DNA from: a virus
DNA: 64,000 bases
Virus record (IMG/VR): IMGVR_UViG_3300025141_012314
Coordinates: 16,342 to 80,341 of that record
Reading direction: 5' to 3' (one strand)
The notes below the pieces were generated by a model. The model worked only from the letters and a program-made list of their open reading frames with translations, was not told where the DNA came from and ran no database searches. The position numbers and the translations under genes are program-made. Positions within the stretch are counted from its first letter, which is position 1; each line of letters starts with the position of its first letter. Below are positions 1 through 64,000 of this stretch, in pieces.

Positions 1-80
1 TTATGCGAATAAAACACTGCTTAAAACGATTTCCCCAGTGTTAGCACAAAAACTTTTTTTTCTTCACGACATAAAAAACC

Positions 81-109
81 TTGACGAAAGCATTTGATGT
101 GGTTATAAT
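81..109 (+). promoter_or_regulatory. sigma70-type promoter
   Basis: TTGACG (81-86), 17-nt spacer, TATAAT (104-109), A/T tracts upstream; GGAG SD then GTG start at 131. Confidence 0.8.
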
Positions 110-130
110 AATAAGAAACATGGAGTTTGT

Positions 131-904
131 GTGCCGCACATAAGTTATAGTGAGTTAAAAGATTGGGCGTTTTGCGCCTTTTACCATAAATTAACAAGAG
201 TAGATAAGATAGATGGTTTCAAGGGAAATGCCTACACTGCTTTTGGTTCCGCTATTCATGATGTATGTGAGAAGAAGCTTCTAAAAGAGAGTTTTAACGA
301 AGAAGAGCACTTTGTTAAAGCGTTTGAGGAAAATATCGCCAAACTACCAGATGATGTTGAGGTGGACCCTAAGATGACCTCCGACATGCACCATCAAGGC
401 AAAGCAATTTTGCCTGAGATTGAAGATGCTCTGAGTGATTATTTCGGCGAATACGAAGTGTTGGCAACGGAGCTTGCGCTTTATGAGTCTATAAAAGACG
501 AAGAAAAATACAATTTTAAGGGATACATCGATGCTATCGTCGCGACACCTGATGGAAAAGTGCACATCTTTGATTGGAAGACCTGTTCTTGGGGTTGGAA
601 CTCTCGCCGTAAAAGCGAAAAAATGACAACTTATCAACTAACCCTTTATAAGCACTTCTTCGCACAAAAGACAGACACAGATCCAAAACATATTGAAACA
701 CACTTTGCTCTACTCAAAAGAACAGCTAAAAACAATAGAGTTGAATTCTTTCGAGTAACAAGTGGTCCAAAGAAAACTGAAAACGCTTTAAAGGTTTTAA
801 GAACCGCGCTTTGGAACATCAAGAAAGGACGAACTATCAAGAATAAGGCGTCCTGTACATCCGGCTTCGGATGCAAATTTTATAACACAGAACACTGTAA
901 GTGA
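131..904 (+). CDS. PD-(D/E)XK nuclease, Cas4/RecB(AddB)-like, probable Fe-S cluster
   Basis: HISYSEL..C N-terminus, FGSAIH, KGYIDAI...IFDWKT catalytic motif, YQLTLY, three C-terminal Cys (CTSGFGCKFYNTEHC). Confidence 0.8.
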   Translation: MPHISYSELKDWAFCAFYHKLTRVDKIDGFKGNAYTAFGSAIHDVCEKKLLKESFNEEEHFVKAFEENIAKLPDDVEVDPKMTSDMHHQGKAILPEIEDALSDYFGEYEVLATELALYESIKDEEKYNFKGYIDAIVATPDGKVHIFDWKTCSWGWNSRRKSEKMTTYQLTLYKHFFAQKTDTDPKHIETHFALLKRTAKNNRVEFFRVTSGPKKTENALKVLRTALWNIKKGRTIKNKASCTSGFGCKFYNTEHCK

Positions 905-914
905 GGATAATTTA

Positions 915-2198
915 ATGAAGAAAAAGAAAGTTTTGGTGCTCTCCGATCACCCGCTTTCGCCATCTGGGGTTGGAACCCAAACCCGGTATATGATCGAGGC
1001 GCTCCTTAAAACAGGGCGCTATCAATTTGTTTGTTTAGGCGGAGCAGTAAAACACAGAGAATACCAGATGCAAAAGGTTGATCCCTATGGGGAAGACTGG
1101 CGAATATTCCCTGTCGATGGATATGGAAACCCCGAAATCATACGCTCGATACTCCAGAAAGAAAGACCGGATGTATTGTGGTTTATGACAGATCCTCGTT
1201 TTTATACGTGGCTGTGGGAAATCGAGAACGAAGTGAGAATCAACGTCCCAATGGTTTATTATCATGTATGGGATAACAACCCGGCACCGTTCTATAATGC
1301 AAACTACTACAAATCTAATGATAAGGTAGTTTGTATATCAAAGGTTACAAAGGGTATTCTGGATACAGTTGCTCCAGACGTAGACAGCGAGTATCTTCCA
1401 CATGCGGTAGACTCGGAGTCTTTCTATAAGTTCAAAACAGATGAAGATCTTGCAAGAACCGCTGTTATTCGTGAACGCGTCGTTGGAGCCTCAACAGAGT
1501 TCGCCAACCCGGAGAAGAAAATCTTTTTCTGGAATAATAGAAATGCACGTAGAAAACAGTCTGGAACACTTATTTGGTGGTTTAAAGAGTTCTTAGATGA
1601 AGTGGGTCATGACAAAGCTACTCTGCTTATGCATACTGATGCGCGAGATCCTCACGGACAAGACTTGCCTCATATCTTGAACCACCTTAATATAACAGAC
1701 GGACAGGTTTTGCTTTCAACTGATAAGGTTTCTCCACAAGATCTCGCAGCAATGTACAACGCTGCGCATTTTACCATTAATATCTCAGATGCAGAAGGAT
1801 TTGGACTAGGAACGTTAGAGTCTTTAGCATGCGGAACTCCTATTATTGTTAATATGACAGGAGGCTTGCAAGAGCAGGTTACCGATGGAAAGAACTGGTT
1901 TGGCTACGGTTTAGAACCTTCCTCGAAGGCGATTATTGGTTCCCTACAAGTGCCATATATCTACGAGGATCGTATCACCCAGAAAGCTTTCACCAACACC
2001 CTCAAAAAGGCTCTGAACATCGCACCAAAGACTTACAAGAAGATGTCGATACAAGGTAGAGAACATGTTCGTGCAAACTATAACTTTGACGATTATGAGA
2101 AAAACTGGGTTAAGATTATGGATGATGTTGTTGAAACATACGGATCATGGGAAGAGAGAAAACAATATAAACGCTGGCATTTATTGGAGGTAGCGTAA
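915..2198 (+). CDS. GT-B glycosyltransferase (GT4-like)
   Basis: SGVGTQ N-terminal loop, NRNARRKQ, EGFGLGTLESLACGTPII (EX7E). Confidence 0.85.
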   Translation: MKKKKVLVLSDHPLSPSGVGTQTRYMIEALLKTGRYQFVCLGGAVKHREYQMQKVDPYGEDWRIFPVDGYGNPEIIRSILQKERPDVLWFMTDPRFYTWLWEIENEVRINVPMVYYHVWDNNPAPFYNANYYKSNDKVVCISKVTKGILDTVAPDVDSEYLPHAVDSESFYKFKTDEDLARTAVIRERVVGASTEFANPEKKIFFWNNRNARRKQSGTLIWWFKEFLDEVGHDKATLLMHTDARDPHGQDLPHILNHLNITDGQVLLSTDKVSPQDLAAMYNAAHFTINISDAEGFGLGTLESLACGTPIIVNMTGGLQEQVTDGKNWFGYGLEPSSKAIIGSLQVPYIYEDRITQKAFTNTLKKALNIAPKTYKKMSIQGREHVRANYNFDDYEKNWVKIMDDVVETYGSWEERKQYKRWHLLEVA

Positions 2199-3460
2199 TG
2201 AAAAAGAAAGTATTCTTTAGAGGACCCCTTCTAACAAGATCGGGATACGGAGAACAGGCTAGATTCGCAATGCGGGCATTAGCTTCCCGACCAGATCTTT
2301 TCGATATTTATATTCAGCCTTTAGAATGGGGGAAAACCTCGTGGACCAATGAGGATACCCCTGAGAGGGCTTGGATTGATAGAACCATAGAAAAGACCCT
2401 GCAATACATCCAGCAAAACGGACAGTTTGATATATCGTTCCAAGTTACAATTCCAAATGAATGGGACAAGCCAGCACCGATTAATATTGGATACACAGCC
2501 GGGATTGAGACTACGAAAACATCACATCAATGGATCCAAAAGGGCAATGAGATGACTGGTATTATTGTAGTTTCCAACCATGCGAAAAATACTTTTTTAG
2601 CTACGGACTACCAACTGTCCAATCAACAAACAAACCAAACAATGATTCTCAAGTTAGAAACTCCAATTGAGACAGTTAACTACCCAGCAAAGAAGTTCCA
2701 GGAACTTCCAGATGTTGATTTAGACTTAGAATACGAACACAATTTCCTAGTAGCAGCCCAATTGGGCCCTCGCAAAAACGTGCCAAACACTATTAAATGG
2801 TTTGTTGAAGAGTTTCGAGACGAAGAAATAGGGCTTGTTGTAAAGTGTTACGCTGCAAAGAACTGTCTGCTCGACCGCGAGATGACAATGCAAAATCTTA
2901 GACAGCTAGTCTCCCAATTGGGAGAAAAGAAGTGTAAAGTATATCTTCTGCACGGTGACATGTCCGACGAAGAAATGCATTCCCTCCAAACACATCCTAA
3001 GATTTCCGCATTCTTATCCCTAGCTCATGGCGAGGGCTTTGGTTTACCGATTTTTGAAGCAGCCTATTCTGGTACCCCTGTCATTGCAACCGGTTGGTCT
3101 GGTCAGCTGGACTTTCTTGTTGACGAAGAGGGCAAATCAAACTTTTACAACGTAAATTTCGATCTCAACCAAGTACAGCCAGCAGTTGTTTGGGATGGTG
3201 TCTTAATCGCCGACTCAATGTGGGCTTATCCTCGCGAACAGTCTGCAAAGAAGTGTATGCGCGACTGTTATAATGATATTATAAATCAAACAGAAGGAAG
3301 TGTTGCAACATCTGCCGACACCTTTGCTGAGTCCGTGCAGGAGAGATTTTCGCAGGAAAAACAATATAAAGCCATGGTGGACGCCGTTCTCAAGTTCTCT
3401 GGGAGCCCAGAAGAAGAACAATGGAGAGATGTGTTGGACCAAGTGGTAGAGTATGATTAG
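2198..3460 (+). CDS. GT-B glycosyltransferase (GT4-like)
   Basis: SGYGEQAR, PRKN, HGEGFGLPIFEAAYSGTPVIATGWSG (EX7E). Confidence 0.85.
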   Translation: MKKKVFFRGPLLTRSGYGEQARFAMRALASRPDLFDIYIQPLEWGKTSWTNEDTPERAWIDRTIEKTLQYIQQNGQFDISFQVTIPNEWDKPAPINIGYTAGIETTKTSHQWIQKGNEMTGIIVVSNHAKNTFLATDYQLSNQQTNQTMILKLETPIETVNYPAKKFQELPDVDLDLEYEHNFLVAAQLGPRKNVPNTIKWFVEEFRDEEIGLVVKCYAAKNCLLDREMTMQNLRQLVSQLGEKKCKVYLLHGDMSDEEMHSLQTHPKISAFLSLAHGEGFGLPIFEAAYSGTPVIATGWSGQLDFLVDEEGKSNFYNVNFDLNQVQPAVVWDGVLIADSMWAYPREQSAKKCMRDCYNDIINQTEGSVATSADTFAESVQERFSQEKQYKAMVDAVLKFSGSPEEEQWRDVLDQVVEYD

Positions 3461-5120
3461 CAAAGAAGTAATCTTTATATCCGACTTCTTTATCAATGAG
3501 GTAATGGGTGGCGCTGAGTTTTGTAATGATGCTCTGATGAAACTTTTAAGTCCGGATGTAAAGATTGATAGTTTAAAGTCTGACCGTGCAACTGTTCAAC
3601 TTGTTGAGAATAATCTTGATAAGTTCTTCATTGTCGCGAACTTCTTTCAACTTGCTGAGAATGTAAAAGTAGCTTTAGCAAAAACAACATATGTTATTTT
3701 AGAGCACGATCACAAATATGTCCGCTCAAATAATCCTTCCTTATACAAAGATTTTCTTGCGCCAGAAAGACAAATACAAAATAAGGCATTTTATAAGAAT
3801 GCGTTAGCGGTACTGTGCCAGTCTAGGAAGCATGCCGGAGTCGTCCAACGCAACCTCCTAATAAACAATATTGTAAATTTAGGCGGCAACATATGGAATG
3901 AGGAACAACTCGCCACTTTAGAGAATAATATGGGCGCGAAGAAAATAATTAAGTATGGAGTTCTCCAGTCCAATAACCGCAACAAAGGCATGCCCGCAGC
4001 GATCGCATATTGTCAGAGAAAAGGATTAGACTTTAAGCTAATTCAAGGCAAGCCATTTCCTGAGTTTATTAGAGATATCTCCCAAGTGGAAACATTAGTA
4101 TTCTTTCCGCAATGGTTAGAGACATATAATCGTTTTTCTATTGAATCAAGGATCCTGGGCTGTAAACTTATAACAAACAGCCTGATAGGCGCCACCAGCG
4201 AAGACTACTTTAAGCTGAAGGGCAACGAACTTTTAGATTTTATAAGACAAAACAATCAGAATCTTCGTCAGCGCTGGATTAAACTAATCAACAATAGTGA
4301 AATAAAATACTTCCCGCCCTTAGACCTGCCAAAGATTACGGTATTCTGTCCCCTATATGCCGGCGAACAATATATTGAAGGCTTTCTGAAGTCTATGCAA
4401 GAACAGACAATCTTTGATCAGTGCGAACTGATCATTATTGATGCCAACTCTCCCGAAAACGAGAGTCAATACATCGAAGAGTTTATGAAAGAGCATGAAA
4501 ATGTAATTTACAAGCGATTAGATCATAGGGCGTCAGTAATGGAAACTGAAAATATGGCAATCCACATGGCAACGGGTGAGTTCTTTGCTCAAGCATGCGT
4601 TGATGACAGACATCATAGAGAATATCTTGAGATTATGGCAAAACATCTCCACTATCACGAGGATATAGATCTTGTTTATACAGACTGTCTACAGACTACA
4701 AAGCCAAATGAGACCGTAGAGACAAACTCTTCGTCTGGAGCCTATTACGAGCATTCGCGTAATGAGTTTTCTCCGGAGAACATGATCAAGTGTTTGCCGG
4801 GACCAATGCCTATGTGGAAGCTGAGTGTGCACGAAAAATGTGGATATTTTGATGAAGGTTTATCGTATGCTGGAGATTGGGACATTTTTCTAAGAATGGT
4901 AGCGTCAGGTTCTAAATTTAAGAAAATTGATATTCCGTTAGGGTTATATTACTTTAATTCTGAGGGATTATCAACCTCAACAGAAAATCAAATCCCTAGG
5001 GGAAAAGAAGAGGCGGAAGTCTTCTTTAAGCATAAAAACGTATTCGGTGAAGCGAACTACAATAAATATAAAAATTACTTCTCACAATTTATAAGGAATG
5101 AAAATGAGTCAACAACGTAA
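3453..5120 (+). CDS. two-domain glycosyltransferase: GT-B-like N-half fused to GT2 C-half
   Basis: N-half GGAE and ETYNRFSIESRILGC (EX7E-like); C-half ITVFCPLY, ELIIIDANS, CVDD, DWDIFLRM. Confidence 0.75.
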   Translation: MISKEVIFISDFFINEVMGGAEFCNDALMKLLSPDVKIDSLKSDRATVQLVENNLDKFFIVANFFQLAENVKVALAKTTYVILEHDHKYVRSNNPSLYKDFLAPERQIQNKAFYKNALAVLCQSRKHAGVVQRNLLINNIVNLGGNIWNEEQLATLENNMGAKKIIKYGVLQSNNRNKGMPAAIAYCQRKGLDFKLIQGKPFPEFIRDISQVETLVFFPQWLETYNRFSIESRILGCKLITNSLIGATSEDYFKLKGNELLDFIRQNNQNLRQRWIKLINNSEIKYFPPLDLPKITVFCPLYAGEQYIEGFLKSMQEQTIFDQCELIIIDANSPENESQYIEEFMKEHENVIYKRLDHRASVMETENMAIHMATGEFFAQACVDDRHHREYLEIMAKHLHYHEDIDLVYTDCLQTTKPNETVETNSSSGAYYEHSRNEFSPENMIKCLPGPMPMWKLSVHEKCGYFDEGLSYAGDWDIFLRMVASGSKFKKIDIPLGLYYFNSEGLSTSTENQIPRGKEEAEVFFKHKNVFGEANYNKYKNYFSQFIRNENESTT

Positions 5121-5517
5121 ATACCTTCCTACACTCTCCGAATTGATCGATCGCCTGTCGATTGCACAACTCAAAGAAGTGTTTATCCCCGAACACAAAG
5201 CTGAATATGCCCAGGAAATCTCAGATATCTGCCATGATATCCAGTTGATTCTCGATTCTAGTTCCGGCAAAATGAACGCGGAAACTGTAAGAGCGATAAT
5301 TGTCCTCTCTCAGATGAACTTGCACATTTGGCACAATGAGTCTCAAGTTAGAGCCGGCTCAGGTTCTGGCAATCTAGCGCTAACTCACGGACTCAACGGT
5401 CTTCGGAATGTGGCAAAAAACAGGATTCAAGAGATTAACGGCGGCAGAAAAGATTATAAGATTGATTGTTTAGCAGCCGACTTTAAAGATTGGGAAATCA
5501 GCTGGGATAATGACTGA
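5104..5517 (+). CDS. small helical hypothetical protein, resembles DUF4254/DUF6165-type proteins of glycosylation loci
   Basis: SELIDRLSI..LK, NLHIWHNE, NGLRN..K..I pattern; ATG 5104 is better spaced from AGGA than ATG 5098. Confidence 0.5.
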   Translation: MSQQRKYLPTLSELIDRLSIAQLKEVFIPEHKAEYAQEISDICHDIQLILDSSSGKMNAETVRAIIVLSQMNLHIWHNESQVRAGSGSGNLALTHGLNGLRNVAKNRIQEINGGRKDYKIDCLAADFKDWEISWDND

Positions 5518-6601
5518 GGTTTATGACTTTGATGTTGTCATTATTGGAGCCGGACTTGTAGGATTAGCTGTAGCTAGAGAATTATCCTCGGTATATGATA
5601 ATATCATATTAGTTGAAAAAGAGTCAAGTTTCGGACAGCACGTTTCGAGTCATAATAGCGAAGTTATCCACTCCGGCATATATTATCCCAAGGGCGCCCT
5701 TAAAACTAAACTATGTGTTGAGGGCAATAAACTGCTTTATAAATTTGCACAAAAATATGATATACCGCATAAGAAATGTGGAAAATTGATTGTGGCTACC
5801 TGCCCAGAAGAAGAACCTATTCTTGATCAACTTTATGAGCAGGGGAAGAAAAACGCGGTAGTAGGTATGTCAATGATTGGCAAATCAGAGATCGCCAAAA
5901 TAGAGCCAGCCGTTAAAGCAACAAAGGCACTCCACGTAGAATCTACAGGAATAATAGACAGCCATTCAGTTATGCAGCAGCTTGAGGCGTCAGCCTTAAA
6001 TGCGGGGGTGGTCACTCTGTATAATACTGAAATAACATCGATTGATAAAAAAAATAACATTTATAAGTTGACAACTGATACAAATAATGATATTATACAA
6101 ACAAGAATAGTAATTAACGCTGCAGGGCTCTGGAGCGACACTATTGCGGCAATGGTGGGAATAAATGATTATAAGATCCATTGGTGTAAAGGCGAGTATT
6201 ATAAAACCAATAAACACAGGAATATGAAAAAGCTGATTTATCCGGTACCGGATCCTCAAGGCAAGTATTTGGGAATTCATACGGTACTAGATTTAAATGG
6301 CGGACTTCTTTTCGGACCAAATGCATATTATGTAGACAATCTCTCTTATGATATGAAAGAGAATAACAAGCCCCAGTTTTATGAGGCGATTAATCGATAT
6401 TTAGATATCGGTTGGTGCGAGATAGAACCAGCGTTAACTGGCATAAGACCAAAACTTCAAGCTCCCGGCGAGAAATTTAGAGATTTTGTAATAGAAAATA
6501 ACCAAAAACATGAGAATTTTATCAACATAGTAGGAATAGAATCACCGGGCTTGACAGCCTGTCTTGCTATTGCTAAACATACAAGGGGAATTATTAGATG
6601 A
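5510..6601 (+). CDS. FAD-dependent oxidoreductase, L-2-hydroxyglutarate oxidase (LhgO)-like
   Basis: IIGAGLVG, SSHNSEVIHSGIYY, INAAGLWSD, KGEY, GIRPK, GIESPGLTA. Confidence 0.85.
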   Translation: MTEVYDFDVVIIGAGLVGLAVARELSSVYDNIILVEKESSFGQHVSSHNSEVIHSGIYYPKGALKTKLCVEGNKLLYKFAQKYDIPHKKCGKLIVATCPEEEPILDQLYEQGKKNAVVGMSMIGKSEIAKIEPAVKATKALHVESTGIIDSHSVMQQLEASALNAGVVTLYNTEITSIDKKNNIYKLTTDTNNDIIQTRIVINAAGLWSDTIAAMVGINDYKIHWCKGEYYKTNKHRNMKKLIYPVPDPQGKYLGIHTVLDLNGGLLFGPNAYYVDNLSYDMKENNKPQFYEAINRYLDIGWCEIEPALTGIRPKLQAPGEKFRDFVIENNQKHENFINIVGIESPGLTACLAIAKHTRGIIR

Positions 6602-7536
6602 AAAAAGAACACGTATTAGTCACAGGAGGCGCCGGCTATATAGGCTCTGAACTGATCGATTACTTACTCCACGCAGGATATACTGTAACAGCGCTCGATA
6701 ACTTAATGTATGATCCGACGTCGTTGCTGCGCTATACCAACAATCCAGATTTTAGCTTCATCAAGGGGGACGTTAGAAACGTTCTATTGATGGAACGCCT
6801 TATGGCAGAAGCAGACATTATTATACCTTTGGCGGCATTGGTTGGCTTTCCTTTGTGCGATGAGGACCCCCGTGCTGCCCAAGAGATTAACCATGACGTT
6901 AATACTTGGATAGCAAAAAACAAAAAGCCAAATCAAAAGGTTATCTACCCCTGCACTAACTCTGGCTACGGCGTTAGTGTCGATGGTTCTGTCTGTACAG
7001 AAGAATCACCCCTTAATCCTATTTCGCTTTACGGGCGAACTAAAGTGGCTGCAGAGAAGGAATATCAGGATGTTGATAACTGCGTAACATTTAGACTGGC
7101 TACTGTTTTTGGCCCGGGCTCACGCATGCGCTCTGACCTCCTTGTAAACAACTTTGTTCTTAAGACATTGCGCGAGAGAGTTTTGGTGTTGTATGAATGT
7201 GAGTTCATGCGCAACTATGTGCATCTTCATGATGTATGTCGCGGCTTTATGTTTGTGCTCCGTAACTGGGAAGATTGTAAAAATGAAACATATAATCTTG
7301 GAAATGACGAACTGAATATGAACAAGCTCCAGCTAGCCGAAAAGATTCAAGAGCATCTTCCTCTAGAGATAATCCGCGCAGAGATTAACAGCGATCCTGA
7401 TACCCGCGACTACATTGTTAGTAGCGATAAGATTTATAATAAAGGCTACAAGTGCGCATATGATCTCGATGATGGAATCAGACAACTCATAACTGCATAT
7501 GCTATTATAGAAAGCCCTTGGTACGCAAACTATTAA
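6598..7536 (+). CDS. NAD-dependent sugar epimerase/dehydratase (extended SDR)
   Basis: TGGAGYIG, YGRTK (YxxxK), FRLATVFG. Confidence 0.85.
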   Translation: MKKEHVLVTGGAGYIGSELIDYLLHAGYTVTALDNLMYDPTSLLRYTNNPDFSFIKGDVRNVLLMERLMAEADIIIPLAALVGFPLCDEDPRAAQEINHDVNTWIAKNKKPNQKVIYPCTNSGYGVSVDGSVCTEESPLNPISLYGRTKVAAEKEYQDVDNCVTFRLATVFGPGSRMRSDLLVNNFVLKTLRERVLVLYECEFMRNYVHLHDVCRGFMFVLRNWEDCKNETYNLGNDELNMNKLQLAEKIQEHLPLEIIRAEINSDPDTRDYIVSSDKIYNKGYKCAYDLDDGIRQLITAYAIIESPWYANY

Positions 7537-7537
7537 T

Positions 7538-9046
7538 ATGAAACAGATAGATGTATTATTCGTCCATCCCAATGGCGCCCAGATAATTTATCAAGAGCTG
7601 AGTAAAAACTATTCAGCGATTGAACCGCCTATATGGGCAGCCCTGCTGGCAAAAAATGCCCTCACAAAAGGATTTACTACAAACATTCTTGATTGTGAAG
7701 CAGAAAGAATAGACGCATCAGAATCAGCAACCCGGGTAAAAGAGCAGAATCCTCGTTTGGTGGCGATAGTGGTATATGGTCAACAGCCTTCAGCATCAAC
7801 TCAGAATATGATTGGCGCACGAATGTTGATAGAACAACTGAACGCAATCGCTCCAGAACTTAAGACGATCCTCATCGGATTACACCCCTCAGCCGTCGCT
7901 CGACACACGCTGGAAACCGAAGGCTCTGATTTTGTTTGCCAAGGTGAAGGTCCTTACACTGTTCAAAAGCTCTTAGAAATCGATATGGACGATGCTGGCG
8001 CTCTAAGCACCGTCCCTGGGCTTTGGTACCGAGTTGATGGTAAGGCCCTTTGCACACGCCCTGCGCCGATTATACCGCAAGAGAAGCTCTCTACGGAGCT
8101 ACCCGGGATGGCATGGGACTTGCTTCCGATGGATAAGTACCGCACATCTAACTGGCATGCAATGACAAATGGAGACGACCGTCAGCCGTTCGCTTCTTTG
8201 TATACAAGCTTAGGTTGTCCGTTCCGCTGTAGTTTTTGTTGTATTAACGCGCCATTCGGCAACAATAACTTGGAAAATTGGGACTACGGACGTAATAAGT
8301 TTAGATATTGGGAACCAGAATTTATGATTGAAGAGTTTGAAACTCTCCATAAAATGGGAATCCGGAATATTAAACTAGCTGATGAAATGTTTGTCTTAAA
8401 TCAAGACCATTTCATGAAGCTATGCAACTTGATTATTGAGAGAGGTTATGACTTTAACTTTTGGGCGTACGCTCGTGTAGATACAGTTAAAGAAGAATAT
8501 CTTGAAACATTAAAGAAAGCCGGCGTTAACTGGCTAGCCTTGGGAATCGAATCGGGAAACACTGAAGTTCGAAAGGATGTAACAAAGGGTAAGTTCACAG
8601 ATGTAAAGATTCAGGATTTAGTAAAGAAGATCCAAGACGCTGGCATCGACGTCATCGGTAACTATATCTTTGGGCTCCCCGAGGATACTATCGAGACCAT
8701 GCAAGATACACTGGACATGGCAATGGAACTCAACTGTGAGTTTGCAAACTTCTATTCAACCATGGCTTACCCCGGCTCGAAGTTATATCTCGATGCATTG
8801 AGAGAAGGCTGGGAGCTTCCAGAAACATATGTGGGATTCTCACAACATTCATACGAGACGCACCCGCTGTCAACTAAACATATATCAGCAGCCGAAGTGT
8901 TAGGCTTCAGAGACGAAGCGTTTACAAAATACTACACCAGCGATAGATATTTGGACATGATTGAGGAAAAGCGAGGAAAAGCCACGCGCCAGTCTATTGA
9001 AGATATGACAAAAATAAAACTTAAAAGAAAACTATTGGGAGATTGA
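7538..9046 (+). CDS. cobalamin-binding radical SAM protein
   Basis: N-terminal B12-binding-like domain (PPIWAALLA, GLHPSA, GEG), CPFRCSFC (CxxxCxxC), GIESGN, YIFGLP, YPGSKLY. Confidence 0.9.
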   Translation: MKQIDVLFVHPNGAQIIYQELSKNYSAIEPPIWAALLAKNALTKGFTTNILDCEAERIDASESATRVKEQNPRLVAIVVYGQQPSASTQNMIGARMLIEQLNAIAPELKTILIGLHPSAVARHTLETEGSDFVCQGEGPYTVQKLLEIDMDDAGALSTVPGLWYRVDGKALCTRPAPIIPQEKLSTELPGMAWDLLPMDKYRTSNWHAMTNGDDRQPFASLYTSLGCPFRCSFCCINAPFGNNNLENWDYGRNKFRYWEPEFMIEEFETLHKMGIRNIKLADEMFVLNQDHFMKLCNLIIERGYDFNFWAYARVDTVKEEYLETLKKAGVNWLALGIESGNTEVRKDVTKGKFTDVKIQDLVKKIQDAGIDVIGNYIFGLPEDTIETMQDTLDMAMELNCEFANFYSTMAYPGSKLYLDALREGWELPETYVGFSQHSYETHPLSTKHISAAEVLGFRDEAFTKYYTSDRYLDMIEEKRGKATRQSIEDMTKIKLKRKLLGD

Positions 9047-9047
9047 T

Positions 9048-9659
9048 ATGTTAACGAAAGAAGATTTGATTGATTTTGAGAACGACATTGCAGCCTGTTT
9101 TGATGACGCACAAATCCGCGCACCCGTTCACTTATATAACGGTAATGAAGAGCAAATGTTGGAGATATTTCGAAAGCATGATATTGGCGATGATGATTGG
9201 GTCTTCGGATCTTGGCGAAGCCATTATCAGTGTCTTCTCAAAGGTGTTCCTCCCGAAAAGCTCAAAGCAGCTATTCTTAAGGGGCGCTCTATTTCATTGT
9301 GCTTTGCTGAGCAAAAGGTTCTATGCTCGGGGATCGTAACTGGTGTTCTTCCGATTGCAGTAGGGGCAGCGCTAGACATTAAAAGGAGAAACCTCCCGGG
9401 AAAAGTATATTGTTTTATGGGAGATATGACATCCGAGACTGCGATCGCGCATGTAAGTATAAAATATGCCAGAAATCACAAACTCCCTATTCACTTTATC
9501 GTTGAAGATAATGGCAAATCAGTTTGTACTGATACTAAATCCACGTGGGGAACTGAGAAGTTAACCTATGAAGATGTCAACGACGAGTACATAACATATT
9601 ATAGCTACGACGCAAGTAAGTGGCCACACGCTGGAGCCGGCAAGAGAGTGCAGTTTTGA
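9048..9659 (+). CDS. TPP-dependent enzyme, E1-alpha-like subunit (short)
   Basis: APVHLYNGNEE, WRSHY, SGIV, TPP motif variant GDM-x~26-EDN. Confidence 0.8.
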   Translation: MLTKEDLIDFENDIAACFDDAQIRAPVHLYNGNEEQMLEIFRKHDIGDDDWVFGSWRSHYQCLLKGVPPEKLKAAILKGRSISLCFAEQKVLCSGIVTGVLPIAVGAALDIKRRNLPGKVYCFMGDMTSETAIAHVSIKYARNHKLPIHFIVEDNGKSVCTDTKSTWGTEKLTYEDVNDEYITYYSYDASKWPHAGAGKRVQF

Positions 9660-10264
9660 TCAAAGATGACGTAATCATTTATTCACACCCTAGGAGTGGG
9701 TTACATCTACTTTCATTAGGGTTGTATATAATGGGTGAACATTTTAATGATAAGCATACATATGCGGAAATATGGGGTAGCGATAAGCTACCTTCATATA
9801 GGCACTGGTTTGAACTTCTTGATCCCGGAAAAGCCGATTTACAGTTTAAGAAGCATATTTTATTACTAAGAGATTATAAGGTACTTTTTGGAACTACCAA
9901 CGCAAAAGGAGATACCAGTCCAACAACGGGACTCAACCTTGACGGCTATGCGCAACAAATACATAAGTTTGAGCAACTAAAGTCTCCAAAAATGGTTGTA
10001 TACTACGAAGATTTAATATCTGACAACAATACTTTTATAAAAGTAGCAGATTTTTTAGATATTAAATATGATTTAAAGAAAATCGATTTTGAGCATTTAA
10101 AGAAATATGCTCATGATTTATATTTGGACTCGGGACACAAGCCATCGGTCAAACAAGAAGTTCCAGCACCCCGAAAATTGTATCACGTAATGCAATTTTT
10201 GCTAAAAAACCAACAAGAACACGATTTGTTTGACAAATATCTAAGGAGATATAACAATGGGTAA
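9656..10264 (+). CDS. sulfotransferase-like protein
   Basis: IIYSHPRSGLHLL (5'-PSB-like), LLLRD, VYYEDL; TTG start at 9656 overlaps the upstream TGA (ORF track start 9620). Confidence 0.55.
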   Translation: MIKDDVIIYSHPRSGLHLLSLGLYIMGEHFNDKHTYAEIWGSDKLPSYRHWFELLDPGKADLQFKKHILLLRDYKVLFGTTNAKGDTSPTTGLNLDGYAQQIHKFEQLKSPKMVVYYEDLISDNNTFIKVADFLDIKYDLKKIDFEHLKKYAHDLYLDSGHKPSVKQEVPAPRKLYHVMQFLLKNQQEHDLFDKYLRRYNNG

Positions 10265-10796
10265 ATATTTTGATGAACTGCAACGAGCAATGACTTATCT
10301 CGGAGAGCAAGAAGATACGGTATTTCTAGGACAAGCAGTAGCTTATGCCGGCACTGCAATGACAAATACTCTTAAGGGTGTAGACAGAGATAAACTAATT
10401 GAAATGCCAGTCGATGAAGAAATGCAGATGGGAATCACCAATGGACTCGCAGTCAACGGTTCAGTCCCAGTTAGCATCTATCCGCGCTGGAACTTTCTTC
10501 TCTGCGCCATGAATCAACTGGTTAATCACTTGGATCGCATGCCAGCTTTTTCACACGGCGAATATACGCCCAAGGCGATTATAAGGGTGGGCATCGGATC
10601 AGAAAGGCCGCTAAACCCTCAAGTACAACATACAGGTGACTTTACACAGTCGATTCGAGGTATGTTAAGAAACATTGAAGTTATCCGCTGCGAAGAACCA
10701 GAAGATGTGTTCCCAGCGTATTATAAGGCATATCACAGAACTGATGGCAAATGCACGATTGTGGTAGAATATGGTGATTATTATGGCGAAAAGTGA
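10257..10796 (+). CDS. TPP-dependent enzyme, E1-beta/transketolase pyrimidine-binding subunit (no C-terminal domain)
   Basis: VFLGQ, IEMPVDEEMQMGITNGLA, AMNQLVN, QH motif; 179 aa. Confidence 0.8.
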   Translation: MGKYFDELQRAMTYLGEQEDTVFLGQAVAYAGTAMTNTLKGVDRDKLIEMPVDEEMQMGITNGLAVNGSVPVSIYPRWNFLLCAMNQLVNHLDRMPAFSHGEYTPKAIIRVGIGSERPLNPQVQHTGDFTQSIRGMLRNIEVIRCEEPEDVFPAYYKAYHRTDGKCTIVVEYGDYYGEK

Positions 10797-11754
10797 TAAA
10801 AACGTACTTTTTATTACCGAGAAGTGGTGTGATGCAGATCCCAAAAAAGGTCTAACCAACAATTACCATAATCTCTTTAAGACATTTAAAGCAGTATACC
10901 CAGATACAAAGTTTAATATTGTGCACTTAGATGAATATTCAATGCTGAAAAAGAAGCATATTGATACGTTCATACCAAAACTTATAGATAATTTGTCCCC
11001 GGATATTGTAGTTTTCTCTCTTTTGGGGAAATCTCACCTCAACCCAACAGATGACAGCTATAAATGTATTAAATCTTCAGGCGCTAAAACAGTCTTTATG
11101 TGGCCCGACGTATTCGATGAGTGGGGATTACCAGAGATTCAAGAGTTAAATGATAAAGAGTTCGCGGATTTACATGTTTGTTGGGGTTCTGAGAGGAACG
11201 CCAAAGTCCAACATGATAATTTAGTCTGGCTATGGGCTCCCCAAGACGAGACTCTGTATCACCCACTACATGAAAAGATAGAACAAAGAATCCCGGTTAG
11301 CTTCTTAGGCAGCGTCAGATACCCTGAAAGACAAAAATATCTACAACACTTGATAGATAACAAGTCGCCTATCTATATTGACGGTGGACAAAGAGAAAAG
11401 GGACTCTCTGCTGCACGATATGCAGAGTTAATGAGAAATAGTAAAATAAGCTTGAACTTCCCGCAAGGTCCACAAGGATACGACCAGTGTAAAGGTCGCG
11501 TTTGGGAGATTCTAGCTAGTAAATCGTTGCTTTTTGAGCGCAAAAACGAAGCAACCCAGAACTTTTTAAAGCCCGGTGTACACTATGTTGAGTTTAATGA
11601 TGAACAAGATTTAGTAGATAAAATACAATACTATCTTGACAACGAGAACGAAAGGGATTATATTATAAATAAAGGTTATAAGATTTTTAAGAAGAAGTTT
11701 AATGCGACAGTATTCTGGGAATCGATAATGAAGGAGATTGATTGTGAGCTATAA
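10783..11754 (+). CDS. GT-B glycosyltransferase, CgeB/Glyco_trans_1_2-like
   Basis: VSFLGS..YPER, SKISLNF, KGRVWEILAS, PGVHYVEF, KIQYYL; start 10783 or 10771. Confidence 0.75.
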   Translation: MAKSDKNVLFITEKWCDADPKKGLTNNYHNLFKTFKAVYPDTKFNIVHLDEYSMLKKKHIDTFIPKLIDNLSPDIVVFSLLGKSHLNPTDDSYKCIKSSGAKTVFMWPDVFDEWGLPEIQELNDKEFADLHVCWGSERNAKVQHDNLVWLWAPQDETLYHPLHEKIEQRIPVSFLGSVRYPERQKYLQHLIDNKSPIYIDGGQREKGLSAARYAELMRNSKISLNFPQGPQGYDQCKGRVWEILASKSLLFERKNEATQNFLKPGVHYVEFNDEQDLVDKIQYYLDNENERDYIINKGYKIFKKKFNATVFWESIMKEIDCEL

Positions 11755-12574
11755 ATACGATGTCTCAATAATGATGCCGGCGATTAGAACAAGTCAGTGG
11801 CTAATGATGTATGGAAGCATTCTGAACTCATGCAAGAAATATAGTTGGGAGTTGGTGCTTGTTAGCCCCTTTGATTTGCCCGACAACATGAAGCATCTTG
11901 AAAACATTAAAATGATTAAAGATTACAGCGCCCCAAGCCGTTGTGCACAAGTCGGTGCAATCGCTTGCGAAGGCGAATTCTTGTATCACTGTGTTGACGA
12001 TGCTATCTTTCTTCCCGATGCAATTGACAATGCTGTGGAATTCCACAGAAATAACTGCACAAATAAAGATGTCGTCAATATGCGATACCGAGAAGGTGCT
12101 TTGTTTGGTGGTCCAACTTGGCCTCAACAATTCTGGCTCGCATGGTATCATGACGAACTACGTTTGCCGGGTATTCCGCAACATTATAAGATTTCCTGCC
12201 ATCATTTTATGAAGCTTGATTACTTTAGAGAACTCGGTGGATGGGACTGTCGCTATGAATACGTAAATCACTCACTGCATGACCTGATGTTTAGGGTGCA
12301 GGCTGATGGTGGCAGACTCTATGACTCCCAGACGGATGCAACGACATGCAATCACTATGTTGATAAAACAGGGGACCATGCGCCCATCTACGACGCGCAA
12401 ACATTCTTTGATAAACCACAGTTTGATGAGATTTACTCTGTCCCAAACGCAGCTAATAAAAGAATCAAGATTCCGCTCGACAACTGGAAGCAACAACCCG
12501 ATGTATGGGAAAGAAGATTTAAGAAAAATGAAGAAGGCGAACTGCCTGAAAGTTATGAGGAGCTAGGATACTAA
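11744..12574 (+). CDS. GT2-like glycosyltransferase, paralog A
   Basis: SIMMPAIR, CVDD, LGGWDCRYE, HDLMFR; AAGGAG SD before GTG 11744. Confidence 0.7.
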   Translation: MSYKYDVSIMMPAIRTSQWLMMYGSILNSCKKYSWELVLVSPFDLPDNMKHLENIKMIKDYSAPSRCAQVGAIACEGEFLYHCVDDAIFLPDAIDNAVEFHRNNCTNKDVVNMRYREGALFGGPTWPQQFWLAWYHDELRLPGIPQHYKISCHHFMKLDYFRELGGWDCRYEYVNHSLHDLMFRVQADGGRLYDSQTDATTCNHYVDKTGDHAPIYDAQTFFDKPQFDEIYSVPNAANKRIKIPLDNWKQQPDVWERRFKKNEEGELPESYEELGY

Positions 12575-13359
12575 TGGATGTAGGAGTAATTGGCGTTGGT
12601 GTCGTTGGAGGCGCCTGTAAATTTGGATTTGAGTTAGCTGGACATAATGTGTTGGTGCACGACATCGCGCTTGAAACCACGATCGATGATGTATTACCAT
12701 CAGAGGTCGTCTATATCTGTGTGCCAACCCCACGTGATGACGACGGTTCATGTGATATATCAATCGTCCGGCAGGTAATATTTGATCTCAAGGATCGAGG
12801 ATATGAGGGAGTCATCGCGATCAAATCAACTGTTGTCCCGGGCACAACAGAGATACTGAGAATGCAAACAGGCATGAATATCATTTTTGTTCCAGAGTTC
12901 CTTCGCGAACGATGCGCGATTACAGACTTTACCGAAAATCACGATGTGTGTATTATTGGCTGTTCAGATGATGAAACTTTCGAAATAGTGAAAGACTGCC
13001 ACGGACCATTCCCAGAAAAGTTTGTTAGACTATCCCATGCCGAAGCGGAGTTCTGTAAATATTTTAACAATGTGTATAATGCAATGTTGATTATCTTTGC
13101 AAATAGTTTTTATGAAGCATGTAAGGATCAGGGAGTTAATTATACCAAGGTAAAGAATGCGGTAGTGAATCGCCGGCATATTCATGGCAACTACCTCGAA
13201 TGTAATGATAACTTCAGAGGTTTTGGAGGCATGTGTCTGCCAAAGGACGTATCTGCCATGGCAAAGTTAATGGAAAATACCAATGTAAACTTTTTCCAAA
13301 ATCTTTTAGACGAGAATAGCAATTATGAAGTTACGGTTTTCGAAGGCATGCGAAAGTGA
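12574..13359 (+). CDS. ugd: UDP-glucose/GDP-mannose 6-dehydrogenase (short form)
   Basis: GVGVVG, ICVPTP, IKSTVVPGTT, PEFLRE, AEFCKYFNN, GFGGMCLPKD; lacks the C-terminal domain. Confidence 0.85.
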   Translation: MDVGVIGVGVVGGACKFGFELAGHNVLVHDIALETTIDDVLPSEVVYICVPTPRDDDGSCDISIVRQVIFDLKDRGYEGVIAIKSTVVPGTTEILRMQTGMNIIFVPEFLRERCAITDFTENHDVCIIGCSDDETFEIVKDCHGPFPEKFVRLSHAEAEFCKYFNNVYNAMLIIFANSFYEACKDQGVNYTKVKNAVVNRRHIHGNYLECNDNFRGFGGMCLPKDVSAMAKLMENTNVNFFQNLLDENSNYEVTVFEGMRK

Positions 13360-14258
13360 TTTCAAATAAATATGGATTTATATTTGTTCACACTCCCAAA
13401 ACGGGAGGAACTAGTATTGTTGACACTTTAAATAAAGACACAGATCAAGAGTGTAAAATATTATATGATGCGGAAGGTGGCATATCCGCCATTTACCCCT
13501 CCCCAGAGGATTTCCCTTGGTGGGGCTCTTGGATCCAACACGCAGTGCAACGCCACACCGCGATGCTAAAAGGGCTCCAACAACAACGTATCGAAACGAA
13601 CACACCAGATCTGGCATTTGATATTCCCCAAACCGGCGCCGATGCTATTTTCTCCACCTGTTCGTTAAACTCCGTTGGTAACGGCAACCTTAAGCACGTG
13701 CCATTGCGAATTTGGAGCGCGCTCATAAGGGACTCCCGCATACAATTTTATAATTCTTTTGCAAAGAAATATTCTTCAATTGGGACATGCAGAAACCCCT
13801 ATAAAAGAGAGTTTTCATATTTTTTGTATCAAATAAAGTCCGGACTGCAAAAAGAGATAGAAAAAGCTCATTTTAAGGATCACAACGAAGTTAGCGAATA
13901 TATTAGAAATGCATGGCAAAGGTGGTTTCTCGGAGAAAGCCTTCCAACTATTTTAGGGGAGTCTTCATTTTTACATTGGGATTCTCAAATATCTTATTTA
14001 TATGATCCCTTTACTAACCAAAGGGTTACACATTTAATTAGGTCAGAACATTTAGAGCAAGATTACAACAAAATCTGTCGTGAACTTTCAATACCTCGAA
14101 AAAATGAAATTCCCTGGCTTAATACATCACCCTTTAAACAAGAATATACACCCAAAAACATATTAGAATGGTATACTGATGAAATGATGGACTTAATACA
14201 CTCTCATCGGAAGGGCGATTTTGATTTCTTGGGATATAAAAAAGGTAGCTTACGATGA
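13356..14258 (+). CDS. sulfotransferase family 2 protein
   Basis: FIFVHTPKTGGTSI, CRNPYKREFS, IRSEHLEQD, DFDFLGY. Confidence 0.8.
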   Translation: MISNKYGFIFVHTPKTGGTSIVDTLNKDTDQECKILYDAEGGISAIYPSPEDFPWWGSWIQHAVQRHTAMLKGLQQQRIETNTPDLAFDIPQTGADAIFSTCSLNSVGNGNLKHVPLRIWSALIRDSRIQFYNSFAKKYSSIGTCRNPYKREFSYFLYQIKSGLQKEIEKAHFKDHNEVSEYIRNAWQRWFLGESLPTILGESSFLHWDSQISYLYDPFTNQRVTHLIRSEHLEQDYNKICRELSIPRKNEIPWLNTSPFKQEYTPKNILEWYTDEMMDLIHSHRKGDFDFLGYKKGSLR

Positions 14259-15265
14259 AAAAGATCCTCATTACCGGCAGCCAAGGTTTTATCGGCTCAT
14301 ACCTCTGCGCAGAGTTCCTATCAAGAGGATACAGTGTCATCGGCATCGACAACTTCTCAAAGTATGGGCCAATAACTCGCCCCCACGATAATCATCCCAA
14401 TTTCAAGCTTATTGAAATGGATGTAATAGATCTCCCAAATGATAAGATCCTTCCCGAACTAGAGGAAGTAGAATATATTATTTCTGGCGCTGCAATGATC
14501 GGGGGCATTACTTATTTCCACAAATATGCGTATGATCTGTTGGCGACAAATGAAAGAATTATGGCATCGACATTCGATTTAGCTATTAAGCTTCACGAGA
14601 AAGGTATTCTTAAAAGAATTGTTGCTATCTCAAGCAGCATGGTTTTTGAAAATACAACCATATATCCGACACCTGAGACAAATGTTAAGACATGCGCCCC
14701 GCCACTAAGCACCTACGGCTTTCAAAAGCTGGCAGTCGAATACTTCTGCAAAGGTGCTAGTGAGCAATATGGCGTACCGTATACGATTATCCGACCGTTT
14801 AACTGCGTAGGAGTCGGAGAAGAGGATGCGATTGGAGAGCATGAAGTAAAATCAGGAAACATTAAGCTCATGATGAGTCATGTACTTCCGGATATTATTA
14901 ATAAGATTTTGAAAGGGCAAGACCCCTTGCATATCCTCGGCACTGGCGAACAAGTCAGATGCTATACCAATGGCAAAGATATCGCCCGCGGCATCCGAAT
15001 GGCTCTCGAAAGCGACTGCGCCCTGAACGAGGACTTTAATATATCAACCCCAGTAGCTACGTCAGTAAAAGAGTTATCAAAGGTAGTATGGAATATTCTC
15101 AATCCCGGAAAAGAGTTTAGCACAGTATCTGACGAAGCCTACGAATACGATGTTCAAAAACGCATACCTAATACATCTAAAGCACTAGCTTTGTTAGGGT
15201 TTCAAGCAGAGATCGGTCTCGAAGAATCGGTTAGAGAAGTTATAGAATATATGAGGAACAAATGA
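14255..15265 (+). CDS. NAD-dependent sugar epimerase/dehydratase/decarboxylase (extended SDR)
   Basis: TGSQGFIG, YGFQK, IIRPFNCVG, GTGEQVRCY. Confidence 0.85.
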   Translation: MKKILITGSQGFIGSYLCAEFLSRGYSVIGIDNFSKYGPITRPHDNHPNFKLIEMDVIDLPNDKILPELEEVEYIISGAAMIGGITYFHKYAYDLLATNERIMASTFDLAIKLHEKGILKRIVAISSSMVFENTTIYPTPETNVKTCAPPLSTYGFQKLAVEYFCKGASEQYGVPYTIIRPFNCVGVGEEDAIGEHEVKSGNIKLMMSHVLPDIINKILKGQDPLHILGTGEQVRCYTNGKDIARGIRMALESDCALNEDFNISTPVATSVKELSKVVWNILNPGKEFSTVSDEAYEYDVQKRIPNTSKALALLGFQAEIGLEESVREVIEYMRNK

Positions 15266-16047
15266 GACCAGAGTTATCAATAATACTCCCCAGCATCCGC
15301 CCGGATCGCTTAGAGAAACTGTACGATTCAATACTCACATCGACAGAACGCACATTCGAGCTAATCATAGTTGGTCCATATCCACTACCAGAGAAACTCT
15401 CCGAACTTAAGAATGTAAAATACGTTAAGGATTTTGGATCTCCCGTCCGAGCCTCGAACATTGCAGCTTCTTTGTGCGAGGGAGAAGTCTATACATGGTT
15501 TGCTGACGACTGCATTCTATTTGAAAACAGCTTAGACAAGTGCCTAGACGAATATCGCGCCATGGGAACTGACAACAAAAATGTCCTTGTGGCGAAGTAT
15601 TATGAAGGACAAGAAGGTTCTACAGAGCGAGAGACGCTCCAGCCCGATAGCTACTTTAGAGTTAACGGCACACCTGCAGGTTCGCCACATCTTCCAGACG
15701 ATTGGTGGCTTTTTAATATCGCCTTTCTTTCAGCCGAGTTCTTCCATACTCTAGGAGGCTGGGACTGCTCTTACGAGGGAACATGGGCATCACATGCAGA
15801 TATGGCTATCCGAGCCCAATACCTTGGTGCCAATGTAAAAATGGCACAGATTCCCCTCTTTACTTGCGATCATATGCCCGGAGGAACCGGGGATCACAAG
15901 CCGATATTCGAGTGCCAGCATCAACATGATGAACCACTACTACAACGTAAGTTCAGAGATCCAAATTGGACTACAAACGTAAACCCAAGACTAAAAATAG
16001 ATAATTGGAAAACAGCCCCAGCAGTCTGGGGAAGGAGATTTAAATGA
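15262..16047 (+). CDS. GT2-like glycosyltransferase, paralog B
   Basis: SIILPSIR, FADD, LGGWDCSYE, DMAIRAQ, DNWK...VWGRRF. Confidence 0.7.
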   Translation: MRPELSIILPSIRPDRLEKLYDSILTSTERTFELIIVGPYPLPEKLSELKNVKYVKDFGSPVRASNIAASLCEGEVYTWFADDCILFENSLDKCLDEYRAMGTDNKNVLVAKYYEGQEGSTERETLQPDSYFRVNGTPAGSPHLPDDWWLFNIAFLSAEFFHTLGGWDCSYEGTWASHADMAIRAQYLGANVKMAQIPLFTCDHMPGGTGDHKPIFECQHQHDEPLLQRKFRDPNWTTNVNPRLKIDNWKTAPAVWGRRFK

Positions 16048-16646
16048 GCGATAAGAAAATAGGAACGAACACTAATATGGCTGATCCCATAAAACAGACA
16101 CAAGGGGTCAAACTTAATTTAGGTTGTTCTAGCCGTAAATTTCACGGCTGGATTAATATTGACGCAAGACAAGAAGTTTTTCCAGATGTTATAGATAATG
16201 TTTTTACTCTGGAAAGTATCGAAGATTCGTCTGTAGACTTAATTTATGCTTCTCATTTACTTGAGCATATCAAAAGGAAGGAAGTCAAAAGTGTTTTATC
16301 ACGATGGAAAGCGCTTCTTCGGACAAATGGTGTTTTAAGATTATCTGTACCTGACTTTGAAAAAGTAATAAAATATTATTTACTCACTGCAGACTTAGAA
16401 AAATTACACGGACTTTTGCATGGAGGACAAAGAAATGAATATGATATTCATTACATTACTTTTGATTTTAAGTTATTAAAAAGACTTCTGGTAGAAGTAG
16501 GATTTGCAGAAGAAGACATTCGAATCTATTCTTATAAGGAAACAGAACATTTCTTTATTGATGATGGTAGTCAAGCTCACTTGCCACATATGGATAAGGT
16601 CAATGGGATGCTAATGAGTTTAAATGTGGAGGCGATCAAAAGATGA
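16044..16646 (+). CDS. class I SAM-dependent methyltransferase (Methyltransf_11-like)
   Basis: KLNLGC, GWINID, SVDLIYASHLLEH, LRTNGVLRLSVPD. Confidence 0.8.
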   Translation: MSDKKIGTNTNMADPIKQTQGVKLNLGCSSRKFHGWINIDARQEVFPDVIDNVFTLESIEDSSVDLIYASHLLEHIKRKEVKSVLSRWKALLRTNGVLRLSVPDFEKVIKYYLLTADLEKLHGLLHGGQRNEYDIHYITFDFKLLKRLLVEVGFAEEDIRIYSYKETEHFFIDDGSQAHLPHMDKVNGMLMSLNVEAIKR

Positions 16647-17485
16647 TCAATCAAAGTACATGTGACTTATCAATTATTGTCCCGGGAATTCAACCGGAAA
16701 ATTGGGAATCTCTTTATGAGAGAACCAAATTAGCAGTTAAAAACCATACATTTGAAATTATTTTCTGTGGGCCCCGCGGCTTGCCTTCTTATTTTGATGA
16801 TATTATAAATGTAAAATTTATAAGAGATTATGGAACCCCATCTAGGTGTTTTCAATTAGCGGGGTATATTGCTGAGGGGACCTATTTAACATGGCTAACT
16901 GATGATGGGGAAATTGAAGAAGACTCAATTGATTTAGCGCTCGATCTCATAAAAGAAAAAGAATCTATTGATATTGTTACTATGAGATATACAGAAAGCG
17001 ACACTGAAGAAGGCCGCCAAACAGAATTTCCTCTAGAATATTATAATGTTTCATATCATCCCGATACAAACCACCCGGGTGTCGAGTCACACTGGAAGAT
17101 TCCGTGTGTTATGTTGCTTAATACAAACTATTATAGGCAACTTGGTGGTTTAGATTGTAGATACGAACACATGAATATGAATGTTCATGATCTTGGTTTC
17201 CGTGCACAACGCAACGGTTCTGTGGTCTATTATTCACCAACAGTTATAATGAGATGTGTGTGGGATCCTCATAGAAACGCACAAAATAGCCCTATTATTG
17301 CTGCTTTCGTCTACAACGATAAACCGCTTTTTCAATATGATTATGCGGCACCACAGGTCGCGAAGTTAAAACCAATATGTATCGATTATGACAATTGGAG
17401 AAACAACCATTCAGTTTGGCCAAGACGTTTTGGAACTATAGATAAAGGACAATATTTACTTAATAAAGATAAGGTGAAAAAATGA
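16643..17485 (+). CDS. GT2-like glycosyltransferase, paralog C
   Basis: SIIVPGI, LTDD, LGGLDCRYE, HDLGFRAQ, DNWR...VWPRRF. Confidence 0.7.
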   Translation: MINQSTCDLSIIVPGIQPENWESLYERTKLAVKNHTFEIIFCGPRGLPSYFDDIINVKFIRDYGTPSRCFQLAGYIAEGTYLTWLTDDGEIEEDSIDLALDLIKEKESIDIVTMRYTESDTEEGRQTEFPLEYYNVSYHPDTNHPGVESHWKIPCVMLLNTNYYRQLGGLDCRYEHMNMNVHDLGFRAQRNGSVVYYSPTVIMRCVWDPHRNAQNSPIIAAFVYNDKPLFQYDYAAPQVAKLKPICIDYDNWRNNHSVWPRRFGTIDKGQYLLNKDKVKK

Positions 17486-18417
17486 AAATTTTAGTTACGG
17501 GAGCAAATGGTTTAATTGGCTATGCTATTCGCGAAATAGCTGTCAAATACTCCCAACACGAATTTTTCTTTAGTACTAGAGAAGATACTAATTTGATAAA
17601 GCCCGATGAGGTCGCGCGATTATTCGACCGTGTTAACCCAGATTGGGTTATACACGCTGCCGGACAGGTAGGGGGTATCGGCGGTAATCTATCCCATCAA
17701 GAGGATTATTTCTATAATAATATTTTAATGAACTCTAATGTTATTCACTATGCGTGCCTCTCAGATGTAAAGAAATTGATAGCGTTTTCTTCTACTTGTG
17801 TTTTTTCACGAGAACAAGAGACATTTGTAGAAGACGATATACAAAAAGGAGAGCCTTTTCATATTCACTTTGCTTATGCTTACGCTAAAAGAATGGTGGA
17901 CATTCATATTAAGGCAGCTAAAAGACAACACGACGTCGATTTTTGCTCAGTAATACCGGGAAATATATTTGGTAAACATGATAATTTTAATTTAGAGGAA
18001 GGTCACGTGACTCCTTCATTAATTTATAAGTGCCAATTGGCAAAAAAAGACGATGACCCGTTTAAAATATGGGGAAATGGTAATGCAAAAAGAGAGTTGA
18101 TATATTCTTTAGATATAGCTGAGATTTTAATACGCATATTAGAGATGGAACAGTTGCTGCCAAATAGATTATTAGTGGGGAGTGACGATGAACTTTCTAT
18201 TAAAGAATTAGCAGAAAAAATAGCGGACCTTTCTGGGTTTGATGGCGAGATAATGTTCGATAAAAACAAGCCCGATGGACAATTGAGAAAGAAATCTAAC
18301 ATATCTAGACTTAGAACACTCCTTCCAGATTTCAAATTTACAAACTTAGATGTTTCTTTAAAAGAAACAATTGAATGGTTTACTCAAAATTATCCCAATA
18401 TTCGTGGTATAAAATAA
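17482..18417 (+). CDS. fcl: GDP-L-fucose synthase / ColC-like epimerase-reductase
   Basis: TGANGLIG, AAGQVGGIGGN, SSTCVF, YAYAKR, PGNIFGKHDNF, GHV, WGNGNAKRE, KPDGQ. Confidence 0.85.
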   Translation: MKILVTGANGLIGYAIREIAVKYSQHEFFFSTREDTNLIKPDEVARLFDRVNPDWVIHAAGQVGGIGGNLSHQEDYFYNNILMNSNVIHYACLSDVKKLIAFSSTCVFSREQETFVEDDIQKGEPFHIHFAYAYAKRMVDIHIKAAKRQHDVDFCSVIPGNIFGKHDNFNLEEGHVTPSLIYKCQLAKKDDDPFKIWGNGNAKRELIYSLDIAEILIRILEMEQLLPNRLLVGSDDELSIKELAEKIADLSGFDGEIMFDKNKPDGQLRKKSNISRLRTLLPDFKFTNLDVSLKETIEWFTQNYPNIRGIK

Positions 18418-18947
18418 TGTATTATGTTGATAATATAAAATATAGCTCAGAGATTGAAGGAGCGGTGATAATTTCTCTGGACACATTTGATGATGTAAGG
18501 GGAAAGATTTGGACGCTATATGGCGAAAACAGCTTTCTTCCGGAATTTGTAGAAGATAAAATAACTATTTCTTATAAAAATGTTTTAAGGGGGCTCCACG
18601 GAGACGCGCGCACCGGGAAGCTTATTACATGTATTGGGGGAAGCTTTCAATTAGCGATCGCAGACATGAGGCCCGAATCGCCTACCTACACAAATACTTA
18701 TATGATTACATTAAGCGATGAAAATCCCACATCCGTTTATATACCCCCGGGCTGCATAAACGGACATCTATGTTTAAGCGATAGATGTACGTTTCATTAT
18801 AAATGGACACGACCTTATGAAGGTCCCCAAGACCAAGTAACCATATTGTGGAACGATCCGGATTTAGCTTTCGAGTGGTCAATCCATAATCCCATTTTAT
18901 CTGAAAGAGATCAAAATGGAACATCATTTAAAAGGAGTTGTATATGA
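18417..18947 (+). CDS. rmlC: dTDP-4-dehydrorhamnose 3,5-epimerase-like cupin
   Basis: FDDVRG, NVLRGLH, DMRPESPTY, YIPPGCINGH, WNDPDL, ILSERD; ATG 18417 overlaps the upstream TAA. Confidence 0.85.
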   Translation: MYYVDNIKYSSEIEGAVIISLDTFDDVRGKIWTLYGENSFLPEFVEDKITISYKNVLRGLHGDARTGKLITCIGGSFQLAIADMRPESPTYTNTYMITLSDENPTSVYIPPGCINGHLCLSDRCTFHYKWTRPYEGPQDQVTILWNDPDLAFEWSIHNPILSERDQNGTSFKRSCI

Positions 18948-20146
18948 AATATCAAAACTATAAAAAATCCAGACAAGAGACAATTAAATATCCCTTAGCA
19001 AAAGAAACTATTAACGACGAAGATGTCAATGCATTATGCGACTGGCTCAAGAGCTATCCGCGCCTGACAAAGGGTGCGTTGACTTGGCAAGTCGAAGAAG
19101 ACTGGGCAAAGTACATCGGAACCAGATACTCAGTTTTTAATAACTCAGGATCCTCAGCAAACCTCTTAATGGTCGCTGCTGCAGTCCAAGCCGGACGCAT
19201 CCCAAACAAGAAGATCGCAGTACCATCCGTAGGTTGGGTTACCACTATCTCTCCAGCAATGCAGCTTGGACTAGAACCAATCATGGTCGGCTCTGACCCA
19301 GAAACATACGGCATGGATTTAGACCAGCTGGAGGCAGTTTGCGAACGCGACCGACCTGACGCTGTTATCTTTGTCCAAGTATTGGGCGTACCGCACTACA
19401 AAGAGCGTCTGCTGGCGTTAAAGGAGAAATACGGGTTCATACTCCTTGAAGATGCTTGCGCGGCTCTAGGAGCCTCCTACGCCGACGGAAGCATGGTTGG
19501 GACAGTCGGAGACATGTCTTCATTCTCGTTCTACTTTGGGCACCAGTTGTCAACTATCGAGGGCGGAATGGTTAACGTAAACGACCCAGAACTATATGAA
19601 ATGCTACTAATGCTTCGCTCTCACGGCTGGGCTAAGGATTTGCCGAAAGATTCATATGACGAACTGATGTCTGAGCACGGCGTTGATGATTTTCATAGCC
19701 CGTTTACATTTTTTATCCCGGGATACAACCTAAGATCGACAGACCTGCAGGCATTCTTGGGCATTCGCCAGATTAAAAAGGCTGACTGGGCTGCAAAAAG
19801 GCGATATGAGAACCACTGTTTATATGCTGAAAAGCTCGAAGGATATGTAGAGTTTCAGAAGTGGGGAGACAATACTCCTGTGTCGATTTCATTTGGAGCC
19901 TTGGCTAGCAGCACCGAACATCGCCGAGAAATAGTCGAAAGACTTGTCGCAAACGGCGTCGAAACTAGGATATATAGCGCTGGTAATCTTGGCCGGCATC
20001 CTTTCTGGACAGCCAAATACGAAGAGTTTGTTGATGAGCACAGCGATAAGATTCACTCTCAAGGCTTTTTCATCCCAAACTATCCCGAGTTGACAGCAGA
20101 CGAGATTGACTTTATCTGCAACGTAGTCAAAGGCGAAGTCGAATGA
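18944..20146 (+). CDS. colD: PLP-dependent GDP-4-keto-6-deoxymannose 3-dehydratase (ColD-like; DegT fold)
   Basis: YPLA N-terminus, SGSSANLLM, SFYFGHQLSTIEGG with His in place of the PLP Lys, RSHGW, PGYNLR; lacks the RfbH Fe-S cysteines. Confidence 0.75.
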   Translation: MKYQNYKKSRQETIKYPLAKETINDEDVNALCDWLKSYPRLTKGALTWQVEEDWAKYIGTRYSVFNNSGSSANLLMVAAAVQAGRIPNKKIAVPSVGWVTTISPAMQLGLEPIMVGSDPETYGMDLDQLEAVCERDRPDAVIFVQVLGVPHYKERLLALKEKYGFILLEDACAALGASYADGSMVGTVGDMSSFSFYFGHQLSTIEGGMVNVNDPELYEMLLMLRSHGWAKDLPKDSYDELMSEHGVDDFHSPFTFFIPGYNLRSTDLQAFLGIRQIKKADWAAKRRYENHCLYAEKLEGYVEFQKWGDNTPVSISFGALASSTEHRREIVERLVANGVETRIYSAGNLGRHPFWTAKYEEFVDEHSDKIHSQGFFIPNYPELTADEIDFICNVVKGEVE

Positions 20147-20880
20147 GGATTCTCGTAATAGGAGAAAGTTGCAAAGATGTTTATCAGTACGGCGATTGTG
20201 TCAGGCTCTGTCCTGAAGCGCCCGTGCCGGTCTTCCAAAGTAATCGACACCAAACGATTAATGGTGGAATGGCGATGAACGTTTACAACAATGTGTCCTC
20301 TTTATGCGAGTACCCTGTTGATCTGATTACGAACGAGAATTGGACAGAGATCTTAAAAACAAGACTAGTCGATTTCCGTACAAATTATATAGTTTTGCGT
20401 GTAGATCAAAATGACGCCGATTATGAAAAGAGTGATATAACAAAGATCGAGTTTGAAAAATATGACGCAGTTATAATCTCGGACTATAATAAAGGATATT
20501 TGTCCGAGGATGACATTGAATATATTGCAACGCAGCATCCAATAACATTTCTTGATACAAAAAAGATTTTAGGAAACTGGTGTCGCAATATTATGTTTAT
20601 TAAGATAAATGAATTTGAATATGAGCGCACTCGACATCGTTTGGAAGAGGATATGATTGATAAGATGATTATTACTCTTGGTCCAAACGGCGCCAAATAT
20701 AAAGACGAGCTTTATAAGGTGCCCAAAGTAGAGATAAAAGATACTTCTGGTGCCGGCGATACATTTATTTCCGGGCTTGTTGTAAAATATGTAGAAACTG
20801 GTGAGATTGACACCGCGATTAAATATGCGAATGAGTGTGCTACTGCTGTTGTGCAAAAAAAGGGCGTAACCATAGTATAA
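20143..20880 (+). CDS. PfkB-family sugar kinase, HldE/RfaE kinase domain (HldA-like)
   Basis: RLCPEAPVPV, GGMAMNV, IISDYNKG, DTSGAGDTF. Confidence 0.85.
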   Translation: MRILVIGESCKDVYQYGDCVRLCPEAPVPVFQSNRHQTINGGMAMNVYNNVSSLCEYPVDLITNENWTEILKTRLVDFRTNYIVLRVDQNDADYEKSDITKIEFEKYDAVIISDYNKGYLSEDDIEYIATQHPITFLDTKKILGNWCRNIMFIKINEFEYERTRHRLEEDMIDKMIITLGPNGAKYKDELYKVPKVEIKDTSGAGDTFISGLVVKYVETGEIDTAIKYANECATAVVQKKGVTIV

Positions 20881-21278
20881 TGCAAAACAAAACCACCATA
20901 TGGACGAACGGCTGTTTTGACGTGCTCCACCGCGGACACTTTGAGATGCTTAAGTATGCGAAGTCTTTAGGAGACTATTTAATTGTGGGCATAGACACTG
21001 ATGAGAAAGTTAAGAAGGATAAGGGACAGAACAGACCTTACAACCATCAGAATGATCGAAAGTTTGCGCTTGAATCAATAAGATATGTTGACGAGGTAAT
21101 ACTTTTTAATTCATCAAATGAATTAAAAAACTTGATAAAAGTGTTGAAACCGGATATAATGGTTATAGGTTCTGATTGGAAAGGAAAAACAGTTGTGGGA
21201 CAAGAGTTTTCAACTGTAAAGTTTTTTGATAGGATTGGTGATTATTCAACCACAAACATTTTGGAGAACAAGGGATGA
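20880..21278 (+). CDS. nucleotidyltransferase, HldE/RfaE domain II (HldC-like)
   Basis: TNGCFDVLHRGH, LIVGIDTD, KGQNRP, PDIMVIGSDW, YSTT; ATG 20880 overlaps the upstream TAA. Confidence 0.85.
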   Translation: MQNKTTIWTNGCFDVLHRGHFEMLKYAKSLGDYLIVGIDTDEKVKKDKGQNRPYNHQNDRKFALESIRYVDEVILFNSSNELKNLIKVLKPDIMVIGSDWKGKTVVGQEFSTVKFFDRIGDYSTTNILENKG

Positions 21279-21616
21279 CATATGTATTTGATATCGATGG
21301 AACAATTTGTACGAAAGCAGCTGACTATGACTACGAGAGTTCAGAACCAATACAAGAAAGGATAGATTATATTAATAGATTATTCGACTCTGGGCACGTT
21401 ATAATTTTTCAAACAGCCAGAGGTATGGGAAGAAGTAGAAACTCTGCTGCGTACGCCAACGCAGCATTTTATATTATGACCCAAGAACAGCTTAAGAGTT
21501 GGGGTGTGAGATATCACGATTTATTTTTAGGCAAACCCGCCGGCGATATTTATATCGACGATAAAGGTGTTAGAGATACGGATTTTTTTGATAATTTAGG
21601 AGCAGAGGCTAAATGA
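21275..21616 (+). CDS. small HAD-family phosphatase (capsule-biosynthesis type)
   Basis: VFDIDGTIC, TARG, GKP, YIDDK. Confidence 0.8.
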   Translation: MTYVFDIDGTICTKAADYDYESSEPIQERIDYINRLFDSGHVIIFQTARGMGRSRNSAAYANAAFYIMTQEQLKSWGVRYHDLFLGKPAGDIYIDDKGVRDTDFFDNLGAEAK

Positions 21617-21981
21617 GTAAACCCACACATGAATTATCAATGTTCCACGTCGATAAAGGCTGGGGCTGGGAACGTTGGATCGTAAACACCGAAGAATATT
21701 GCGGCAAACTATTGTTTTTCAACAAGTCCAAGCGCTGTTCATGGCACTACCACAAGCTAAAAGATGAGGTTTTTTATCTACAGTCCGGAAAAATGATGAT
21801 TTATTTTTCTGACAGCGATGAACTTGAAAACGCCAGCCAACTCATCTTAAACCCCGGCGATAACTTTCATGTTTATCGAGGGCTGCGCCACCAAATGGTA
21901 GCGCTGGAGGACTCGGAGCTATTCGAGTTTTCAACACAACATTTTGACTCTGATTCCTACAGAGTAATCAAAGGAGATTAA
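21613..21981 (+). CDS. cupin, sugar-isomerase-like
   Basis: KGWGWERW, SWHYHKLKDEVFY, GLRH, EFST. Confidence 0.75.
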   Translation: MSKPTHELSMFHVDKGWGWERWIVNTEEYCGKLLFFNKSKRCSWHYHKLKDEVFYLQSGKMMIYFSDSDELENASQLILNPGDNFHVYRGLRHQMVALEDSELFEFSTQHFDSDSYRVIKGD

Positions 21982-21986
21982 TTATT

Positions 21987-22205
21987 ATGGAAACCAAAAA
22001 ACTGCAGCTATCTAACCAAGCCCTAGGGGCTATCATGATGGCATTACAAGAATCGCTTCTCAATGAGTTAGATATTGTGCCTATCCTCCGCGGATTTGAA
22101 TTAACAGATACCAATGAAGGACTTGTTGTTGAAAATCCACCAACCGTTCGCGTAACGAACAATGAGGCGATCACTAACGAAACTCTTGAAGGGCTTGTTA
22201 AATAA
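21987..22205 (+). CDS. hypothetical protein
   Basis: GGAG SD, 72-aa ORF coupled to the next gene. Confidence 0.6.
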   Translation: METKKLQLSNQALGAIMMALQESLLNELDIVPILRGFELTDTNEGLVVENPPTVRVTNNEAITNETLEGLVK

Positions 22206-22474
22206 TGCCTCGCTACCGATATAAATGTCGGGAATGTGAACAAGAGCAAATTATCTTTCATAAGATAGAAGAAGCCCCCACTGAGTGTACTAAGTGTGCT
22301 AAAGTGGGTGCTCTAGATAAAATGCTTACCACACCATTTGTTAAGTCGCGATGTTTGGGAGAAGAGCAGGATCCCAATGTTGGTACCCTGACTCACGAAT
22401 ATATCGAAGCAAACCGAGATATATTAAAGAAACAACAAGAAGAACTAAAGAAGAAATCACATGAGCCGTCTTGA
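22205..22474 (+). CDS. FmdB-like zinc-ribbon protein
   Basis: MPRYRYKCREC...CTKC (MPxYxYxCxxC...CxxC). Confidence 0.75.
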   Translation: MPRYRYKCRECEQEQIIFHKIEEAPTECTKCAKVGALDKMLTTPFVKSRCLGEEQDPNVGTLTHEYIEANRDILKKQQEELKKKSHEPS

Positions 22475-22811
22475 AATAACACTATCAGTAATACTGACTT
22501 TATCTGTATTAATTAATATAGGCATTGGGCTCTATACACGTCTTTTAATCATCAATCTTCTGTCTGTATCAGAAGAGTTGGATGATCTGCAGATTATGGC
22601 TAAGGGTTTCTCATCTCATCTTAAATCCGTATATGAGTTAGAGACCTTTTATGGCGACGATACTCTTAAGAGATTATTAGATCACGCAATTTCCTTCGAC
22701 GAACAGATGAAAACATTTGAATTTATTATAAACCTTACGGAAGAAGACCAAGAAACAGATGACGACTACACCGACGAATCAGAAGACCAGACGTACGCGG
22801 AAACCGAGTAA
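22461..22811 (+). CDS. hypothetical membrane-anchored protein
   Basis: hydrophobic N-terminal segment (ITLSVILTLSVLINIGIGLY), acidic C-terminal tail. Confidence 0.6.
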   Translation: MSRLEITLSVILTLSVLINIGIGLYTRLLIINLLSVSEELDDLQIMAKGFSSHLKSVYELETFYGDDTLKRLLDHAISFDEQMKTFEFIINLTEEDQETDDDYTDESEDQTYAETE

Positions 22812-23493
22812 GAGCAAAAAGTCCCGTAAAAACTACTATTTTACATCTGTGCACGAAGACGCGATTATCGAATATGTCCAAACAGATTCAGCGCGCCGTA
22901 AAACAGAACTGTACATAAACTTTATACAACCAGCTTTTGACGAGATGGTTGATAAAATAGTCTTTACTTATAAGTTTACTAACTTGCCCAATATCGACAG
23001 TTTAAGAGAAGAGTGCAAGATTTGGCTTATAACAATATTAGATAAATATGACTCTTCGAAAGGCACAAAAGCTTTTTCATATTTTTCTGTGATTACAAAA
23101 AATTGGTTTATCCACAAAGTAAAACAACAGCAAAAAAGACAAAGAAGAGAAATAAATTATAGTTCTATCCCAAAACACTATGAAGAGCAATTCTTATCAA
23201 CCAATGAATCATATCTTTCAAAGCGCGTAGAGAGAGAATTTTGGACATCGTTCCATTGTGAAATGCAATCATGGGATGTAAATCTTATGAAAGAAAACGA
23301 TCTTAAAGTTTATAAAGCTATCAACATCCTTTTTGAGTCGAAAGAGGACATCGATATCTTTAATAAAAAGGCTATTTATTTATATTTGCGAGAGATAACC
23401 GGGCTGAATACAAAACAAATTGTCAATTCGCTTAAGAAATTCAGGAAACGATATCATAATTTTAAAGATGATTGGAACCACGGTAACCTGTAA
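22759..23493 (+). CDS. phage sigma factor, T4 gp55-like late sigma (putative)
   Basis: NYYF N-terminus and KYDSSKGTKAFSYFSVITKNWFI resembling sigma region 2 as in gp55; located just before the structural module. Confidence 0.6.
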   Translation: MTTTPTNQKTRRTRKPSKSKKSRKNYYFTSVHEDAIIEYVQTDSARRKTELYINFIQPAFDEMVDKIVFTYKFTNLPNIDSLREECKIWLITILDKYDSSKGTKAFSYFSVITKNWFIHKVKQQQKRQRREINYSSIPKHYEEQFLSTNESYLSKRVEREFWTSFHCEMQSWDVNLMKENDLKVYKAINILFESKEDIDIFNKKAIYLYLREITGLNTKQIVNSLKKFRKRYHNFKDDWNHGNL

Positions 23494-23507
23494 AATTGGT
23501 TATATTT

Positions 23508-23514
23508 CTATTTA
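23508..23514 (+). promoter_or_regulatory. candidate late promoter motif CTATTTA
   Basis: intergenic, ~30 nt before ATG 23539; same motif in three other long gaps. Confidence 0.45.
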
Positions 23515-23538
23515 AAGTATTGGAGGGAAAATATAATT

Positions 23539-23841
23539 ATGAGTAAGAAAGATTTAGATACGCTGATTGATGAAGCACTTGATAACATACGCTCCGATCG
23601 CCAAAGCGCCAAAGAGTTTCTTAACGAGATAGCGAACCACATTGCGAAGGACCCAGAACAGAACAAGTATCTAAGCCCTGTCGCCGCGAAACATGTAGAA
23701 ACAATGCAGCGTTCAAACGAGCAGTTGGTAAAGATTATAGGTATCCGACAGAAAGGACAGGCTAGTAAAATGTCCTTAAGCGATGAGGACAAAGATAGTA
23801 TATTCGATTTGATTCAGGATAGCCCCACAGATGTCAACTAA
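23539..23841 (+). CDS. hypothetical helical protein
   Basis: 100-aa ORF with GGAGG SD. Confidence 0.6.
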   Translation: MSKKDLDTLIDEALDNIRSDRQSAKEFLNEIANHIAKDPEQNKYLSPVAAKHVETMQRSNEQLVKIIGIRQKGQASKMSLSDEDKDSIFDLIQDSPTDVN

Positions 23842-25183
23842 TGTATATGACTGGACTACTGTAACTTCGCCATCTGAGGCTTTAGACTGGTTTAATAACT
23901 CAATCCGCAAGGCTGCAGAATACAACGTATTTGGAAACAAGACAGTTTTTGAAGCGATTGTTCTGGCAGACGCATACCCTTTGTCTGTGAGTGCTGCCGG
24001 TACCCCCGGGTACCCCCCACCCGCAGACGGTGATACGGGACCAACATGGGGAGTTAACACGCGCTTTGCGTTTAAAGCTAGAATAGTTGGTAACCCATCA
24101 CCACATGCGTTCCTTCCCGATCCTTGTGATCCACAGTATGAGACACAATCTTCATTTCTCAATACAAGCATTATTGATTCACATACAACGTTTATATCAC
24201 AAGTGGGGTATTCTACTGATGCTGCCAAGCGTCCCAAAACAGGAGATATCGTGGAAGTTCGGCTAAGACCGGGCCAGAACGGATATGATCTGCAATATGG
24301 TAATTTTATAAAAGTACTAGACTCTTACCGCCATGGCGCAGAAGAAAACGTACGCCCACAGTGCATGAGTATGGAGACTCTTTTTCGAAACTCTCCCGGC
24401 GGCGCCCCACCAGCAACCCCACCCGCAACTTCTACCCCGCGCTTCATAACTTGGGAGTCACTCACGTGGCAAGTCGCGCCTTTACGCAATTTGCTGGCTT
24501 TTATCGCTTCCGGCGAAGGGGGATATACCTCTGTCAACCGCGGACAAGCCGGCGACTCCCCCGGGGTTTGGAGCGATTATACCGACGCCGCAGCAGTCCA
24601 AACTTTTAACGAAATCGTCGTTGACAGCCCCACCCACAACCCGGGTGGCGCCCGCTATTCTACTCTTCGCCAGTCCATGGCTCTCACCGCACTCCCGCTC
24701 CTATTTATCCAGGGGATCCAAAGAAACGGCGCATTCGCCTCGCTTGTTTCCAACGCGAATGTGCCGGGATCCCCAAATACCGTTCAAAACAAACAAGGCT
24801 TTCTAGCAGTCGGACAATACCAGATAATACCAGACACACTGTCTATGATTCTTGGGTGGGTTGACATTCCCATGTATGAATTATACAGCACTACCAATCA
24901 AGATAAACTTGCCGCTGCTCTGCTTCTAAAAAATCACCCCTCATTGGGAAGTTATTTGATGGGGACTTACGAGCATGTTGAACATGCTGCACAAGATTTA
25001 GCAAAAATCTGGGCTTCAGTACCTCTTCAGTGGGCCGAATCATATAACGGCGCTCGGTGCGAGCGCGGACAAAGTAAGTATTGTTCAGTGGGAGGAAATA
25101 GATCATTTCATACTCCGGAACAAACAATTGCAAAACTAGAAGAGGCAAGACGCCTCATGGCTGCAGCAATTCAGAATACCTAG
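23831..25183 (+). CDS. baseplate hub/spike protein: OB-fold-like N-domain plus lambda-R/GH104-type lysozyme
   Basis: PKTGDIVEVR; Pro/Thr linker; LAFIASGEGGY (catalytic Glu), AVGQYQIIPDTL, NQDKLA, LAKIWASVP. Confidence 0.7.
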   Translation: MSTNVYDWTTVTSPSEALDWFNNSIRKAAEYNVFGNKTVFEAIVLADAYPLSVSAAGTPGYPPPADGDTGPTWGVNTRFAFKARIVGNPSPHAFLPDPCDPQYETQSSFLNTSIIDSHTTFISQVGYSTDAAKRPKTGDIVEVRLRPGQNGYDLQYGNFIKVLDSYRHGAEENVRPQCMSMETLFRNSPGGAPPATPPATSTPRFITWESLTWQVAPLRNLLAFIASGEGGYTSVNRGQAGDSPGVWSDYTDAAAVQTFNEIVVDSPTHNPGGARYSTLRQSMALTALPLLFIQGIQRNGAFASLVSNANVPGSPNTVQNKQGFLAVGQYQIIPDTLSMILGWVDIPMYELYSTTNQDKLAAALLLKNHPSLGSYLMGTYEHVEHAAQDLAKIWASVPLQWAESYNGARCERGQSKYCSVGGNRSFHTPEQTIAKLEEARRLMAAAIQNT

Positions 25184-25195
25184 GAGAATTAAAAT

Positions 25196-26131
25196 ATGTC
25201 AATTGACGCCGAAGCATGGCTTAGAAAACTCGAAAACAATAAACCAACAAGCACCCCTTCTAACAGCCCCTTCTTTCATTCAGATGTTAATCCCGCAGGT
25301 CCAATTTTCATTCCTTCGAAAGCGGAGAAAATTGTTGGACAAGGAAACTCACAAATTGTATTTGGTAGAGATCGTTCGGGAAATCTTGCGTCCGGACAGG
25401 GGGCATTCTTAGAATCACCCACGATTGACATTGTGGTTGGTAGAGGTGCCTCATCTCCGGATGGCGCCACCGGAACATTAGTGCACAATAACTTCTTCGC
25501 AGACGCAGCGAGAATATATGTTAGCGAGAACACCCGCGCAGATAGGAATTTTGATTTAGCTCTAGGGAGCATCGGGCATATGTCCCCCACAGGCTGCTCT
25601 GCTATAGTCTTGAAAGCTGATAACACGCGCATTATTGGACGCGGCGGAGTAAAAATAATCACAGGTAAAGCCCCTCGCGTTGCTGGCTTTGGTAACACTG
25701 GCGAGACCTTATCAACAGGAGAATCAATACTCCCAGCCCCTCCGATTGATTTAATCGCTGGCAACTATACCGGCATCCAAACAGTTAAAGGTCCACTAGG
25801 GATCGGAACACAAGAGATTCCAGCACTACAACCCGTTATAAGAGGAAAGAATCTAGAACATGGATTGAAGGAGTTGATTGGGATCGTGGGAGAACTCTGG
25901 AGCGCCGTGTTTAACTTGAGTCTGATTCAGACAGGGTTCAACGGAGTTATTGGAGTCGACCCTTGGCGTCCATGGGTCGCCGCAGCAGCAGCCCCTGTGA
26001 CAACACAGCAATTAACAAGTGTTATAAACAGTTTATATCATACTAAGGCTAATGCAATAGTTTGGGAAACAAACTATTTATCTCGCGCAGGGTACAAATA
26101 TATTTGCAGTCCCAACGTTAACGCGACATAG
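25196..26131 (+). CDS. putative spike/baseplate protein (gp5 C-terminal-like)
   Basis: beta-strand repeats (SQIVFGRDR, IDIVVGR, ARIYVSE, AIVLKADNTRIIGRGGVKIITG); follows the lysozyme gene. Confidence 0.45.
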   Translation: MSIDAEAWLRKLENNKPTSTPSNSPFFHSDVNPAGPIFIPSKAEKIVGQGNSQIVFGRDRSGNLASGQGAFLESPTIDIVVGRGASSPDGATGTLVHNNFFADAARIYVSENTRADRNFDLALGSIGHMSPTGCSAIVLKADNTRIIGRGGVKIITGKAPRVAGFGNTGETLSTGESILPAPPIDLIAGNYTGIQTVKGPLGIGTQEIPALQPVIRGKNLEHGLKELIGIVGELWSAVFNLSLIQTGFNGVIGVDPWRPWVAAAAAPVTTQQLTSVINSLYHTKANAIVWETNYLSRAGYKYICSPNVNAT

Positions 26132-26138
26132 GAGAGTC

Positions 26139-29100
26139 ATGTCTGAATCAAAGTTTATTAAATGGCAAGATAGAGACAACGATGGGTTAATTGACGTTTG
26201 CGAAGATGTTATAGTAGATGTCCAAGAGTCCTGTTCGGTTTGCAAGCCAGATCCATCAGCAAGCATCCCTAATTGGAAAGATCTCACAATAGATGAACCT
26301 TTCTTAAACGGACAAAACTGCACATACCAGATTACGGTAAAGACTTCCCTTACAACTACGGGTGCCCCAGAAGGATCTTCTGATCAAGAGCATACTGACG
26401 CCCTCACTGCAACTTATGAGCTATACGCAACAGATGCGATTAAATCATTACTGGCAGTTTACGAGAAAGAGAACTCTGCGGAAACACGAGATTTTGCTAG
26501 CAAAGGATTATATGCATCTAACTTTGATCTAGCCCCTTATCCCGGCTCAAGACTCAAACTACAATATTCAATTCCAACGATCGTTTTAGATTCGATTGCC
26601 GCGAGAACAGATACATCTGATGACGAGGAAGAGGAAGAAACAGAAAACACCGGTGGTGGCTCAGTAACATATAATACCACAGAAATATATAATAAAGTAA
26701 TGACCGTCAGAAAGTCCCTATGGTTATATAACAATTATCTTAAGATTTATAGGTTTGTTGAAAACGGAAACCTATTCTTTGTCGATTCAAATAGATTATT
26801 TGAATTGGGCAGCTATGGAGATTCGGGCTTCGGCGATTCTCTTATGGCAGATATCCTGCCTCAATTAGAGTCCTTCCTTAATACGAAAGATTTTAAGATA
26901 CCGGGCATCGGCTGGCCTGGCTTTCAAAATGTGGTTGAGAAGTTATCATTCGTATTTGATGGTGAAAACAAGTTGACTAAACTTGAGGTTTTCACAGCCG
27001 GCTGCGGTGACAATGCTAGAGTTTTTGAAGGCACTCGATTGCGTTCCCTAAATAGCAAATCATCTTTTAAAGATCCGACTGCTATGGGTTATTTCATGAA
27101 TATGGATAAAATGGAACAAGATCTTAAAGCAAGAGTTCCAAAGTACTGGTTAGACTTCATCTTAGAATACACATACCCAGTAGTATATTCCCCAATAGAA
27201 TCAACAAGCACTCTCCCGGGACAAGTAGAGTCTAGATATGAAACATCACAAACCATCACAAGCTGTGTCAAAGACGCATTAATATCCGAAGGAAAAGAAC
27301 TAGGACAAGATCTTCTTGACGAGACTTTCGGAATTGCTGATGCAATAATGTATAAGTTTCATCGAAACCTATGTTACAAAGACTCGGAGAAATTAGACGA
27401 AGAGCTACAAAAACTTGGATTATTTGAGTATGCTGATCCAAACAACCCAGATACTGAAGAGTTTAGAGAAAATCTATTCGCAGTCGCTCAAGCACGTGCC
27501 TATGGGTCTCTAGAGAAAAACGGCGATGGCAGCATATGCGCCATTTTCTCCTCCCGAGACAGTAACAAACCAGAGGGTACATCTGCCGACACGCTTGACG
27601 ATATGTACAACAAGCTCGACAGGATAAAAGCATGCGGTCTATCTTCGATGCTGATGTCTGCAATTCAATGCCTCTTTAAGGGGATGACGTTAGAGCAGGC
27701 ACTGTCAAAAGTCACACTAGCCGCCTTAGAAGCAATGGACCCCACAGACCTATCGTCGTTGTTCATTCTGCTGCCCCCGGACAAACAAGCTCAAATTGAA
27801 CAGCTTGTAAGAAAAAGACTAGCATCAGGCGATCTATTTTCTGATAATGGTGCCTCTCAACAGTTTAGCGATGTCATGGCCGGCAAAGAAGACGCATATA
27901 TTACTGATTCAAGCCAGCCTGAAGAGTTTGGAGAAGAGGATACTTTTCAAACCCCCGTCCTTGCCACTGATGATGTAAGCCTCGCTGTAGCTACCGAAAA
28001 TCTATCAGCTGAAGCCTCTGGAAGAGGGCAAAGCCAGCGACAAGTTCGAACATTAGCACAAAAGTTCTCTCTATCCGGACAACTCTCCGGAGGCTTTGGT
28101 AATAAATCGGTTGTAGGAGCATATGTACACGCCATAATAGAAGTATATCAGGATAATTATCTGGCACTAATCGACTACCTAAACAAGTTCCCGGGCGCCG
28201 ATATTATCGCGAAAGTTATAGCAACACTAGATTGCCCCGTTCCGCCTTTCTTGGGCGCAGAAGGCGGACTTGAAATAATCAAAGAAGAAGACCTTCCCTC
28301 GTGTTTAAGCATCGACGGGATAACCCTACCAAAACTAAAGAATCCATTTGGATGGTTGCCAAAACGCCACGATCTACTCGCTGCATTGCAAGCTGCAGCC
28401 ATTGAGGCGATTAACGAAGCAATTCTGAGAATGATTCAGAACGTTCTCCTTAGAGCTTGCAAGACTTTGAGCAGCGCTGCATGTAAAACTGTTGAGATAG
28501 CAACAGACGTTGCGCAAGCTGCATTCACCGAAGCTACTTTTGGAGACCTTCTTCAAGAAACAATTTGCGGTGGTGATGGGGGTGCCCATAGTGATGAAGT
28601 TTCAAGTTCGGATCAGGCAGTGATTGACGTTCTCGGCGCCTTGGGTCCCGGCGCAGTAGCATTAGCGGATGAGCAGCAAGCCTTGAACTTTAGCCACGAC
28701 CTGTCGATGTCGACCACCCGCACAGAGTTGAGCGAGGCTACGTTGGGCAACCCGTCGGACACCCTTTTAGAAATTGTGTTAAACTTAGTCAAATATGAAT
28801 ATCCCGAGTATGACCCGGCCTTTAACAACAAGCAATCGATAGCTGCTTTCTTTAAAAATGTTGGAAGTTTGATGCCCATGTCTGCGCGCAAACAGCTAAG
28901 AGATCATCTGAACACATTACCAGAGGATGATCAGGTTCCCGCAAACCCTTGCGCATGCGCAACTCCTGAGCAATTTGAAGATTTTTGTAATCGTCGAACC
29001 GCGATTCTCAACGGCAGAGCCAGTCAAGTTCAGATCTCACACATGTGTGAAGTAGAGGACGAACTAGGTCCTCTTGCACAAGCTCTACAATCGGGACCTT

Positions 29101-32100
29101 TTTCAGATATACCACTTATGGGTTCTCCCGGTTGCGAAGATGGGTTGCTCCCATTCGAGCCTAAAGAAGCAGTAGCGGTGTCTACTGCGGTCCTCGATAC
29201 TCATCTTAAACAGATAAAGACAGACTTCACACAAGATATGTTGGGTTCGGGTCCCTTCTTTGAATCAGATTGGGGATTGCTAAATATGGTTCTCTCTGAT
29301 ACTCTGGGGAACCCTTTAAGTACCCACAATAGGAAGAAGAAGTGGGACATCGGAAGAAAACAATACGTTGATTATTATGTAGAATCCCCGGGTTGGTTTT
29401 GGAATACCTATGATGACGCTAGCGATCAAAAAGGCGGATACCCAGTTAAGGTAGCCGAACGTCTTCAAGAACAGATGGCTGGTTCTGCGGTTGTCTACAA
29501 CTCTAATAACGAAATCGCACCGGAAACAACTTTTACGAGATCATTTGATTCGCTGAATATTGGACAAGGCCGCAACTGGTTCGACACAGACATAAATCTC
29601 ACAGAACTGCCAGACTTTGGTTATGACATCGACATAGAGGTTGATTGGTCGAATGAAGATATTAAGTTAATAAAGAGTGCAAGAAAGAAGAGCCCGGACG
29701 TGGTTCTGAAATATTATAATCACTTGGAAGGATACGGCTCCCTTATGGACCAAGATTCCTCTGTTGATTGGGCAGCTTCCCCAGAAAATCGATGGAACTT
29801 CGCATTTGACTTAGAGGTATATACAGCCGAAATGACTGATTCAGATGTTCAAGTATCTGCCCGAGCCCGTCTTGGTCCGTTTGGTCGAGTTTTTGAATCG
29901 GGGTTGTCCGGGCCAAGAAACAGACCCGGAGATATCACAAGAATTAAACTAGTAGAATATAACAAAGTTACCGATGAGTCCGCTGCAGCAAACGCTCAGT
30001 ATAGTGAATCTGGAGGTAGCGAAACAGAAGCTGGTGATACACTCCCTCCAAACATGATCACGGATGAAAGCGCCGTTAGTGAAACAGTCGCGTTTGAGTT
30101 TGCTGCATCCGACGACTCTTTTAAGGGCGTTAGCTTGCTTAAATACCCCAAACTAGTAGGAGCTTTCACACACGAAAGTGCTTACGCACCACAGGTAGTT
30201 TTGCTGCATGAAATGATGGAGAAAAATGGGCAAGAGATTTCAATCGATGACGTAAAATCATTTTATGATAAGAGCACTTCAGAGATGTATAACTCGTTAT
30301 TGCAAACGGTTTCTGATGACAAAAACAGCGCATGGAAATATGGTGCTGAGTGGGATAATATAACTTCCGCTGATTTGGAATATGTTCTCGATGAGTCGAC
30401 TGGCTCACCTAAATCTTATTACGATTCTGACTATAAGGAAGAAGACGGAGTATTGGGAATAAGTGGGTATCAGTGGCAAATGAAATACAACGGAAGACCG
30501 GGACCAAACCGGGTTTATTACCTTCCTCCTGCTAAATTTGGTGGCTCTTATATGAGCCCTCCCATCTATATCGCGCCGGTACAAAATAAAGGCTGGCTTG
30601 GGTTCCTCGATGTATTATTTCCGGAACCTAGTTCATGTAAACCATCCAAGCAGGAGTTGGTGGACTTTGTTGATATCCAAGAAAACATGTCGAAGACATA
30701 CCCCTACATCCCAGAAGATGAGAGGCTGAGAGGAAACACAGATTGTGCGCTTGAGCTTCCATATAATCGAATAATGGAACGCCCAGCAATTTCTGGTATG
30801 GAAGCACTTATAACTGCGACAATCAGGATCTATGCGACTACTCACTTTATAAAGACCCTAGCAACGTTTGCAACTATTAAGCCAGACTTTGATCAGAACT
30901 ATAGCAATATTTTCGCTGCTTATGTTGTTGAAGATATGGAATATTCATTAAAAGATGCACAGACTGCTTTTTGGGAGTTCTTTACTTTATTTAAAGATGA
31001 AGAATTCTGGTTTGCCTTCTTGGAACAAAGTGTGCAAGCATATTCCAGAAGGATCGATAGCGACGAAACTACAGAACCTGCGCCGGCGGTACTAGCTGCC
31101 TTTGAGAGGATTAACGATTACCAAGCGAATTACAAATACCCCACACAAAAAGATTTAGACAACGCCCCTGATGGCGAAACAGGTTGGACAACTACCCTAA
31201 GCAGCTATCGCGAAGAGAAAAACTTTGAGGCTATCCGCGACACAGAAGAGGATGCCAAGATTATTCTTGCCGAGATGGTAAAAGAGCAGTTAAATATAAT
31301 TGGCGAGAGCTTGGTGAATAACTTTGATATCATTGGGGTTGAGCCAGAGATAAACGACTTGGCACTCTATATGATTGAGCAGTTTGCTGATGGCGGCATA
31401 GATCTTAATGTAGATCAAAAAGAAATTGTGGAACAAATGCCCTCCTTCCCAACAGAGGGTGATGGGCACTACACTAATGGTGGCGAGTTTGTAACAGAAA
31501 ATGCAGAAGATTATCAAGGTTATTATCACGTTGAAACTGATGCTGACAATAAAATAATTTATGTGGAAGGAGAATATCCCTCCTCGGAAACAAACAAAGT
31601 CTTAAAGCCTATGGCTGACAGAATGGTTGTAGAGATAGGGGATATACAAGATTATGATTTCACTGCCACCGGCACCAAACCGTTTGTAATAGAAAAGTAT
31701 ACCAGCATTAACGGAGAAAAGTATTCGACGCGCGCCGCCATGGAAATTATAAAGACAAACGTTAGTACGTTAAACGTCTCTGATGTTTATCCTGGCACGC
31801 TAGATTTGGTAACTGATGATAGCGGAGAAGTTGTGGGACTGCAGGGGGAACTTGGTGTTCGCCACGGACTCCAGTTTTCAGTATTTATGTCGGGCAAGAA
31901 ATATCCGGTAGCTGCCACCGAAGTTGATATGTTAGACACCACAATTGAGAACGCGCAATCTTTAGACGGCGATACTAAGCTTCTTCTGTGCCTTCTCCGA
32001 CAGCTGAAATCTGAGGAAGAGTTCAAGCTCCTATATCAATATATCTACGGAGTGCCGAAGATGGCATCCACTATCGCCGTATATAACGATGTGGCATTTT

Positions 32101-32534
32101 TAAATGCCATAGGCGAGAAAATGGTGACATTAGGTGATGCCACTGCTGGAAACAGCAATATGGAACTCAAACCCGGCCATTATGTAGACATAGATGAAAA
32201 TGGTAATCCAATTCTTAAAGAAGGACAAGAAGGTTGGGACCCCCGAAGCCTCAAGGCTGGCGAATGGCTCTCGGTTGAATGGCGCAAGTGGGATAAAATC
32301 TTGCTCCGGAATTCCAAAGCTAGAATTAAAAGAACGTTTAAAACATACTATTATTCTTCCCGAAAATTCGATTTCAGCTTTGACCTTGGGTTTGATTTTG
32401 GTTGGTCTTGGACGAAGAACCTTCGTTCTAAGTTATCCTTTCCTATGGGTGCTCAAATGCTTCCTTGGTGGAAAAAGGTGAAACTTCGTTCCAATCCGTT
32501 TGATGCTAATGGGAAAATGTGTGAAAAGAAATAA
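26139..32534 (+). CDS. 2131-aa putative virion (tail/baseplate) protein
   Basis: long acidic, Cys-containing ORF between spike and gp25 genes; no recognised catalytic motif. Confidence 0.5.
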   Translation: MSESKFIKWQDRDNDGLIDVCEDVIVDVQESCSVCKPDPSASIPNWKDLTIDEPFLNGQNCTYQITVKTSLTTTGAPEGSSDQEHTDALTATYELYATDAIKSLLAVYEKENSAETRDFASKGLYASNFDLAPYPGSRLKLQYSIPTIVLDSIAARTDTSDDEEEEETENTGGGSVTYNTTEIYNKVMTVRKSLWLYNNYLKIYRFVENGNLFFVDSNRLFELGSYGDSGFGDSLMADILPQLESFLNTKDFKIPGIGWPGFQNVVEKLSFVFDGENKLTKLEVFTAGCGDNARVFEGTRLRSLNSKSSFKDPTAMGYFMNMDKMEQDLKARVPKYWLDFILEYTYPVVYSPIESTSTLPGQVESRYETSQTITSCVKDALISEGKELGQDLLDETFGIADAIMYKFHRNLCYKDSEKLDEELQKLGLFEYADPNNPDTEEFRENLFAVAQARAYGSLEKNGDGSICAIFSSRDSNKPEGTSADTLDDMYNKLDRIKACGLSSMLMSAIQCLFKGMTLEQALSKVTLAALEAMDPTDLSSLFILLPPDKQAQIEQLVRKRLASGDLFSDNGASQQFSDVMAGKEDAYITDSSQPEEFGEEDTFQTPVLATDDVSLAVATENLSAEASGRGQSQRQVRTLAQKFSLSGQLSGGFGNKSVVGAYVHAIIEVYQDNYLALIDYLNKFPGADIIAKVIATLDCPVPPFLGAEGGLEIIKEEDLPSCLSIDGITLPKLKNPFGWLPKRHDLLAALQAAAIEAINEAILRMIQNVLLRACKTLSSAACKTVEIATDVAQAAFTEATFGDLLQETICGGDGGAHSDEVSSSDQAVIDVLGALGPGAVALADEQQALNFSHDLSMSTTRTELSEATLGNPSDTLLEIVLNLVKYEYPEYDPAFNNKQSIAAFFKNVGSLMPMSARKQLRDHLNTLPEDDQVPANPCACATPEQFEDFCNRRTAILNGRASQVQISHMCEVEDELGPLAQALQSGPFSDIPLMGSPGCEDGLLPFEPKEAVAVSTAVLDTHLKQIKTDFTQDMLGSGPFFESDWGLLNMVLSDTLGNPLSTHNRKKKWDIGRKQYVDYYVESPGWFWNTYDDASDQKGGYPVKVAERLQEQMAGSAVVYNSNNEIAPETTFTRSFDSLNIGQGRNWFDTDINLTELPDFGYDIDIEVDWSNEDIKLIKSARKKSPDVVLKYYNHLEGYGSLMDQDSSVDWAASPENRWNFAFDLEVYTAEMTDSDVQVSARARLGPFGRVFESGLSGPRNRPGDITRIKLVEYNKVTDESAAANAQYSESGGSETEAGDTLPPNMITDESAVSETVAFEFAASDDSFKGVSLLKYPKLVGAFTHESAYAPQVVLLHEMMEKNGQEISIDDVKSFYDKSTSEMYNSLLQTVSDDKNSAWKYGAEWDNITSADLEYVLDESTGSPKSYYDSDYKEEDGVLGISGYQWQMKYNGRPGPNRVYYLPPAKFGGSYMSPPIYIAPVQNKGWLGFLDVLFPEPSSCKPSKQELVDFVDIQENMSKTYPYIPEDERLRGNTDCALELPYNRIMERPAISGMEALITATIRIYATTHFIKTLATFATIKPDFDQNYSNIFAAYVVEDMEYSLKDAQTAFWEFFTLFKDEEFWFAFLEQSVQAYSRRIDSDETTEPAPAVLAAFERINDYQANYKYPTQKDLDNAPDGETGWTTTLSSYREEKNFEAIRDTEEDAKIILAEMVKEQLNIIGESLVNNFDIIGVEPEINDLALYMIEQFADGGIDLNVDQKEIVEQMPSFPTEGDGHYTNGGEFVTENAEDYQGYYHVETDADNKIIYVEGEYPSSETNKVLKPMADRMVVEIGDIQDYDFTATGTKPFVIEKYTSINGEKYSTRAAMEIIKTNVSTLNVSDVYPGTLDLVTDDSGEVVGLQGELGVRHGLQFSVFMSGKKYPVAATEVDMLDTTIENAQSLDGDTKLLLCLLRQLKSEEEFKLLYQYIYGVPKMASTIAVYNDVAFLNAIGEKMVTLGDATAGNSNMELKPGHYVDIDENGNPILKEGQEGWDPRSLKAGEWLSVEWRKWDKILLRNSKARIKRTFKTYYYSSRKFDFSFDLGFDFGWSWTKNLRSKLSFPMGAQMLPWWKKVKLRSNPFDANGKMCEKK

Positions 32535-32542
32535 TTATAATT

Positions 32543-32551
32543 CTATTTATA
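32543..32551 (+). promoter_or_regulatory. candidate late promoter motif CTATTTATA
   Basis: in the 30-nt gap before the gp25-like gene. Confidence 0.5.
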
Positions 32552-32564
32552 AAAAGAGCAAGTT

Positions 32565-32933
32565 ATGTCATCAATAGCAGTAAAATTACCATTAATGTAT
32601 GATTCGGACGGGGGATATCAAATGTTGAGAACCCTTGCGTCAACAGCGCACCAAAATCTTAAAATGCTAATTCTGACAGAACCGGGCGAAAGAATCATGA
32701 TTCCAGAGTATGGAGTAGGACTAAAGAGATACCTATTTGAAAATTCACACAGCGGAATTGAATCCGACATTTCCTCAAAAATACACCAACAAGTACGCAG
32801 GTATATGCCGTATATAAAAATTAGACATATAGCCTTTGATCAGCAGGAAATTGACAGAGGAATACTACAGATGAGAATACACTATAGTGTCCCTAAACTG
32901 AACCACAATTCTCAGCTTGATATATCAACATAA
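32565..32933 (+). CDS. baseplate gp25/GpW-like protein
   Basis: QNLKMLILTEPGERIMIPEYGVGLKRYLFE. Confidence 0.9.
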   Translation: MSSIAVKLPLMYDSDGGYQMLRTLASTAHQNLKMLILTEPGERIMIPEYGVGLKRYLFENSHSGIESDISSKIHQQVRRYMPYIKIRHIAFDQQEIDRGILQMRIHYSVPKLNHNSQLDIST

Positions 32934-32949
32934 GGAGTTACCCAAATAA

Positions 32950-34746
32950 ATGGCGGACGAACAGAAAAAGATTTTACCAATAGATTACACTCACCGTGAA
33001 TATGAAAGTATTCGTAATGATTTGATGGGAATTGTAGAAAGGTTCTACCCTGATACTCTTCAAGATTTCTCTGAGGGTTCGTTTGGTTCAATGATGCTTG
33101 ATGCGGTGGCATATGTCGGAGATCAGCTATCATTTTATTTAGATTACAATGTAAATGAGTGTTTCCTCGACACGGCATATCAATATGATAATGTTGTTCG
33201 TCATGGCCGCATCTTAGGATACAAGGCACAAGGTCGTCCATCAACCTATGGAGAGGTGTCGCTATTCGTAATGGTCCCAGCATCTAGCACAGGTATTGGA
33301 CCAGATACTGCTTATGTTCCAATTCTCTCAAAAGGAACGACGTTTACGTCAGGAAACGGACTGGCATACATATTGACAGAAAATGTTGACTTTTCGCTCC
33401 CCACAAACACGACGATCGTTGCACAAGTGAACAAAGATACTGGTGCTCCAACTTGGTATGCGATAAAAGCACCGGGCACAGTCGTATCGGGAAGGCTCGG
33501 AAAACAGTCGATAAAAGTAAACAACTACCAAAGATTTTTAAAACTACAACTGTCTGCAGGAAATATCTCTGAGATCATCTCGGTAACTGACACTGAGGGC
33601 AATGAATACTATGAGGTTGATTATTTGGCTCAAGACATGGTGTTCAAAGAGATCGCAAACAAGAACTTTAAGAATGATAATGTTCCTTCAATCTTAAAAC
33701 CCTATTTGGTCTCGCGCAAGTTCACTGTAGAGAGAAACAGATACGGAGTATACCTGCAGTTCGGCAGTGGTAAGTCAGGAGAAACTGACGTTATCGCCGA
33801 CCCAAGCTCAGTTGCGATGGATATTTTCGGCAAGGATTATGTAAGCAGTACAACGTTTGATCCTACACGCTTATCAAAAAACTATAGCCTAGGCTACGTT
33901 CCTTCCAACACAATATTAACAATCACATACCGAACAACTAATCCATCGAATTCTAACATCGGCGCCTCACAACTCAACAAAGTATCGAGTGCCAGACTTA
34001 AGTTTGCTGACGAACTTTCTCTTAACTCCGGAGTTATGACAACAATCATGAACTCTGTAGAAGTGACCAACGACAAACCTATCATTGGCGCAGTGTCATA
34101 CCCCACCTCAACAGAGGTAAAGCGCCGAATCTACGACACTTTTCCCACACAAAACCGCGCTGTTACCCAGGCTGATTACGAGAATCTAGCTTACAGGATG
34201 CCGGCTAAATATGGCTCTATCGCCAGATGCAGTACACAGAAAGATCCCGACTCTCTGAAAAGAAACTTGAATATGTATATTATTTCATCGGACAACAGAG
34301 GATATTTGACCGAGACTAACTCAACAATCAAGAACAATCTTAAGATGTGGCTCAACCACTACAGGATGATAAATGATACCGTCGACATCTTAGATCCTTA
34401 CATTGTTAATATCGGAATCAACTTTATAATCAAACCACAGCTTGGTGCTGACAAGTTTGTCGTATTAAATGCTGCAACCCAAGCACTCAAAAAGAAGTAC
34501 AAAACCAAATTTTATATTGGCGAACCGCTATACATCAGCGACATTTACCAAACCCTCAAGGGTGCAAAAGGTGTCCTCGATGTTACTAAAGTTACGATCA
34601 CAAACCCGCAAGGAACTAATTACTCTGGAACACAGATTAATATCAACAATAACCTTTCCCCTGATGGAAGTTATTTAGTCACCCCGAAAAATGCGATATT
34701 AGAATTGAAATATCCAGAAGTTGATGTCAAAGGGAAGGTACAATAA
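32950..34746 (+). CDS. baseplate wedge protein, T4 gp6/baseplate J-like
   Basis: IDYTHREYESIRNDL, AYVGDQLSFYLD...NECFLDTA, LQFGSG, QNRAVTQADYE. Confidence 0.85.
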   Translation: MADEQKKILPIDYTHREYESIRNDLMGIVERFYPDTLQDFSEGSFGSMMLDAVAYVGDQLSFYLDYNVNECFLDTAYQYDNVVRHGRILGYKAQGRPSTYGEVSLFVMVPASSTGIGPDTAYVPILSKGTTFTSGNGLAYILTENVDFSLPTNTTIVAQVNKDTGAPTWYAIKAPGTVVSGRLGKQSIKVNNYQRFLKLQLSAGNISEIISVTDTEGNEYYEVDYLAQDMVFKEIANKNFKNDNVPSILKPYLVSRKFTVERNRYGVYLQFGSGKSGETDVIADPSSVAMDIFGKDYVSSTTFDPTRLSKNYSLGYVPSNTILTITYRTTNPSNSNIGASQLNKVSSARLKFADELSLNSGVMTTIMNSVEVTNDKPIIGAVSYPTSTEVKRRIYDTFPTQNRAVTQADYENLAYRMPAKYGSIARCSTQKDPDSLKRNLNMYIISSDNRGYLTETNSTIKNNLKMWLNHYRMINDTVDILDPYIVNIGINFIIKPQLGADKFVVLNAATQALKKKYKTKFYIGEPLYISDIYQTLKGAKGVLDVTKVTITNPQGTNYSGTQININNNLSPDGSYLVTPKNAILELKYPEVDVKGKVQ

Positions 34747-36371
34747 TGGCTATAAAAAAATACGTAGCTAATGCTGATACAACAATCGTTAACGCATATA
34801 AGACTGATATGGAAACCCGCGGCACAGGCTCTAATATGGGAGCAGCCGATATAGTCGAAATCTTTTCAGTCTACGGTAGGCAATCAACTAGTTCTGCTGA
34901 ACTTTCTCGCGCTCTGGTAAAATTCCCTATTCCTACAATCTCGTCGGATAGAACCGCCGGCACAATCCCGGCCTCGGGCAGTGTTAGCTTTTATTTGAAA
35001 ATGCACTCGGCTCCCACCTCACGCACGGCACCCTCTGGCGCATACTCAATGGTTATCGAGCCTCTTTCTCGCGATTGGCAAGAAGGCTTTGGGCTTGACA
35101 TGGCTGGATATACCGACGTTACCAAGGGCAATGTCGGCGCCAACTGGATGAGTGCTAGCAATACCACAGCGTGGACCAAGATCGGTGGTGATTATATTAC
35201 TGATTCCAACGCAGCCTACCCCTTTGAGTGGTATTCCGCAGACATGACGACCGGATTAGAAGATATTGAAGTAGATATCACAGGCTTGGTTGAACTGTGG
35301 ATGGCTGGCACTTTAAACAACTACGGCGTTGGCGTCCACCTTTCGGGCGCATATGAAGCCAATACTTCAATGGATTATGTCATCAACAGTTCTGGAACAC
35401 CGTCCGGATACACAGCCCTGTTCAATCCCACTGGCTCGACTACCTCTTATTACACGCGCCGTTTCTTTGCGCGAGGATCACAATATTGGTTTAAGAGACC
35501 AACTATTGAAGCGCGCTGGAATTCATCGCGAAAAGATAACAGAGGAGAAGTATTTTACAGTAGCTCTTTAGCGGGGGTTAATGATAATCAGAACACCCTC
35601 TTTCTTTACAACTATGTCAGAGGAAGGCTGAAGAATATACCATCGGTAGGAGTTAACGCGATTTACGTTAGTCTTTACTCAGGCTCTGCGACCAATACTG
35701 CACCCAGTGGTTCGGCAATCAGCCTCCCTAGAACACTGCCATACACTCATGTGAGCGCAATCAACCCATATGTAATAACAGGCGCTTGGGTTGCAACCGG
35801 AATCTACTCTGCGCAATTTGCACTGACGAGTGGGCAAGAACCCGGTAACCGGGCTCCCCTTACCCGTGTGTTTGATGTCTGGCACGATGGAACCGGCTAT
35901 AACACCCCCGGCGCCGGGGTAGAGTTTGTAACGTCCTCGTTCGAACCACAACACTTTAGCGCATCAAGTTATGTACCAAATCCGAAATACTATATGAATA
36001 TTACGAATCTAAAAGACAGCTACAGGACTGATGAGACTGCACGCCTGAACTTGTTTGTTAGACATAAGAACTGGAGCCCAACTATTTATACTGTAGCAAA
36101 CGCTGAAGTAGAGAATACGACCATTCAGAGCGCCTCCTATAGGGTGTATAGAGTATTAGACGACTACGAGGCTCTTCCATACCGAACTGGCAGTCAGAAG
36201 GCTTCTGAGCTTTCTTATGACATATCTGGCAATTACTTTGATTTAGATATGAATCTTCTTGAGGGAGGTTATGCATATGGAATCAAGTTTGCTTTCTATG
36301 ACGATGATATTAAATCATGGTCCGAACAGCCATACGTATTTAAATTCCGAGTAGAAGACTATGAGTATTAA
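34746..36371 (+). CDS. virion structural protein (DNRLRE-like beta-sandwich N-domain)
   Basis: ADTTI, SRALVKF, DWQEG, EVDITGLVELW...NYG, RPTIEARW; baseplate context. Confidence 0.5.
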   Translation: MAIKKYVANADTTIVNAYKTDMETRGTGSNMGAADIVEIFSVYGRQSTSSAELSRALVKFPIPTISSDRTAGTIPASGSVSFYLKMHSAPTSRTAPSGAYSMVIEPLSRDWQEGFGLDMAGYTDVTKGNVGANWMSASNTTAWTKIGGDYITDSNAAYPFEWYSADMTTGLEDIEVDITGLVELWMAGTLNNYGVGVHLSGAYEANTSMDYVINSSGTPSGYTALFNPTGSTTSYYTRRFFARGSQYWFKRPTIEARWNSSRKDNRGEVFYSSSLAGVNDNQNTLFLYNYVRGRLKNIPSVGVNAIYVSLYSGSATNTAPSGSAISLPRTLPYTHVSAINPYVITGAWVATGIYSAQFALTSGQEPGNRAPLTRVFDVWHDGTGYNTPGAGVEFVTSSFEPQHFSASSYVPNPKYYMNITNLKDSYRTDETARLNLFVRHKNWSPTIYTVANAEVENTTIQSASYRVYRVLDDYEALPYRTGSQKASELSYDISGNYFDLDMNLLEGGYAYGIKFAFYDDDIKSWSEQPYVFKFRVEDYEY

Positions 36372-39300
36372 GAAGTTATTTCACGCCACAGACGAGTCTA
36401 GAAATTATCTTTCAGAAGCCGAACAAAAAGATATATACAAAGCTGTTGAATCTGAAAAAAACTTAGAAGAACTTAACGAGCTTAAAGAAGCTTTTGTTCC
36501 CCAAGTAGACTATTCTAACCCTGCGCAGTTCGCTAGGTTTGGTTCTGCATATCTATACTATAAATCAGCTATTAGCAATATACTGGATTTCTATCCTTAT
36601 GATGGTTCTGACGCAGAAAAGAACCGATTCCACAATAAAACATACCCGATAGACAAATACATCTTAGACAATAACTATCCTAAATCTACAGGGTATGGTA
36701 TTATTTCCGCGGATGGCTGGGGAACTCAGTCTTCTATCTCTGGCGGTTATGGTGTGCCGGCCACTCAAGAACACATAACCTTCTTTGCTGGTCCCGGTAC
36801 CGGCTCGTTTCTATCAGGCACAGCTGCCACAAGCATGATGCCGGAGCCCCACAATAGCAAGTTCCAATATTCTAATGTTTATGAAGAAAACCCCTATCTT
36901 AATGCCGGACTTACTTCTGATTATGGATCTGGCTCCCGGGACTCAAACTTAAAAGCTGACTTTGATCGCGGCGTAACAGTGGAGTTTTGGCTCCAGACGG
37001 GATCTCTGGGCGGAACAGCCGACACCCAAAAACTAGTCGTTTTTGACATGTGGAATAACGAGCACTCATCAAGTGCTGACTACGGACGCATCACTATTGA
37101 GTTAACAGGTGGTTTGCGCGGAACAAGCACTCTTGGATGGACTGATTCTCCATTCCTGTTAACAGTCCAATCAGGAAACCTCTTCTATAATCCAGACTCC
37201 CCCGGAACATTTCAGCAAAAGATTGGTTTAGGGATCACTACAGCATCTTTGGGAGAATGGCACCATTATGCAATTGCTATTTATAATTCCGGATCGGATC
37301 TAAGAACCGACTTTTATGTCGATGGAAGGATGAATGATGCAGGAACCCCGACATACGCCACCGCAGTAGATGCAATCGATACCGCCGGCGTAAAAGCTGC
37401 GAACGTCGATAGTGCGTTTTCATTTACTATTCCAACTTCCGCTGGTGGCGAAGGTCCCGCAACAACGATTCGTCTGTCTGCTGCACAATCCACTGCCCCA
37501 CCAGTGGCCGGCGCAGGTAGTTCGATTGGCATTGGTTTTTCCGACAAGACTGATGCTGAGATCGCAGCGCTTATTATTAATGCTATTAATGCAGTTGCTA
37601 CAACAAATATCGTTTTTGCAGTATCCAATAATGGACAGGCCGGCTATGATGCTGGTATTACAGCCACACAGGGTTCAAGCGATACTCAAATTACACTTAC
37701 AATGGACAACCCCGGCATCGCTGGTAATCTTAATATCGCCCTTGTAGACACCCTCGGTACGTCCCTGGTTGATACTGCAGACTTTACTGGCGCGACCGGA
37801 TTCCAAGCCTCATCTCTTGGAGAATTAACTTCCAAGAATATGATGGGGCGCCTAGGAGCCTTACAATATGCTCCATCTGGTACCATGGCAAAATCGACGT
37901 GCACCGACTTAGACGGAGCCGGCAAGCTTTCTGGCTCCATTGACGAATTCCGTTATTGGAAAACCAAACGAACCGGTCATGATATTGGCAGAAACTGGAT
38001 TAACCAAGTAGGTGGCGGCGTCAACACTGACATAGCGAACACCGAGCTTGGAGTTTACTACAAGTTTAACGAGGGAATCACAGGAAATTCAACCGTTGAC
38101 GGCACAGTGCTAGATTACGGCGGAAGAATTTGTAATGGTCGCTGGCAAGGTTATGCTGCTAACTCTAGAAATACTGGCTCCGCTATCGTATCGGCATCGG
38201 CTGCTCCATATGAGCGCCTAGATCCGGTTATTCGCCCTGAGCATCCCGACATTATTTCGCTTCGAAGTAATCTGCTTTCAACTGGCTCAACTCATGATCG
38301 CCAGAACAACAATCTATTCATTAATTACATGCCAAGTTGGATACAAGATGAATACGAACCTGACGACGCATATAACGGCGATCTAAGCCTGATGTCACAT
38401 GTTATCGGATCGTATTTCGATACCATGTATCAACAAGTAAGGGCTCTCCCTAGCTTTGTGAAGGCATCATACACCAGTGGTTCTCACAAGCCTGTGCCAT
38501 TTGCACAGCACTTACCGCAATCATTGGGGCTCGATACGCCTGAACTGTTTGTAGACTCTAGTATTATTGAGCAGTTCCTTAACCGCGACGACAAGACTCT
38601 GTTTGAGGGAGACCTCACCGAGACCAAAAACTTAATATATCTCAATCTTTACAACAACTTGGCTCACATCTTTAAGAGCAAAGGTACTGAAAGAGCGATC
38701 AGAAACACTCTAAGATGCTTCAATATAAATGATAATGTATTTAAACTTAACGTTTACAATAGAAATCATACATTTGAGCTAAAAAACAACCTTCGACAGA
38801 CCCTCTCAAAAGAAACAAGAGTAAATTTCGGTCACCCCGACAACCTGGAAGCAGTTGTTTACCAAGCAATGAGTTCTTCGAACCCTAACAGCTTGGGCTA
38901 TATTTCGGGAAGTGGCTGGAAAGCCGCCGGGCAAAGAGTGGGTTATGAGCAACAATATGGGTTTACACTGGAATCTGATGTAATCTTTCCGCATTATGTG
39001 GCAGAAGTAGATCCTATTCAGAGGAACTACACGACTTCCTCTCTTTTCGGTATGTACACCGTACCTACCGGCTCAATTATTGATAACAGCAATCCGGAAG
39101 GAGTACCGTCGGGACTTGATCCTAGAGTGGACTTTTTGGATGGCACTAATACTGCCTTTGCAACTAGCTCTACCGACACCATTAGCGATCCAGCCAACTT
39201 GCAGGTCTACGCAATTCGAACTGCTGCTGATTCTAAAGATGTTTATTTCCAGCTGGGATCTCGTAACGATCCAAGGCCACTATTATTTCACACAGCTTCG

Positions 39301-42300
39301 TCCCTCACGAGTAGTGTTTTCTATAACGTTTATGACAATGAGCGCTGGAACCTCTCAGTTAGAATGAAGCCAAGCAAGCCGTTTGCCAACATCGTGACCG
39401 GCGCCTTGAGTGATACAGGGCAGCAGTTCACCTACGATGTGGTATTCCGCGGCATAAACACCTTTCTAGGCGATGTAAAAAACAGTTTCGAACTAACGGG
39501 CACGTTGAATTATGTCTCGGGCTCAAACCTTTTGGCTGCCTCCAAGCGCGTATATTGCGGCGCCGAAAGAACAAACATTACAGGAACCCTCTTAAATAAA
39601 TCCGATGCCCAAATCAATAGTGTAAAATATTGGACCAAACATATTGATAATCATAGTCTTGACCAACATTTATATGATATGACAAATCAAGGTATCTCCG
39701 GCTCTTATCAAAATGTAGCCTTTTGGGATCCCAATAATGGTCCATTAGATGTACTTAATCTTAACACTTTAGCACTGAGCTGGAACTTTAATAATATAAC
39801 CGGCGGCTCTGATGTTAACGGAAACTTTTATGTAGAAGATGCGAGTTCTGGCTCCACGGAGCTTCGAACAGAGAACTACGGCTGGCTCGGTAATAAGACA
39901 GGTTGGCAGCATACTGGATATGGTTATGGATTTGCAACATCTTCGACAGCTGTATATGTTAAAGACCCAATCAACTCCTTTAAGTTTGTAAATCCTGAAA
40001 GAGCAGTTTCTAATGATATGATTCAGATTCTATCGGACGATGATGAAGTATTGGGCATCGTAGAAACAGTGCCATCTTATTATTATACACTAGAAAAAAG
40101 TTTATATGGTGCTCTCTCGGAAGAGATGTTGGACTTCCTTGCAGGTGTCGTAGATTTCAATAACGTCATCGGTGCACCAGTTAACCGATATCGCAGCCGA
40201 TACAAGAATTTAGAGAAGCTTAGAGAAAGCTTCTTCCGACGCGTTAATAAAGTTTCAAGCGTCGAGAAATACATTAACTATTATAAATGGTTTGATGGCA
40301 GCATCTCAACAATTATAGAGCAAATGCTACCAGCATCTGCAGACTTTGAAGCAGAAGTCTTCAACACGATTGAAAGTCATGTGCTTGAGAGGAATAAATA
40401 CCAAACCCCTTTCCCGACATACGAGTTTATTGAACCCGATCTTGATTCAACAATGGAAGGGCTACAATCTAATACATGGGACTGGCAATCAGGACACTCC
40501 ATGGAGCCGTCCTCTCCGCGCCGGACTGATGTTAATAAGCCCTTTGTTAAACAAAGGATGCTTAGAACTTCTATAGAATTAACATCCGGTGATCCAGAAA
40601 TCGATGGACAGAGAGAGAATATTCGAAAGATCGCATTTTCTCAACCAACACTAAGCTCAAGCGCAAATGTCAGATACACCCCAGCCGGCGTAGGATATTC
40701 AGCACAGCAATTCCGCCGCAGAGCCCTATCGGCTCCGTACGAGATGACAATAGAACTCTCAGACAATAAGAGTAATATTCACGGTGGAGTAAACTTCCCT
40801 CCGAACAAAAACATTCAGTTTACATACGATGCTTTATATCCATTTGGACCTCTTGGTACTGATCCTGTTGTTCCGCTTAATGTTCTGTTCACTCAAGAAA
40901 GCGATATTGTAGAACTCGCGGAACTATATCTAGCAGACTTTAATCCGAAAGGAAAAATAATAGAGAGGTCATTCAAGGTTCATTTCGGTCGTGAATGGGA
41001 AGACGGACTGGGTGGAAAAAACCTTAAGTCCTCCATGGCATATCCTTTTAGTATTGTCAGTTCGTCTGTTACAACAGGATATAATAAAGATGTTGTCAAT
41101 GGCTTAACCGGCGGAATCCAGATTACAAACCTGCACAACGATGTGTACGGCTCTGACATGGAAAAACCCATGCAGGGTCCTTTCACCGAATATGCTGTTG
41201 GTGGACACCAGCATCGACACACACGTATTAATAAGGGAGCAGACAATTATAAGACCCGCGCAGAGGCTTGGAAGCTTCTCGTTGGGGAATGTGGTGGCGC
41301 CCCATCGGGCTCAATGGGGCTTGTCGCACCAGACTATCCATGGCCCGACATAGGACAAGATCCTGCAGCAGCCGAAGGAACTGTATCGCTTGCAGTCGGG
41401 AATGTAACTACTGGTGATTCGGTAACGATTGGTGATGGAGACACCACCAAAACATTTGAGGTACCGTTCGAAAATGAGAAATCGGTGTTATTCACTAACT
41501 CTGCCAACTCATGGATTGCTGTCTCTGGAGATAAGAGTTCAAGTTATGGACTCCCCTCTGATCATCCTTTGGACTTTTACTACTTAGAAAAGGCTACAAT
41601 TAGTGCGTGGGTATCCGCTAGCGCCACAGACAAAAACGCGTATATTTTCCAAGCCGGCGCACCAAATGGAGCAATAGACGTCGCAATACGCACGGACAAC
41701 ACTGTGCGCCTCACACAAGCATGGTACAGACCAGCTGGAGGTCCATATAATGTCAATGCACACTGGGAAACAGATGCTGCGGTAATTACTACCGGGAAAT
41801 GGCATCATATTGCCGTAACATATGATGCCACGCTATCAGCCAGTCAAGACCCGAAATTCTTCATTGATGGTGTGCTGGTTGACTCCTCAGCAGGCATGGC
41901 CGTGCCGGCGGATGCGGACACAAAACTACAACTAAAAAGAATCGTCGATCGCGAAAGCACGACGAAGGTTATAACAACAATCGGTGGATATAACGTTAAC
42001 GTCCCTTTCAGCGGCGCAATCGACGAAATGTCAATTTGGCAGCTTAGTATGAGCGCCGAACAGATAACAGAGGTTTATGCTACCGGTTCGGTGCAAAATC
42101 TATTTAAAGTTTCTGCTTACGTCTCTGATAATACCAACCTATATTCATGGTGGCGCATGGGAGACGACGCTAACGATGCTGTAGATGGCGGCGGATCATA
42201 CTCACTAGGAGTTAACTCGATAGTTGATCAAACTGGCCGAGCAAATGGTAACCCGGGTTCAGAGCAGTCAATATCTACCAATGTTGTAACAGCCTCAACG

Positions 42301-45300
42301 GCAGGACCCAACGTCTCTTGGACAAAGGGATCTAACTACTTTAACTCCATACAAAATCTTAAAGATGCGATAAACGAGCAGTATGTTTCGGGCAATCTAT
42401 CGATCACAGCATCTGCTGGCTCCGGATCCACAGTTGTAAATCTGAATAACTCTCTTTACGGAGACGCAGATTCTACAAAGATTTATATTAATGGTGCATT
42501 TGGTAATGTATCGAGTAGCAAATCTGGTGCTAGCATCTCTGTTTCTGGCATGGCCGGCGGACGAAACCCGACAATTCTCAATTACAACGCACCTCGCGCA
42601 ACGTATTATAGAGATCAGGTCGCAAAACGTCCAGTTAACATCAGAAATATTGAGCTAAAAACAGGCTCAACGATTATTGGAAACTATCGACATAGGTATG
42701 AATTCGTACAAACTGTCGGTGCTTGGGAGAATCCACGCGCGTTTGTTGATCACCAGCCAACATTGCCTTCGATTATTAACGACAACAATAACCTAACCGG
42801 CTCAGGAATCGCAGGAAACTTCTTGCTGATTAATAGGACATCGGCTAGCCACTTTGACTATGGGCTTACTTACGCTCCAACGCAGCTCACTGGCTCGAAG
42901 AACAAAACAGTGATGACTTCACGCTTTAGCGCCCCAGGCTCAAGAGAGACCTTCCAGCGCGGACTAAAGGATGTTAGGTCAGCCGAGTTCTCGCCATACA
43001 ATACGATCCCTTATAAAAATCAAACGGTGATTAAGAACTCCCAGGGCGCTAGCGGTACGATATCACAAACTTCCGGATACAGGGTATCAGATATCCACGG
43101 AAAGGACTTCGGACTTCGGGCCCTTCTCTCACGACCGTCTGCTCGCTTCGGACGCGACTCGCTATTTTGTGATGATCCGGGAGCCTCATATGAACAAGCT
43201 CCAAGCTTCCAGAAGAACAATAGAAATACGAAGATTAGTGTTAAGGCTGCAGAACAAGGTTTTGCTGAAGATAAACAATACGATAACTTCTTTGTGACTC
43301 ACCAGATTCCTCGAATGGATCGCCAGTATGCTTGGGTAACTAACTCTTTGTCAGTACACACCCCTCTTCTACACGGTGGCGCCAGATATTATGGAATGGC
43401 TCCCGTACATGGTGATCATGCTGGCTATTATGTTGATAAGACCAATTCTTCATATACATACGAACCTTATTTCTCATATGTTTCTGAAAGTGATGTTCGA
43501 CCGCTGACAACTAGACATCCCGCTCGTACATTTGCAGAAGGTGGATTGGTACAGGTGCATTCAAATCTGAATATCTATACTTTAGATGCAGTCACTGCTT
43601 CTCAAAACTATTTAGGATTCCCGCTAGATCAGCCATCTCTAAGTGCCGCCAGAGTCGGAGCCTATGGATTCCAGCGAAATGGCAATTATTTCAATAGAAA
43701 AGGTAATAAAGCGGCATATCTCCTAAAGACCGAAGATCTCGATGCCGCGACTGTCACTGCCTCAGCAAACTACCTTAACTTGGTTCTCACAAGAAGAGGC
43801 GCCAACTATGGATGGAACTGGACAGCAACACACCAGCAAGACCACCCGATTCTTCGCGCCGAGAAAAACACAAACAAGATCTCGGTGATAACCGGATCAG
43901 ATAACGGCATCAATCGATACCGCTTATCCCCTGTTTCTATGAGAGGGCGCCCTGTATATATCAACTATAGCAATGGTGATGAAGACATTACCCTTAAGGC
44001 AACTCATAATAATGAGGAGATCTTCTTTAACGATGCAGAATTCAATAACCTTCTTGGTGTTTCGCCTGAGAATATTACAACACCATACGAGCAAATCGTC
44101 CGCGCAATACAACCTAGTTTAAATTGGGTACAATATAGTGAAAACATTTTCCCATCTCTTCGAAATGAGTTCGCGACAAAGAGTTTAGACAAGCCAACTT
44201 ACGATAATAAGTATTGGCGCAACAGTCGTACTGAAAGAACCACTGTCGGAACATCATTTAATAACTCCTGGAATGTGCCCCGTAGAGGAGACATTGCTGG
44301 CAACGCTACTACTCTTAAAGAGGGAGTTATCATTAATCAAAGTTCTTGGCCATTAGACGCTCAAGAAAGCTTTCTAACTCGCTCAACACTGCCCTATTAC
44401 TCGTCATCTGCCAACGATGACCAAACATTTAGACAACAACGTGTTGGCGAACTACAAAATAACTACGGACCCTACAAGCCCGGGAACGATTTCGATGCCG
44501 ATCATGAACGACGCATGCTGGTCTCTCCAAGTGCCAAATATAGTCGTAAACACTTGCTTCAGGGCGCCAAAACCGTAACTGGTCCCAACGGAACACATAT
44601 TAATGAGACCGGTTCGGCTGTGGGAATGAGCTTTGCAAACTTCCAAGTCGGCGCCGGCGAAGCGCTTTGGGAAACTGGTGATCAAGCGGGAATCCTCGTG
44701 AAGAACGACGAAGGAGGCTTCACGTTCGAGGCTTCGGCATCACAGCCATGGTATAACTCATATGAAGACTATAGACAAGATCTTAAAGTATTAGCAAAAG
44801 ACTTTTCGGTAATCCCTGAGTTTAGAATTAGTGAACACATTGAGGACTATGTTAAATACGGAATATTCACACCAAACAAGACCGACACTTTCGAACTCCC
44901 AGAAACAGGGATCAATAGTTCCACTTCATCTTTCTATAAAGATTACTCAAACTCAGATTTCATGTCGGGCTTCCTTAAGGTATCAAAAGACACGCTTCTC
45001 GACGCAAAAGAAATAAGTCTGGTCTGCAGCGCCGCAATTAAGTTTAATCCCTACAAAGGATTCTACCCAGTGCAGAGAACGATGGATCTATCATCTCAAT
45101 TCTCAAGCTCATACGCCGATGGTTTTACTGGATTTTTGACTGCCTCACAAACGCCAATACCTTTTTTAAACACGAAGCCATGGAAAAAACTACTGACAGG
45201 CTCCACAGCTGTTAATGGTATCACTCCATTCATTGCTCCCGGCATTTTATTCAACTCGATTAAAGCCGGCATGGCTGTTGACTATCCAATAGTAACAGAT

Positions 45301-47637
45301 GGTTCCAAACTGCGATCGGTAGACATCGGCGGAGTAATTGATACAGAGAATCCAGCATTCGATGTGGCTGCCGGTGATTGGCACACCTACGTTTTATATG
45401 GATCTGCCAGTGATGATAGTTCCCCCTCAGTAGAATACCAATCCCGCGGGTGGAACGGTTCTGGTTCGATCTGGGATAAGCGACTGCCCTTCGAGGCAAT
45501 TATAGAGCCGGAAGTATATCTGCAAGGCGCCTCATTTGTTAGCCAAGAGGCCCACCCATCAGCCTCCAACTCAATAGTAACTAGCTGGGGCGGTAAACTC
45601 GGTGGCGAAACGACTTATACCCGAATGGCACGCAACTTTTTTGGCGAAGTCGGATCGTTTTTCCTCAAAGATAAGGGCTTTACGAGATTAGAGTCGCAAA
45701 CAATTTCTGATGACCTTAGATTCCCCTCTGGCAGTGTTTACGGCGCCAGAATTAAGCTTCATCGTTCGACTCGTGGACCAAGAACATACAACGCAGAGGA
45801 TTACCCACAAATAGCATCCGGCTCTTGGCCAGATGCCAGCAGCAGCATTCACAGCCCGTGGGCAGCATACGGCGGCAGAAAGTGGGATCCGTCAAGCTCA
45901 TTGGGCTTGTCCTCTGGTGCCCCAACATATGGACTCTGGGCGTCGGGTTCCTTCCCGGTACCACAAGACCCGATACATAATCCAAACTTCGAAGAGTCTT
46001 TCACCTTGTATAGTAGACCCAGCGCTTTCTTCCCTCCGTGCGGAGGAAGACCCCCTATGTATTTGCAGAATGATAATCCCCCAACCCCGGGGCCAATGAT
46101 ACCAGAAGACTCACTAGTATTCCATCAGGGTGCCATGGGCTCAACAATAGGTATGAATCCTGCCGGCACACCACCATATTATGATGGCGAGGCGTGGGTT
46201 GATCTTATCTTTAGACCATCGCACACTAAGAGTTATGATTTGGAACAGATTTTAGCGGAAACGGAGATGGTATATTGGAGATTTGATGCGGGATATGCCG
46301 GCACGAATTTAAATTGGGATAACAGTTGTACAGAGAGATTGTCTGGATACCTTAATCAAGGTCCAACCACTTTAATACCGACGTATAACAACAATTTCTT
46401 CTGTGCGAAAGGCGCGGCCGCCGCCGCGGGAAATTATGCCGGAATCCCAATTTACGATGGCATGCACATTAACGCCAACTCAATGCAAGCTAGCGCAAGC
46501 TTAAACTTGTTAGGAGTGGAGAAGGTGAAGTTCGAAGAAATCGACAAGTTCGGAAATCTAGGAAGTACCAGAAACATCACCGAAGGTAAAAAGTGGGTTA
46601 TCCAACCTAAGTTTGAGACCCCGCACATGAACTTTAACTATAAGGGTGATCGCGGCATTAACAGCGGTTCATCAACGATTACAGTTCCGCAGAACTTCTC
46701 AGCGTCAGTACCACGCGGCATGTGGCATCAGTTCGGAACAATCCCGACAGACCCATCAACTGGTATCTTTATGGAGATCGGAGACATCCCAGAAGAGTGG
46801 CTCAAGAATCACTATATGGTTATTAATCAACCTAGTCCATATAATGATCACAACATCTCAAAAGGAATTTTCTTAAGCCATAACATGAAATCGCTTGCAA
46901 CTTTAGCCGGCTTCGATCAAACTAAGTCCCGTGCACGTTTGGGTGAGCTAGCGGAAAGCAGGACAATACGAGAAGCTGTAGTTGCTGTTCCGTATATTGT
47001 AGACTATCAAAAGGATGCAACCGGAGAAACCGGAAAACAAAGAAAGCGTTTTATATCGATTCCTCCGGAAAGATATTCGGCTGCGACTAATGAGCAAGTT
47101 GGTTCTAAATCCGGCGATTCTTTAGATGCATCTGGCGAATCCATCCGGAAGCTAGTTCAAAAAATGCCTCGATACGTAATGCCACCACAGTTCGACTTTA
47201 TTAGTAATGATAATATCGACCCTCTCGTAATGTATATCTTTGAGTTTGAATACAGCTTCGACAAAGATGACCTTTCATATATGTGGCAGAACATTGCACC
47301 GCGCGATTATCGAAAAGTAGACATGCAATTCCAATCGGTCGCACACGAACTAATGGATACTGAACTGCTATCAGAAAGAAACTTGACAGAGAGTGAAAAT
47401 CTGCGCTGGATGGTATTTAAGGTGAAACAGAAAGCTCAAACTGGTTATTACGATCAAGTTGTTAGACAGGCTGGGCAAGCATCTGATCAGTTCGAAAACA
47501 AAAAGCTCACTGACAAAGACGACGTGGGCTATCAGCTAAATTACAACTGGCCTTATGATTACTTATCTTTCGTAGAGCTAGTTAAGATAGATGCAGAAGT
47601 CTTATATAAAAAGCCCGACAAGAAGGATGAGAGCTAA
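36361..47637 (+). CDS. 3758-aa giant baseplate wedge/adsorption protein with LamG (ConA-like) domains
   Basis: LamG motifs VTVEFWL/WHHYAIA/FYVDG/SGSIDEFRYW and TISAWV/GKWHHIAVTYD/FIDG/FSGAIDEMSIW; FKSKGTERAI wedge-like KGT motif. Confidence 0.7.
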   Translation: MSIKKLFHATDESRNYLSEAEQKDIYKAVESEKNLEELNELKEAFVPQVDYSNPAQFARFGSAYLYYKSAISNILDFYPYDGSDAEKNRFHNKTYPIDKYILDNNYPKSTGYGIISADGWGTQSSISGGYGVPATQEHITFFAGPGTGSFLSGTAATSMMPEPHNSKFQYSNVYEENPYLNAGLTSDYGSGSRDSNLKADFDRGVTVEFWLQTGSLGGTADTQKLVVFDMWNNEHSSSADYGRITIELTGGLRGTSTLGWTDSPFLLTVQSGNLFYNPDSPGTFQQKIGLGITTASLGEWHHYAIAIYNSGSDLRTDFYVDGRMNDAGTPTYATAVDAIDTAGVKAANVDSAFSFTIPTSAGGEGPATTIRLSAAQSTAPPVAGAGSSIGIGFSDKTDAEIAALIINAINAVATTNIVFAVSNNGQAGYDAGITATQGSSDTQITLTMDNPGIAGNLNIALVDTLGTSLVDTADFTGATGFQASSLGELTSKNMMGRLGALQYAPSGTMAKSTCTDLDGAGKLSGSIDEFRYWKTKRTGHDIGRNWINQVGGGVNTDIANTELGVYYKFNEGITGNSTVDGTVLDYGGRICNGRWQGYAANSRNTGSAIVSASAAPYERLDPVIRPEHPDIISLRSNLLSTGSTHDRQNNNLFINYMPSWIQDEYEPDDAYNGDLSLMSHVIGSYFDTMYQQVRALPSFVKASYTSGSHKPVPFAQHLPQSLGLDTPELFVDSSIIEQFLNRDDKTLFEGDLTETKNLIYLNLYNNLAHIFKSKGTERAIRNTLRCFNINDNVFKLNVYNRNHTFELKNNLRQTLSKETRVNFGHPDNLEAVVYQAMSSSNPNSLGYISGSGWKAAGQRVGYEQQYGFTLESDVIFPHYVAEVDPIQRNYTTSSLFGMYTVPTGSIIDNSNPEGVPSGLDPRVDFLDGTNTAFATSSTDTISDPANLQVYAIRTAADSKDVYFQLGSRNDPRPLLFHTASSLTSSVFYNVYDNERWNLSVRMKPSKPFANIVTGALSDTGQQFTYDVVFRGINTFLGDVKNSFELTGTLNYVSGSNLLAASKRVYCGAERTNITGTLLNKSDAQINSVKYWTKHIDNHSLDQHLYDMTNQGISGSYQNVAFWDPNNGPLDVLNLNTLALSWNFNNITGGSDVNGNFYVEDASSGSTELRTENYGWLGNKTGWQHTGYGYGFATSSTAVYVKDPINSFKFVNPERAVSNDMIQILSDDDEVLGIVETVPSYYYTLEKSLYGALSEEMLDFLAGVVDFNNVIGAPVNRYRSRYKNLEKLRESFFRRVNKVSSVEKYINYYKWFDGSISTIIEQMLPASADFEAEVFNTIESHVLERNKYQTPFPTYEFIEPDLDSTMEGLQSNTWDWQSGHSMEPSSPRRTDVNKPFVKQRMLRTSIELTSGDPEIDGQRENIRKIAFSQPTLSSSANVRYTPAGVGYSAQQFRRRALSAPYEMTIELSDNKSNIHGGVNFPPNKNIQFTYDALYPFGPLGTDPVVPLNVLFTQESDIVELAELYLADFNPKGKIIERSFKVHFGREWEDGLGGKNLKSSMAYPFSIVSSSVTTGYNKDVVNGLTGGIQITNLHNDVYGSDMEKPMQGPFTEYAVGGHQHRHTRINKGADNYKTRAEAWKLLVGECGGAPSGSMGLVAPDYPWPDIGQDPAAAEGTVSLAVGNVTTGDSVTIGDGDTTKTFEVPFENEKSVLFTNSANSWIAVSGDKSSSYGLPSDHPLDFYYLEKATISAWVSASATDKNAYIFQAGAPNGAIDVAIRTDNTVRLTQAWYRPAGGPYNVNAHWETDAAVITTGKWHHIAVTYDATLSASQDPKFFIDGVLVDSSAGMAVPADADTKLQLKRIVDRESTTKVITTIGGYNVNVPFSGAIDEMSIWQLSMSAEQITEVYATGSVQNLFKVSAYVSDNTNLYSWWRMGDDANDAVDGGGSYSLGVNSIVDQTGRANGNPGSEQSISTNVVTASTAGPNVSWTKGSNYFNSIQNLKDAINEQYVSGNLSITASAGSGSTVVNLNNSLYGDADSTKIYINGAFGNVSSSKSGASISVSGMAGGRNPTILNYNAPRATYYRDQVAKRPVNIRNIELKTGSTIIGNYRHRYEFVQTVGAWENPRAFVDHQPTLPSIINDNNNLTGSGIAGNFLLINRTSASHFDYGLTYAPTQLTGSKNKTVMTSRFSAPGSRETFQRGLKDVRSAEFSPYNTIPYKNQTVIKNSQGASGTISQTSGYRVSDIHGKDFGLRALLSRPSARFGRDSLFCDDPGASYEQAPSFQKNNRNTKISVKAAEQGFAEDKQYDNFFVTHQIPRMDRQYAWVTNSLSVHTPLLHGGARYYGMAPVHGDHAGYYVDKTNSSYTYEPYFSYVSESDVRPLTTRHPARTFAEGGLVQVHSNLNIYTLDAVTASQNYLGFPLDQPSLSAARVGAYGFQRNGNYFNRKGNKAAYLLKTEDLDAATVTASANYLNLVLTRRGANYGWNWTATHQQDHPILRAEKNTNKISVITGSDNGINRYRLSPVSMRGRPVYINYSNGDEDITLKATHNNEEIFFNDAEFNNLLGVSPENITTPYEQIVRAIQPSLNWVQYSENIFPSLRNEFATKSLDKPTYDNKYWRNSRTERTTVGTSFNNSWNVPRRGDIAGNATTLKEGVIINQSSWPLDAQESFLTRSTLPYYSSSANDDQTFRQQRVGELQNNYGPYKPGNDFDADHERRMLVSPSAKYSRKHLLQGAKTVTGPNGTHINETGSAVGMSFANFQVGAGEALWETGDQAGILVKNDEGGFTFEASASQPWYNSYEDYRQDLKVLAKDFSVIPEFRISEHIEDYVKYGIFTPNKTDTFELPETGINSSTSSFYKDYSNSDFMSGFLKVSKDTLLDAKEISLVCSAAIKFNPYKGFYPVQRTMDLSSQFSSSYADGFTGFLTASQTPIPFLNTKPWKKLLTGSTAVNGITPFIAPGILFNSIKAGMAVDYPIVTDGSKLRSVDIGGVIDTENPAFDVAAGDWHTYVLYGSASDDSSPSVEYQSRGWNGSGSIWDKRLPFEAIIEPEVYLQGASFVSQEAHPSASNSIVTSWGGKLGGETTYTRMARNFFGEVGSFFLKDKGFTRLESQTISDDLRFPSGSVYGARIKLHRSTRGPRTYNAEDYPQIASGSWPDASSSIHSPWAAYGGRKWDPSSSLGLSSGAPTYGLWASGSFPVPQDPIHNPNFEESFTLYSRPSAFFPPCGGRPPMYLQNDNPPTPGPMIPEDSLVFHQGAMGSTIGMNPAGTPPYYDGEAWVDLIFRPSHTKSYDLEQILAETEMVYWRFDAGYAGTNLNWDNSCTERLSGYLNQGPTTLIPTYNNNFFCAKGAAAAAGNYAGIPIYDGMHINANSMQASASLNLLGVEKVKFEEIDKFGNLGSTRNITEGKKWVIQPKFETPHMNFNYKGDRGINSGSSTITVPQNFSASVPRGMWHQFGTIPTDPSTGIFMEIGDIPEEWLKNHYMVINQPSPYNDHNISKGIFLSHNMKSLATLAGFDQTKSRARLGELAESRTIREAVVAVPYIVDYQKDATGETGKQRKRFISIPPERYSAATNEQVGSKSGDSLDASGESIRKLVQKMPRYVMPPQFDFISNDNIDPLVMYIFEFEYSFDKDDLSYMWQNIAPRDYRKVDMQFQSVAHELMDTELLSERNLTESENLRWMVFKVKQKAQTGYYDQVVRQAGQASDQFENKKLTDKDDVGYQLNYNWPYDYLSFVELVKIDAEVLYKKPDKKDES

Positions 47638-47642
47638 CAAAA

Positions 47643-48767
47643 ATGCCTAAATTTCTAGACAAGAAAGAACAAGTATATGAGTTAGAACTCACTCCTTTTG
47701 GTCGTCACAAATTGGCGAAGGGAACGTTTAAGCCCACCTACTATGGTTTCTATGATGACAATGTTGTTTATGATCGTCGGTATATGGGTCCCCCCACCAA
47801 TCGTGTAGATCACCTCCCCGACCCCCGCGCCATAGAACCACAGAACGACGTTAACGACAGGATTAAAGAAGACACTCAGTATATGGGCAGTCGGATCTTA
47901 TTTGCTGATATTGACGCTCAATCAAATGTGATTGTTAGCAGCGACGGAACATGGGAATCTGACATGTCTCCGATGGATCTAGAGGTTAAAGCTAATATAT
48001 TTCGAATGGACGAGTTAATCGGACATGTGAATTTTAGCGGCAACGACAACAAGCAGGCAGTCCCCGCATGGAAAGCGGTAGCGTTAAGCGGAGAGATAAC
48101 CTCTATATCGTCATCGGCGCCGCATAAAGCAGGACTCGCATCCTGGCACCTATCTCCTTCAGACGCGGTTCTGTATAAAAACATTCCCCAGATTAATATG
48201 AAAGCGCGCTATTCGCTGGAACTGACAGACACCACCGCAGCAGACTACATCTCCACAGAAACGGATACCATCGCCGGACAAGTCGCACACACCCCAGTAT
48301 TTGCTGACGGGAACATGGTTACTTTAAAAGCAGAGGTGCCGCTTCTCTATATTGAAGAAATGAACACAGAGTTACTAACTGAGAATTTTGATATTGAGAT
48401 ATTTGAGGTTGTGCAGGAGTTGCTTCATCCGGAGGATTCCAACAACCTCGCGACAAGGGATGTCTTAACAAGAAAGATCTTTCGCACAATAACTGAACAA
48501 ATCCAAGATGGATTCATGGTGTCAGCCCGCCCAGAAAAAGGCAATATTTCCGAGTCGACACTAACATCAGAAAGCGTTGAATATTTCTTTGACATCCAGA
48601 CCGACGCATTGGTCGACCGAGAAAAGGCATGCAAGTCTGCAGCCATTTATAACAAAGATTCTTATTATATTGATATGGATCTAGATTGCGACAACGTTGA
48701 AGATCTTGAACGTGCCTACTATGATATTTATGGCAACGTAACAGAGGCACCAGTATGCCTAGATTAA
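47643..48767 (+). CDS. baseplate-associated protein with LTxxGR N-terminal module
   Basis: FLDKK...LTPFGRHKLAKGTFKPTYYGFYDDNVVY matches the N-termini of the 55405 and 56486 proteins. Confidence 0.55.
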   Translation: MPKFLDKKEQVYELELTPFGRHKLAKGTFKPTYYGFYDDNVVYDRRYMGPPTNRVDHLPDPRAIEPQNDVNDRIKEDTQYMGSRILFADIDAQSNVIVSSDGTWESDMSPMDLEVKANIFRMDELIGHVNFSGNDNKQAVPAWKAVALSGEITSISSSAPHKAGLASWHLSPSDAVLYKNIPQINMKARYSLELTDTTAADYISTETDTIAGQVAHTPVFADGNMVTLKAEVPLLYIEEMNTELLTENFDIEIFEVVQELLHPEDSNNLATRDVLTRKIFRTITEQIQDGFMVSARPEKGNISESTLTSESVEYFFDIQTDALVDREKACKSAAIYNKDSYYIDMDLDCDNVEDLERAYYDIYGNVTEAPVCLD

Positions 48768-50326
48768 CTTCCGCACTGCCGACTCCGACGATATTTAAGA
48801 TATACGTTTACGATAATAAGCTTAAAATCTCTCTGGGAATATATGTGCCTGCACTGAACGACTCAGAGCCGGTCGATCATCTAAAATGGATCAACGAAAA
48901 GCTTAAGTTTTATGTTTCTTATGCAATGAGCACTAGAATAATTGATAAAATAGCATCGAGAGAAATAAGCATATTTGAATCTATGATCGACCCCGATGCC
49001 ACTGACGGGCGTTACCTAAAGGCTAATGGTAATACTCCCGAGGCTAAGTTCGTGAATTATAAAGAGTTTAGCTTTTTCGCGGAAAACTCTGATGGCGTAA
49101 CTGCTTATGATCAATGGAATCAAAAGATATACGATACAAATGATGCTATAACATATCTCTATACGGCTGAGGTAGAAATCGATTATGATAGTACCGATGA
49201 CGCGTTGACAATTTACGATCTTGACAGCGGACATAATAATCTTACTCTTTATGCGTTTTCATCGGCAGTAGATTCCATAACCGGGACTCCAAAATTCATA
49301 GAGACTGATGAGTCTGACCCATCTTTAGGATACTACGCCAACATTCCATCACTACCACTCCCTCTTCTATTACGCCAAACTAGCGACATTGGCTATGAAT
49401 CTGTCATTAAAGATGGCAAAATTGACGATGGTACGAAGATTGGCTATTACGATTCTTCGATGTCGCCATACGACAATACCCCATTGCAAGGTCTTGGCGG
49501 CGAATATTTTACACAAGGCAAAATAACGCCCGAGATAATCGTAGAAAAAATAAAATCTGTAACAGATCAAAGCAACCTAACTTCAGACACAGGCAAGTCG
49601 ATTGTTGAAAGTATCTCATATGTTTTAGAGACTGATAAAGATAGTCCGGATATATTAGCCAAGCTCAATGTATTACGAAAGTTATTCCCTTCTCGTGGAG
49701 GGGGCTCCGAAATCGGACGATTCTATGATTCATTCACAAAGGCTATTTTTCAGCTAAATAGAGGCATCAAATCAGGAACACCTCTCGCCAAGAAGTTAAC
49801 GCAGCAGGATGTAGTTATGGATCTTCGGTCCACGGTTTCTTCGAATAAATATAATATACAAAATGAAGATGATGAGAACCTATTGTTTGCTGACGCGCAA
49901 ATCACGCGCCAAATTTATGGTGATGAAGAGTCGGCAGATAGCACATCTAATGCACTAAACTGGGGTTATGTTTACTGTGATTTCGAAAAGATAATGAAAA
50001 CAAAGACAGCACTCTCTCAAATATTTGATGTTAAGAAAGTGGAACACCTTTTTGGTGGAGTTGAATTCACAAATGCGGGACTTAAATTAGACTACGTAGA
50101 ACTTAAGAAATATGATAGTACTTTAACCGCGCTGAAGACGGAGATATACACTGACTATACCGACTCAGATTTTACCTACTCTGATGCCGCATCGAATAGC
50201 GACGGCAGTTCTGACCCTTCACCTGATAACAGACCATCGAATACTGGAGACACAAACGGCGACGGTGAAACCGGAAGATACGCTAGCGCTCACGATCTCA
50301 GAATCAAAAAGGACAAGTTTTTATAA
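48755..50326 (+). CDS. hypothetical virion protein
   Basis: 523-aa ORF in the structural block; low-complexity D/S/G/N tail. Confidence 0.5.
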   Translation: MPRLTSALPTPTIFKIYVYDNKLKISLGIYVPALNDSEPVDHLKWINEKLKFYVSYAMSTRIIDKIASREISIFESMIDPDATDGRYLKANGNTPEAKFVNYKEFSFFAENSDGVTAYDQWNQKIYDTNDAITYLYTAEVEIDYDSTDDALTIYDLDSGHNNLTLYAFSSAVDSITGTPKFIETDESDPSLGYYANIPSLPLPLLLRQTSDIGYESVIKDGKIDDGTKIGYYDSSMSPYDNTPLQGLGGEYFTQGKITPEIIVEKIKSVTDQSNLTSDTGKSIVESISYVLETDKDSPDILAKLNVLRKLFPSRGGGSEIGRFYDSFTKAIFQLNRGIKSGTPLAKKLTQQDVVMDLRSTVSSNKYNIQNEDDENLLFADAQITRQIYGDEESADSTSNALNWGYVYCDFEKIMKTKTALSQIFDVKKVEHLFGGVEFTNAGLKLDYVELKKYDSTLTALKTEIYTDYTDSDFTYSDAASNSDGSSDPSPDNRPSNTGDTNGDGETGRYASAHDLRIKKDKFL

Positions 50327-51588
50327 TGTCAGAAATAAAAGTTAATTATTCAACATTCAGTGCGGACGCAACGCGCGCAAACGCGAGCATACAATTTACA
50401 TCAACCGGCATCGATATCCCTGCCGGTGACGACTACTCCTATATTGCAGTCCGTAGTATCAACATGGCAGGTAAAGATGGACTTCATAGTTCTGTATTCG
50501 ATCATGATTATCGTTTAATGACCTTTGAGTTTCAAGATTATTATAATGCAAATATATCATTTGGCCAAATTGACAGCAAAACCGATGATGTGTACAAAGT
50601 AGCAGTGCGGTTTAGTGATAATACTATAGAATCAGTCAAATCCATAATACAATCTTATAGTGATATGATGGATCTGCTTTCCGGGTACCAAGAAGAGTCC
50701 ACGGATCCCTGTAACTACGGGAATATTTCAGAACAATTCAATCCCCATTTCATAACCGCAATGACCGAAAGATATGCAGATGATCCAAACTCCGCCCCAT
50801 GGGTGCAAGCACCGTTAATATTCGCTATGCATCGCGATTTATTATATGATGACTTCGGAGGAGACAAACAAAAGATAGTGGAATACGCCATGGCCAAAAG
50901 TGTCCAAATTTCGCCAGCCGCAGGCACTCCGACTGATATAGAAGATTTCTATATCAATTCCATCGAAGCACTCTGGGATAAATATTATAGCACCGACGGC
51001 ATTATCGGACAACGACTTAGCTCGGTCGGCGAAGACGAGAAAAAGATTCTCCTGACACAAGAGTACACCGATCTCCCAGAAGTTGTAGTTGCTGACTCAG
51101 TTTCAGAGTATCACGATTCATGGCGCTGGTACCCGGTTGCCGATATCCAATATGACACTGGGAACAACTACAATCATACCTCCGTTTCAAAGGCCGAAAA
51201 AGATTATGAAGACGATGAAGAGAAACGCGTCGAAGCTAGCTGGGTGTATCATAAATTTAGAAAGAAAATGGAAGGACTTAAAGATTTCTACGAGGACAAT
51301 CAAGGCTCTGACTTCATCGGCAACGAAGAGTTTGTTAAATTCATTAATGGAATGTTTGTAGATATCAATGATTATATAGAAGATAATGATGAAGGCACTG
51401 ATGGAGAGGTTCACGTCGCGGAGCCCTTCGAATACAACTCCTTCTATGATCGGACTGGTACTGTACAGACCAACACCGGGCTAGAACTCCCAGACAACAA
51501 TCACGATGATACTCAAATATATGTATCATATAAACAGGATTCCACCGGGCAAGTTCACATAATTATCTACCAATGGATGCTGAAATAA
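50326..51588 (+). CDS. hypothetical virion protein (acidic)
   Basis: 420-aa ORF, TAATG-coupled. Confidence 0.5.
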   Translation: MSEIKVNYSTFSADATRANASIQFTSTGIDIPAGDDYSYIAVRSINMAGKDGLHSSVFDHDYRLMTFEFQDYYNANISFGQIDSKTDDVYKVAVRFSDNTIESVKSIIQSYSDMMDLLSGYQEESTDPCNYGNISEQFNPHFITAMTERYADDPNSAPWVQAPLIFAMHRDLLYDDFGGDKQKIVEYAMAKSVQISPAAGTPTDIEDFYINSIEALWDKYYSTDGIIGQRLSSVGEDEKKILLTQEYTDLPEVVVADSVSEYHDSWRWYPVADIQYDTGNNYNHTSVSKAEKDYEDDEEKRVEASWVYHKFRKKMEGLKDFYEDNQGSDFIGNEEFVKFINGMFVDINDYIEDNDEGTDGEVHVAEPFEYNSFYDRTGTVQTNTGLELPDNNHDDTQIYVSYKQDSTGQVHIIIYQWMLK

Positions 51589-51607
51589 AGATTCAAGGAG
51601 CAGTATA

Positions 51608-52087
51608 ATGCCAAAACCAGTAGCAAAATTAAATAAAACAAAAGCCTCGCGCATGCGCAAAGGCAAATCTACGGCAGCATCGTCGACACTACAAAAAACA
51701 AATCAGAAGTTGTCGAAGAAAGGATACACCAGACCTCAAGCTCCAACTGACGACAACGAGATGTCATTAGACTTTCTTTTCACCATTGGCTGCACTGTAT
51801 CCCAGAAGCCTAAAGATTATTCGATGATTGCATTGCAGACTGACACAGAGACGGTTGAAAATCCGAATATCGAAGATCAAAAGATAGCAAATCTAAAGAA
51901 CATACAGATATCACCAGCAAAAATGTTCCCAGCAGATAACGATCCATTTTATGAATTGGATGAAGAGCCCCCACGTGGCTTCCGAAAGTATAGAGAAGAC
52001 CTTCTAAAAAAGGACAAAGCTCCGAATACTATTAGTTTGGCTGAAGACATTATTAACAACGCTAGTATGAAACAAATCGTTTTTTAA
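51608..52087 (+). CDS. hypothetical protein with basic N-terminus
   Basis: AAGGAG SD; K/R-rich first ~40 aa. Confidence 0.55.
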   Translation: MPKPVAKLNKTKASRMRKGKSTAASSTLQKTNQKLSKKGYTRPQAPTDDNEMSLDFLFTIGCTVSQKPKDYSMIALQTDTETVENPNIEDQKIANLKNIQISPAKMFPADNDPFYELDEEPPRGFRKYREDLLKKDKAPNTISLAEDIINNASMKQIVF

Positions 52088-52088
52088 A

Positions 52089-52097
52089 GTATTTATA
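52089..52097 (+). promoter_or_regulatory. candidate late promoter motif GTATTTATA
   Basis: in the 30-nt gap before ATG 52118. Confidence 0.45.
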
Positions 52098-52117
52098 TAA
52101 ACGAGGAAAGATAAGTA

Positions 52118-52768
52118 ATGGCAAAATCAACCCCAGCGCCAAGCGCCCAAGACATACCAGAACCATCAGTCGATCCAGAGGTTCTTGAAGCTATTGAAGC
52201 TGCCGGCGGAAACACGACCCACGATAAGTTTCAAGAACAACTACAAGAACAAAAAGACAAAAAAGCTGCCGATGATTTTGAGAAAGAATATATTTTTGAA
52301 CAATTAAATTCATATTATTTAGATGATGAAGGTCTCTTTTATGATGGGCTCCGCCTAATAGCCTCAACAGATCTAGAAGCAGCACAAGAGTATATCCAAC
52401 CCGGTGATCTGGGTGTGTGGTATTTCTTCACGGGAGAGGCTGCAGCACCGATTGAAAACTATTTTCTTTCCGGAGTTGAAACTTTGACGTTTGATTATAC
52501 AAGCACATTACAATATCTTGAAATCAGATACTCGACTGATGAAAGCAATAAACTAGATGCTCGATTTGGATCCGATAAGCAGCCTGCTGACGTTATCGCA
52601 TCGTCAATAAAAGAACTCGCAGGACAAGTGTTAACATCAAACATGTATAAAACCAGCTTAAATCCAACAATCAAAGTTCGTAATTTTAAAGCTGACCGGC
52701 TTTCTATTTTTACATCTAATACTATTTCGGAAACAGAAACCACCTCCACCACCGAGAGCGCATATTAA
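52118..52768 (+). CDS. hypothetical protein
   Basis: 216-aa ORF with GAGG SD. Confidence 0.55.
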   Translation: MAKSTPAPSAQDIPEPSVDPEVLEAIEAAGGNTTHDKFQEQLQEQKDKKAADDFEKEYIFEQLNSYYLDDEGLFYDGLRLIASTDLEAAQEYIQPGDLGVWYFFTGEAAAPIENYFLSGVETLTFDYTSTLQYLEIRYSTDESNKLDARFGSDKQPADVIASSIKELAGQVLTSNMYKTSLNPTIKVRNFKADRLSIFTSNTISETETTSTTESAY

Positions 52769-55404
52769 TGGATAGCTATTCTCCCGAACAAAAAACAACC
52801 ACGTTTATTGATAGTTCGCTTATGAGCGGCTCTGATAGGTTCCGCACTGCAACAGGGGAGTTCTACGAGCTTTCTGAAGAGGGGACGTTAGATTACAACT
52901 CGCTAATAGGGACGGCTTATCGCGAGTCCCACTATCTAAGAGCCGCCGGCGCAAACTACACGAACTGGCCTTACATGTCTAATCCGAAATTCGCGACCGT
53001 TCCATCAGAAGACGTAATACTTCCGAACTATCGGTTCCCGGTTAGAGTATATGGAGATCCCTCTGTAGTTTCCGATGATAAAATGTGGCATGCCATTCTA
53101 CGCGGCGGATCCTTTGAGGGCATATCTTATGACCCCATCTATGCACCCGGCACCCATATCGACACTATCTTTACTTGGGAACAGCCATATACATCAAAAG
53201 AGGCTAAACTCTATGATCAAGCAAAATCTCCTGTAGGGGTGTCTTACGATTACAACTACCATCTCCGTCGCTACGAAGAGGCAATTCAACGCGCTTATGA
53301 GACGGGGATCCCAAATATATATTATCTCTCGTTGCTGGCAGGACTATCAGAAGAGGAAGCCACAGGAGATGGCTTTGGTGCATTTTATAATGTGGCAGCG
53401 CTGCCTGCTGAGCCTGTTGTTACTGCGGTTTTCAATTCGAGCGCGTCAGCAGAATTACCTAGATATGCGGAATATTCGGAGGGGTTAAGCAACACGACCT
53501 TGTACAAAGATACGATCTCGGCTTTATCAGAGTATCTTACTGAAGCTTATGCCTCTTACGGACCAACAACCGCGCCAGATATTATGTTCTTTGCTGATGA
53601 AGGTGCTCGCGATTTATTGACAACCGAAGACACAAAACACAACAGATTCCCCTTCTATACCAAGACCAACTTCACAACAGCGGGCAATAGCAAGTTGTAT
53701 GATGACTTTAGCCTATCACAAGCAATAACATCAGACGACAGATCCTACTACTTTCTCCAGGCACTCCAAAAAGTTTTCGGCACAACCTCTGGGCTAGCCC
53801 CCTCTTCGCAAGGCTTTGTAAAGCACCAACACTACACATCCGCGTCTATTGATGGAGTATTGGAAGACATCGAGACTAATGATAATACTTCTTTACGACG
53901 CGTCGATTTGATGGGGATGCTATCATATTGTTATAACAACTACGACTCCATGACTTCAAACTCGGTGTTTATGGGCGAAGGATCCTTCGCTTCACGCGCT
54001 GCCTCCGATCCTTATACTTATGGTCCCGAAGGCATCGATGTAATCCTTGATACAATGAACGAAGTGTATCAAGCTGTAAAACTTAACTTTGATAATGGGG
54101 GACTACTAAGGACAACAGGATACGAAATGTATCCGCTTCTCAAAAGAATTAGGGACAGGAGAGATAGCCAGCCGGAGACCATTGCATACAAGGTTTGTAA
54201 ATATTTGGGGGATGTCCCTGAACAGTCGCCCACCGTTAAACCGATTCAGGAATATTGGATATTTAATCGCGGAGACGAAGACCCAAAAGATATTGAGTTA
54301 TTAGACTCGCAGATTAAGTATGACACCCAATACACATACAAGATATACGCATATGTTGCATTTTCCAGTCTACAATACACGTACTCTGATATGGCAATGT
54401 CGCAACAGATTTCACATCAGCCAGCATCAGATGGAACCCAAGAGGAATTTTGTTTAAGGTTCATTGATGGCTCTGGCGCACCAACATCAAAGCTATTTGA
54501 GCATGAGACTGCACCCACTACCGCAACTGCAGAAAACCTCTATTACGGCACAGACCAATATTTGGCAGACTTTAACATTACTTTCGGACCTACCGTCAAA
54601 ATCTATGAGGTCCCGGTCTATAGCAAGGTTCTCAGTGTGGTAGATCACCCACCTCCCCGTATCGATGCAGAGCCTTATCAAGTATTAAACGATTCGCAAA
54701 AGATTGGTTTTAGATTAAATGTAGAATCTTCCGTAGCCGAGCCTGTTCCGACAGCAATCAGTAAGCCGGACGCAGACCTGTTCACGCGTTATGCTCTTTC
54801 AAATGAGCTTAATAGTGCGGATAATATCCAAAAGGACATGTCCAATAAATCAGAGGTGAGATTTATTGAAGTATACAGGCTACCAAAGAAACCAACACAG
54901 ATTTCTGATTTTGATGGCTCTTTGATCTCAACAATCGATTTGAGAATCGGCAATACTGATACTTCACATAACATTACTCATTATACACAAAAGATAAAAA
55001 CAAATCAAAAGTATTATTATCTCTTCCGAGCACTTAACGAACATCTTGTGCCGGGACATCTGTCTGAAATATACGAGACAGAACTGGTTAATGATGGAGG
55101 GTATAAATACGCCACATTCGAAACCATCAATGAAAAAGATCTCAAACCACCGAACCCATCCACTCCCTCAAAGCATTTCAAAAAGTTATTCCAAGTCACC
55201 CCTAATCTACAACACGTATTATTGTCGACCGATAATGCCGATTTTGCTCAAAGTGCCGCTAGTCAATTATCTGACGGAAACATTCAGGTTGGGCAAGCAG
55301 ATACTCCATTGTGGGATAAAGAATTTAAAATCCGTTTAACATCTAAAAAGACAGGCAAGAAAGTTGATCTGAACATTACTTATGTAATAGAGAAGGAACT
55401 ATAA
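52768..55404 (+). CDS. hypothetical virion protein (beta-rich, FN3-like C-terminal segments)
   Basis: DSQIKYDTQYTYKIYAY and KIKTNQKYYYLFRALN resemble FN3-type strands; structural context. Confidence 0.45.
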   Translation: MDSYSPEQKTTTFIDSSLMSGSDRFRTATGEFYELSEEGTLDYNSLIGTAYRESHYLRAAGANYTNWPYMSNPKFATVPSEDVILPNYRFPVRVYGDPSVVSDDKMWHAILRGGSFEGISYDPIYAPGTHIDTIFTWEQPYTSKEAKLYDQAKSPVGVSYDYNYHLRRYEEAIQRAYETGIPNIYYLSLLAGLSEEEATGDGFGAFYNVAALPAEPVVTAVFNSSASAELPRYAEYSEGLSNTTLYKDTISALSEYLTEAYASYGPTTAPDIMFFADEGARDLLTTEDTKHNRFPFYTKTNFTTAGNSKLYDDFSLSQAITSDDRSYYFLQALQKVFGTTSGLAPSSQGFVKHQHYTSASIDGVLEDIETNDNTSLRRVDLMGMLSYCYNNYDSMTSNSVFMGEGSFASRAASDPYTYGPEGIDVILDTMNEVYQAVKLNFDNGGLLRTTGYEMYPLLKRIRDRRDSQPETIAYKVCKYLGDVPEQSPTVKPIQEYWIFNRGDEDPKDIELLDSQIKYDTQYTYKIYAYVAFSSLQYTYSDMAMSQQISHQPASDGTQEEFCLRFIDGSGAPTSKLFEHETAPTTATAENLYYGTDQYLADFNITFGPTVKIYEVPVYSKVLSVVDHPPPRIDAEPYQVLNDSQKIGFRLNVESSVAEPVPTAISKPDADLFTRYALSNELNSADNIQKDMSNKSEVRFIEVYRLPKKPTQISDFDGSLISTIDLRIGNTDTSHNITHYTQKIKTNQKYYYLFRALNEHLVPGHLSEIYETELVNDGGYKYATFETINEKDLKPPNPSTPSKHFKKLFQVTPNLQHVLLSTDNADFAQSAASQLSDGNIQVGQADTPLWDKEFKIRLTSKKTGKKVDLNITYVIEKEL

Positions 55405-56430
55405 ATGGCTTTTATTGATACCTCAAACACAATCGCCCTGGATGCAACATTGACAGAATTGGGTCGCAAGAGGATGGCTGAAGGTAAGTTTAAAGTTACT
55501 AAATTTACTTTTGGAGATGATGAGGTAGATTATTCAATGTCAACGAGCAGCGCTGGCACATATGAAGTAATGAACACACAAGGCTTTGGGCTCCCAGTGT
55601 TCGAGGCGACTACCGCACAAAACTCGGTTATAAACTATTCGCTCACACATTTTACTAGAAATGATTTGCTATACTTGCCAGTTCTGAAGACTAACGAACA
55701 ACTCGGAGATTCTGCAATGCAGAGTTCAACTGGTAGCGTATATTATCTTGCCGCCAATACTGAGACCGTTGACAAACTAAAGCTAGCATTTATTCAACCC
55801 AAAGCAGATAACTACATCTTAAGCCCCGGCAATCAAATAGGCACTAGAATAATAATTGAATCTGGGTTGGAGGCTGAAGATATGGTTGGCGCAGGTACTC
55901 CAAGTATGCGAAAGTCATTCATTTTAAACACAGAGTTGCTCGACAACTACTATTATTTAAATGCTGATCACCGGTTCTTCACAAATTTTTACGGACCAAC
56001 CAGTCTTTCGGTATTTAGGAACGGCGCCGATTCTGCTGTCTCGCGGGTTAACTTCGGAACCCTTGAAGATATAGAGCCAGTATCTTTAGGCGAACCAATA
56101 GAGAACTACAAAACCTTTATATTCCATGGCGTTGATAACTTGGTCTTCAATAAGACCGGTCAAAGACCCGGTGGCGACACAAAGGTCTCCTCGATTACAG
56201 GACCACGCGGCAGCGCAACAGCCGTGTCCATGGATATTGACGATTCATTGAAGAGCCCATCGACTGCAACAAGAGATATAAAATATGGAATATATGGTTC
56301 GATTGACCAAACATTATTTGCCGGAGCAGATAAATACGATTATATTGATAGTACTATTTATGTAGAAGGTTGCGCCTCATCAAGAATTATACAATTGCCG
56401 ATAAGGATAATACGCTTTGCCGGCACTTGA
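55405..56430 (+). CDS. baseplate/tail-fibre attachment protein, paralog 1
   Basis: LDATLTELGRKRMAEGKFKVTKFTFGDDEVDY; full-length similarity to the next ORF. Confidence 0.6.
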   Translation: MAFIDTSNTIALDATLTELGRKRMAEGKFKVTKFTFGDDEVDYSMSTSSAGTYEVMNTQGFGLPVFEATTAQNSVINYSLTHFTRNDLLYLPVLKTNEQLGDSAMQSSTGSVYYLAANTETVDKLKLAFIQPKADNYILSPGNQIGTRIIIESGLEAEDMVGAGTPSMRKSFILNTELLDNYYYLNADHRFFTNFYGPTSLSVFRNGADSAVSRVNFGTLEDIEPVSLGEPIENYKTFIFHGVDNLVFNKTGQRPGGDTKVSSITGPRGSATAVSMDIDDSLKSPSTATRDIKYGIYGSIDQTLFAGADKYDYIDSTIYVEGCASSRIIQLPIRIIRFAGT

Positions 56431-56459
56431 AATTTTGAAGCCTTATAATATATTATAGA

Positions 56460-56467
56460 CTATTTAT
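56460..56467 (+). promoter_or_regulatory. candidate late promoter motif CTATTTAT
   Basis: in the 55-nt gap, ~25 nt before ATG 56486. Confidence 0.5.
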
Positions 56468-56485
56468 GAAGAGAGAGGATAATAA

Positions 56486-57514
56486 ATGAGCTTTTTAGAC
56501 AACTCGGGACCCATCATATTGGATGCAGTTTTAACGACCACTGGCCGTCGACGTATGGCGCAGGGGAACTTTAAAATAGCAAAGTTCGCTTTAGGCGATG
56601 ACGAGATAGATTATTCATTGTATGTAGCGGGCACGGGCTCGGCATACCAAGATTTGGAGATTCTCCAAACACCAATTTTCGAAGCGGCAACAAGCGAAAA
56701 CCTAACAATCCAAAATGGATTACGTTCGTTTAACCGATCCGATATACTTTATATGCCCGAGATGGTGGTCAACGAGAAGATCCCGGAGGCAGTAGTCAGC
56801 GCAAACAACGTTTATTGGGTTGCAGCAAACACAGAGACTTACAACAAGTTGATCGCTAGCGATGCCTTGGGAGATCCAAAATACGTCTTGCAAACTGGAC
56901 AGACTAATGGAAAGAAACTCTTTGTTGAGACTGGATTAAATGGCGCCGATGCAGATGGCATCAACGGTACAGAATCAAACCGCCTAGGATACTTAAAAAG
57001 CGAGAATATGGTCGACAAGAGAATAGCTGTCAAGCTTGATAGTCGATTCTTTAAGGGCGCCATGGGACCAACCTCCGGAAAGGACGCCAGATTTAACAAC
57101 GACCCAGATGGAAAGGCAAATATCAACATGCCAATTTCCCAGGTCGCATTCGTCGGCTCCACAGAAGGAGTTGAGAATTATAATACCGCCTATATCAAGG
57201 GTGTCGATAATACCGTAACGTATAACCCCAACGTGTCAGATTCAAACATAACGGCAATCGCCGGGCCAAGAGCGTCTGCAACGGCAATAAACTTTGCTGT
57301 TGACGACACAATGAAGTCAACTTCAACAGGCACACGATCAAGCTTATATACGCTTTACGGCTCGACTAATAAAGTAGGTACAGATTACGGTTGGTCGTCC
57401 ACTGAATGCTTTGATACTGTCGATAGTACTGTATTTGTCGAGGGCGAAGAGTCGTCTGCACAAAAACAAGTAAACCTTAGAATCGTTAGATATGTAGGTC
57501 CCACGGCAGTATAA
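56486..57514 (+). CDS. baseplate/tail-fibre attachment protein, paralog 2
   Basis: LDAVLTTTGRRRMAQGNFKIAKFALGDDEIDY; shares AANTET, GVDN, GPRxSATA and DSTxxVEG with 55405. Confidence 0.6.
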   Translation: MSFLDNSGPIILDAVLTTTGRRRMAQGNFKIAKFALGDDEIDYSLYVAGTGSAYQDLEILQTPIFEAATSENLTIQNGLRSFNRSDILYMPEMVVNEKIPEAVVSANNVYWVAANTETYNKLIASDALGDPKYVLQTGQTNGKKLFVETGLNGADADGINGTESNRLGYLKSENMVDKRIAVKLDSRFFKGAMGPTSGKDARFNNDPDGKANINMPISQVAFVGSTEGVENYNTAYIKGVDNTVTYNPNVSDSNITAIAGPRASATAINFAVDDTMKSTSTGTRSSLYTLYGSTNKVGTDYGWSSTECFDTVDSTVFVEGEESSAQKQVNLRIVRYVGPTAV

Positions 57515-57539
57515 TGAGCATATACATCGGAGATAATAA

Positions 57540-58679
57540 ATGCCAGTAAAAAACTTTGAACCCCTGAACCCGAACTCGGATGTAACAACTACGAGAACGC
57601 TTTTGCACGAAGCAATTCCAATTACTGGTTCAATCGTCAGCGGGACTTATAGCGACAACAATATTAAGAACTATACACACGGACAGTTTCAATCTGTTTA
57701 TGATTACCCGTATCTGAGTTCTTCAGCTAACCATATCTTTGATCTTACGATTGGATATGATAATACTTCTTTCTGCTCGGCTTCATCGAATACACAAAAC
57801 TCCAAGAAGATCAACTCATATAATCAGTTCGCACAAACCTTGTTGGGCTATACTGGCTCTGCGAACGATATTGAGATTTTTGAAAGCGATCTAGATTTTG
57901 GCGACAACAACAGCCAAATGAAAGAAGTGTTCATGGTCAACTTTTCGCGCCTTCTTTATAAAGACCAAATGAAGAAAGGTACTTTTAGTATTGCTTTTGG
58001 TACTGCTAGTTGGGTCAACCCCTTCAATAACGCTGGGGCTTATACCAACGGTACAATCGTTACGTTAACTGACGCTTCCGCTTCCGCCGCCAATAGTTCG
58101 AACACTACGCAAACTCGCGGCGGCGACTACGGAGTTTTATATGCTTCCGGTGCTATGGGATCATATGCACTTAGCTCGACAGGATCGAACAGAGAAGCAC
58201 AAGGAGTTGTGTTCTACCAGCAAGGCATCGCCATCATTAGTGCATCGGTGTTCAATATGACAGCCTCGCAAGTCGCTGTGCCGGCCGGCTCGTCAGCAAG
58301 TTGCGCAGACTTCTTTCACGATATCGGAACGAACTATACTACTACTAATGCTTGGGCCAGCGCATCAATTTCTGGAACATGTGATGCGATTAGACGAAGA
58401 TTGTACAGTCTATCCTTCCAGAATACAACCGAGATAAACTCTCAGATTTACTTCTGCCGCGCCCCACATAACAAGTTTAACTACAGTTCGAACCCCACAT
58501 ATACTACTGGTTCAAAGATTCGCGTTAAGAATGTTGCGTCGGACCAACCGGTGTCATATATCACGACAGTAGGATTATACAGTGCCAACAATGAGTTGCT
58601 GGCAGTAGCAAAGGTTTCTGAGCCAATCGCTAAACGCCCTACGAATGAGCTTGTTTTAAGAGTTCGATTGGATTATTAG
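57540..58679 (+). CDS. baseplate wedge-associated protein
   Basis: FNYSSNPTY, YITTVGLYSANNELLAVAKVSEP...RVRLDY C-terminus. Confidence 0.6.
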   Translation: MPVKNFEPLNPNSDVTTTRTLLHEAIPITGSIVSGTYSDNNIKNYTHGQFQSVYDYPYLSSSANHIFDLTIGYDNTSFCSASSNTQNSKKINSYNQFAQTLLGYTGSANDIEIFESDLDFGDNNSQMKEVFMVNFSRLLYKDQMKKGTFSIAFGTASWVNPFNNAGAYTNGTIVTLTDASASAANSSNTTQTRGGDYGVLYASGAMGSYALSSTGSNREAQGVVFYQQGIAIISASVFNMTASQVAVPAGSSASCADFFHDIGTNYTTTNAWASASISGTCDAIRRRLYSLSFQNTTEINSQIYFCRAPHNKFNYSSNPTYTTGSKIRVKNVASDQPVSYITTVGLYSANNELLAVAKVSEPIAKRPTNELVLRVRLDY

Positions 58680-58682
58680 AAA

Positions 58683-60029
58683 ATGTCTTTGAAGAAATTC
58701 AAAGAAAACGATCTACTCATTAACACAATGAAAGCGTATCCTAGCGCAGAATTTGTGATTTATGATTCGACAATATATTACAATAGTATTCCAGAACAAT
58801 CCGGAGCATTCAGTGCTCAGGTTCGTGCTATTCCTCCCGGCTTTGTGAGTCTTGAAGAGAGGAACATTGATAAAGCCGGAAGCTGGCCCACGTCTGTCCT
58901 CGTTGAAAACAAAGGTACCTCCGATGGAAAGCCAGAGGTGCCAGTTACTTTAGTGCCTGCCGGTGTCGGTTACCCTGAAAACCCCTTCACATATAAGTTT
59001 ATCCTCAAGGATTCCTCCGGCGGTAGTTTTAGAACAACCGCAGCAAGAAACTCCGAGAATCCCGACGATGGCTGGACACCCACGGAATGGGATACCGCCG
59101 GTCCCGGATCCGTATTATACGGCGCCGGCATCCAGTCAGCATCAATTAGCCGCGAGTATATCACTACTCCGTTTGAGTCGACGTCTAATTATAACGCACA
59201 TTACGTTGCTTTGAGGAACAGGCTAAACTTCTACGGCGCTAGAAGCTCAGCTTATCTTGTTGATTCTCCATATGGTAATAAAGATACGTTAGACAAAATG
59301 AACCTTATTCACGTCCCTTCGATCTTCTACGGAAAAACAATCCACCCCGGCACACTATCACTGAAGTGGTATTATACCGGCTCATTAATCGGAGAACTAC
59401 AGGATCTTAAGCGCAACGGCGAGCTAATACAAGTTGGGCCTGTTGGCAGCCCCGGCAGCGGCTCAGTCGCCGGCGTAGCTTTATATGACGAGGGCATTCT
59501 GATGCTCACGGGAACATGGGATCTTGGTTACGCTGATTTACCGATGGTATCGGGGTCTTCCACCACGCAGGATCCCTCATGGGTTTATTTTGGTGCAGGT
59601 GCCCAAGACGGAATGAATATCGTCGGCGGCGGCTCCCTCGCCAGCCCGGGCGCATTAACATTCCGGAGCGCCTCCTTTGGACTTTCTTTCAAAGGCGAGA
59701 CCAACACACAAGTTATAACAATGTTTACCCACGCCAAACGTGGCGAAGCAAACTTTTCCAACAACCCGACATATATGAAATGGGGCGACAGCCCAACATC
59801 CAGTTTTGTTTCTTCTCATGTTTACGAAGAAAATTCACAAAGATTAGTTGCAAACACCGTCAGTTCGAGTTATACTAATTATAGTGCTTCATATCAAAGG
59901 CAAGTCTATATCTCTAGAGTTGGAATATACGATGAGAATAAAAACCTGCTTGGAGTTGCTACTTTGTCGAATCCGGTCCTTAAGAAGGAAGAAGATTCAC
60001 TTACGTTCAAACTAAAATTGGATATCTAA
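58683..60029 (+). CDS. baseplate wedge-associated protein, paralog of 57540
   Basis: ANFSNNPTY, YISRVGIYDENKNLLGVATLSNP...KLKLDI. Confidence 0.6.
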   Translation: MSLKKFKENDLLINTMKAYPSAEFVIYDSTIYYNSIPEQSGAFSAQVRAIPPGFVSLEERNIDKAGSWPTSVLVENKGTSDGKPEVPVTLVPAGVGYPENPFTYKFILKDSSGGSFRTTAARNSENPDDGWTPTEWDTAGPGSVLYGAGIQSASISREYITTPFESTSNYNAHYVALRNRLNFYGARSSAYLVDSPYGNKDTLDKMNLIHVPSIFYGKTIHPGTLSLKWYYTGSLIGELQDLKRNGELIQVGPVGSPGSGSVAGVALYDEGILMLTGTWDLGYADLPMVSGSSTTQDPSWVYFGAGAQDGMNIVGGGSLASPGALTFRSASFGLSFKGETNTQVITMFTHAKRGEANFSNNPTYMKWGDSPTSSFVSSHVYEENSQRLVANTVSSSYTNYSASYQRQVYISRVGIYDENKNLLGVATLSNPVLKKEEDSLTFKLKLDI

Positions 60030-60613
60030 TGACAACTCTCGGAGTTGACATCTCAACCAGCATAACTGGTTTTGCAGTCGTAGCAGACGGAGTGTTGGTC
60101 TATTACGATTCGATCGACCTGCGAAAGCACAAAGGCTTCTTCGCTAAAACACTTGTCATCAAAGAGAAGATTCTCGACATCTACGAGATGTACCAGTGCA
60201 ATAACGAACCCGGCGTCATGTTCGGCAGCTCAGTCTATCCTATCGAACACATTTACATCGAGCAATCGCTCCACATGTTCATGGGCGGCAAATCTTCTGC
60301 AAAGACTTTATCAACCCTCACTCGTTTTAACGGTGTGGTTTCGTGGCTTCTCTACGAACTATTTGAGATAGAGCCACAGTTTGTTGGCGCGTCTACCGCT
60401 CGCAAGCATGCCGGCATAAAAGTCCCCCGCGGACAGAAGGCAAAAGAAGTTGTTTTAAAGTTTTTACTTGACAACGAGCCCACTTTCAAGATAGACTATA
60501 CTAAGCATGGGAATCCAAAACCCGAGAGTTATGATCGGGCAGATGCAATTATAGTAGCGAGGGCGGGTTATAAAATTGAGCAACAGGCAGAAAAAACTAA
60601 AGATACTGAGTGA
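60029..60613 (+). CDS. RuvC-like Holliday junction resolvase (RNase H fold)
   Basis: LGVDISTSITGFAVV, IYIEQ, ARKHAG, DRADAIIVA. Confidence 0.75.
   Translation: MTTLGVDISTSITGFAVVADGVLVYYDSIDLRKHKGFFAKTLVIKEKILDIYEMYQCNNEPGVMFGSSVYPIEHIYIEQSLHMFMGGKSSAKTLSTLTRFNGVVSWLLYELFEIEPQFVGASTARKHAGIKVPRGQKAKEVVLKFLLDNEPTFKIDYTKHGNPKPESYDRADAIIVARAGYKIEQQAEKTKDTE
60468..60497 (+). promoter_or_regulatory. possible internal sigma70 promoter for the primase gene
   Basis: TTGACA (60468-60473), 18 nt, TAGACT (60492-60497), T-tract upstream. Confidence 0.35.
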
Positions 60614-61514
60614 TGCACTAGGGTATAGTTCGAATCAGGGCGATGAGTATTTGTTCGTCTGCCCCTCGTGCGAACATCATAAGCGCAAGCTGTCGGTTAA
60701 CATAGCAAAGAACGTCTACCAATGTTGGGTGTGCGACTACAAAGGACGAAATGTCCGACGCTTGATCAGACGCCACGGTAGCTTTACACATCTCCAGCGC
60801 TGGGACGAGTTAACTGGACGCCAAGACATAGCTCAGTTCGAGGACCTGTTTTCGACTGAGAAGCTCGCAGAGGTGCACGAACCAGTCGAACTACCTGAAA
60901 GCTTCCAAAGTCTAGCCAACGGCATCCCACGCTCAGCAATCACTGCTTGGAGATACCTCCGAAGGAGAGGAATAACAGAAGCCGATGTTCTTAAGTGGAA
61001 GATTGGGTTTTGCTTTACCGGCGAGTATCGAAATAGAATTATAATTCCATCGTTTGATGACGAGGGAGATTGCTCGTATTTCATTGCGAGATCCTATAAC
61101 GGCGATTCCTATAAATACAAGAACCCGAGATCCTCAAAGAACATTGTGTTCAACGAATTGTATGTTGACTGGAATGAGGATCTAACAATCGTTGAGGGTG
61201 TATTCGATGCAATCGTTGCAGGGAATAGTGTTCCGATTATGGGGTCGACACTAAGAAGTGACGCGAGATTAATACAGAAAATTGTATACAACGATACTCC
61301 TGTGTACATGGCTCTGGATCCAGATGCGAGAGAAAAAGAGAACAGAATCATCGAGACACTGTTGCGTTATGACATTGAGCTTTATAAAATTGATGTGAGC
61401 GGATACGAGGATGTGGGCACTATGCCAAAAGAGGTGTTCCAAGAACGCAAACAAAAGGCGAGCTTTATCGATCGAGACGACTATTTACTGATGAATTTGC
61501 TCTCGGCAGTGTAG
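60576..61514 (+). CDS. DNA primase (zinc finger + TOPRIM)
   Basis: CPSC..H..KLSVN..CWVC, YLRRRGI, RIIIP, FIARS, KYKNP, IVEGVFDAI, ALDPDA, EDVG; TTG start. Confidence 0.85.
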   Translation: MSNRQKKLKILSDALGYSSNQGDEYLFVCPSCEHHKRKLSVNIAKNVYQCWVCDYKGRNVRRLIRRHGSFTHLQRWDELTGRQDIAQFEDLFSTEKLAEVHEPVELPESFQSLANGIPRSAITAWRYLRRRGITEADVLKWKIGFCFTGEYRNRIIIPSFDDEGDCSYFIARSYNGDSYKYKNPRSSKNIVFNELYVDWNEDLTIVEGVFDAIVAGNSVPIMGSTLRSDARLIQKIVYNDTPVYMALDPDAREKENRIIETLLRYDIELYKIDVSGYEDVGTMPKEVFQERKQKASFIDRDDYLLMNLLSAV

Positions 61515-61524
61515 GAGAACCCCG

Positions 61525-61953
61525 ATGAAAATCACTAAAACACAACTCAAACAGATTATTAAAGAAGAACTCGAAGCGGCTTTTATTCAAGAAGAGTTAG
61601 AAGAAGCCTCTTATGCTCGCCAATCTGGCGGCAGATACGACCCGGCGTCAGGCAGGCAGCGCAGGTACTCCACGAGTGAGCGCGGACTAGATAGTCCAAG
61701 ATACGCGCCTCCCAAAAAAAGCCCAAGACAACAGGTGATTAGTCAACTTGAACACTTCCGAGCGCGTAAGAATCAAGCAGTGGAAAAATGTCAAGCTGCC
61801 GGATTCAACCCTGAAGAGATCGATATGGGGGATCCTTATCAGCGCGCTCCAGAGCACGAAAACGTCTGGTGCGACGACTATATCCACGTCCAACGCCAGA
61901 TTGATCAACTTGATCAGCGCCTGAAATACATGAGAGAGAGCACCACGAAATGA
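61525..61953 (+). CDS. hypothetical protein with MKITK-leader (candidate internal head protein)
   Basis: MKITKTQLKQIIKEELE; AGGAG SD. Confidence 0.6.
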   Translation: MKITKTQLKQIIKEELEAAFIQEELEEASYARQSGGRYDPASGRQRRYSTSERGLDSPRYAPPKKSPRQQVISQLEHFRARKNQAVEKCQAAGFNPEEIDMGDPYQRAPEHENVWCDDYIHVQRQIDQLDQRLKYMRESTTK

Positions 61954-63602
61954 AGCTCTTAATGGAAAACTGGAACAAGTTCCTTTCCGAAGAAGAAACA
62001 TCACAAGAAAAAGTAAAAGATGCTGCTGCTATTATGCAGAACATAGGATTCGCCGGCGAAACCGGCGGCAAAAGCTTTATTATTATGGTGGGCGGCCCCG
62101 GTACCGGAAAGGGTGGGGTAATCGCCACAGATCGTTTTATGAGTTCAGTTATTCAAGCCACTGGTGGTAAGATGGCCGGCGGCGACTTTATTAAGTCACT
62201 CCCTCCTGGAACAATAAATCAGTTTGCCTCCGAGGTGGATTCAGTTTTGAGATTAATGCAGTGGGACTTGGCAGCAAAAGACTATCAAACATTGGCGCGC
62301 GCCGCACAAAATCCCGAACAATGGACCGCCGCAGTAAATAATTATAGCCAGAAACCACAGGGCGATATCAACCTTATTGCTACGATAGCCGGCGCAATTG
62401 GGGCAACTCCCGATCAGTTGGCAACACCACAAGGGGGTCAACTTTTTTCTCAAACTTTTCCTAACGTTGAAGCGTATGCGGGTACAAAAGATGAGGAAGC
62501 TAGAGAAGCCTTAAAGGGAAAGGACGGTCACAAGGGCATAAAAGCTATGTATATGCAACTTCGTTCTGGGTGGGGAGAAGATCCTAGCGCAAAAACGATT
62601 AAGAACATGGCTGTTAAAAGATATAACGATGAACTGGAAACACAATTACAACAGTTCATGAGTAGAGGGCAACAACAAGTAAAGGAAGCAGAAGCGGCTG
62701 ATAGCGCGCAGCTAGCCAAACAAGTGGCCGGCGCCGGCGAAGTCGAAGGAGATTTATCTCAAGCAGCAAAAGATGTTTTTATTTTAGATTCCGCTGGTGA
62801 AGATTTGCCGACTCAAGATTATGCTGGGCAGCTACAGATCGCTAAGAAAGCAGGATTTGAGACTACGATTGTCTGGTTAAAGACTGGACCGGAAGTTAGT
62901 TATTTAGGCAATTTAGAAAGGGCCGTTGTAAGTGGAAAGCGCGCTGTCCCCCCGGACGAAATTGCCGCGTATTATGATGCCGCCTCCGGAGAAGATGGCG
63001 GTGTAGGTGGCAGTGGCGATACAATCGAAGAACATTTTAAGAAACTATTAAACACGGAGTTTGAAGGTTCGGCTCTCTTAAACAACCTCGTTGTTATTAT
63101 GAATAAAGATGATCAACGAGTATCACCAGAGACGGTGAAAGACATTACGTCCGCCGTGTGTGTCAATCCTATAGGGGATCCCAGTGCTGAGCCAGCAGAT
63201 CATATCAGTCATTGGCTCTGTGATTCAGAAAAAATTGCTGCCATTACTGGATATGATATTGGAGAATTGCCTATTGCGGATCCAAGCGAATCGCCCAAAA
63301 ACTATAATGAATTAGTAAAAGCTATTTTGGCAGACTTCAATAATGTGATTAATGGCGAGGAAGTGCCGGACGTCCTCGCGAGCCTTAATATTGACGCAGA
63401 TGCGATCAAAGGGTCCCCCGATCCAAAAGCTCTTGCCAAAAAAACAGCCGACAAGATTCAGTCGACTTTTGTAAAAAAAATTAGAAAGGATGTGAAAGGC
63501 GGCAAAGGTGGACAATTTGCTTCCAAGATTCTTAAATCCCCTCTTAACGAAGAGAAAGTTTATAAGCGCTGGACGCTTATCGCAGGAATGTCACCCAAAT
63601 AA
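61950..63602 (+). CDS. P-loop kinase (zeta-toxin/AAA_33-like) with short Glu-terminated leader
   Basis: MKLLMENWNKFLSEE leader; IIMVGGPGTGKG Walker A, FILDSAG Walker B, NLERAVVSGKRAVP lid. Confidence 0.6.
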   Translation: MKLLMENWNKFLSEEETSQEKVKDAAAIMQNIGFAGETGGKSFIIMVGGPGTGKGGVIATDRFMSSVIQATGGKMAGGDFIKSLPPGTINQFASEVDSVLRLMQWDLAAKDYQTLARAAQNPEQWTAAVNNYSQKPQGDINLIATIAGAIGATPDQLATPQGGQLFSQTFPNVEAYAGTKDEEAREALKGKDGHKGIKAMYMQLRSGWGEDPSAKTIKNMAVKRYNDELETQLQQFMSRGQQQVKEAEAADSAQLAKQVAGAGEVEGDLSQAAKDVFILDSAGEDLPTQDYAGQLQIAKKAGFETTIVWLKTGPEVSYLGNLERAVVSGKRAVPPDEIAAYYDAASGEDGGVGGSGDTIEEHFKKLLNTEFEGSALLNNLVVIMNKDDQRVSPETVKDITSAVCVNPIGDPSAEPADHISHWLCDSEKIAAITGYDIGELPIADPSESPKNYNELVKAILADFNNVINGEEVPDVLASLNIDADAIKGSPDPKALAKKTADKIQSTFVKKIRKDVKGGKGGQFASKILKSPLNEEKVYKRWTLIAGMSPK

Positions 63603-63614
63603 AGGAACAATAAG

Positions 63615-63875
63615 ATGAAAATCACCAAAGCACAACTTAAGCAGATCATCAAAGAAGAACTCGAAGCAGTTCTCAAGGAACACGGCACTCGCCATGCCGG
63701 TGTTGGACTTGGATCAAAAGATACTTCGAAGGAATACCAACGCGGTTATCAGGATGGCAAGTATGGCGAGCCTCCTGTTTCTGATGTCGGCGATGATTAT
63801 GACGCTGGCTACCAAGCCGGTCGAGATGACGCCGATGCAGATGCCGAACGTGACTACGAAATGGGGCATTCCTAA
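63615..63875 (+). CDS. hypothetical protein with MKITK-leader
   Basis: MKITKAQLKQIIKEELE; EYQRGYQDG and YDAGYQAG repeats. Confidence 0.6.
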   Translation: MKITKAQLKQIIKEELEAVLKEHGTRHAGVGLGSKDTSKEYQRGYQDGKYGEPPVSDVGDDYDAGYQAGRDDADADAERDYEMGHS

Positions 63876-63876
63876 A

Positions 63877-64000
63877 ATGAAAATCACCAAATCCAAACTC
63901 AAGCAGATCATCAAAGAAGAGCTTTCAGTGCTTTCCGAGGAAAACAGTACTACGCCTATTGAAGAAGGCATGGAAAACCTCACACCAGAAAACCTACAAA
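63877..64000 (+). CDS. partial ORF with MKITK-leader (runs off the window; not in ORF track)
   Basis: ATG 63877 translates MKITKSKLKQIIKEELSVLSEENSTTPIEEGMENLTPENLQ. Confidence 0.75.
   Translation, partial: MKITKSKLKQIIKEELSVLSEENSTTPIEEGMENLTPENLQ

Follow-up and report, generated by a model that had tools for sequence, protein, structure and literature searches.

A 21-kb exporter-free glycan island in a T4-related ocean phage, headed by a conserved B736L-like glycosyltransferase pair, is a candidate system for glycosylating a phage-intrinsic acceptor

For twenty years, to our knowledge, large sugar-gene clusters found in marine phages have been labelled 'host LPS modification', a label that has not been put to the test. 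The 'LPS' or cell-wall clusters of cyanophages P-SSM2, S-SCSM1 and S-SCSM2R comprise about 20 clustered glycosyltransferase (GT) and NDP-sugar genes in large marine T4-type phages, vary between relatives and have putative functions (PMC12801897). Giant viruses build the glycans of chlorovirus Vp54 and of mimivirus fibrils, a conserved core with variable decoration, using soluble viral GTs, NDP-sugar enzymes and methyltransferases. Cassettes of GT1/GT4, GT2 and methyltransferase genes, with no export genes, serve to glycosylate actinobacteriophage virions (Freeman et al. 2023, as cited in PMC12619734) and have a counterpart in Pontimonas phage phiPsal1, while phage DNA is glycosylated by early-expressed, soluble GT-B enzymes such as the T4 alpha- and beta-GTs and those of the 5hmC clusters of Pyle et al. 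The locus described here shares features with each of these systems.

The island lies on a contig that is 80 kb long and 44% complete, of which a stretch of 64,000 nt (the window) was analysed. The contig is a viral IMG/VR record and carries a gp6-like baseplate wedge gene at 32950; the virus that carries the island is an uncultured, very abundant T4-related ocean phage. Positions 915-21981 are filled by 25 plus-strand ORFs whose junctions all overlap or leave a gap of at most 1 nt, and the seeming gap at 21981-22205 holds a 72-aa ORF (21988..22206, read from the sequence) through which the operon continues without a break. Pfam and NCBIfam searches bore out the first-pass annotation, which had counted about 25 coupled sugar genes, 7 GT genes with about 8 GT domains, and tailoring by sulfo-, methyl-, radical SAM and TPP enzymes; the gene content of the 21-kb island is real. 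That annotation had also joined the island directly to a late sigma factor and to baseplate genes. A baseplate module does lie downstream, but some 11 kb containing small ORFs, a lysozyme-like protein and a 2131-aa protein intervenes, and searches of Pfam, PHROGs and PDB sequences gave no sigma-family match for any ORF between 22205 and 26131. The operon is located between replication-side genes and the baseplate module, and PhoH and metallophosphatase genes occur upstream of the island. The island had no Megablast match among 50,697 phage records, and three papers on Far-T4 phages (PMC4360716, PMC7198788, PMC13037479) do not mention it.

All features lie on the plus strand. A sigma-70-type promoter (TTGACG-17-TATAAT, 81..109; 11 of 12 matches; 33-nt gap before 131) heads the nuclease and glycan operon, in which a PD-(D/E)XK nuclease gene (131..904; PF12705, E 4.5e-17) is the syntenic anchor upstream of the two core GT genes, GT4a (915..2198) and GT4b (2198..3460). 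A 555-aa two-domain transferase follows (3453..5120), whose GT1-like N-domain resembles viral GT1-like proteins of ~280 aa and whose GT2 domain occupies residues 297-411; it is 33-44% identical in most sister-clade contigs. The next ORF (139 aa, 5098..5517) belongs to a virus-only family with a weak DUF7783 match and no assigned function; it is conserved in all close relatives and matched only viral hypothetical proteins in the protein atlas. Beyond it lie genes for a variable-cassette FAD-dependent oxidoreductase (5510..6601; PF01266, E 9e-62), which is confined to the closest contigs and L008; an SDR NDP-sugar epimerase/dehydratase (6598..7536); a B12-binding radical SAM enzyme (7538..9046), probably for sugar C-methylation or rearrangement, which is 68-98% identical in 15 IMG/VR contigs; and the split TPP enzyme (9048..10796; E1alpha-like 9048-9659, E1beta-like 10257-10796), into which is inserted a 214-aa ORF (9620-10264) with a weak Sulfotransfer_1 match that only two relatives share.

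The distal half opens with a Glyco_trans_1_2 transferase (10771-11754) and the first of three GT-A-like paralogues, which start at 11738, 15262 and 16643 and were recognised by sub-threshold GT2 matches and paralogy; that at 11738-12574 is a paralogue of that at 16643 (L005 match at 5786). A short, 261-aa NDP-sugar dehydrogenase-like protein missing its C-terminal domain (12574..13359) is 76-84% conserved in relatives, and the variable-cassette sulfotransferase (13356..14258; PF03567, Sulfotransfer_2) reaches 37-40% identity at most or is absent. These are followed by an SDR epimerase/dehydratase (14255-15265; SDRs start at 6598, 14255 and 17482), the GT2-like transferase (15262-16047) and a swapped cassette (16044..18947) of methyltransferase, GT2-like transferase, Fcl/ColC-like reductase and RmlC-like epimerase, which is 85-92% identical to L006 as against 37-49% to other relatives. 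A ColD-type PMP-dependent 3-dehydratase of DegT fold (18938..20146), assigned to the 3,6-dideoxyhexose pathway, matches ColD (2GMS) over its full length with the active-site His aligned (E 8e-56), and an NDP-heptose module of RfaE-I-like kinase, RfaE-II-like adenylyltransferase, HAD phosphatase and cupin (20143..21981) completes a set of NDP-sugar pathways comprising heptose, ColD/ColC-type 3,6-dideoxyhexose and a uronic-acid-type dehydrogenase. Island genes were 62-86% identical (aa) among contigs. Their conservation equals that of the gp6-like baseplate gene (60-68%) and speaks for vertical inheritance, not for a recent capture.

GT4a (AF2 model, pLDDT 95) had 3OY2 as its top match both by fold (E 1.9e-21) and by profile (E 1.5e-29), and the same structure ranked first on both counts for GT4b (model pLDDT 90). 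Chlorovirus B736L is the closest solved relative of both proteins. Each has a retaining GT-B fold and a conserved E-x7-E region and resembles B736L specifically; residues E294, G295 and G297 of GT4a and E279, G280, G282 and E287 of GT4b are invariant, and alignment of the two families (hhalign, A1 against A2) gave a probability of 97.9, as for distant paralogues. Their other fold neighbours are mostly enzymes with small-molecule or lipid acceptors (MshA, BshA, PimB', sucrose-phosphate synthase). The Pfam label 'GT4-conflict' was set aside as uninformative, as it stems from a bacterial immunity paper and scores below generic GT1 matches. GT4a, which forms more than 7600 clusters at 90% identity, belongs to the core genes of a very abundant lineage. 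It is also a recurrent intein target, the insertion lying beside the invariant catalytic motif, and relatives of 800-900 aa that could be taken for GT4a-GT4b fusions are intein-containing GT4a. No match to GT4a was found in cyanomyoviruses, and the nearest GT4 outside the clade is that of phiPsal1, in a cassette ordered MCP-GT1-methyltransferase-GT2-neck.

The nuclease-GT4a-GT4b trio is syntenic in two complete cultured relatives, Flavobacterium phage immuto (Bacteroidota) and Microcystis phage Mel-JY01 (Cyanobacteria). In a third, Rhodothermus phage RM378, GT4a is followed by a weak GT4b match, the upstream gene has no nuclease match, and the pair stands alone, without sugar-synthesis genes. 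What lies downstream of the pair differs in each of the three. In this previously unreported arrangement the island head is kept in synteny, more weakly in RM378, and the downstream content is swapped between lineages. That phages whose hosts belong to three phyla all keep the GT pair points to an acceptor that is either phage-intrinsic or universal and, as hosts so different share few envelope acceptors, the former fits better. This argument is suggestive rather than decisive, because GT4 enzymes that act on Und-PP-linked intermediates are TM-free too and Und-PP-GlcNAc-like acceptors are widespread.

Transmembrane (TM) prediction over the locus returned no TM segments except Rossmann beta1 strands, and neither this contig nor any of three related ones (94-113 kb) contains an ORF with at least four TM segments. 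The families Bac_transf, Glycos_transf_4, Polysacc_synt (Wzx) and Wzy_C were absent from this contig (G000), G001, immuto, Mel-JY01 and RM378, the full scope of the Wzy_C search, while positive controls were detected; 18 further relatives, of which 5 are 91-100% complete, likewise lacked Bac_transf and Wzx. These scans confirm the earlier claim that the locus has no Wzx, Wzy, initiating phosphoglycosyltransferase (PGT) or multi-pass membrane protein. The island therefore has the clustered NDP-sugar genes and several GTs of a bacterial O-antigen or capsule locus but neither its initiating PGT nor its flippase and polymerase, and the pathway appears to be built by soluble enzymes, with export machinery of the families searched encoded in no phage genome examined. 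In having soluble viral GTs and no such machinery, the island matches virus-encoded virion glycosylation. A search for Maf/MptE-like protein glycosyltransferases was unproductive, giving two sub-threshold matches in one of the 18 relatives.

Expression timing departs from the late-gene linkage first proposed. A motif, CTTGACA-N16/17-tGGTTATAaT, occurs at the same site in G001, G002, G004 and 5 of 15 sister-clade contigs, so that a conserved sigma-70-type promoter heads the operon. The motif CTATTTAT, which is biased to the plus strand and precedes structural genes, is absent from the glycan operon. From its promoter, the operon is predicted to be an early-type transcription unit. It lies upstream of the baseplate module, not inside a late capsid/tail operon as in the actinophage type.

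The reading that we tentatively favour, giving it slightly less than an even chance, is cytoplasmic glycosylation of a phage-intrinsic acceptor, the candidate being virion proteins. Phage enzymes would convert host nucleotide-sugar pools to NDP-heptose, a colitose-like 3,6-dideoxyhexose, a uronic-acid-type sugar and a C-branched or C-methylated sugar. GT4a and GT4b, as ancient B736L-like paralogues, would then start a glycan on an acceptor supplied by the phage, most likely virion proteins at the surface of the tail fibre, baseplate or capsid, and five more GTs, the sulfotransferase and the methyltransferase would extend and decorate it. The 5' core is inherited vertically and the distal cassettes are swapped between related phages, which would yield strain-specific outer decorations. 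Gene content, synteny, conservation, the promoter, structural affinity and the lack of membrane and export genes are shown by the analysis, and the sugar identities, the order of steps and the acceptor in this scheme are inferred. The virion reading is supported by the complete set of soluble enzymes, with PGT and Wzx in none of the phage genomes searched, and, by analogy, by the B736L-like pair, since chloroviruses glycosylate their own capsid with cytosolic enzymes (PMC9614988). The trio kept across host phyla, the vertical inheritance of the island, the core status of GT4a and the phiPsal1 cassette also count in its favour. Against it stand the early-type unit between replication-side genes and baseplate, when mycobacteriophage GT genes sit inside the capsid/tail operon, and a repertoire (RfaE, ColD/ColC, RmlC, capsule-type phosphatase) typical of LPS and capsule. 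A further lead, and only that, is the motif [ST][GA]S. Four diverged contigs show 3-6-fold enrichment of it in the same four of their tail-side proteins, and it is enriched in fibre-like proteins of immuto, Mel-JY01 and RM378 as well, whereas 20 T4 structural proteins show none. The enrichment is real; as a sequon the motif was rejected, being confounded by shared ancestry and, in the immuto fibre, clearly part of a structural repeat.

A serious rival, which we rate as less probable, is remodelling of the host envelope in trans. Soluble phage GTs would extend a host Und-PP intermediate, and the host transferase, flippase or ABC transporter and ligase would display an altered O-antigen or capsule, possibly excluding superinfecting phages or reducing the loss of progeny on cell debris. 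GTs of O-antigen loci are normally TM-free, and a phage could borrow its host's initiating transferase and flippase. The early sigma-70-type promoter, the LPS/capsule-type sugar pathways and a cassette swapping that resembles serotype diversification all suit this reading, which is also the standard, untested one for the analogous 22-gene clusters of P-SSM2, S-SCSM1 and S-SCSM2R (PMC12801897). It sits poorly with a GT4 pair kept across three host phyla with unrelated envelope glycans, and with the absence of initiating, flipping and polymerising genes from the clade phages searched despite free turnover of the island; host Wzx, Wzy and WaaL would also need to tolerate a sulfated, methylated glycan that is foreign to them.

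The fold neighbours of the GT4 pair, which mainly act on small molecules or lipids, raise the improbable alternative of another cytoplasmic or membrane acceptor, with the pair making glycolipids or glycosylating a host protein or small molecule and the island elaborating the product. The glycolipid could be a diacylglycerol carrying one or two glycosyl groups, of the sort made in phosphate-sparing lipid remodelling. The UDP-sugar dehydrogenase-like gene, the upstream PhoH and metallophosphatase genes and the solitary pair of RM378 are in keeping with such alternative acceptors. Seven GTs with heptose, dideoxyhexose, sulfo and methyl tailoring nevertheless go far beyond the needs of a glycolipid, the island contains no acyltransferase or lipid gene, and nothing in the analysis pointed specifically to Agt or MGS-type enzymes.

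DNA hyperglycosylation, in which the GTs would decorate a hydroxylated phage base and block host nucleases, is disfavoured and very improbable: although the island adjoins nuclease and replication-side genes, is of early type and recalls phage clusters in which HAD/kinase, cytidylyltransferase and GT-B genes put heptose or di-heptose on 5hmC (10.1101/2023.12.21.572611), immuto, with an orthologous core and its own sugar island, has virion DNA in which LC-UV-MS/MS found only dA, dC, dT and fdPreQ1 and no glycosylated nucleoside (PMC10516641). As to the base hydroxymethylase that the modified-base option calls for, ThyA-type enzymes (PF00303) were matched only in immuto and not in Mel-JY01, RM378 or any of the 18 marine relatives, of which 5 are at least 91% complete; TET-type Tet_JBP (PF12851) gave no match anywhere, a weaker negative because the control genomes were silent too. 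T4 alpha- and beta-GT fall outside the top 50 fold matches of GT4a and GT4b, and seven GTs would be unprecedented for base modification. Lead GT4 enzymes common to cousins infecting three phyla make a phage component a likelier target than DNA.

The Far-T4 lineage is among the most abundant phage groups in aquatic systems. A bolder proposal, which we put forward as speculative and on balance doubtful, is that the whole lineage sugar-coats its own virions with an ancient pair of B736L-like GT4 enzymes that it shares with chloroviruses, the marine branch having expanded it to a hypervariable 20-kb 'serotype' island. Each marine strain would then wear a different sulfated, methylated heptose/dideoxyhexose coat, which might engage or evade the glycan-binding surface proteins of polysaccharide-feeding Flavobacteriales, or evade grazers or host defences, and phage-host specificity in the ocean would have virion glycan diversity as a major axis that has gone unrecognised. 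Should the target be the virion, the host range, stability and recognition of ocean phages would depend in part on glycan coats, a determinant so far overlooked, and phage and giant-virus glycosylation would be deeply linked; should it be the host surface, this would be the first such system with its conserved and variable parts mapped. As the core is common to the cultured immuto, Mel-JY01 and RM378, the acceptor question is directly testable in the laboratory.

Set against the known systems, the island shares early expression, soluble GT-B enzymes and, with one of the 5hmC clusters of Pyle et al., a heptose-activating module with phage DNA glycosylation, and differs in the missing base hydroxymethylase and the unglycosylated nucleosides of immuto noted above. 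It resembles the cyanophage clusters in size, setting and variability, but orthology is lacking: P-SSM2/P-SSM5 give a match, at 29% identity, solely to the GT2 domain of the 555-aa protein. S-SCSM2R reportedly encodes the export protein PgaA (PMC12801897), of which none was found in the clade of this island, and the present island has a fixed place behind a nuclease gene, where a conserved B736L-like pair anchors it. The actinobacteriophage cassettes have 2-4 genes in a late capsid/tail operon, whereas the operon described here is of early type and has 25 genes, complete sugar pathways among them. Giant viruses differ in that the present system belongs to a bacteriophage and has virion proteins as putative acceptors, and B736L itself is without an established acceptor (PMC9614988). 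They nonetheless share with it the soluble GTs, the sugar and methyl tailoring enzymes and the conserved core with variable decoration, and it is to chlorovirus B736L/A546L that GT4a and GT4b are specifically closest.

The island comprises 25 ORFs, all on the + strand between positions 915 and 21981 of the window, in which each junction is an overlap or a gap of no more than 1 nt. Its source is an 80,341 bp IMG/VR viral contig with an estimated completeness of 44%, of which the window covers bases 16342-80341. Family searches recovered the seven glycosyltransferase (GT) genes and about eight GT domains that had been counted in the first-pass annotation: two GT4 enzymes (GT4a at 915 and GT4b at 2198), a 555-aa protein (3453) that pairs a GT1-like N-domain with a GT2 domain, one Glyco_trans_1_2 protein (10771) and three GT-A-like paralogues (11738, 15262 and 16643). 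These searches also identified three SDR sugar epimerase/dehydratases, an FAD oxidase, a B12-binding radical-SAM enzyme, a split TPP enzyme (E1alpha/E1beta-like), a short NDP-sugar dehydrogenase, a Sulfotransfer_2 protein with a second, weak candidate at 9620, a methyltransferase, an Fcl/ColC-like reductase, an RmlC-like epimerase and a DegT-fold protein, while the last four genes encode an RfaE-I-like kinase, an RfaE-II-like adenylyltransferase, a capsule-type HAD phosphatase and a cupin.

The closest match of the DegT-fold protein is ColD, over its full length and with the catalytic His aligned (2GMS, E 8e-56), which, together with the Fcl-like gene, points to a putative pathway for a colitose-type 3,6-dideoxyhexose. 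The final four genes resemble a module for NDP-heptose synthesis. The NDP-sugar dehydrogenase-like protein (12574-13359, 261 aa) covers only positions 67-301 of a 413-position family model, but its 76-84% conservation among relatives indicates a shortened yet maintained form rather than a pseudogene. A 72-aa ORF (21988-22206) occupies the seeming gap behind the cupin gene, so the operon continues without an intergenic break into a Zn-ribbon gene at 22205. Between the island and the baseplate genes are encoded a small protein (22461-22811) with a single TM segment at its N-terminus and a protein of 450 aa (23831-25183) that matches endolysin-type PHROGs at its C-terminus; these could form a lysis or tail-lysozyme module.

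Comparison with related phages revealed a conserved head and a variable body. Among cultured phages, Mel-JY01 of Microcystis (31%) and immuto of Flavobacterium (28%) are the nearest by the gp6-like baseplate protein. Both feature the gene order PD-(D/E)XK nuclease, GT4a, GT4b and then further GT, methyltransferase and sugar genes, which are not orthologues of the genes in the window. Rhodothermus phage RM378 encodes GT4a and then a weak GT4b match with no more island genes, and the gene upstream has no nuclease match. Only 10 phage records were retrieved with GT4a by tblastn, including four of immuto, Mel-JY01, RM378, an uncultured 484-kb phage and two actinophages. A sister marine clade retains the nuclease (44-66%), GT4a (53-61%), GT4b (39-51%) and usually the 555-aa protein, and no other island gene was found in common within 10 kb downstream. 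Some of its contigs encode a GT4b fused at its C-terminus to roughly 250 further aa, for a full length of 650-685 aa (L094:11245-13290, L108:11251-13221, L120:11230-13284 and L141:11232-13190). Even inside the clade of the window, the FAD oxidase, the 9620 ORF, the sulfotransferase and a methyltransferase/GT2/Fcl/RmlC block are swapped cassettes.

GT4a and GT4b are paralogues of ancient origin (hhalign probability 97.9). The GT4a family contains more than 7600 clusters at 90% identity, while 232 clusters at 50% identity match with E <1e-30. About fifteen representatives (for example P0122, P0141, P0145 and P0162) carry an intein near residue 298, adjoining an invariant E294-G295-G297 motif, either full-size with a LAGLIDADG endonuclease (proteins of 800-900 aa) or as a mini-intein (about 580 aa). 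Inteins beside an invariant motif are typical for core genes under strong constraint, and glycosyltransferase inteins are unusual. AF2 models of both enzymes were confident (pLDDT 95 for GT4a and 90 for GT4b), and the best solved structure for each was B736L of chlorovirus NY-2A (3OY2), a GDP-mannose-binding GT4 enzyme (PMC9614988). For GT4a, the fold E-value was 1.9e-21 and the profile E-value 1.5e-29, against 4.5e-18 for the next match; for GT4b, the fold E-value was 2.2e-14 and B736L was the sole PDB sequence match. Neither the alpha-GT nor the beta-GT of T4 was in the top 50 matches of either protein, which, together with the B736L match, places the modelled pair in a viral GT4 subgroup, although the fold does not identify the acceptor.

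The absence of Wzx, Wzy, an initiating phospho-GT and multi-pass membrane proteins, previously noted from the sequence alone, held up under family searches and a TM scan. Hydrophobic stretches in the island correspond only to Rossmann beta1 strands, and neither this contig nor three related ones of 94-113 kb contain an ORF with four or more TM segments. Searches for Bac_transf, Glycos_transf_4, Polysacc_synt (Wzx) and Wzy_C detected their positive controls and returned no match in this contig, a marine relative (G001), immuto, Mel-JY01 or RM378, the last three being complete genomes; Bac_transf and Wzx were also absent from 18 more uncultured relatives, five of which are 91-100% complete. Immuto (L049:6506-7651, four genes upstream of the nuclease-GT head), Mel-JY01 (L069:16200-17333) and RM378 (39213-40106) each encode a similar membrane protein of roughly 300-380 aa, which has four to five hydrophobic segments and falls into no Pfam family; the three N-termini resemble one another. 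A chimera with a bacterial locus was ruled out, as at least 13 further viral contigs carry the island in synteny, and its genes are conserved (62-86% aa) to a degree comparable with the gp6-like baseplate gene (60-68%).

We tentatively favour a virion or phage protein as the acceptor of the island glycan. A phage-intrinsic acceptor would be suggested by the persistence of the GT4 pair across phages that infect Bacteroidota, Rhodothermus and Cyanobacteria, against a background of turnover in the remaining island genes, and by export genes apparently never being co-acquired. The chlorovirus affinity of the pair also counts for it, as does the position of the nearest outside GT4 in an actinophage MCP-GT-methyltransferase-GT2-neck cassette. 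The tripeptide [ST][GA]S could be a sequon that marks such acceptor proteins, or else a structural feature, and is a lead rather than evidence. It occurs 43 times in a 3758-aa protein (36361-47637; 9.7 expected, z 11) and is 3-6-fold enriched across four tail-side proteins, the others being of 541 aa (34746-36371), 379 aa (57540-58679) and 448 aa (58683-60029), the last two of which form one homologous fibre-like family confined to this clade. Enrichment extends to the corresponding orthologues of three diverged contigs, where sites are retained about twice as often as control tripeptides, and to fibre-like proteins of immuto, Mel-JY01 and RM378, although in the immuto fibre the tripeptide is part of an obvious structural repeat. 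Twenty T4 structural proteins showed no enrichment (14 versus 22.7).

Remodelling of the host envelope by the island enzymes is a less likely but serious alternative, and would fit the timing of expression. A sigma-70-type promoter (TTGACG-17-TATAAT) heads the operon within the 33-nt gap preceding the nuclease gene. It is kept as CTTGACA-N16/17-tGGTTATAaT in three contigs with nucleases of only about 70% identity, and is present in 5/15 sister-clade contigs. A second motif, CTATTTAT, is nearly exclusive to the + strand (12:0, 9:3 and 5:0 in three relatives and 13:0 in this contig, at window 23372, 24701, 26074, 32543, 36082, 37277, 56354 and 56460 and at contig 1371, 2199, 2714, 3148 and 14014, upstream of the window) and often lies just upstream of structural genes and PhoH. 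This candidate phage-specific, perhaps late, promoter is missing from the island in 3/4 contigs, which, with the sigma-70-type promoter, makes island expression look early or middle, not late. The late sigma factor proposed earlier is not supported, as searches with the ORFs in 22205-26131 against Pfam, PHROGs and PDB sequences matched no sigma factor. Host remodelling is also favoured by the LPS/capsule-type pathways, by cassette exchange resembling serotype switching and by analogy to cyanophage clusters (PMC12801897), and GTs acting on Und-PP can likewise lack TM segments. A glycolipid or another cytoplasmic acceptor seems improbable. DNA, the modified-base option of the first-pass annotation, is disfavoured and keeps a very slim chance because heptosylated 5hmC is known from other phages (preprint 10.1101/2023.12.21.572611): virion DNA of immuto, whose genome combines the orthologous core with five additional GT genes, contains dA, dC, dT and fdPreQ1 replacing dG with no glycosylated nucleoside by LC-UV-MS/MS (PMC10516641), ThyA-type hydroxymethylase homologues were not found in Mel-JY01, RM378 or 18 marine relatives, and Tet_JBP gave no match, with control genomes silent as well.

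The island is not described in the Far-T4 papers PMC4360716, PMC7198788 and PMC13037479. New here are its orthology with cultured phages spanning three host phyla, the use of published immuto DNA chemistry to argue against DNA glycosylation, the resemblance of GT4a and GT4b to B736L, the GT4a inteins, the conserved early promoter and, in near-complete relatives, the genome-wide lack of genes for export and base hydroxylation. Large cyanophage glycan gene clusters are the same kind of feature, but their genes are not orthologous to those of the island. The autonomous glycosylation systems of giant viruses are likewise comparable with this putative system. The island is distinguished by two B736L-like GT4 genes that form a fixed anchor downstream of a nuclease gene, an early promoter and a hypervariable body.

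Follow-up and report, generated by a model that had tools for sequence, protein, structure and literature searches.

The window, a 64,000-nucleotide stretch of viral DNA that runs to the end of its 80,341-b contig, closes with four genes on the + strand. Three of them open with the same N-terminal leader, which we call leader A (MKITKxxLKQIIKEE), and one opens with a different leader, leader B (MKLLxENWxKFLxE). Leader-A gene 1 (61525..61953) encodes 142 aa, with the leader in residues 1–16 and an HMM score of 41 bits. The leader-B gene (61950..63602) encodes a 550-aa zeta-toxin-like P-loop kinase with the leader in residues 1–15 (actual residues MKLLMENWNKFLSEE), and its start codon overlaps the stop codon of gene 1 (ATGA). 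Leader-A gene 2 (63615..63875) encodes 86 aa (44 bits), and leader-A gene 3 (63877..64000; 38 bits) starts one base past the stop of gene 2 and is open at the contig end. Since the end of the window is the end of the contig, the leader array may extend past 64000.

A preceding sequence-only reading had described three ORFs that start with near-identical leaders and then diverge fully, and this description is borne out. The first 16 residues are the same in all three leader-A proteins, which have nothing in common past residue ~24 and fall into three separate blastp clusters. Conservation of the leader at the DNA level, also claimed, is likewise found in the window: the first 48 nt of the copies show pairwise identities of 39–42 of 48, with longest exact runs of 11–20 nt, and the 20 nt upstream as well as the downstream sequence are unrelated among the copies. 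A degenerate 44-nt pattern for leader A matches exactly these three genes, compared with no match in 100 shuffles, and the remainder of the 80,341-b contig yields no further match. Two more leader-B genes lie in the contig besides the one in the window. Regarding the individual cargos, the middle part of the gene 1 product is basic and Arg-rich, and the leader is kept in all three of its only close homologs. Gene 2 encodes a highly acidic cargo with many Asp, Gly and Tyr residues. Neither the 142-aa nor the 86-aa protein has a match in Pfam or PHROG.

The kinase matches the Pfam family Zeta_toxin (PF06414) with 25.1 bits, compared with a gathering cut-off of 22.3, and a leader-B relative matches the same family at 1e-13. 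Its Walker A P-loop (62091..62114, + strand) reads G-G-P-G-T-G-K-G at residues 48–55, of which G48, G49, G53, K54 and G55 are invariant in the alignment of homologs (alignment A3). In the AF2 model, which has a pLDDT of 75, residues 1–39 and 539–550 lie below 50 and are detached from the fold. The best Foldseek matches of the model are zeta toxin and PezT (3q8x, 1gvn and 2p5t) with probabilities of 0.96–0.99; these matches are weak by E value (3e-3 to 3e-2), with a TM score of ~0.4 on the target length. The kinase resembles the zeta toxin, PezT and AvrRxo1 kinases in its Pfam match and its Walker A loop, and tentatively in the structures closest to its model, but it is twice their size, with large insertions, and carries the phage leader and tail in addition. 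In the genes flanking the kinase, Pfam reveals no antitoxin domain of the epsilon/PezA type, nor do the 142-aa and 86-aa ORFs have a PHROG match. Among the 13 homologs of the kinase, P0012–P0014 begin with leader A, intact or weakened, and the others with leader B. Judged from these start regions, leaders A and B are interchangeable on homologous kinases, a feature that is new here. The exchange on homologs of one cargo lends indirect support to the suggestion that the shared leader DNA is a recombination handle, although exact identity between the window copies extends over only 11–20 nt.

Both leaders recur widely in marine viral contigs. At least 268 distinct ORFs with leader A are present in the fetched contigs (252 of them complete, with a median length of 110 aa), and blastp sorts these into 191 clusters, 174 of which are singletons; the cargos are almost all mutually unrelated. 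A 30-position profile of leader A retrieves 12,074 clusters at E<=1e-3 from a library of 1.84 G protein representatives, and some ORFs among the best matches contain two, three or four leader units in the same frame. The core motif lies exactly 7 residues past a Met in 279 of 295 cases and follows a GTG start in 9 more, which places leader A at the N-terminus in ~98% of cases. The different leader that had been noticed at ORF 61950 proves to represent a second recurrent family, with at least 51 leader-B ORFs in the fetched contigs and arrays of up to six per locus. In G001, a complete relative, there are six leader-A genes, two clear leader-B genes and two weaker leader-B-like genes. The leader-A cargos are mostly acidic, with a median pI of 4.9; 75% lie below pI 6 and 10% are basic, compared with 45–51% below 6 for the other ORFs of G001. 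The leader-A cargos include one YkuD L,D-transpeptidase, a peptidoglycan-acting enzyme, and some cargos have hydrophobic C-terminal stretches. The one large blastp cluster, with 33 cargos, was rejected as an artefact of single linkage, in which several small families are joined together with read-through ORFs. Outside the marine contigs, 50,697 records of cultured phages were searched with the 86-aa protein (tblastn) and with the leader DNA (blastn), which returned nothing or noise only, and a literature search for the leader strings returned unrelated papers only. T4-like cultured phages match neither the profile nor the pattern of leader A. Two cultured phages, Mel-JY01 and the Flavobacterium phage vB_FspM_immuto (host Flavobacterium sp. 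LMO8; immuto for short), contain no copy of the strict leader-A pattern; in immuto a shorter variant of leader A is found by the profile only, and genes 175, 176 and 190 are of this short type. The paper describing the Far-T4 phages does not mention the leaders (PMC4360716).

The two leaders, otherwise unrelated, end alike. In leader A, position 12 is always Ile, position 13 varies freely (K, L, R, Q, A, E, M or I) and position 14 is Glu in 123 of 128 ORFs and never Asp, as counted on the 128 ORFs not selected by the fetch pattern. In leader B (n=51), position 12 is L or I in 51 of 51, position 13 is free and E14 is present in 49 of 51, and conservation collapses beyond this point. T4 gp21 cleaves after L/I-X-E and does not process sites with Asp at P1 (PMC9026906). 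By its residue pattern, the leader-terminal [I/L]-x-E with a free middle residue has the shape of this cleavage motif. The window follows the same pattern. In gene 1, I12-K13-E14 ends the leader and a second site, I-Q-E, lies at residues 21–23; the kinase has L12-S13-E14 at the end of leader B; gene 2 has a second site, L-K-E, at residues 20–22; and gene 3 has L-S-E and I-E-E sites beyond its leader. The extra cleavage-type sites that the sequence-only reading had pointed out are common in the family: a second [LI]xE occurs in the 15 residues 16–30 of 60% of leader-A ORFs, compared with 8–15% in later 15-residue stretches, a 4- to 8-fold excess just downstream of the leader. [LI]xE is a short motif and common in helices.

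A second conserved element lies at the other end of the kinase. The C-terminal module (63543..63599, + strand) consists of L-N-E at residues 532–534 followed by R-W-T-L-I-A-G at residues 540–546, and the R-W-x-x-L-A-G tail is kept in all full-length homologs, down to 29% identity. In a six-frame translation of 2.94 M residues the tail motif has 17 distinct occurrences, 16 of which lie 8–21 residues before a stop. The same tail ends 119 of 120 scaffold-position proteins, the product of a gene that adjoins the major capsid protein (MCP) gene. At the level of this motif, the kinase and the scaffold-position protein have a C-terminal tail in common, a relationship that is new here. A motif of the same type, R-M-Q-K-L-A-G-I, also lies near the N-terminus of immuto gene 187. 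Because homology between the scaffold-position protein and T4 gp22 was not detected (BLAST E 21; hhalign probability 2.8%), the label 'scaffold' is based on where the gene lies, on the acidic coiled-coil composition of its product and on a resemblance at the N-terminus; a profile search of this protein against the PDB retrieved coiled coils only. The possibility that the leader is a copied scaffold segment was rejected, since the head-module proteins of G001 show no match to the leader-A profile and one far-subsignificant match to leader B (1.3 bits).

Upstream of the array, a copy of the motif CTATTTAY (CTATTTAC; 61481..61488, + strand) lies 45 nt ahead of leader gene 1, within the 3'-terminal part of the primase gene. 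The motif is strand-biased, with 14 forward and no reverse copies in the contig and 24 forward and 2 reverse copies in G001, and for ~60% of copies an ORF starts no more than 100 nt downstream. Structural genes preceded by it include the scaffold-position gene, a gp25-like gene and a 998-aa gene taken for the sheath gene by size and position only. CTATTTAY may thus function as a promoter. It stands directly upstream of only 13 of 257 leader-A genes. The T4 late promoter TATAAATA was rejected as a candidate, since only 4 of 12 copies lie on the coding strand and no enrichment is seen; the oriented motif is CTATTTAY.

The carriers of the leaders are Far-T4 myoviruses, and the phage of the window is probably an uncultured marine member of the RM378/Immutovirus-like type. 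The window contains gp6- and gp25-like baseplate genes, and the matches of its protein at 57540 are confined to immuto, Mel-JY01, RM378 and a single uncultured record; the G001 MCP has the same best matches. The end of the window is syntenic with G001, in which the terminase, portal, protease, scaffold-position gene and MCP come after the primase and a leader gene. The gp21-like protease that had been expected alongside the leaders is absent from the 80-kb contig, as is an MCP, because this contig is a fragment (44%) and stops within the array. It is present in all of the large leader-bearing contigs, the syntenic G001 included, where Peptidase_S77 (E 1e-30 to 1e-33) and Gp23 are found in five of five; among further contigs, Gp23 occurs in 11 of 27, including both complete ones. 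The cultured relatives immuto and Mel-JY01 also encode a gp21-family protease. From the synteny with complete relatives, the phage of the window presumably encodes both the protease and the MCP. At the position of the T4 gp23 maturation site, the Far-T4 MCPs read L-L-R-E, I-V-S-E or L-I-S-E, i.e. [L/I/V]-x-E.

Our preferred reading, to which we give slightly better than an even chance, is that the leaders are tags like the capsid-targeting sequence (CTS) of T4, by which varied proteins are loaded into the head and then clipped. Starting from the observed leader modularity, conservation pattern, lineage, synteny and shared tail, we infer docking, cleavage, packaging and injection of the leader proteins as follows. 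The four genes would form one co-transcribed array, every product of which has a short amphipathic N-terminal helix (A or B). The leader would dock its protein on the core of the assembling prohead, so that the protein is enclosed at shell closure. The gp21-family protease would then cut after the invariant Glu of [I/L]-x-E, often again a few residues on, and free the mature cargo inside the head. In the kinase, the C-terminal tail of the scaffold-position type would act as a second address; with L-x-E ahead of the tail, both ends of the kinase could be trimmed, as in T4 Alt. Finally, the cargo would enter the next host along with the DNA. The earlier proposal of capsid targeting stands in part, with each of its sequence-level predictions that was examined borne out. 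It is favoured by the portable, N-terminal, peptide-selected leaders, their [I/L]-x-E ends and frequent second sites, the T4-related lineage, the protease in syntenic relatives, the residues at the MCP maturation site, the exchange of leaders on the kinase, the promoter-like motif ahead of the array, the scaffold-type tail of the kinase and the detachment of leader and tail from the modelled fold. The predominance of acidic cargos, the contig without a protease or MCP, the cytoplasmic-looking leader-B enzymes, the likeness to the T4 CTS in the terminal motif alone, the commonness of [LI]xE, the scarcity of upstream CTATTTAY and the undetected homology of the scaffold-position protein to T4 gp22 count against it.

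The closest comparison is with the internal proteins (IPs) of T4. As with their CTS, a short (10–19 aa) N-terminal propeptide is common to otherwise unrelated small proteins, ends in hydrophobic-[I/L]-x-E (the gp21 motif), belongs to adjacent genes with repeated leader DNA and precedes cargo that is hypervariable between related phages. The targeting part, however, is dissimilar: the T4 CTS is MKTYQEFIAE, and only the terminal hydrophobic-[I/L]-x-E is common to leader A. There are two leader families here and one in T4, leader A spans 14–16 aa plus a weak helical extension with the second site, and the T4 IPs are basic whereas the cargos here are mostly acidic. The scale also differs, with ~10 genes per genome and ~12,000 clusters here, known from sequences alone. 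An enzyme cargo, as opposed to a small DNA-binding protein, has its counterpart in T4 Alt, an ADP-ribosyltransferase that T4 packs into its head and injects. The N- and C-termini of Alt are both trimmed by gp21 (PMC9026906), and kinase 61950 has cleavage-type sites by both its leader and its tail; the enzymes differ, an ADP-ribosyltransferase compared with a zeta-toxin-like kinase, and a scaffold-type tail is not described for Alt. In the giant phages phiKZ, 201phi2-1 and SPN3US, many head-internal proteins are cut after Glu by the gp21-related proteases gp175/gp245, and the propeptides carry redundant cleavage sites (PMC9026906, PMC7411985). Glu processing by a gp21-type protease and site redundancy are thus alike, but the propeptides of this other lineage are long, have no single shared short leader and use a small residue-x-E motif.

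The Glu motif would be incidental if the leaders were docking tags for another phage-built assembly, such as a replication/nucleotide factory or a tubulin/FtsZ-like structure, which we consider rather unlikely. Several leader-B cargos resemble ordinary cytoplasmic enzymes (P-loop kinases, HAD/NT5C nucleotidase and GNATs), the arrays adjoin primase and recombination genes, and in one sub-lineage they lie directly downstream of a Tubulin-family gene, all of which would suit such an assembly. It leaves unexplained, however, the invariant P3 and P1 with a free P2 in [I/L]-x-E, the excess of second sites and the tail common to the kinase and the protein of the MCP-adjacent gene. A generic amphipathic helix, serving in oligomerisation, in recognition by a chaperone or a protease as a timing degron, or in binding a common host target, would likewise require no packaging. 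The leader-A helix is indeed charged and amphipathic, with a weak continuation to about residue 22, the cargos are small, acidic and mostly domainless like many early host-takeover proteins, and the in-frame repeats of leader units in the library are compatible with it. This explanation is unlikely in our view, since the unrelated leaders A and B share just the cleavage-type end yet swap on homologous cargos, the leaders are confined to a lineage with the gp21-type protease, and the promoter-like motif is common to structural genes.

Conservation might also act on the nucleic acid, as a translation-initiation or regulatory RNA element or a recombination handle, with a functionless peptide; this is very improbable. 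The A-rich first codons, which generally favour initiation, the DNA identity among the window copies and between the CTS copies of T4 ipII and ipIII (30 of 30 nt), and the occurrence of leader swapping fit this possibility. Across the 268 ORFs, however, synonymous codons are free at nearly every position although the encoded residues stay the same, with ATT 123 times and ATC 121 times at position 12 and GAG 140 times and GAA 128 times at position 15. Such free variation indicates selection on the peptide, and an RNA or DNA role of the leader is strongly disfavoured by it; the unrelated sequences upstream of the ATG and the short exact runs between the window copies point in the same direction. 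That the leaders are export or membrane-targeting signals is the most improbable explanation, scarcely credible even with the YkuD cargo and the hydrophobic C-terminal stretches of some cargos, because the leaders are K/E-rich and highly charged, with no hydrophobic core, signal-peptidase motif or twin-arginine motif.

Returning to the CTS-like reading, we tentatively extend it to a two-address loading system of Far-T4 phages, in which clipped, interchangeable N-terminal leaders and a scaffold-borrowed C-terminal tail would serve a hypervariable arsenal delivered with the DNA; we regard this extension as possible but short of probable. With similar reserve, the arsenal may comprise ~12,000 clusters that include zeta-toxin-like kinases, LRR proteins, J-domain proteins and acetyltransferases. 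Short terminal peptides address cargo into an HK97-fold shell in the cargo-loading peptides of encapsulins and in the scaffold C-termini of P22 and herpesvirus. The tail might conceivably be the phage counterpart of the encapsulin peptide, a suggestion that we would not yet call likely. Placement at either end is alike, as the tail is C-terminal on the kinase and the scaffold-position protein and near the N-terminus in immuto 187; the sequences are unrelated, and binding of the tail to a capsid protein is pure inference here.

The T4 principle of loading, clipping and injecting proteins is known from only a handful of coliphage proteins. If our reading is correct, it would be a major and highly diversified route of protein delivery in abundant ocean phages, and the leader would be a simple sequence mark by which effectors carried in virions could be predicted from the thousands of marine viral genes now listed as hypothetical. 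As a portable tag, the leader would also allow foreign proteins to be packaged into phages other than coliphages, and the scaffold-type tail on an enzyme would be a second, previously undescribed address to the capsid of tailed phages.

Two minor observations concern the surroundings of the leader genes. A conserved 60-nt element upstream of ~9% of leader-A genes was rejected as a regulatory element, as it is the 3' end of the Tubulin-family gene. Lastly, the start of the gene 3 cargo resembles a recurrent family that is found at L006, L037 and L097.

At the very end of the window, four tightly spaced ORFs follow one another on the + strand, which carries all of the window genes. The stop of the first leader-A gene (61525–61953, 142 aa) is overlapped by the start of the leader-B kinase gene (61950–63602, 550 aa), and two further leader-A genes follow at 63615–63875 (86 aa) and from 63877 to the window end, where the ORF is still open. 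The sequence-only reading had described near-identical leaders on three ORFs and a different one on the fourth. ORF reading confirms this, as does a degenerate 44-nt leader-A pattern, which has only three sites, in these three ORFs, and none in 100 shuffles. Leader A forms the first 16 residues of the ORFs at 61525, 63615 and 63877 (MKITKxxLKQIIKEE and a hydrophobic residue), and leader B (MKLLxENWxKFLxE) opens the 550-aa ORF. The DNA of the three leader-A copies shows 39–42/48 identity with exact runs of 11–20 nt, and the flanks are unrelated. Regex and profile searches of the whole contig found no fourth leader-A copy. Two further leader-B genes lie before the window start, at contig positions 181 and 675, and one of them carries an HAD-type DxDxT motif right behind the leader.

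To describe the leaders beyond the window, we collected leader-bearing ORFs from viral contigs. The back-translated leader-A pattern matches at least 119 stretches of IMG/VR viral contigs, and these matches, with the variant copies in their flanks, give at least 268 distinct ORFs, 252 of which are complete (median 110 aa, range 36–422). Without their first 24 residues, the collected ORFs fall into 191 blastp clusters, including 174 singletons; one large cluster proved to be a linkage artefact and not a true family. A 30-position leader-A profile retrieved 12,074 proteins at E<=1e-3 from a library of 1.84 billion cluster representatives. A second family, leader B, heads at least 51 distinct ORFs among the fetched loci, in arrays of up to six per locus. 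The clustering and the profile counts thus bear out the earlier proposal of a modular leader on unrelated cargos. The leader-A core motif lies exactly seven residues past Met in 279 of 295 occurrences; nine more follow a GTG start and four lie inside longer ORFs. Synonymous codons vary at the fixed residues (codon 3, Ile: ATC 114, ATT 89, ATA 25; codon 12: ATT 123, ATC 121; codon 15: GAG 140, GAA 128), so selection acts on the leader peptide rather than at the DNA or RNA level. In some ORFs, two to four leader-A units are read through in one frame, uninterrupted by a stop codon (library proteins P0141–P0154 and other top profile matches; loci L041 and L109), and many of the internal units open with Met; such ORFs may encode polyproteins of several cargos or represent neighbouring genes that have fused.

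The most telling sign of leader constraint is how conservation is distributed at the leader end. Among the 128 leader-A ORFs left unselected by the fetch pattern, Ile12 is fixed, position 13 varies freely (K, L, R, Q, A, E, M or I), and Glu14 occurs in 123 and is never replaced by Asp. Leader B (n = 51) shows the same arrangement, with L/I at position 12 in 51/51, a free position 13 and Glu14 in 49/51, and conservation collapses beyond. T4 gp21 cuts after L/I-X-E, and Asp at that position of the T4 capsid targeting sequence (CTS) blocks processing (PMC9026906); by its residues, the leader end is this L/I-X-E motif. A second [LI]xE lies at residues 16–30 in 60% of leader-A ORFs, compared with 8–15% in later stretches of equal length, and is present in all three leader-A genes of the window. 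The earlier description of Glu-ending, cleavage-type leaders with extra sites therefore holds at the level of sequence.

The 550-aa protein has a Pfam Zeta_toxin match above the cut-off, and its Walker A loop is invariant among homologs. The AF2 model, built with 13 homologs, has a pLDDT of 75 and a pTM of 0.72, and the solved structures closest to it are those of zeta toxin and PezT, with weak scores. Residues 1–39 and 539–550 have pLDDT below 50; thus, both leader and C-terminal end are predicted to lie outside the kinase fold. In the homologs P0012–P0014, leader A or a weaker version takes the place of leader B, showing leaders exchanged on one cargo, and in one homolog the gene call extends into a following leader-A unit, matching the window gene order. 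All full-length kinase homologs, down to 29% identity, end with an R-W-x-x-L-A-G tail, and an [L/M/V]-x-E site lies about 6–8 residues upstream of it. As features of the aligned homologs, the leader swap and the conserved tail are new points.

We searched for the tail motif, as R-[WM]-x(1-2)-[LIVM](1-2)-A-G, in the six-frame translation of all fetched Far-T4 DNA (2.94 million residues). There are 17 distinct occurrences, and 16 of them sit 8–21 residues before a stop. The motif is carried mostly by the protein whose gene directly precedes that of the gp23-type major capsid protein (MCP), in the viral contigs G001–G005, in L032 and L077, and in the phages immuto and Mel-JY01; the RM378 protein at this position has a variant ending R-I-K-R-L-A-G-L. 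The family numbers over 4,407 homologs, and the tail ends 119 of the best 120. From its position, acidic coiled-coil make-up and T4 gp22-resembling N-terminus, the protein's most likely role is that of the scaffold; homology to T4 gp22 was not demonstrated. Further carriers are a small ORF adjoining the protease gene (L127, L050 and L007) and three more proteins (L083, L035 and L120). An [LIVM]-x-E just upstream of the tail is found in the cargos and small proteins and is rare in the scaffold-position family (6/119). A terminal peptide common to the kinase and the scaffold-position protein points to a shared partner, which, judging from the latter protein, would most plausibly be inside the prohead. 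This argument for a link to the head is independent of the leader argument. In immuto gene 187 (L169:11632–12096, 154 aa), the motif R-M-Q-K-L-A-G-I-I stands near the N-terminus, at residues 12–20, so the motif appears to be used at either protein end.

Most cargos are without a known domain. Those with a recognized domain look effector-like: behind leader A there are three LRR proteins, a YkuD transpeptidase, a J-domain protein and a GNAT, and behind leader B there are Zeta_toxin/AAA-type kinases, GNATs, an HAD/NT5C nucleotidase and M78/DUF4344 peptidases. The median cargo pI is 4.9, and 75% of cargos are acidic, compared with 45–51% for other ORFs of G001. A 320-aa leader-B protein behind an SbcC/Rad50-like gene (L146:2039–3001) has no Pfam match; a D-G-H-H-R-W stretch at its end recalls ParB/sulfiredoxin-type nucleases.

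The window encodes gp25-like and gp6-like baseplate wedge proteins, a RuvC-like resolvase, a DnaG-type primase and a candidate gp55-type late sigma factor (22759–23493, +, 244 aa; phrog_234, E 1.3e-3, weak but near-full-length, with no Pfam match). Two giant + strand ORFs lie in its baseplate/tail region, at 26139–32534 (2131 aa, no PHROG match in the first 620 residues) and 36361–47637 (3758 aa). For both the 57540 protein and the G001 MCP, the closest matches among cultured phages come from Flavobacterium phage immuto, Microcystis phage Mel-JY01 and Rhodothermus phage RM378, all of the Far-T4 group (PMC4360716). A gp21-like protease had been expected alongside the leaders; Peptidase_S77 and Gp23 both occur in 5/5 large leader-bearing contigs, including the complete 185.5-kb G001, and neither matched in the own contig, an 80,341-b IMG/VR record that is 44% complete (CheckV), of which the window is the final 64 kb, up to the contig end. 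Of 27 further contigs, 11 also have Gp23, among them the two that are complete. Synteny links the window end to G001, where homologs of genes 57540 and 58683 and the primase precede a 260-aa ORF and a leader-A gene, followed by a 1049-aa gene, terminase, portal, protease, scaffold-position gene and MCP. Thus, the head module is expected just past the contig end. Two fibre-like genes (about 900 aa; L140:3827–9331) separate the G001 protease and scaffold-position genes, breaking the T4 order 21-22-23. Far-T4 MCPs aligned to T4 gp23 have L-L-R-E, I-V-S-E or L-I-S-E at the T4 cut site F-L-T-E; since [L/I/V]-x-E is kept, protease specificity seems conserved between T4 and Far-T4 phages.

The T4 CTS is a 10-residue N-terminal propeptide of the internal proteins IPII and IPIII that directs them to the core and is then cleaved off by gp21, and its DNA occurs twice in the T4 record, 30/30 identical and 697 nt apart. 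At the level of sequence, leaders A and B share its logic and terminal motif. Unlike the T4 CTS, the Far-T4 leaders have another targeting sequence, two families and a second cleavage-type site, and at least one enzyme cargo carries a scaffold-type C-terminal tail. The cargo space is also much larger, and the cargos are mostly acidic whereas the T4 internal proteins are basic. For the kinase, the closest counterpart is T4 Alt, an enzyme processed at its N- and C-termini. These converging lines of sequence evidence tip the balance slightly towards leaders that would bring cargo into the prohead and be removed by the gp21-family protease. A literature search including the Far-T4 paper (PMC4360716) found no publication describing leaders A and B. 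Cultured immuto has short leader-A-like genes (175, 176 and 190) beside the primase, which make this idea testable at the bench.

The motif CTATTTAY is a candidate Far-T4 late promoter. It has a strong strand bias, with 14 forward copies and no reverse copy in the contig and 24 forward and 2 reverse copies in G001 (L136–L145). About 60% of copies have an ORF start no more than 100 nt downstream, mostly 7–80 nt away, and many of these ORFs are structural. Window copies (+) include those at 26073, upstream of the 2131-aa gene, 32542, upstream of the gp25-like gene, 36081, 56353, 56459 and 61481. The last is 45 nt upstream of the first leader gene, and the motif also precedes the G001 leader gene, the scaffold-position gene and a 998-aa gene that, from its size and position alone, is taken for the sheath. 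In about 9% of leader-A genes (e.g. L009, L037, L080 and L116), a conserved 60-nt stretch upstream had a regulatory look and proved to be the coding 3′ end of a Tubulin/FtsZ-family gene. Far-T4 contigs encode such a protein (e.g. L146:3018–4145, Pfam 34 bits, cut-off 33), and in one sub-lineage the leader array lies directly behind this gene.
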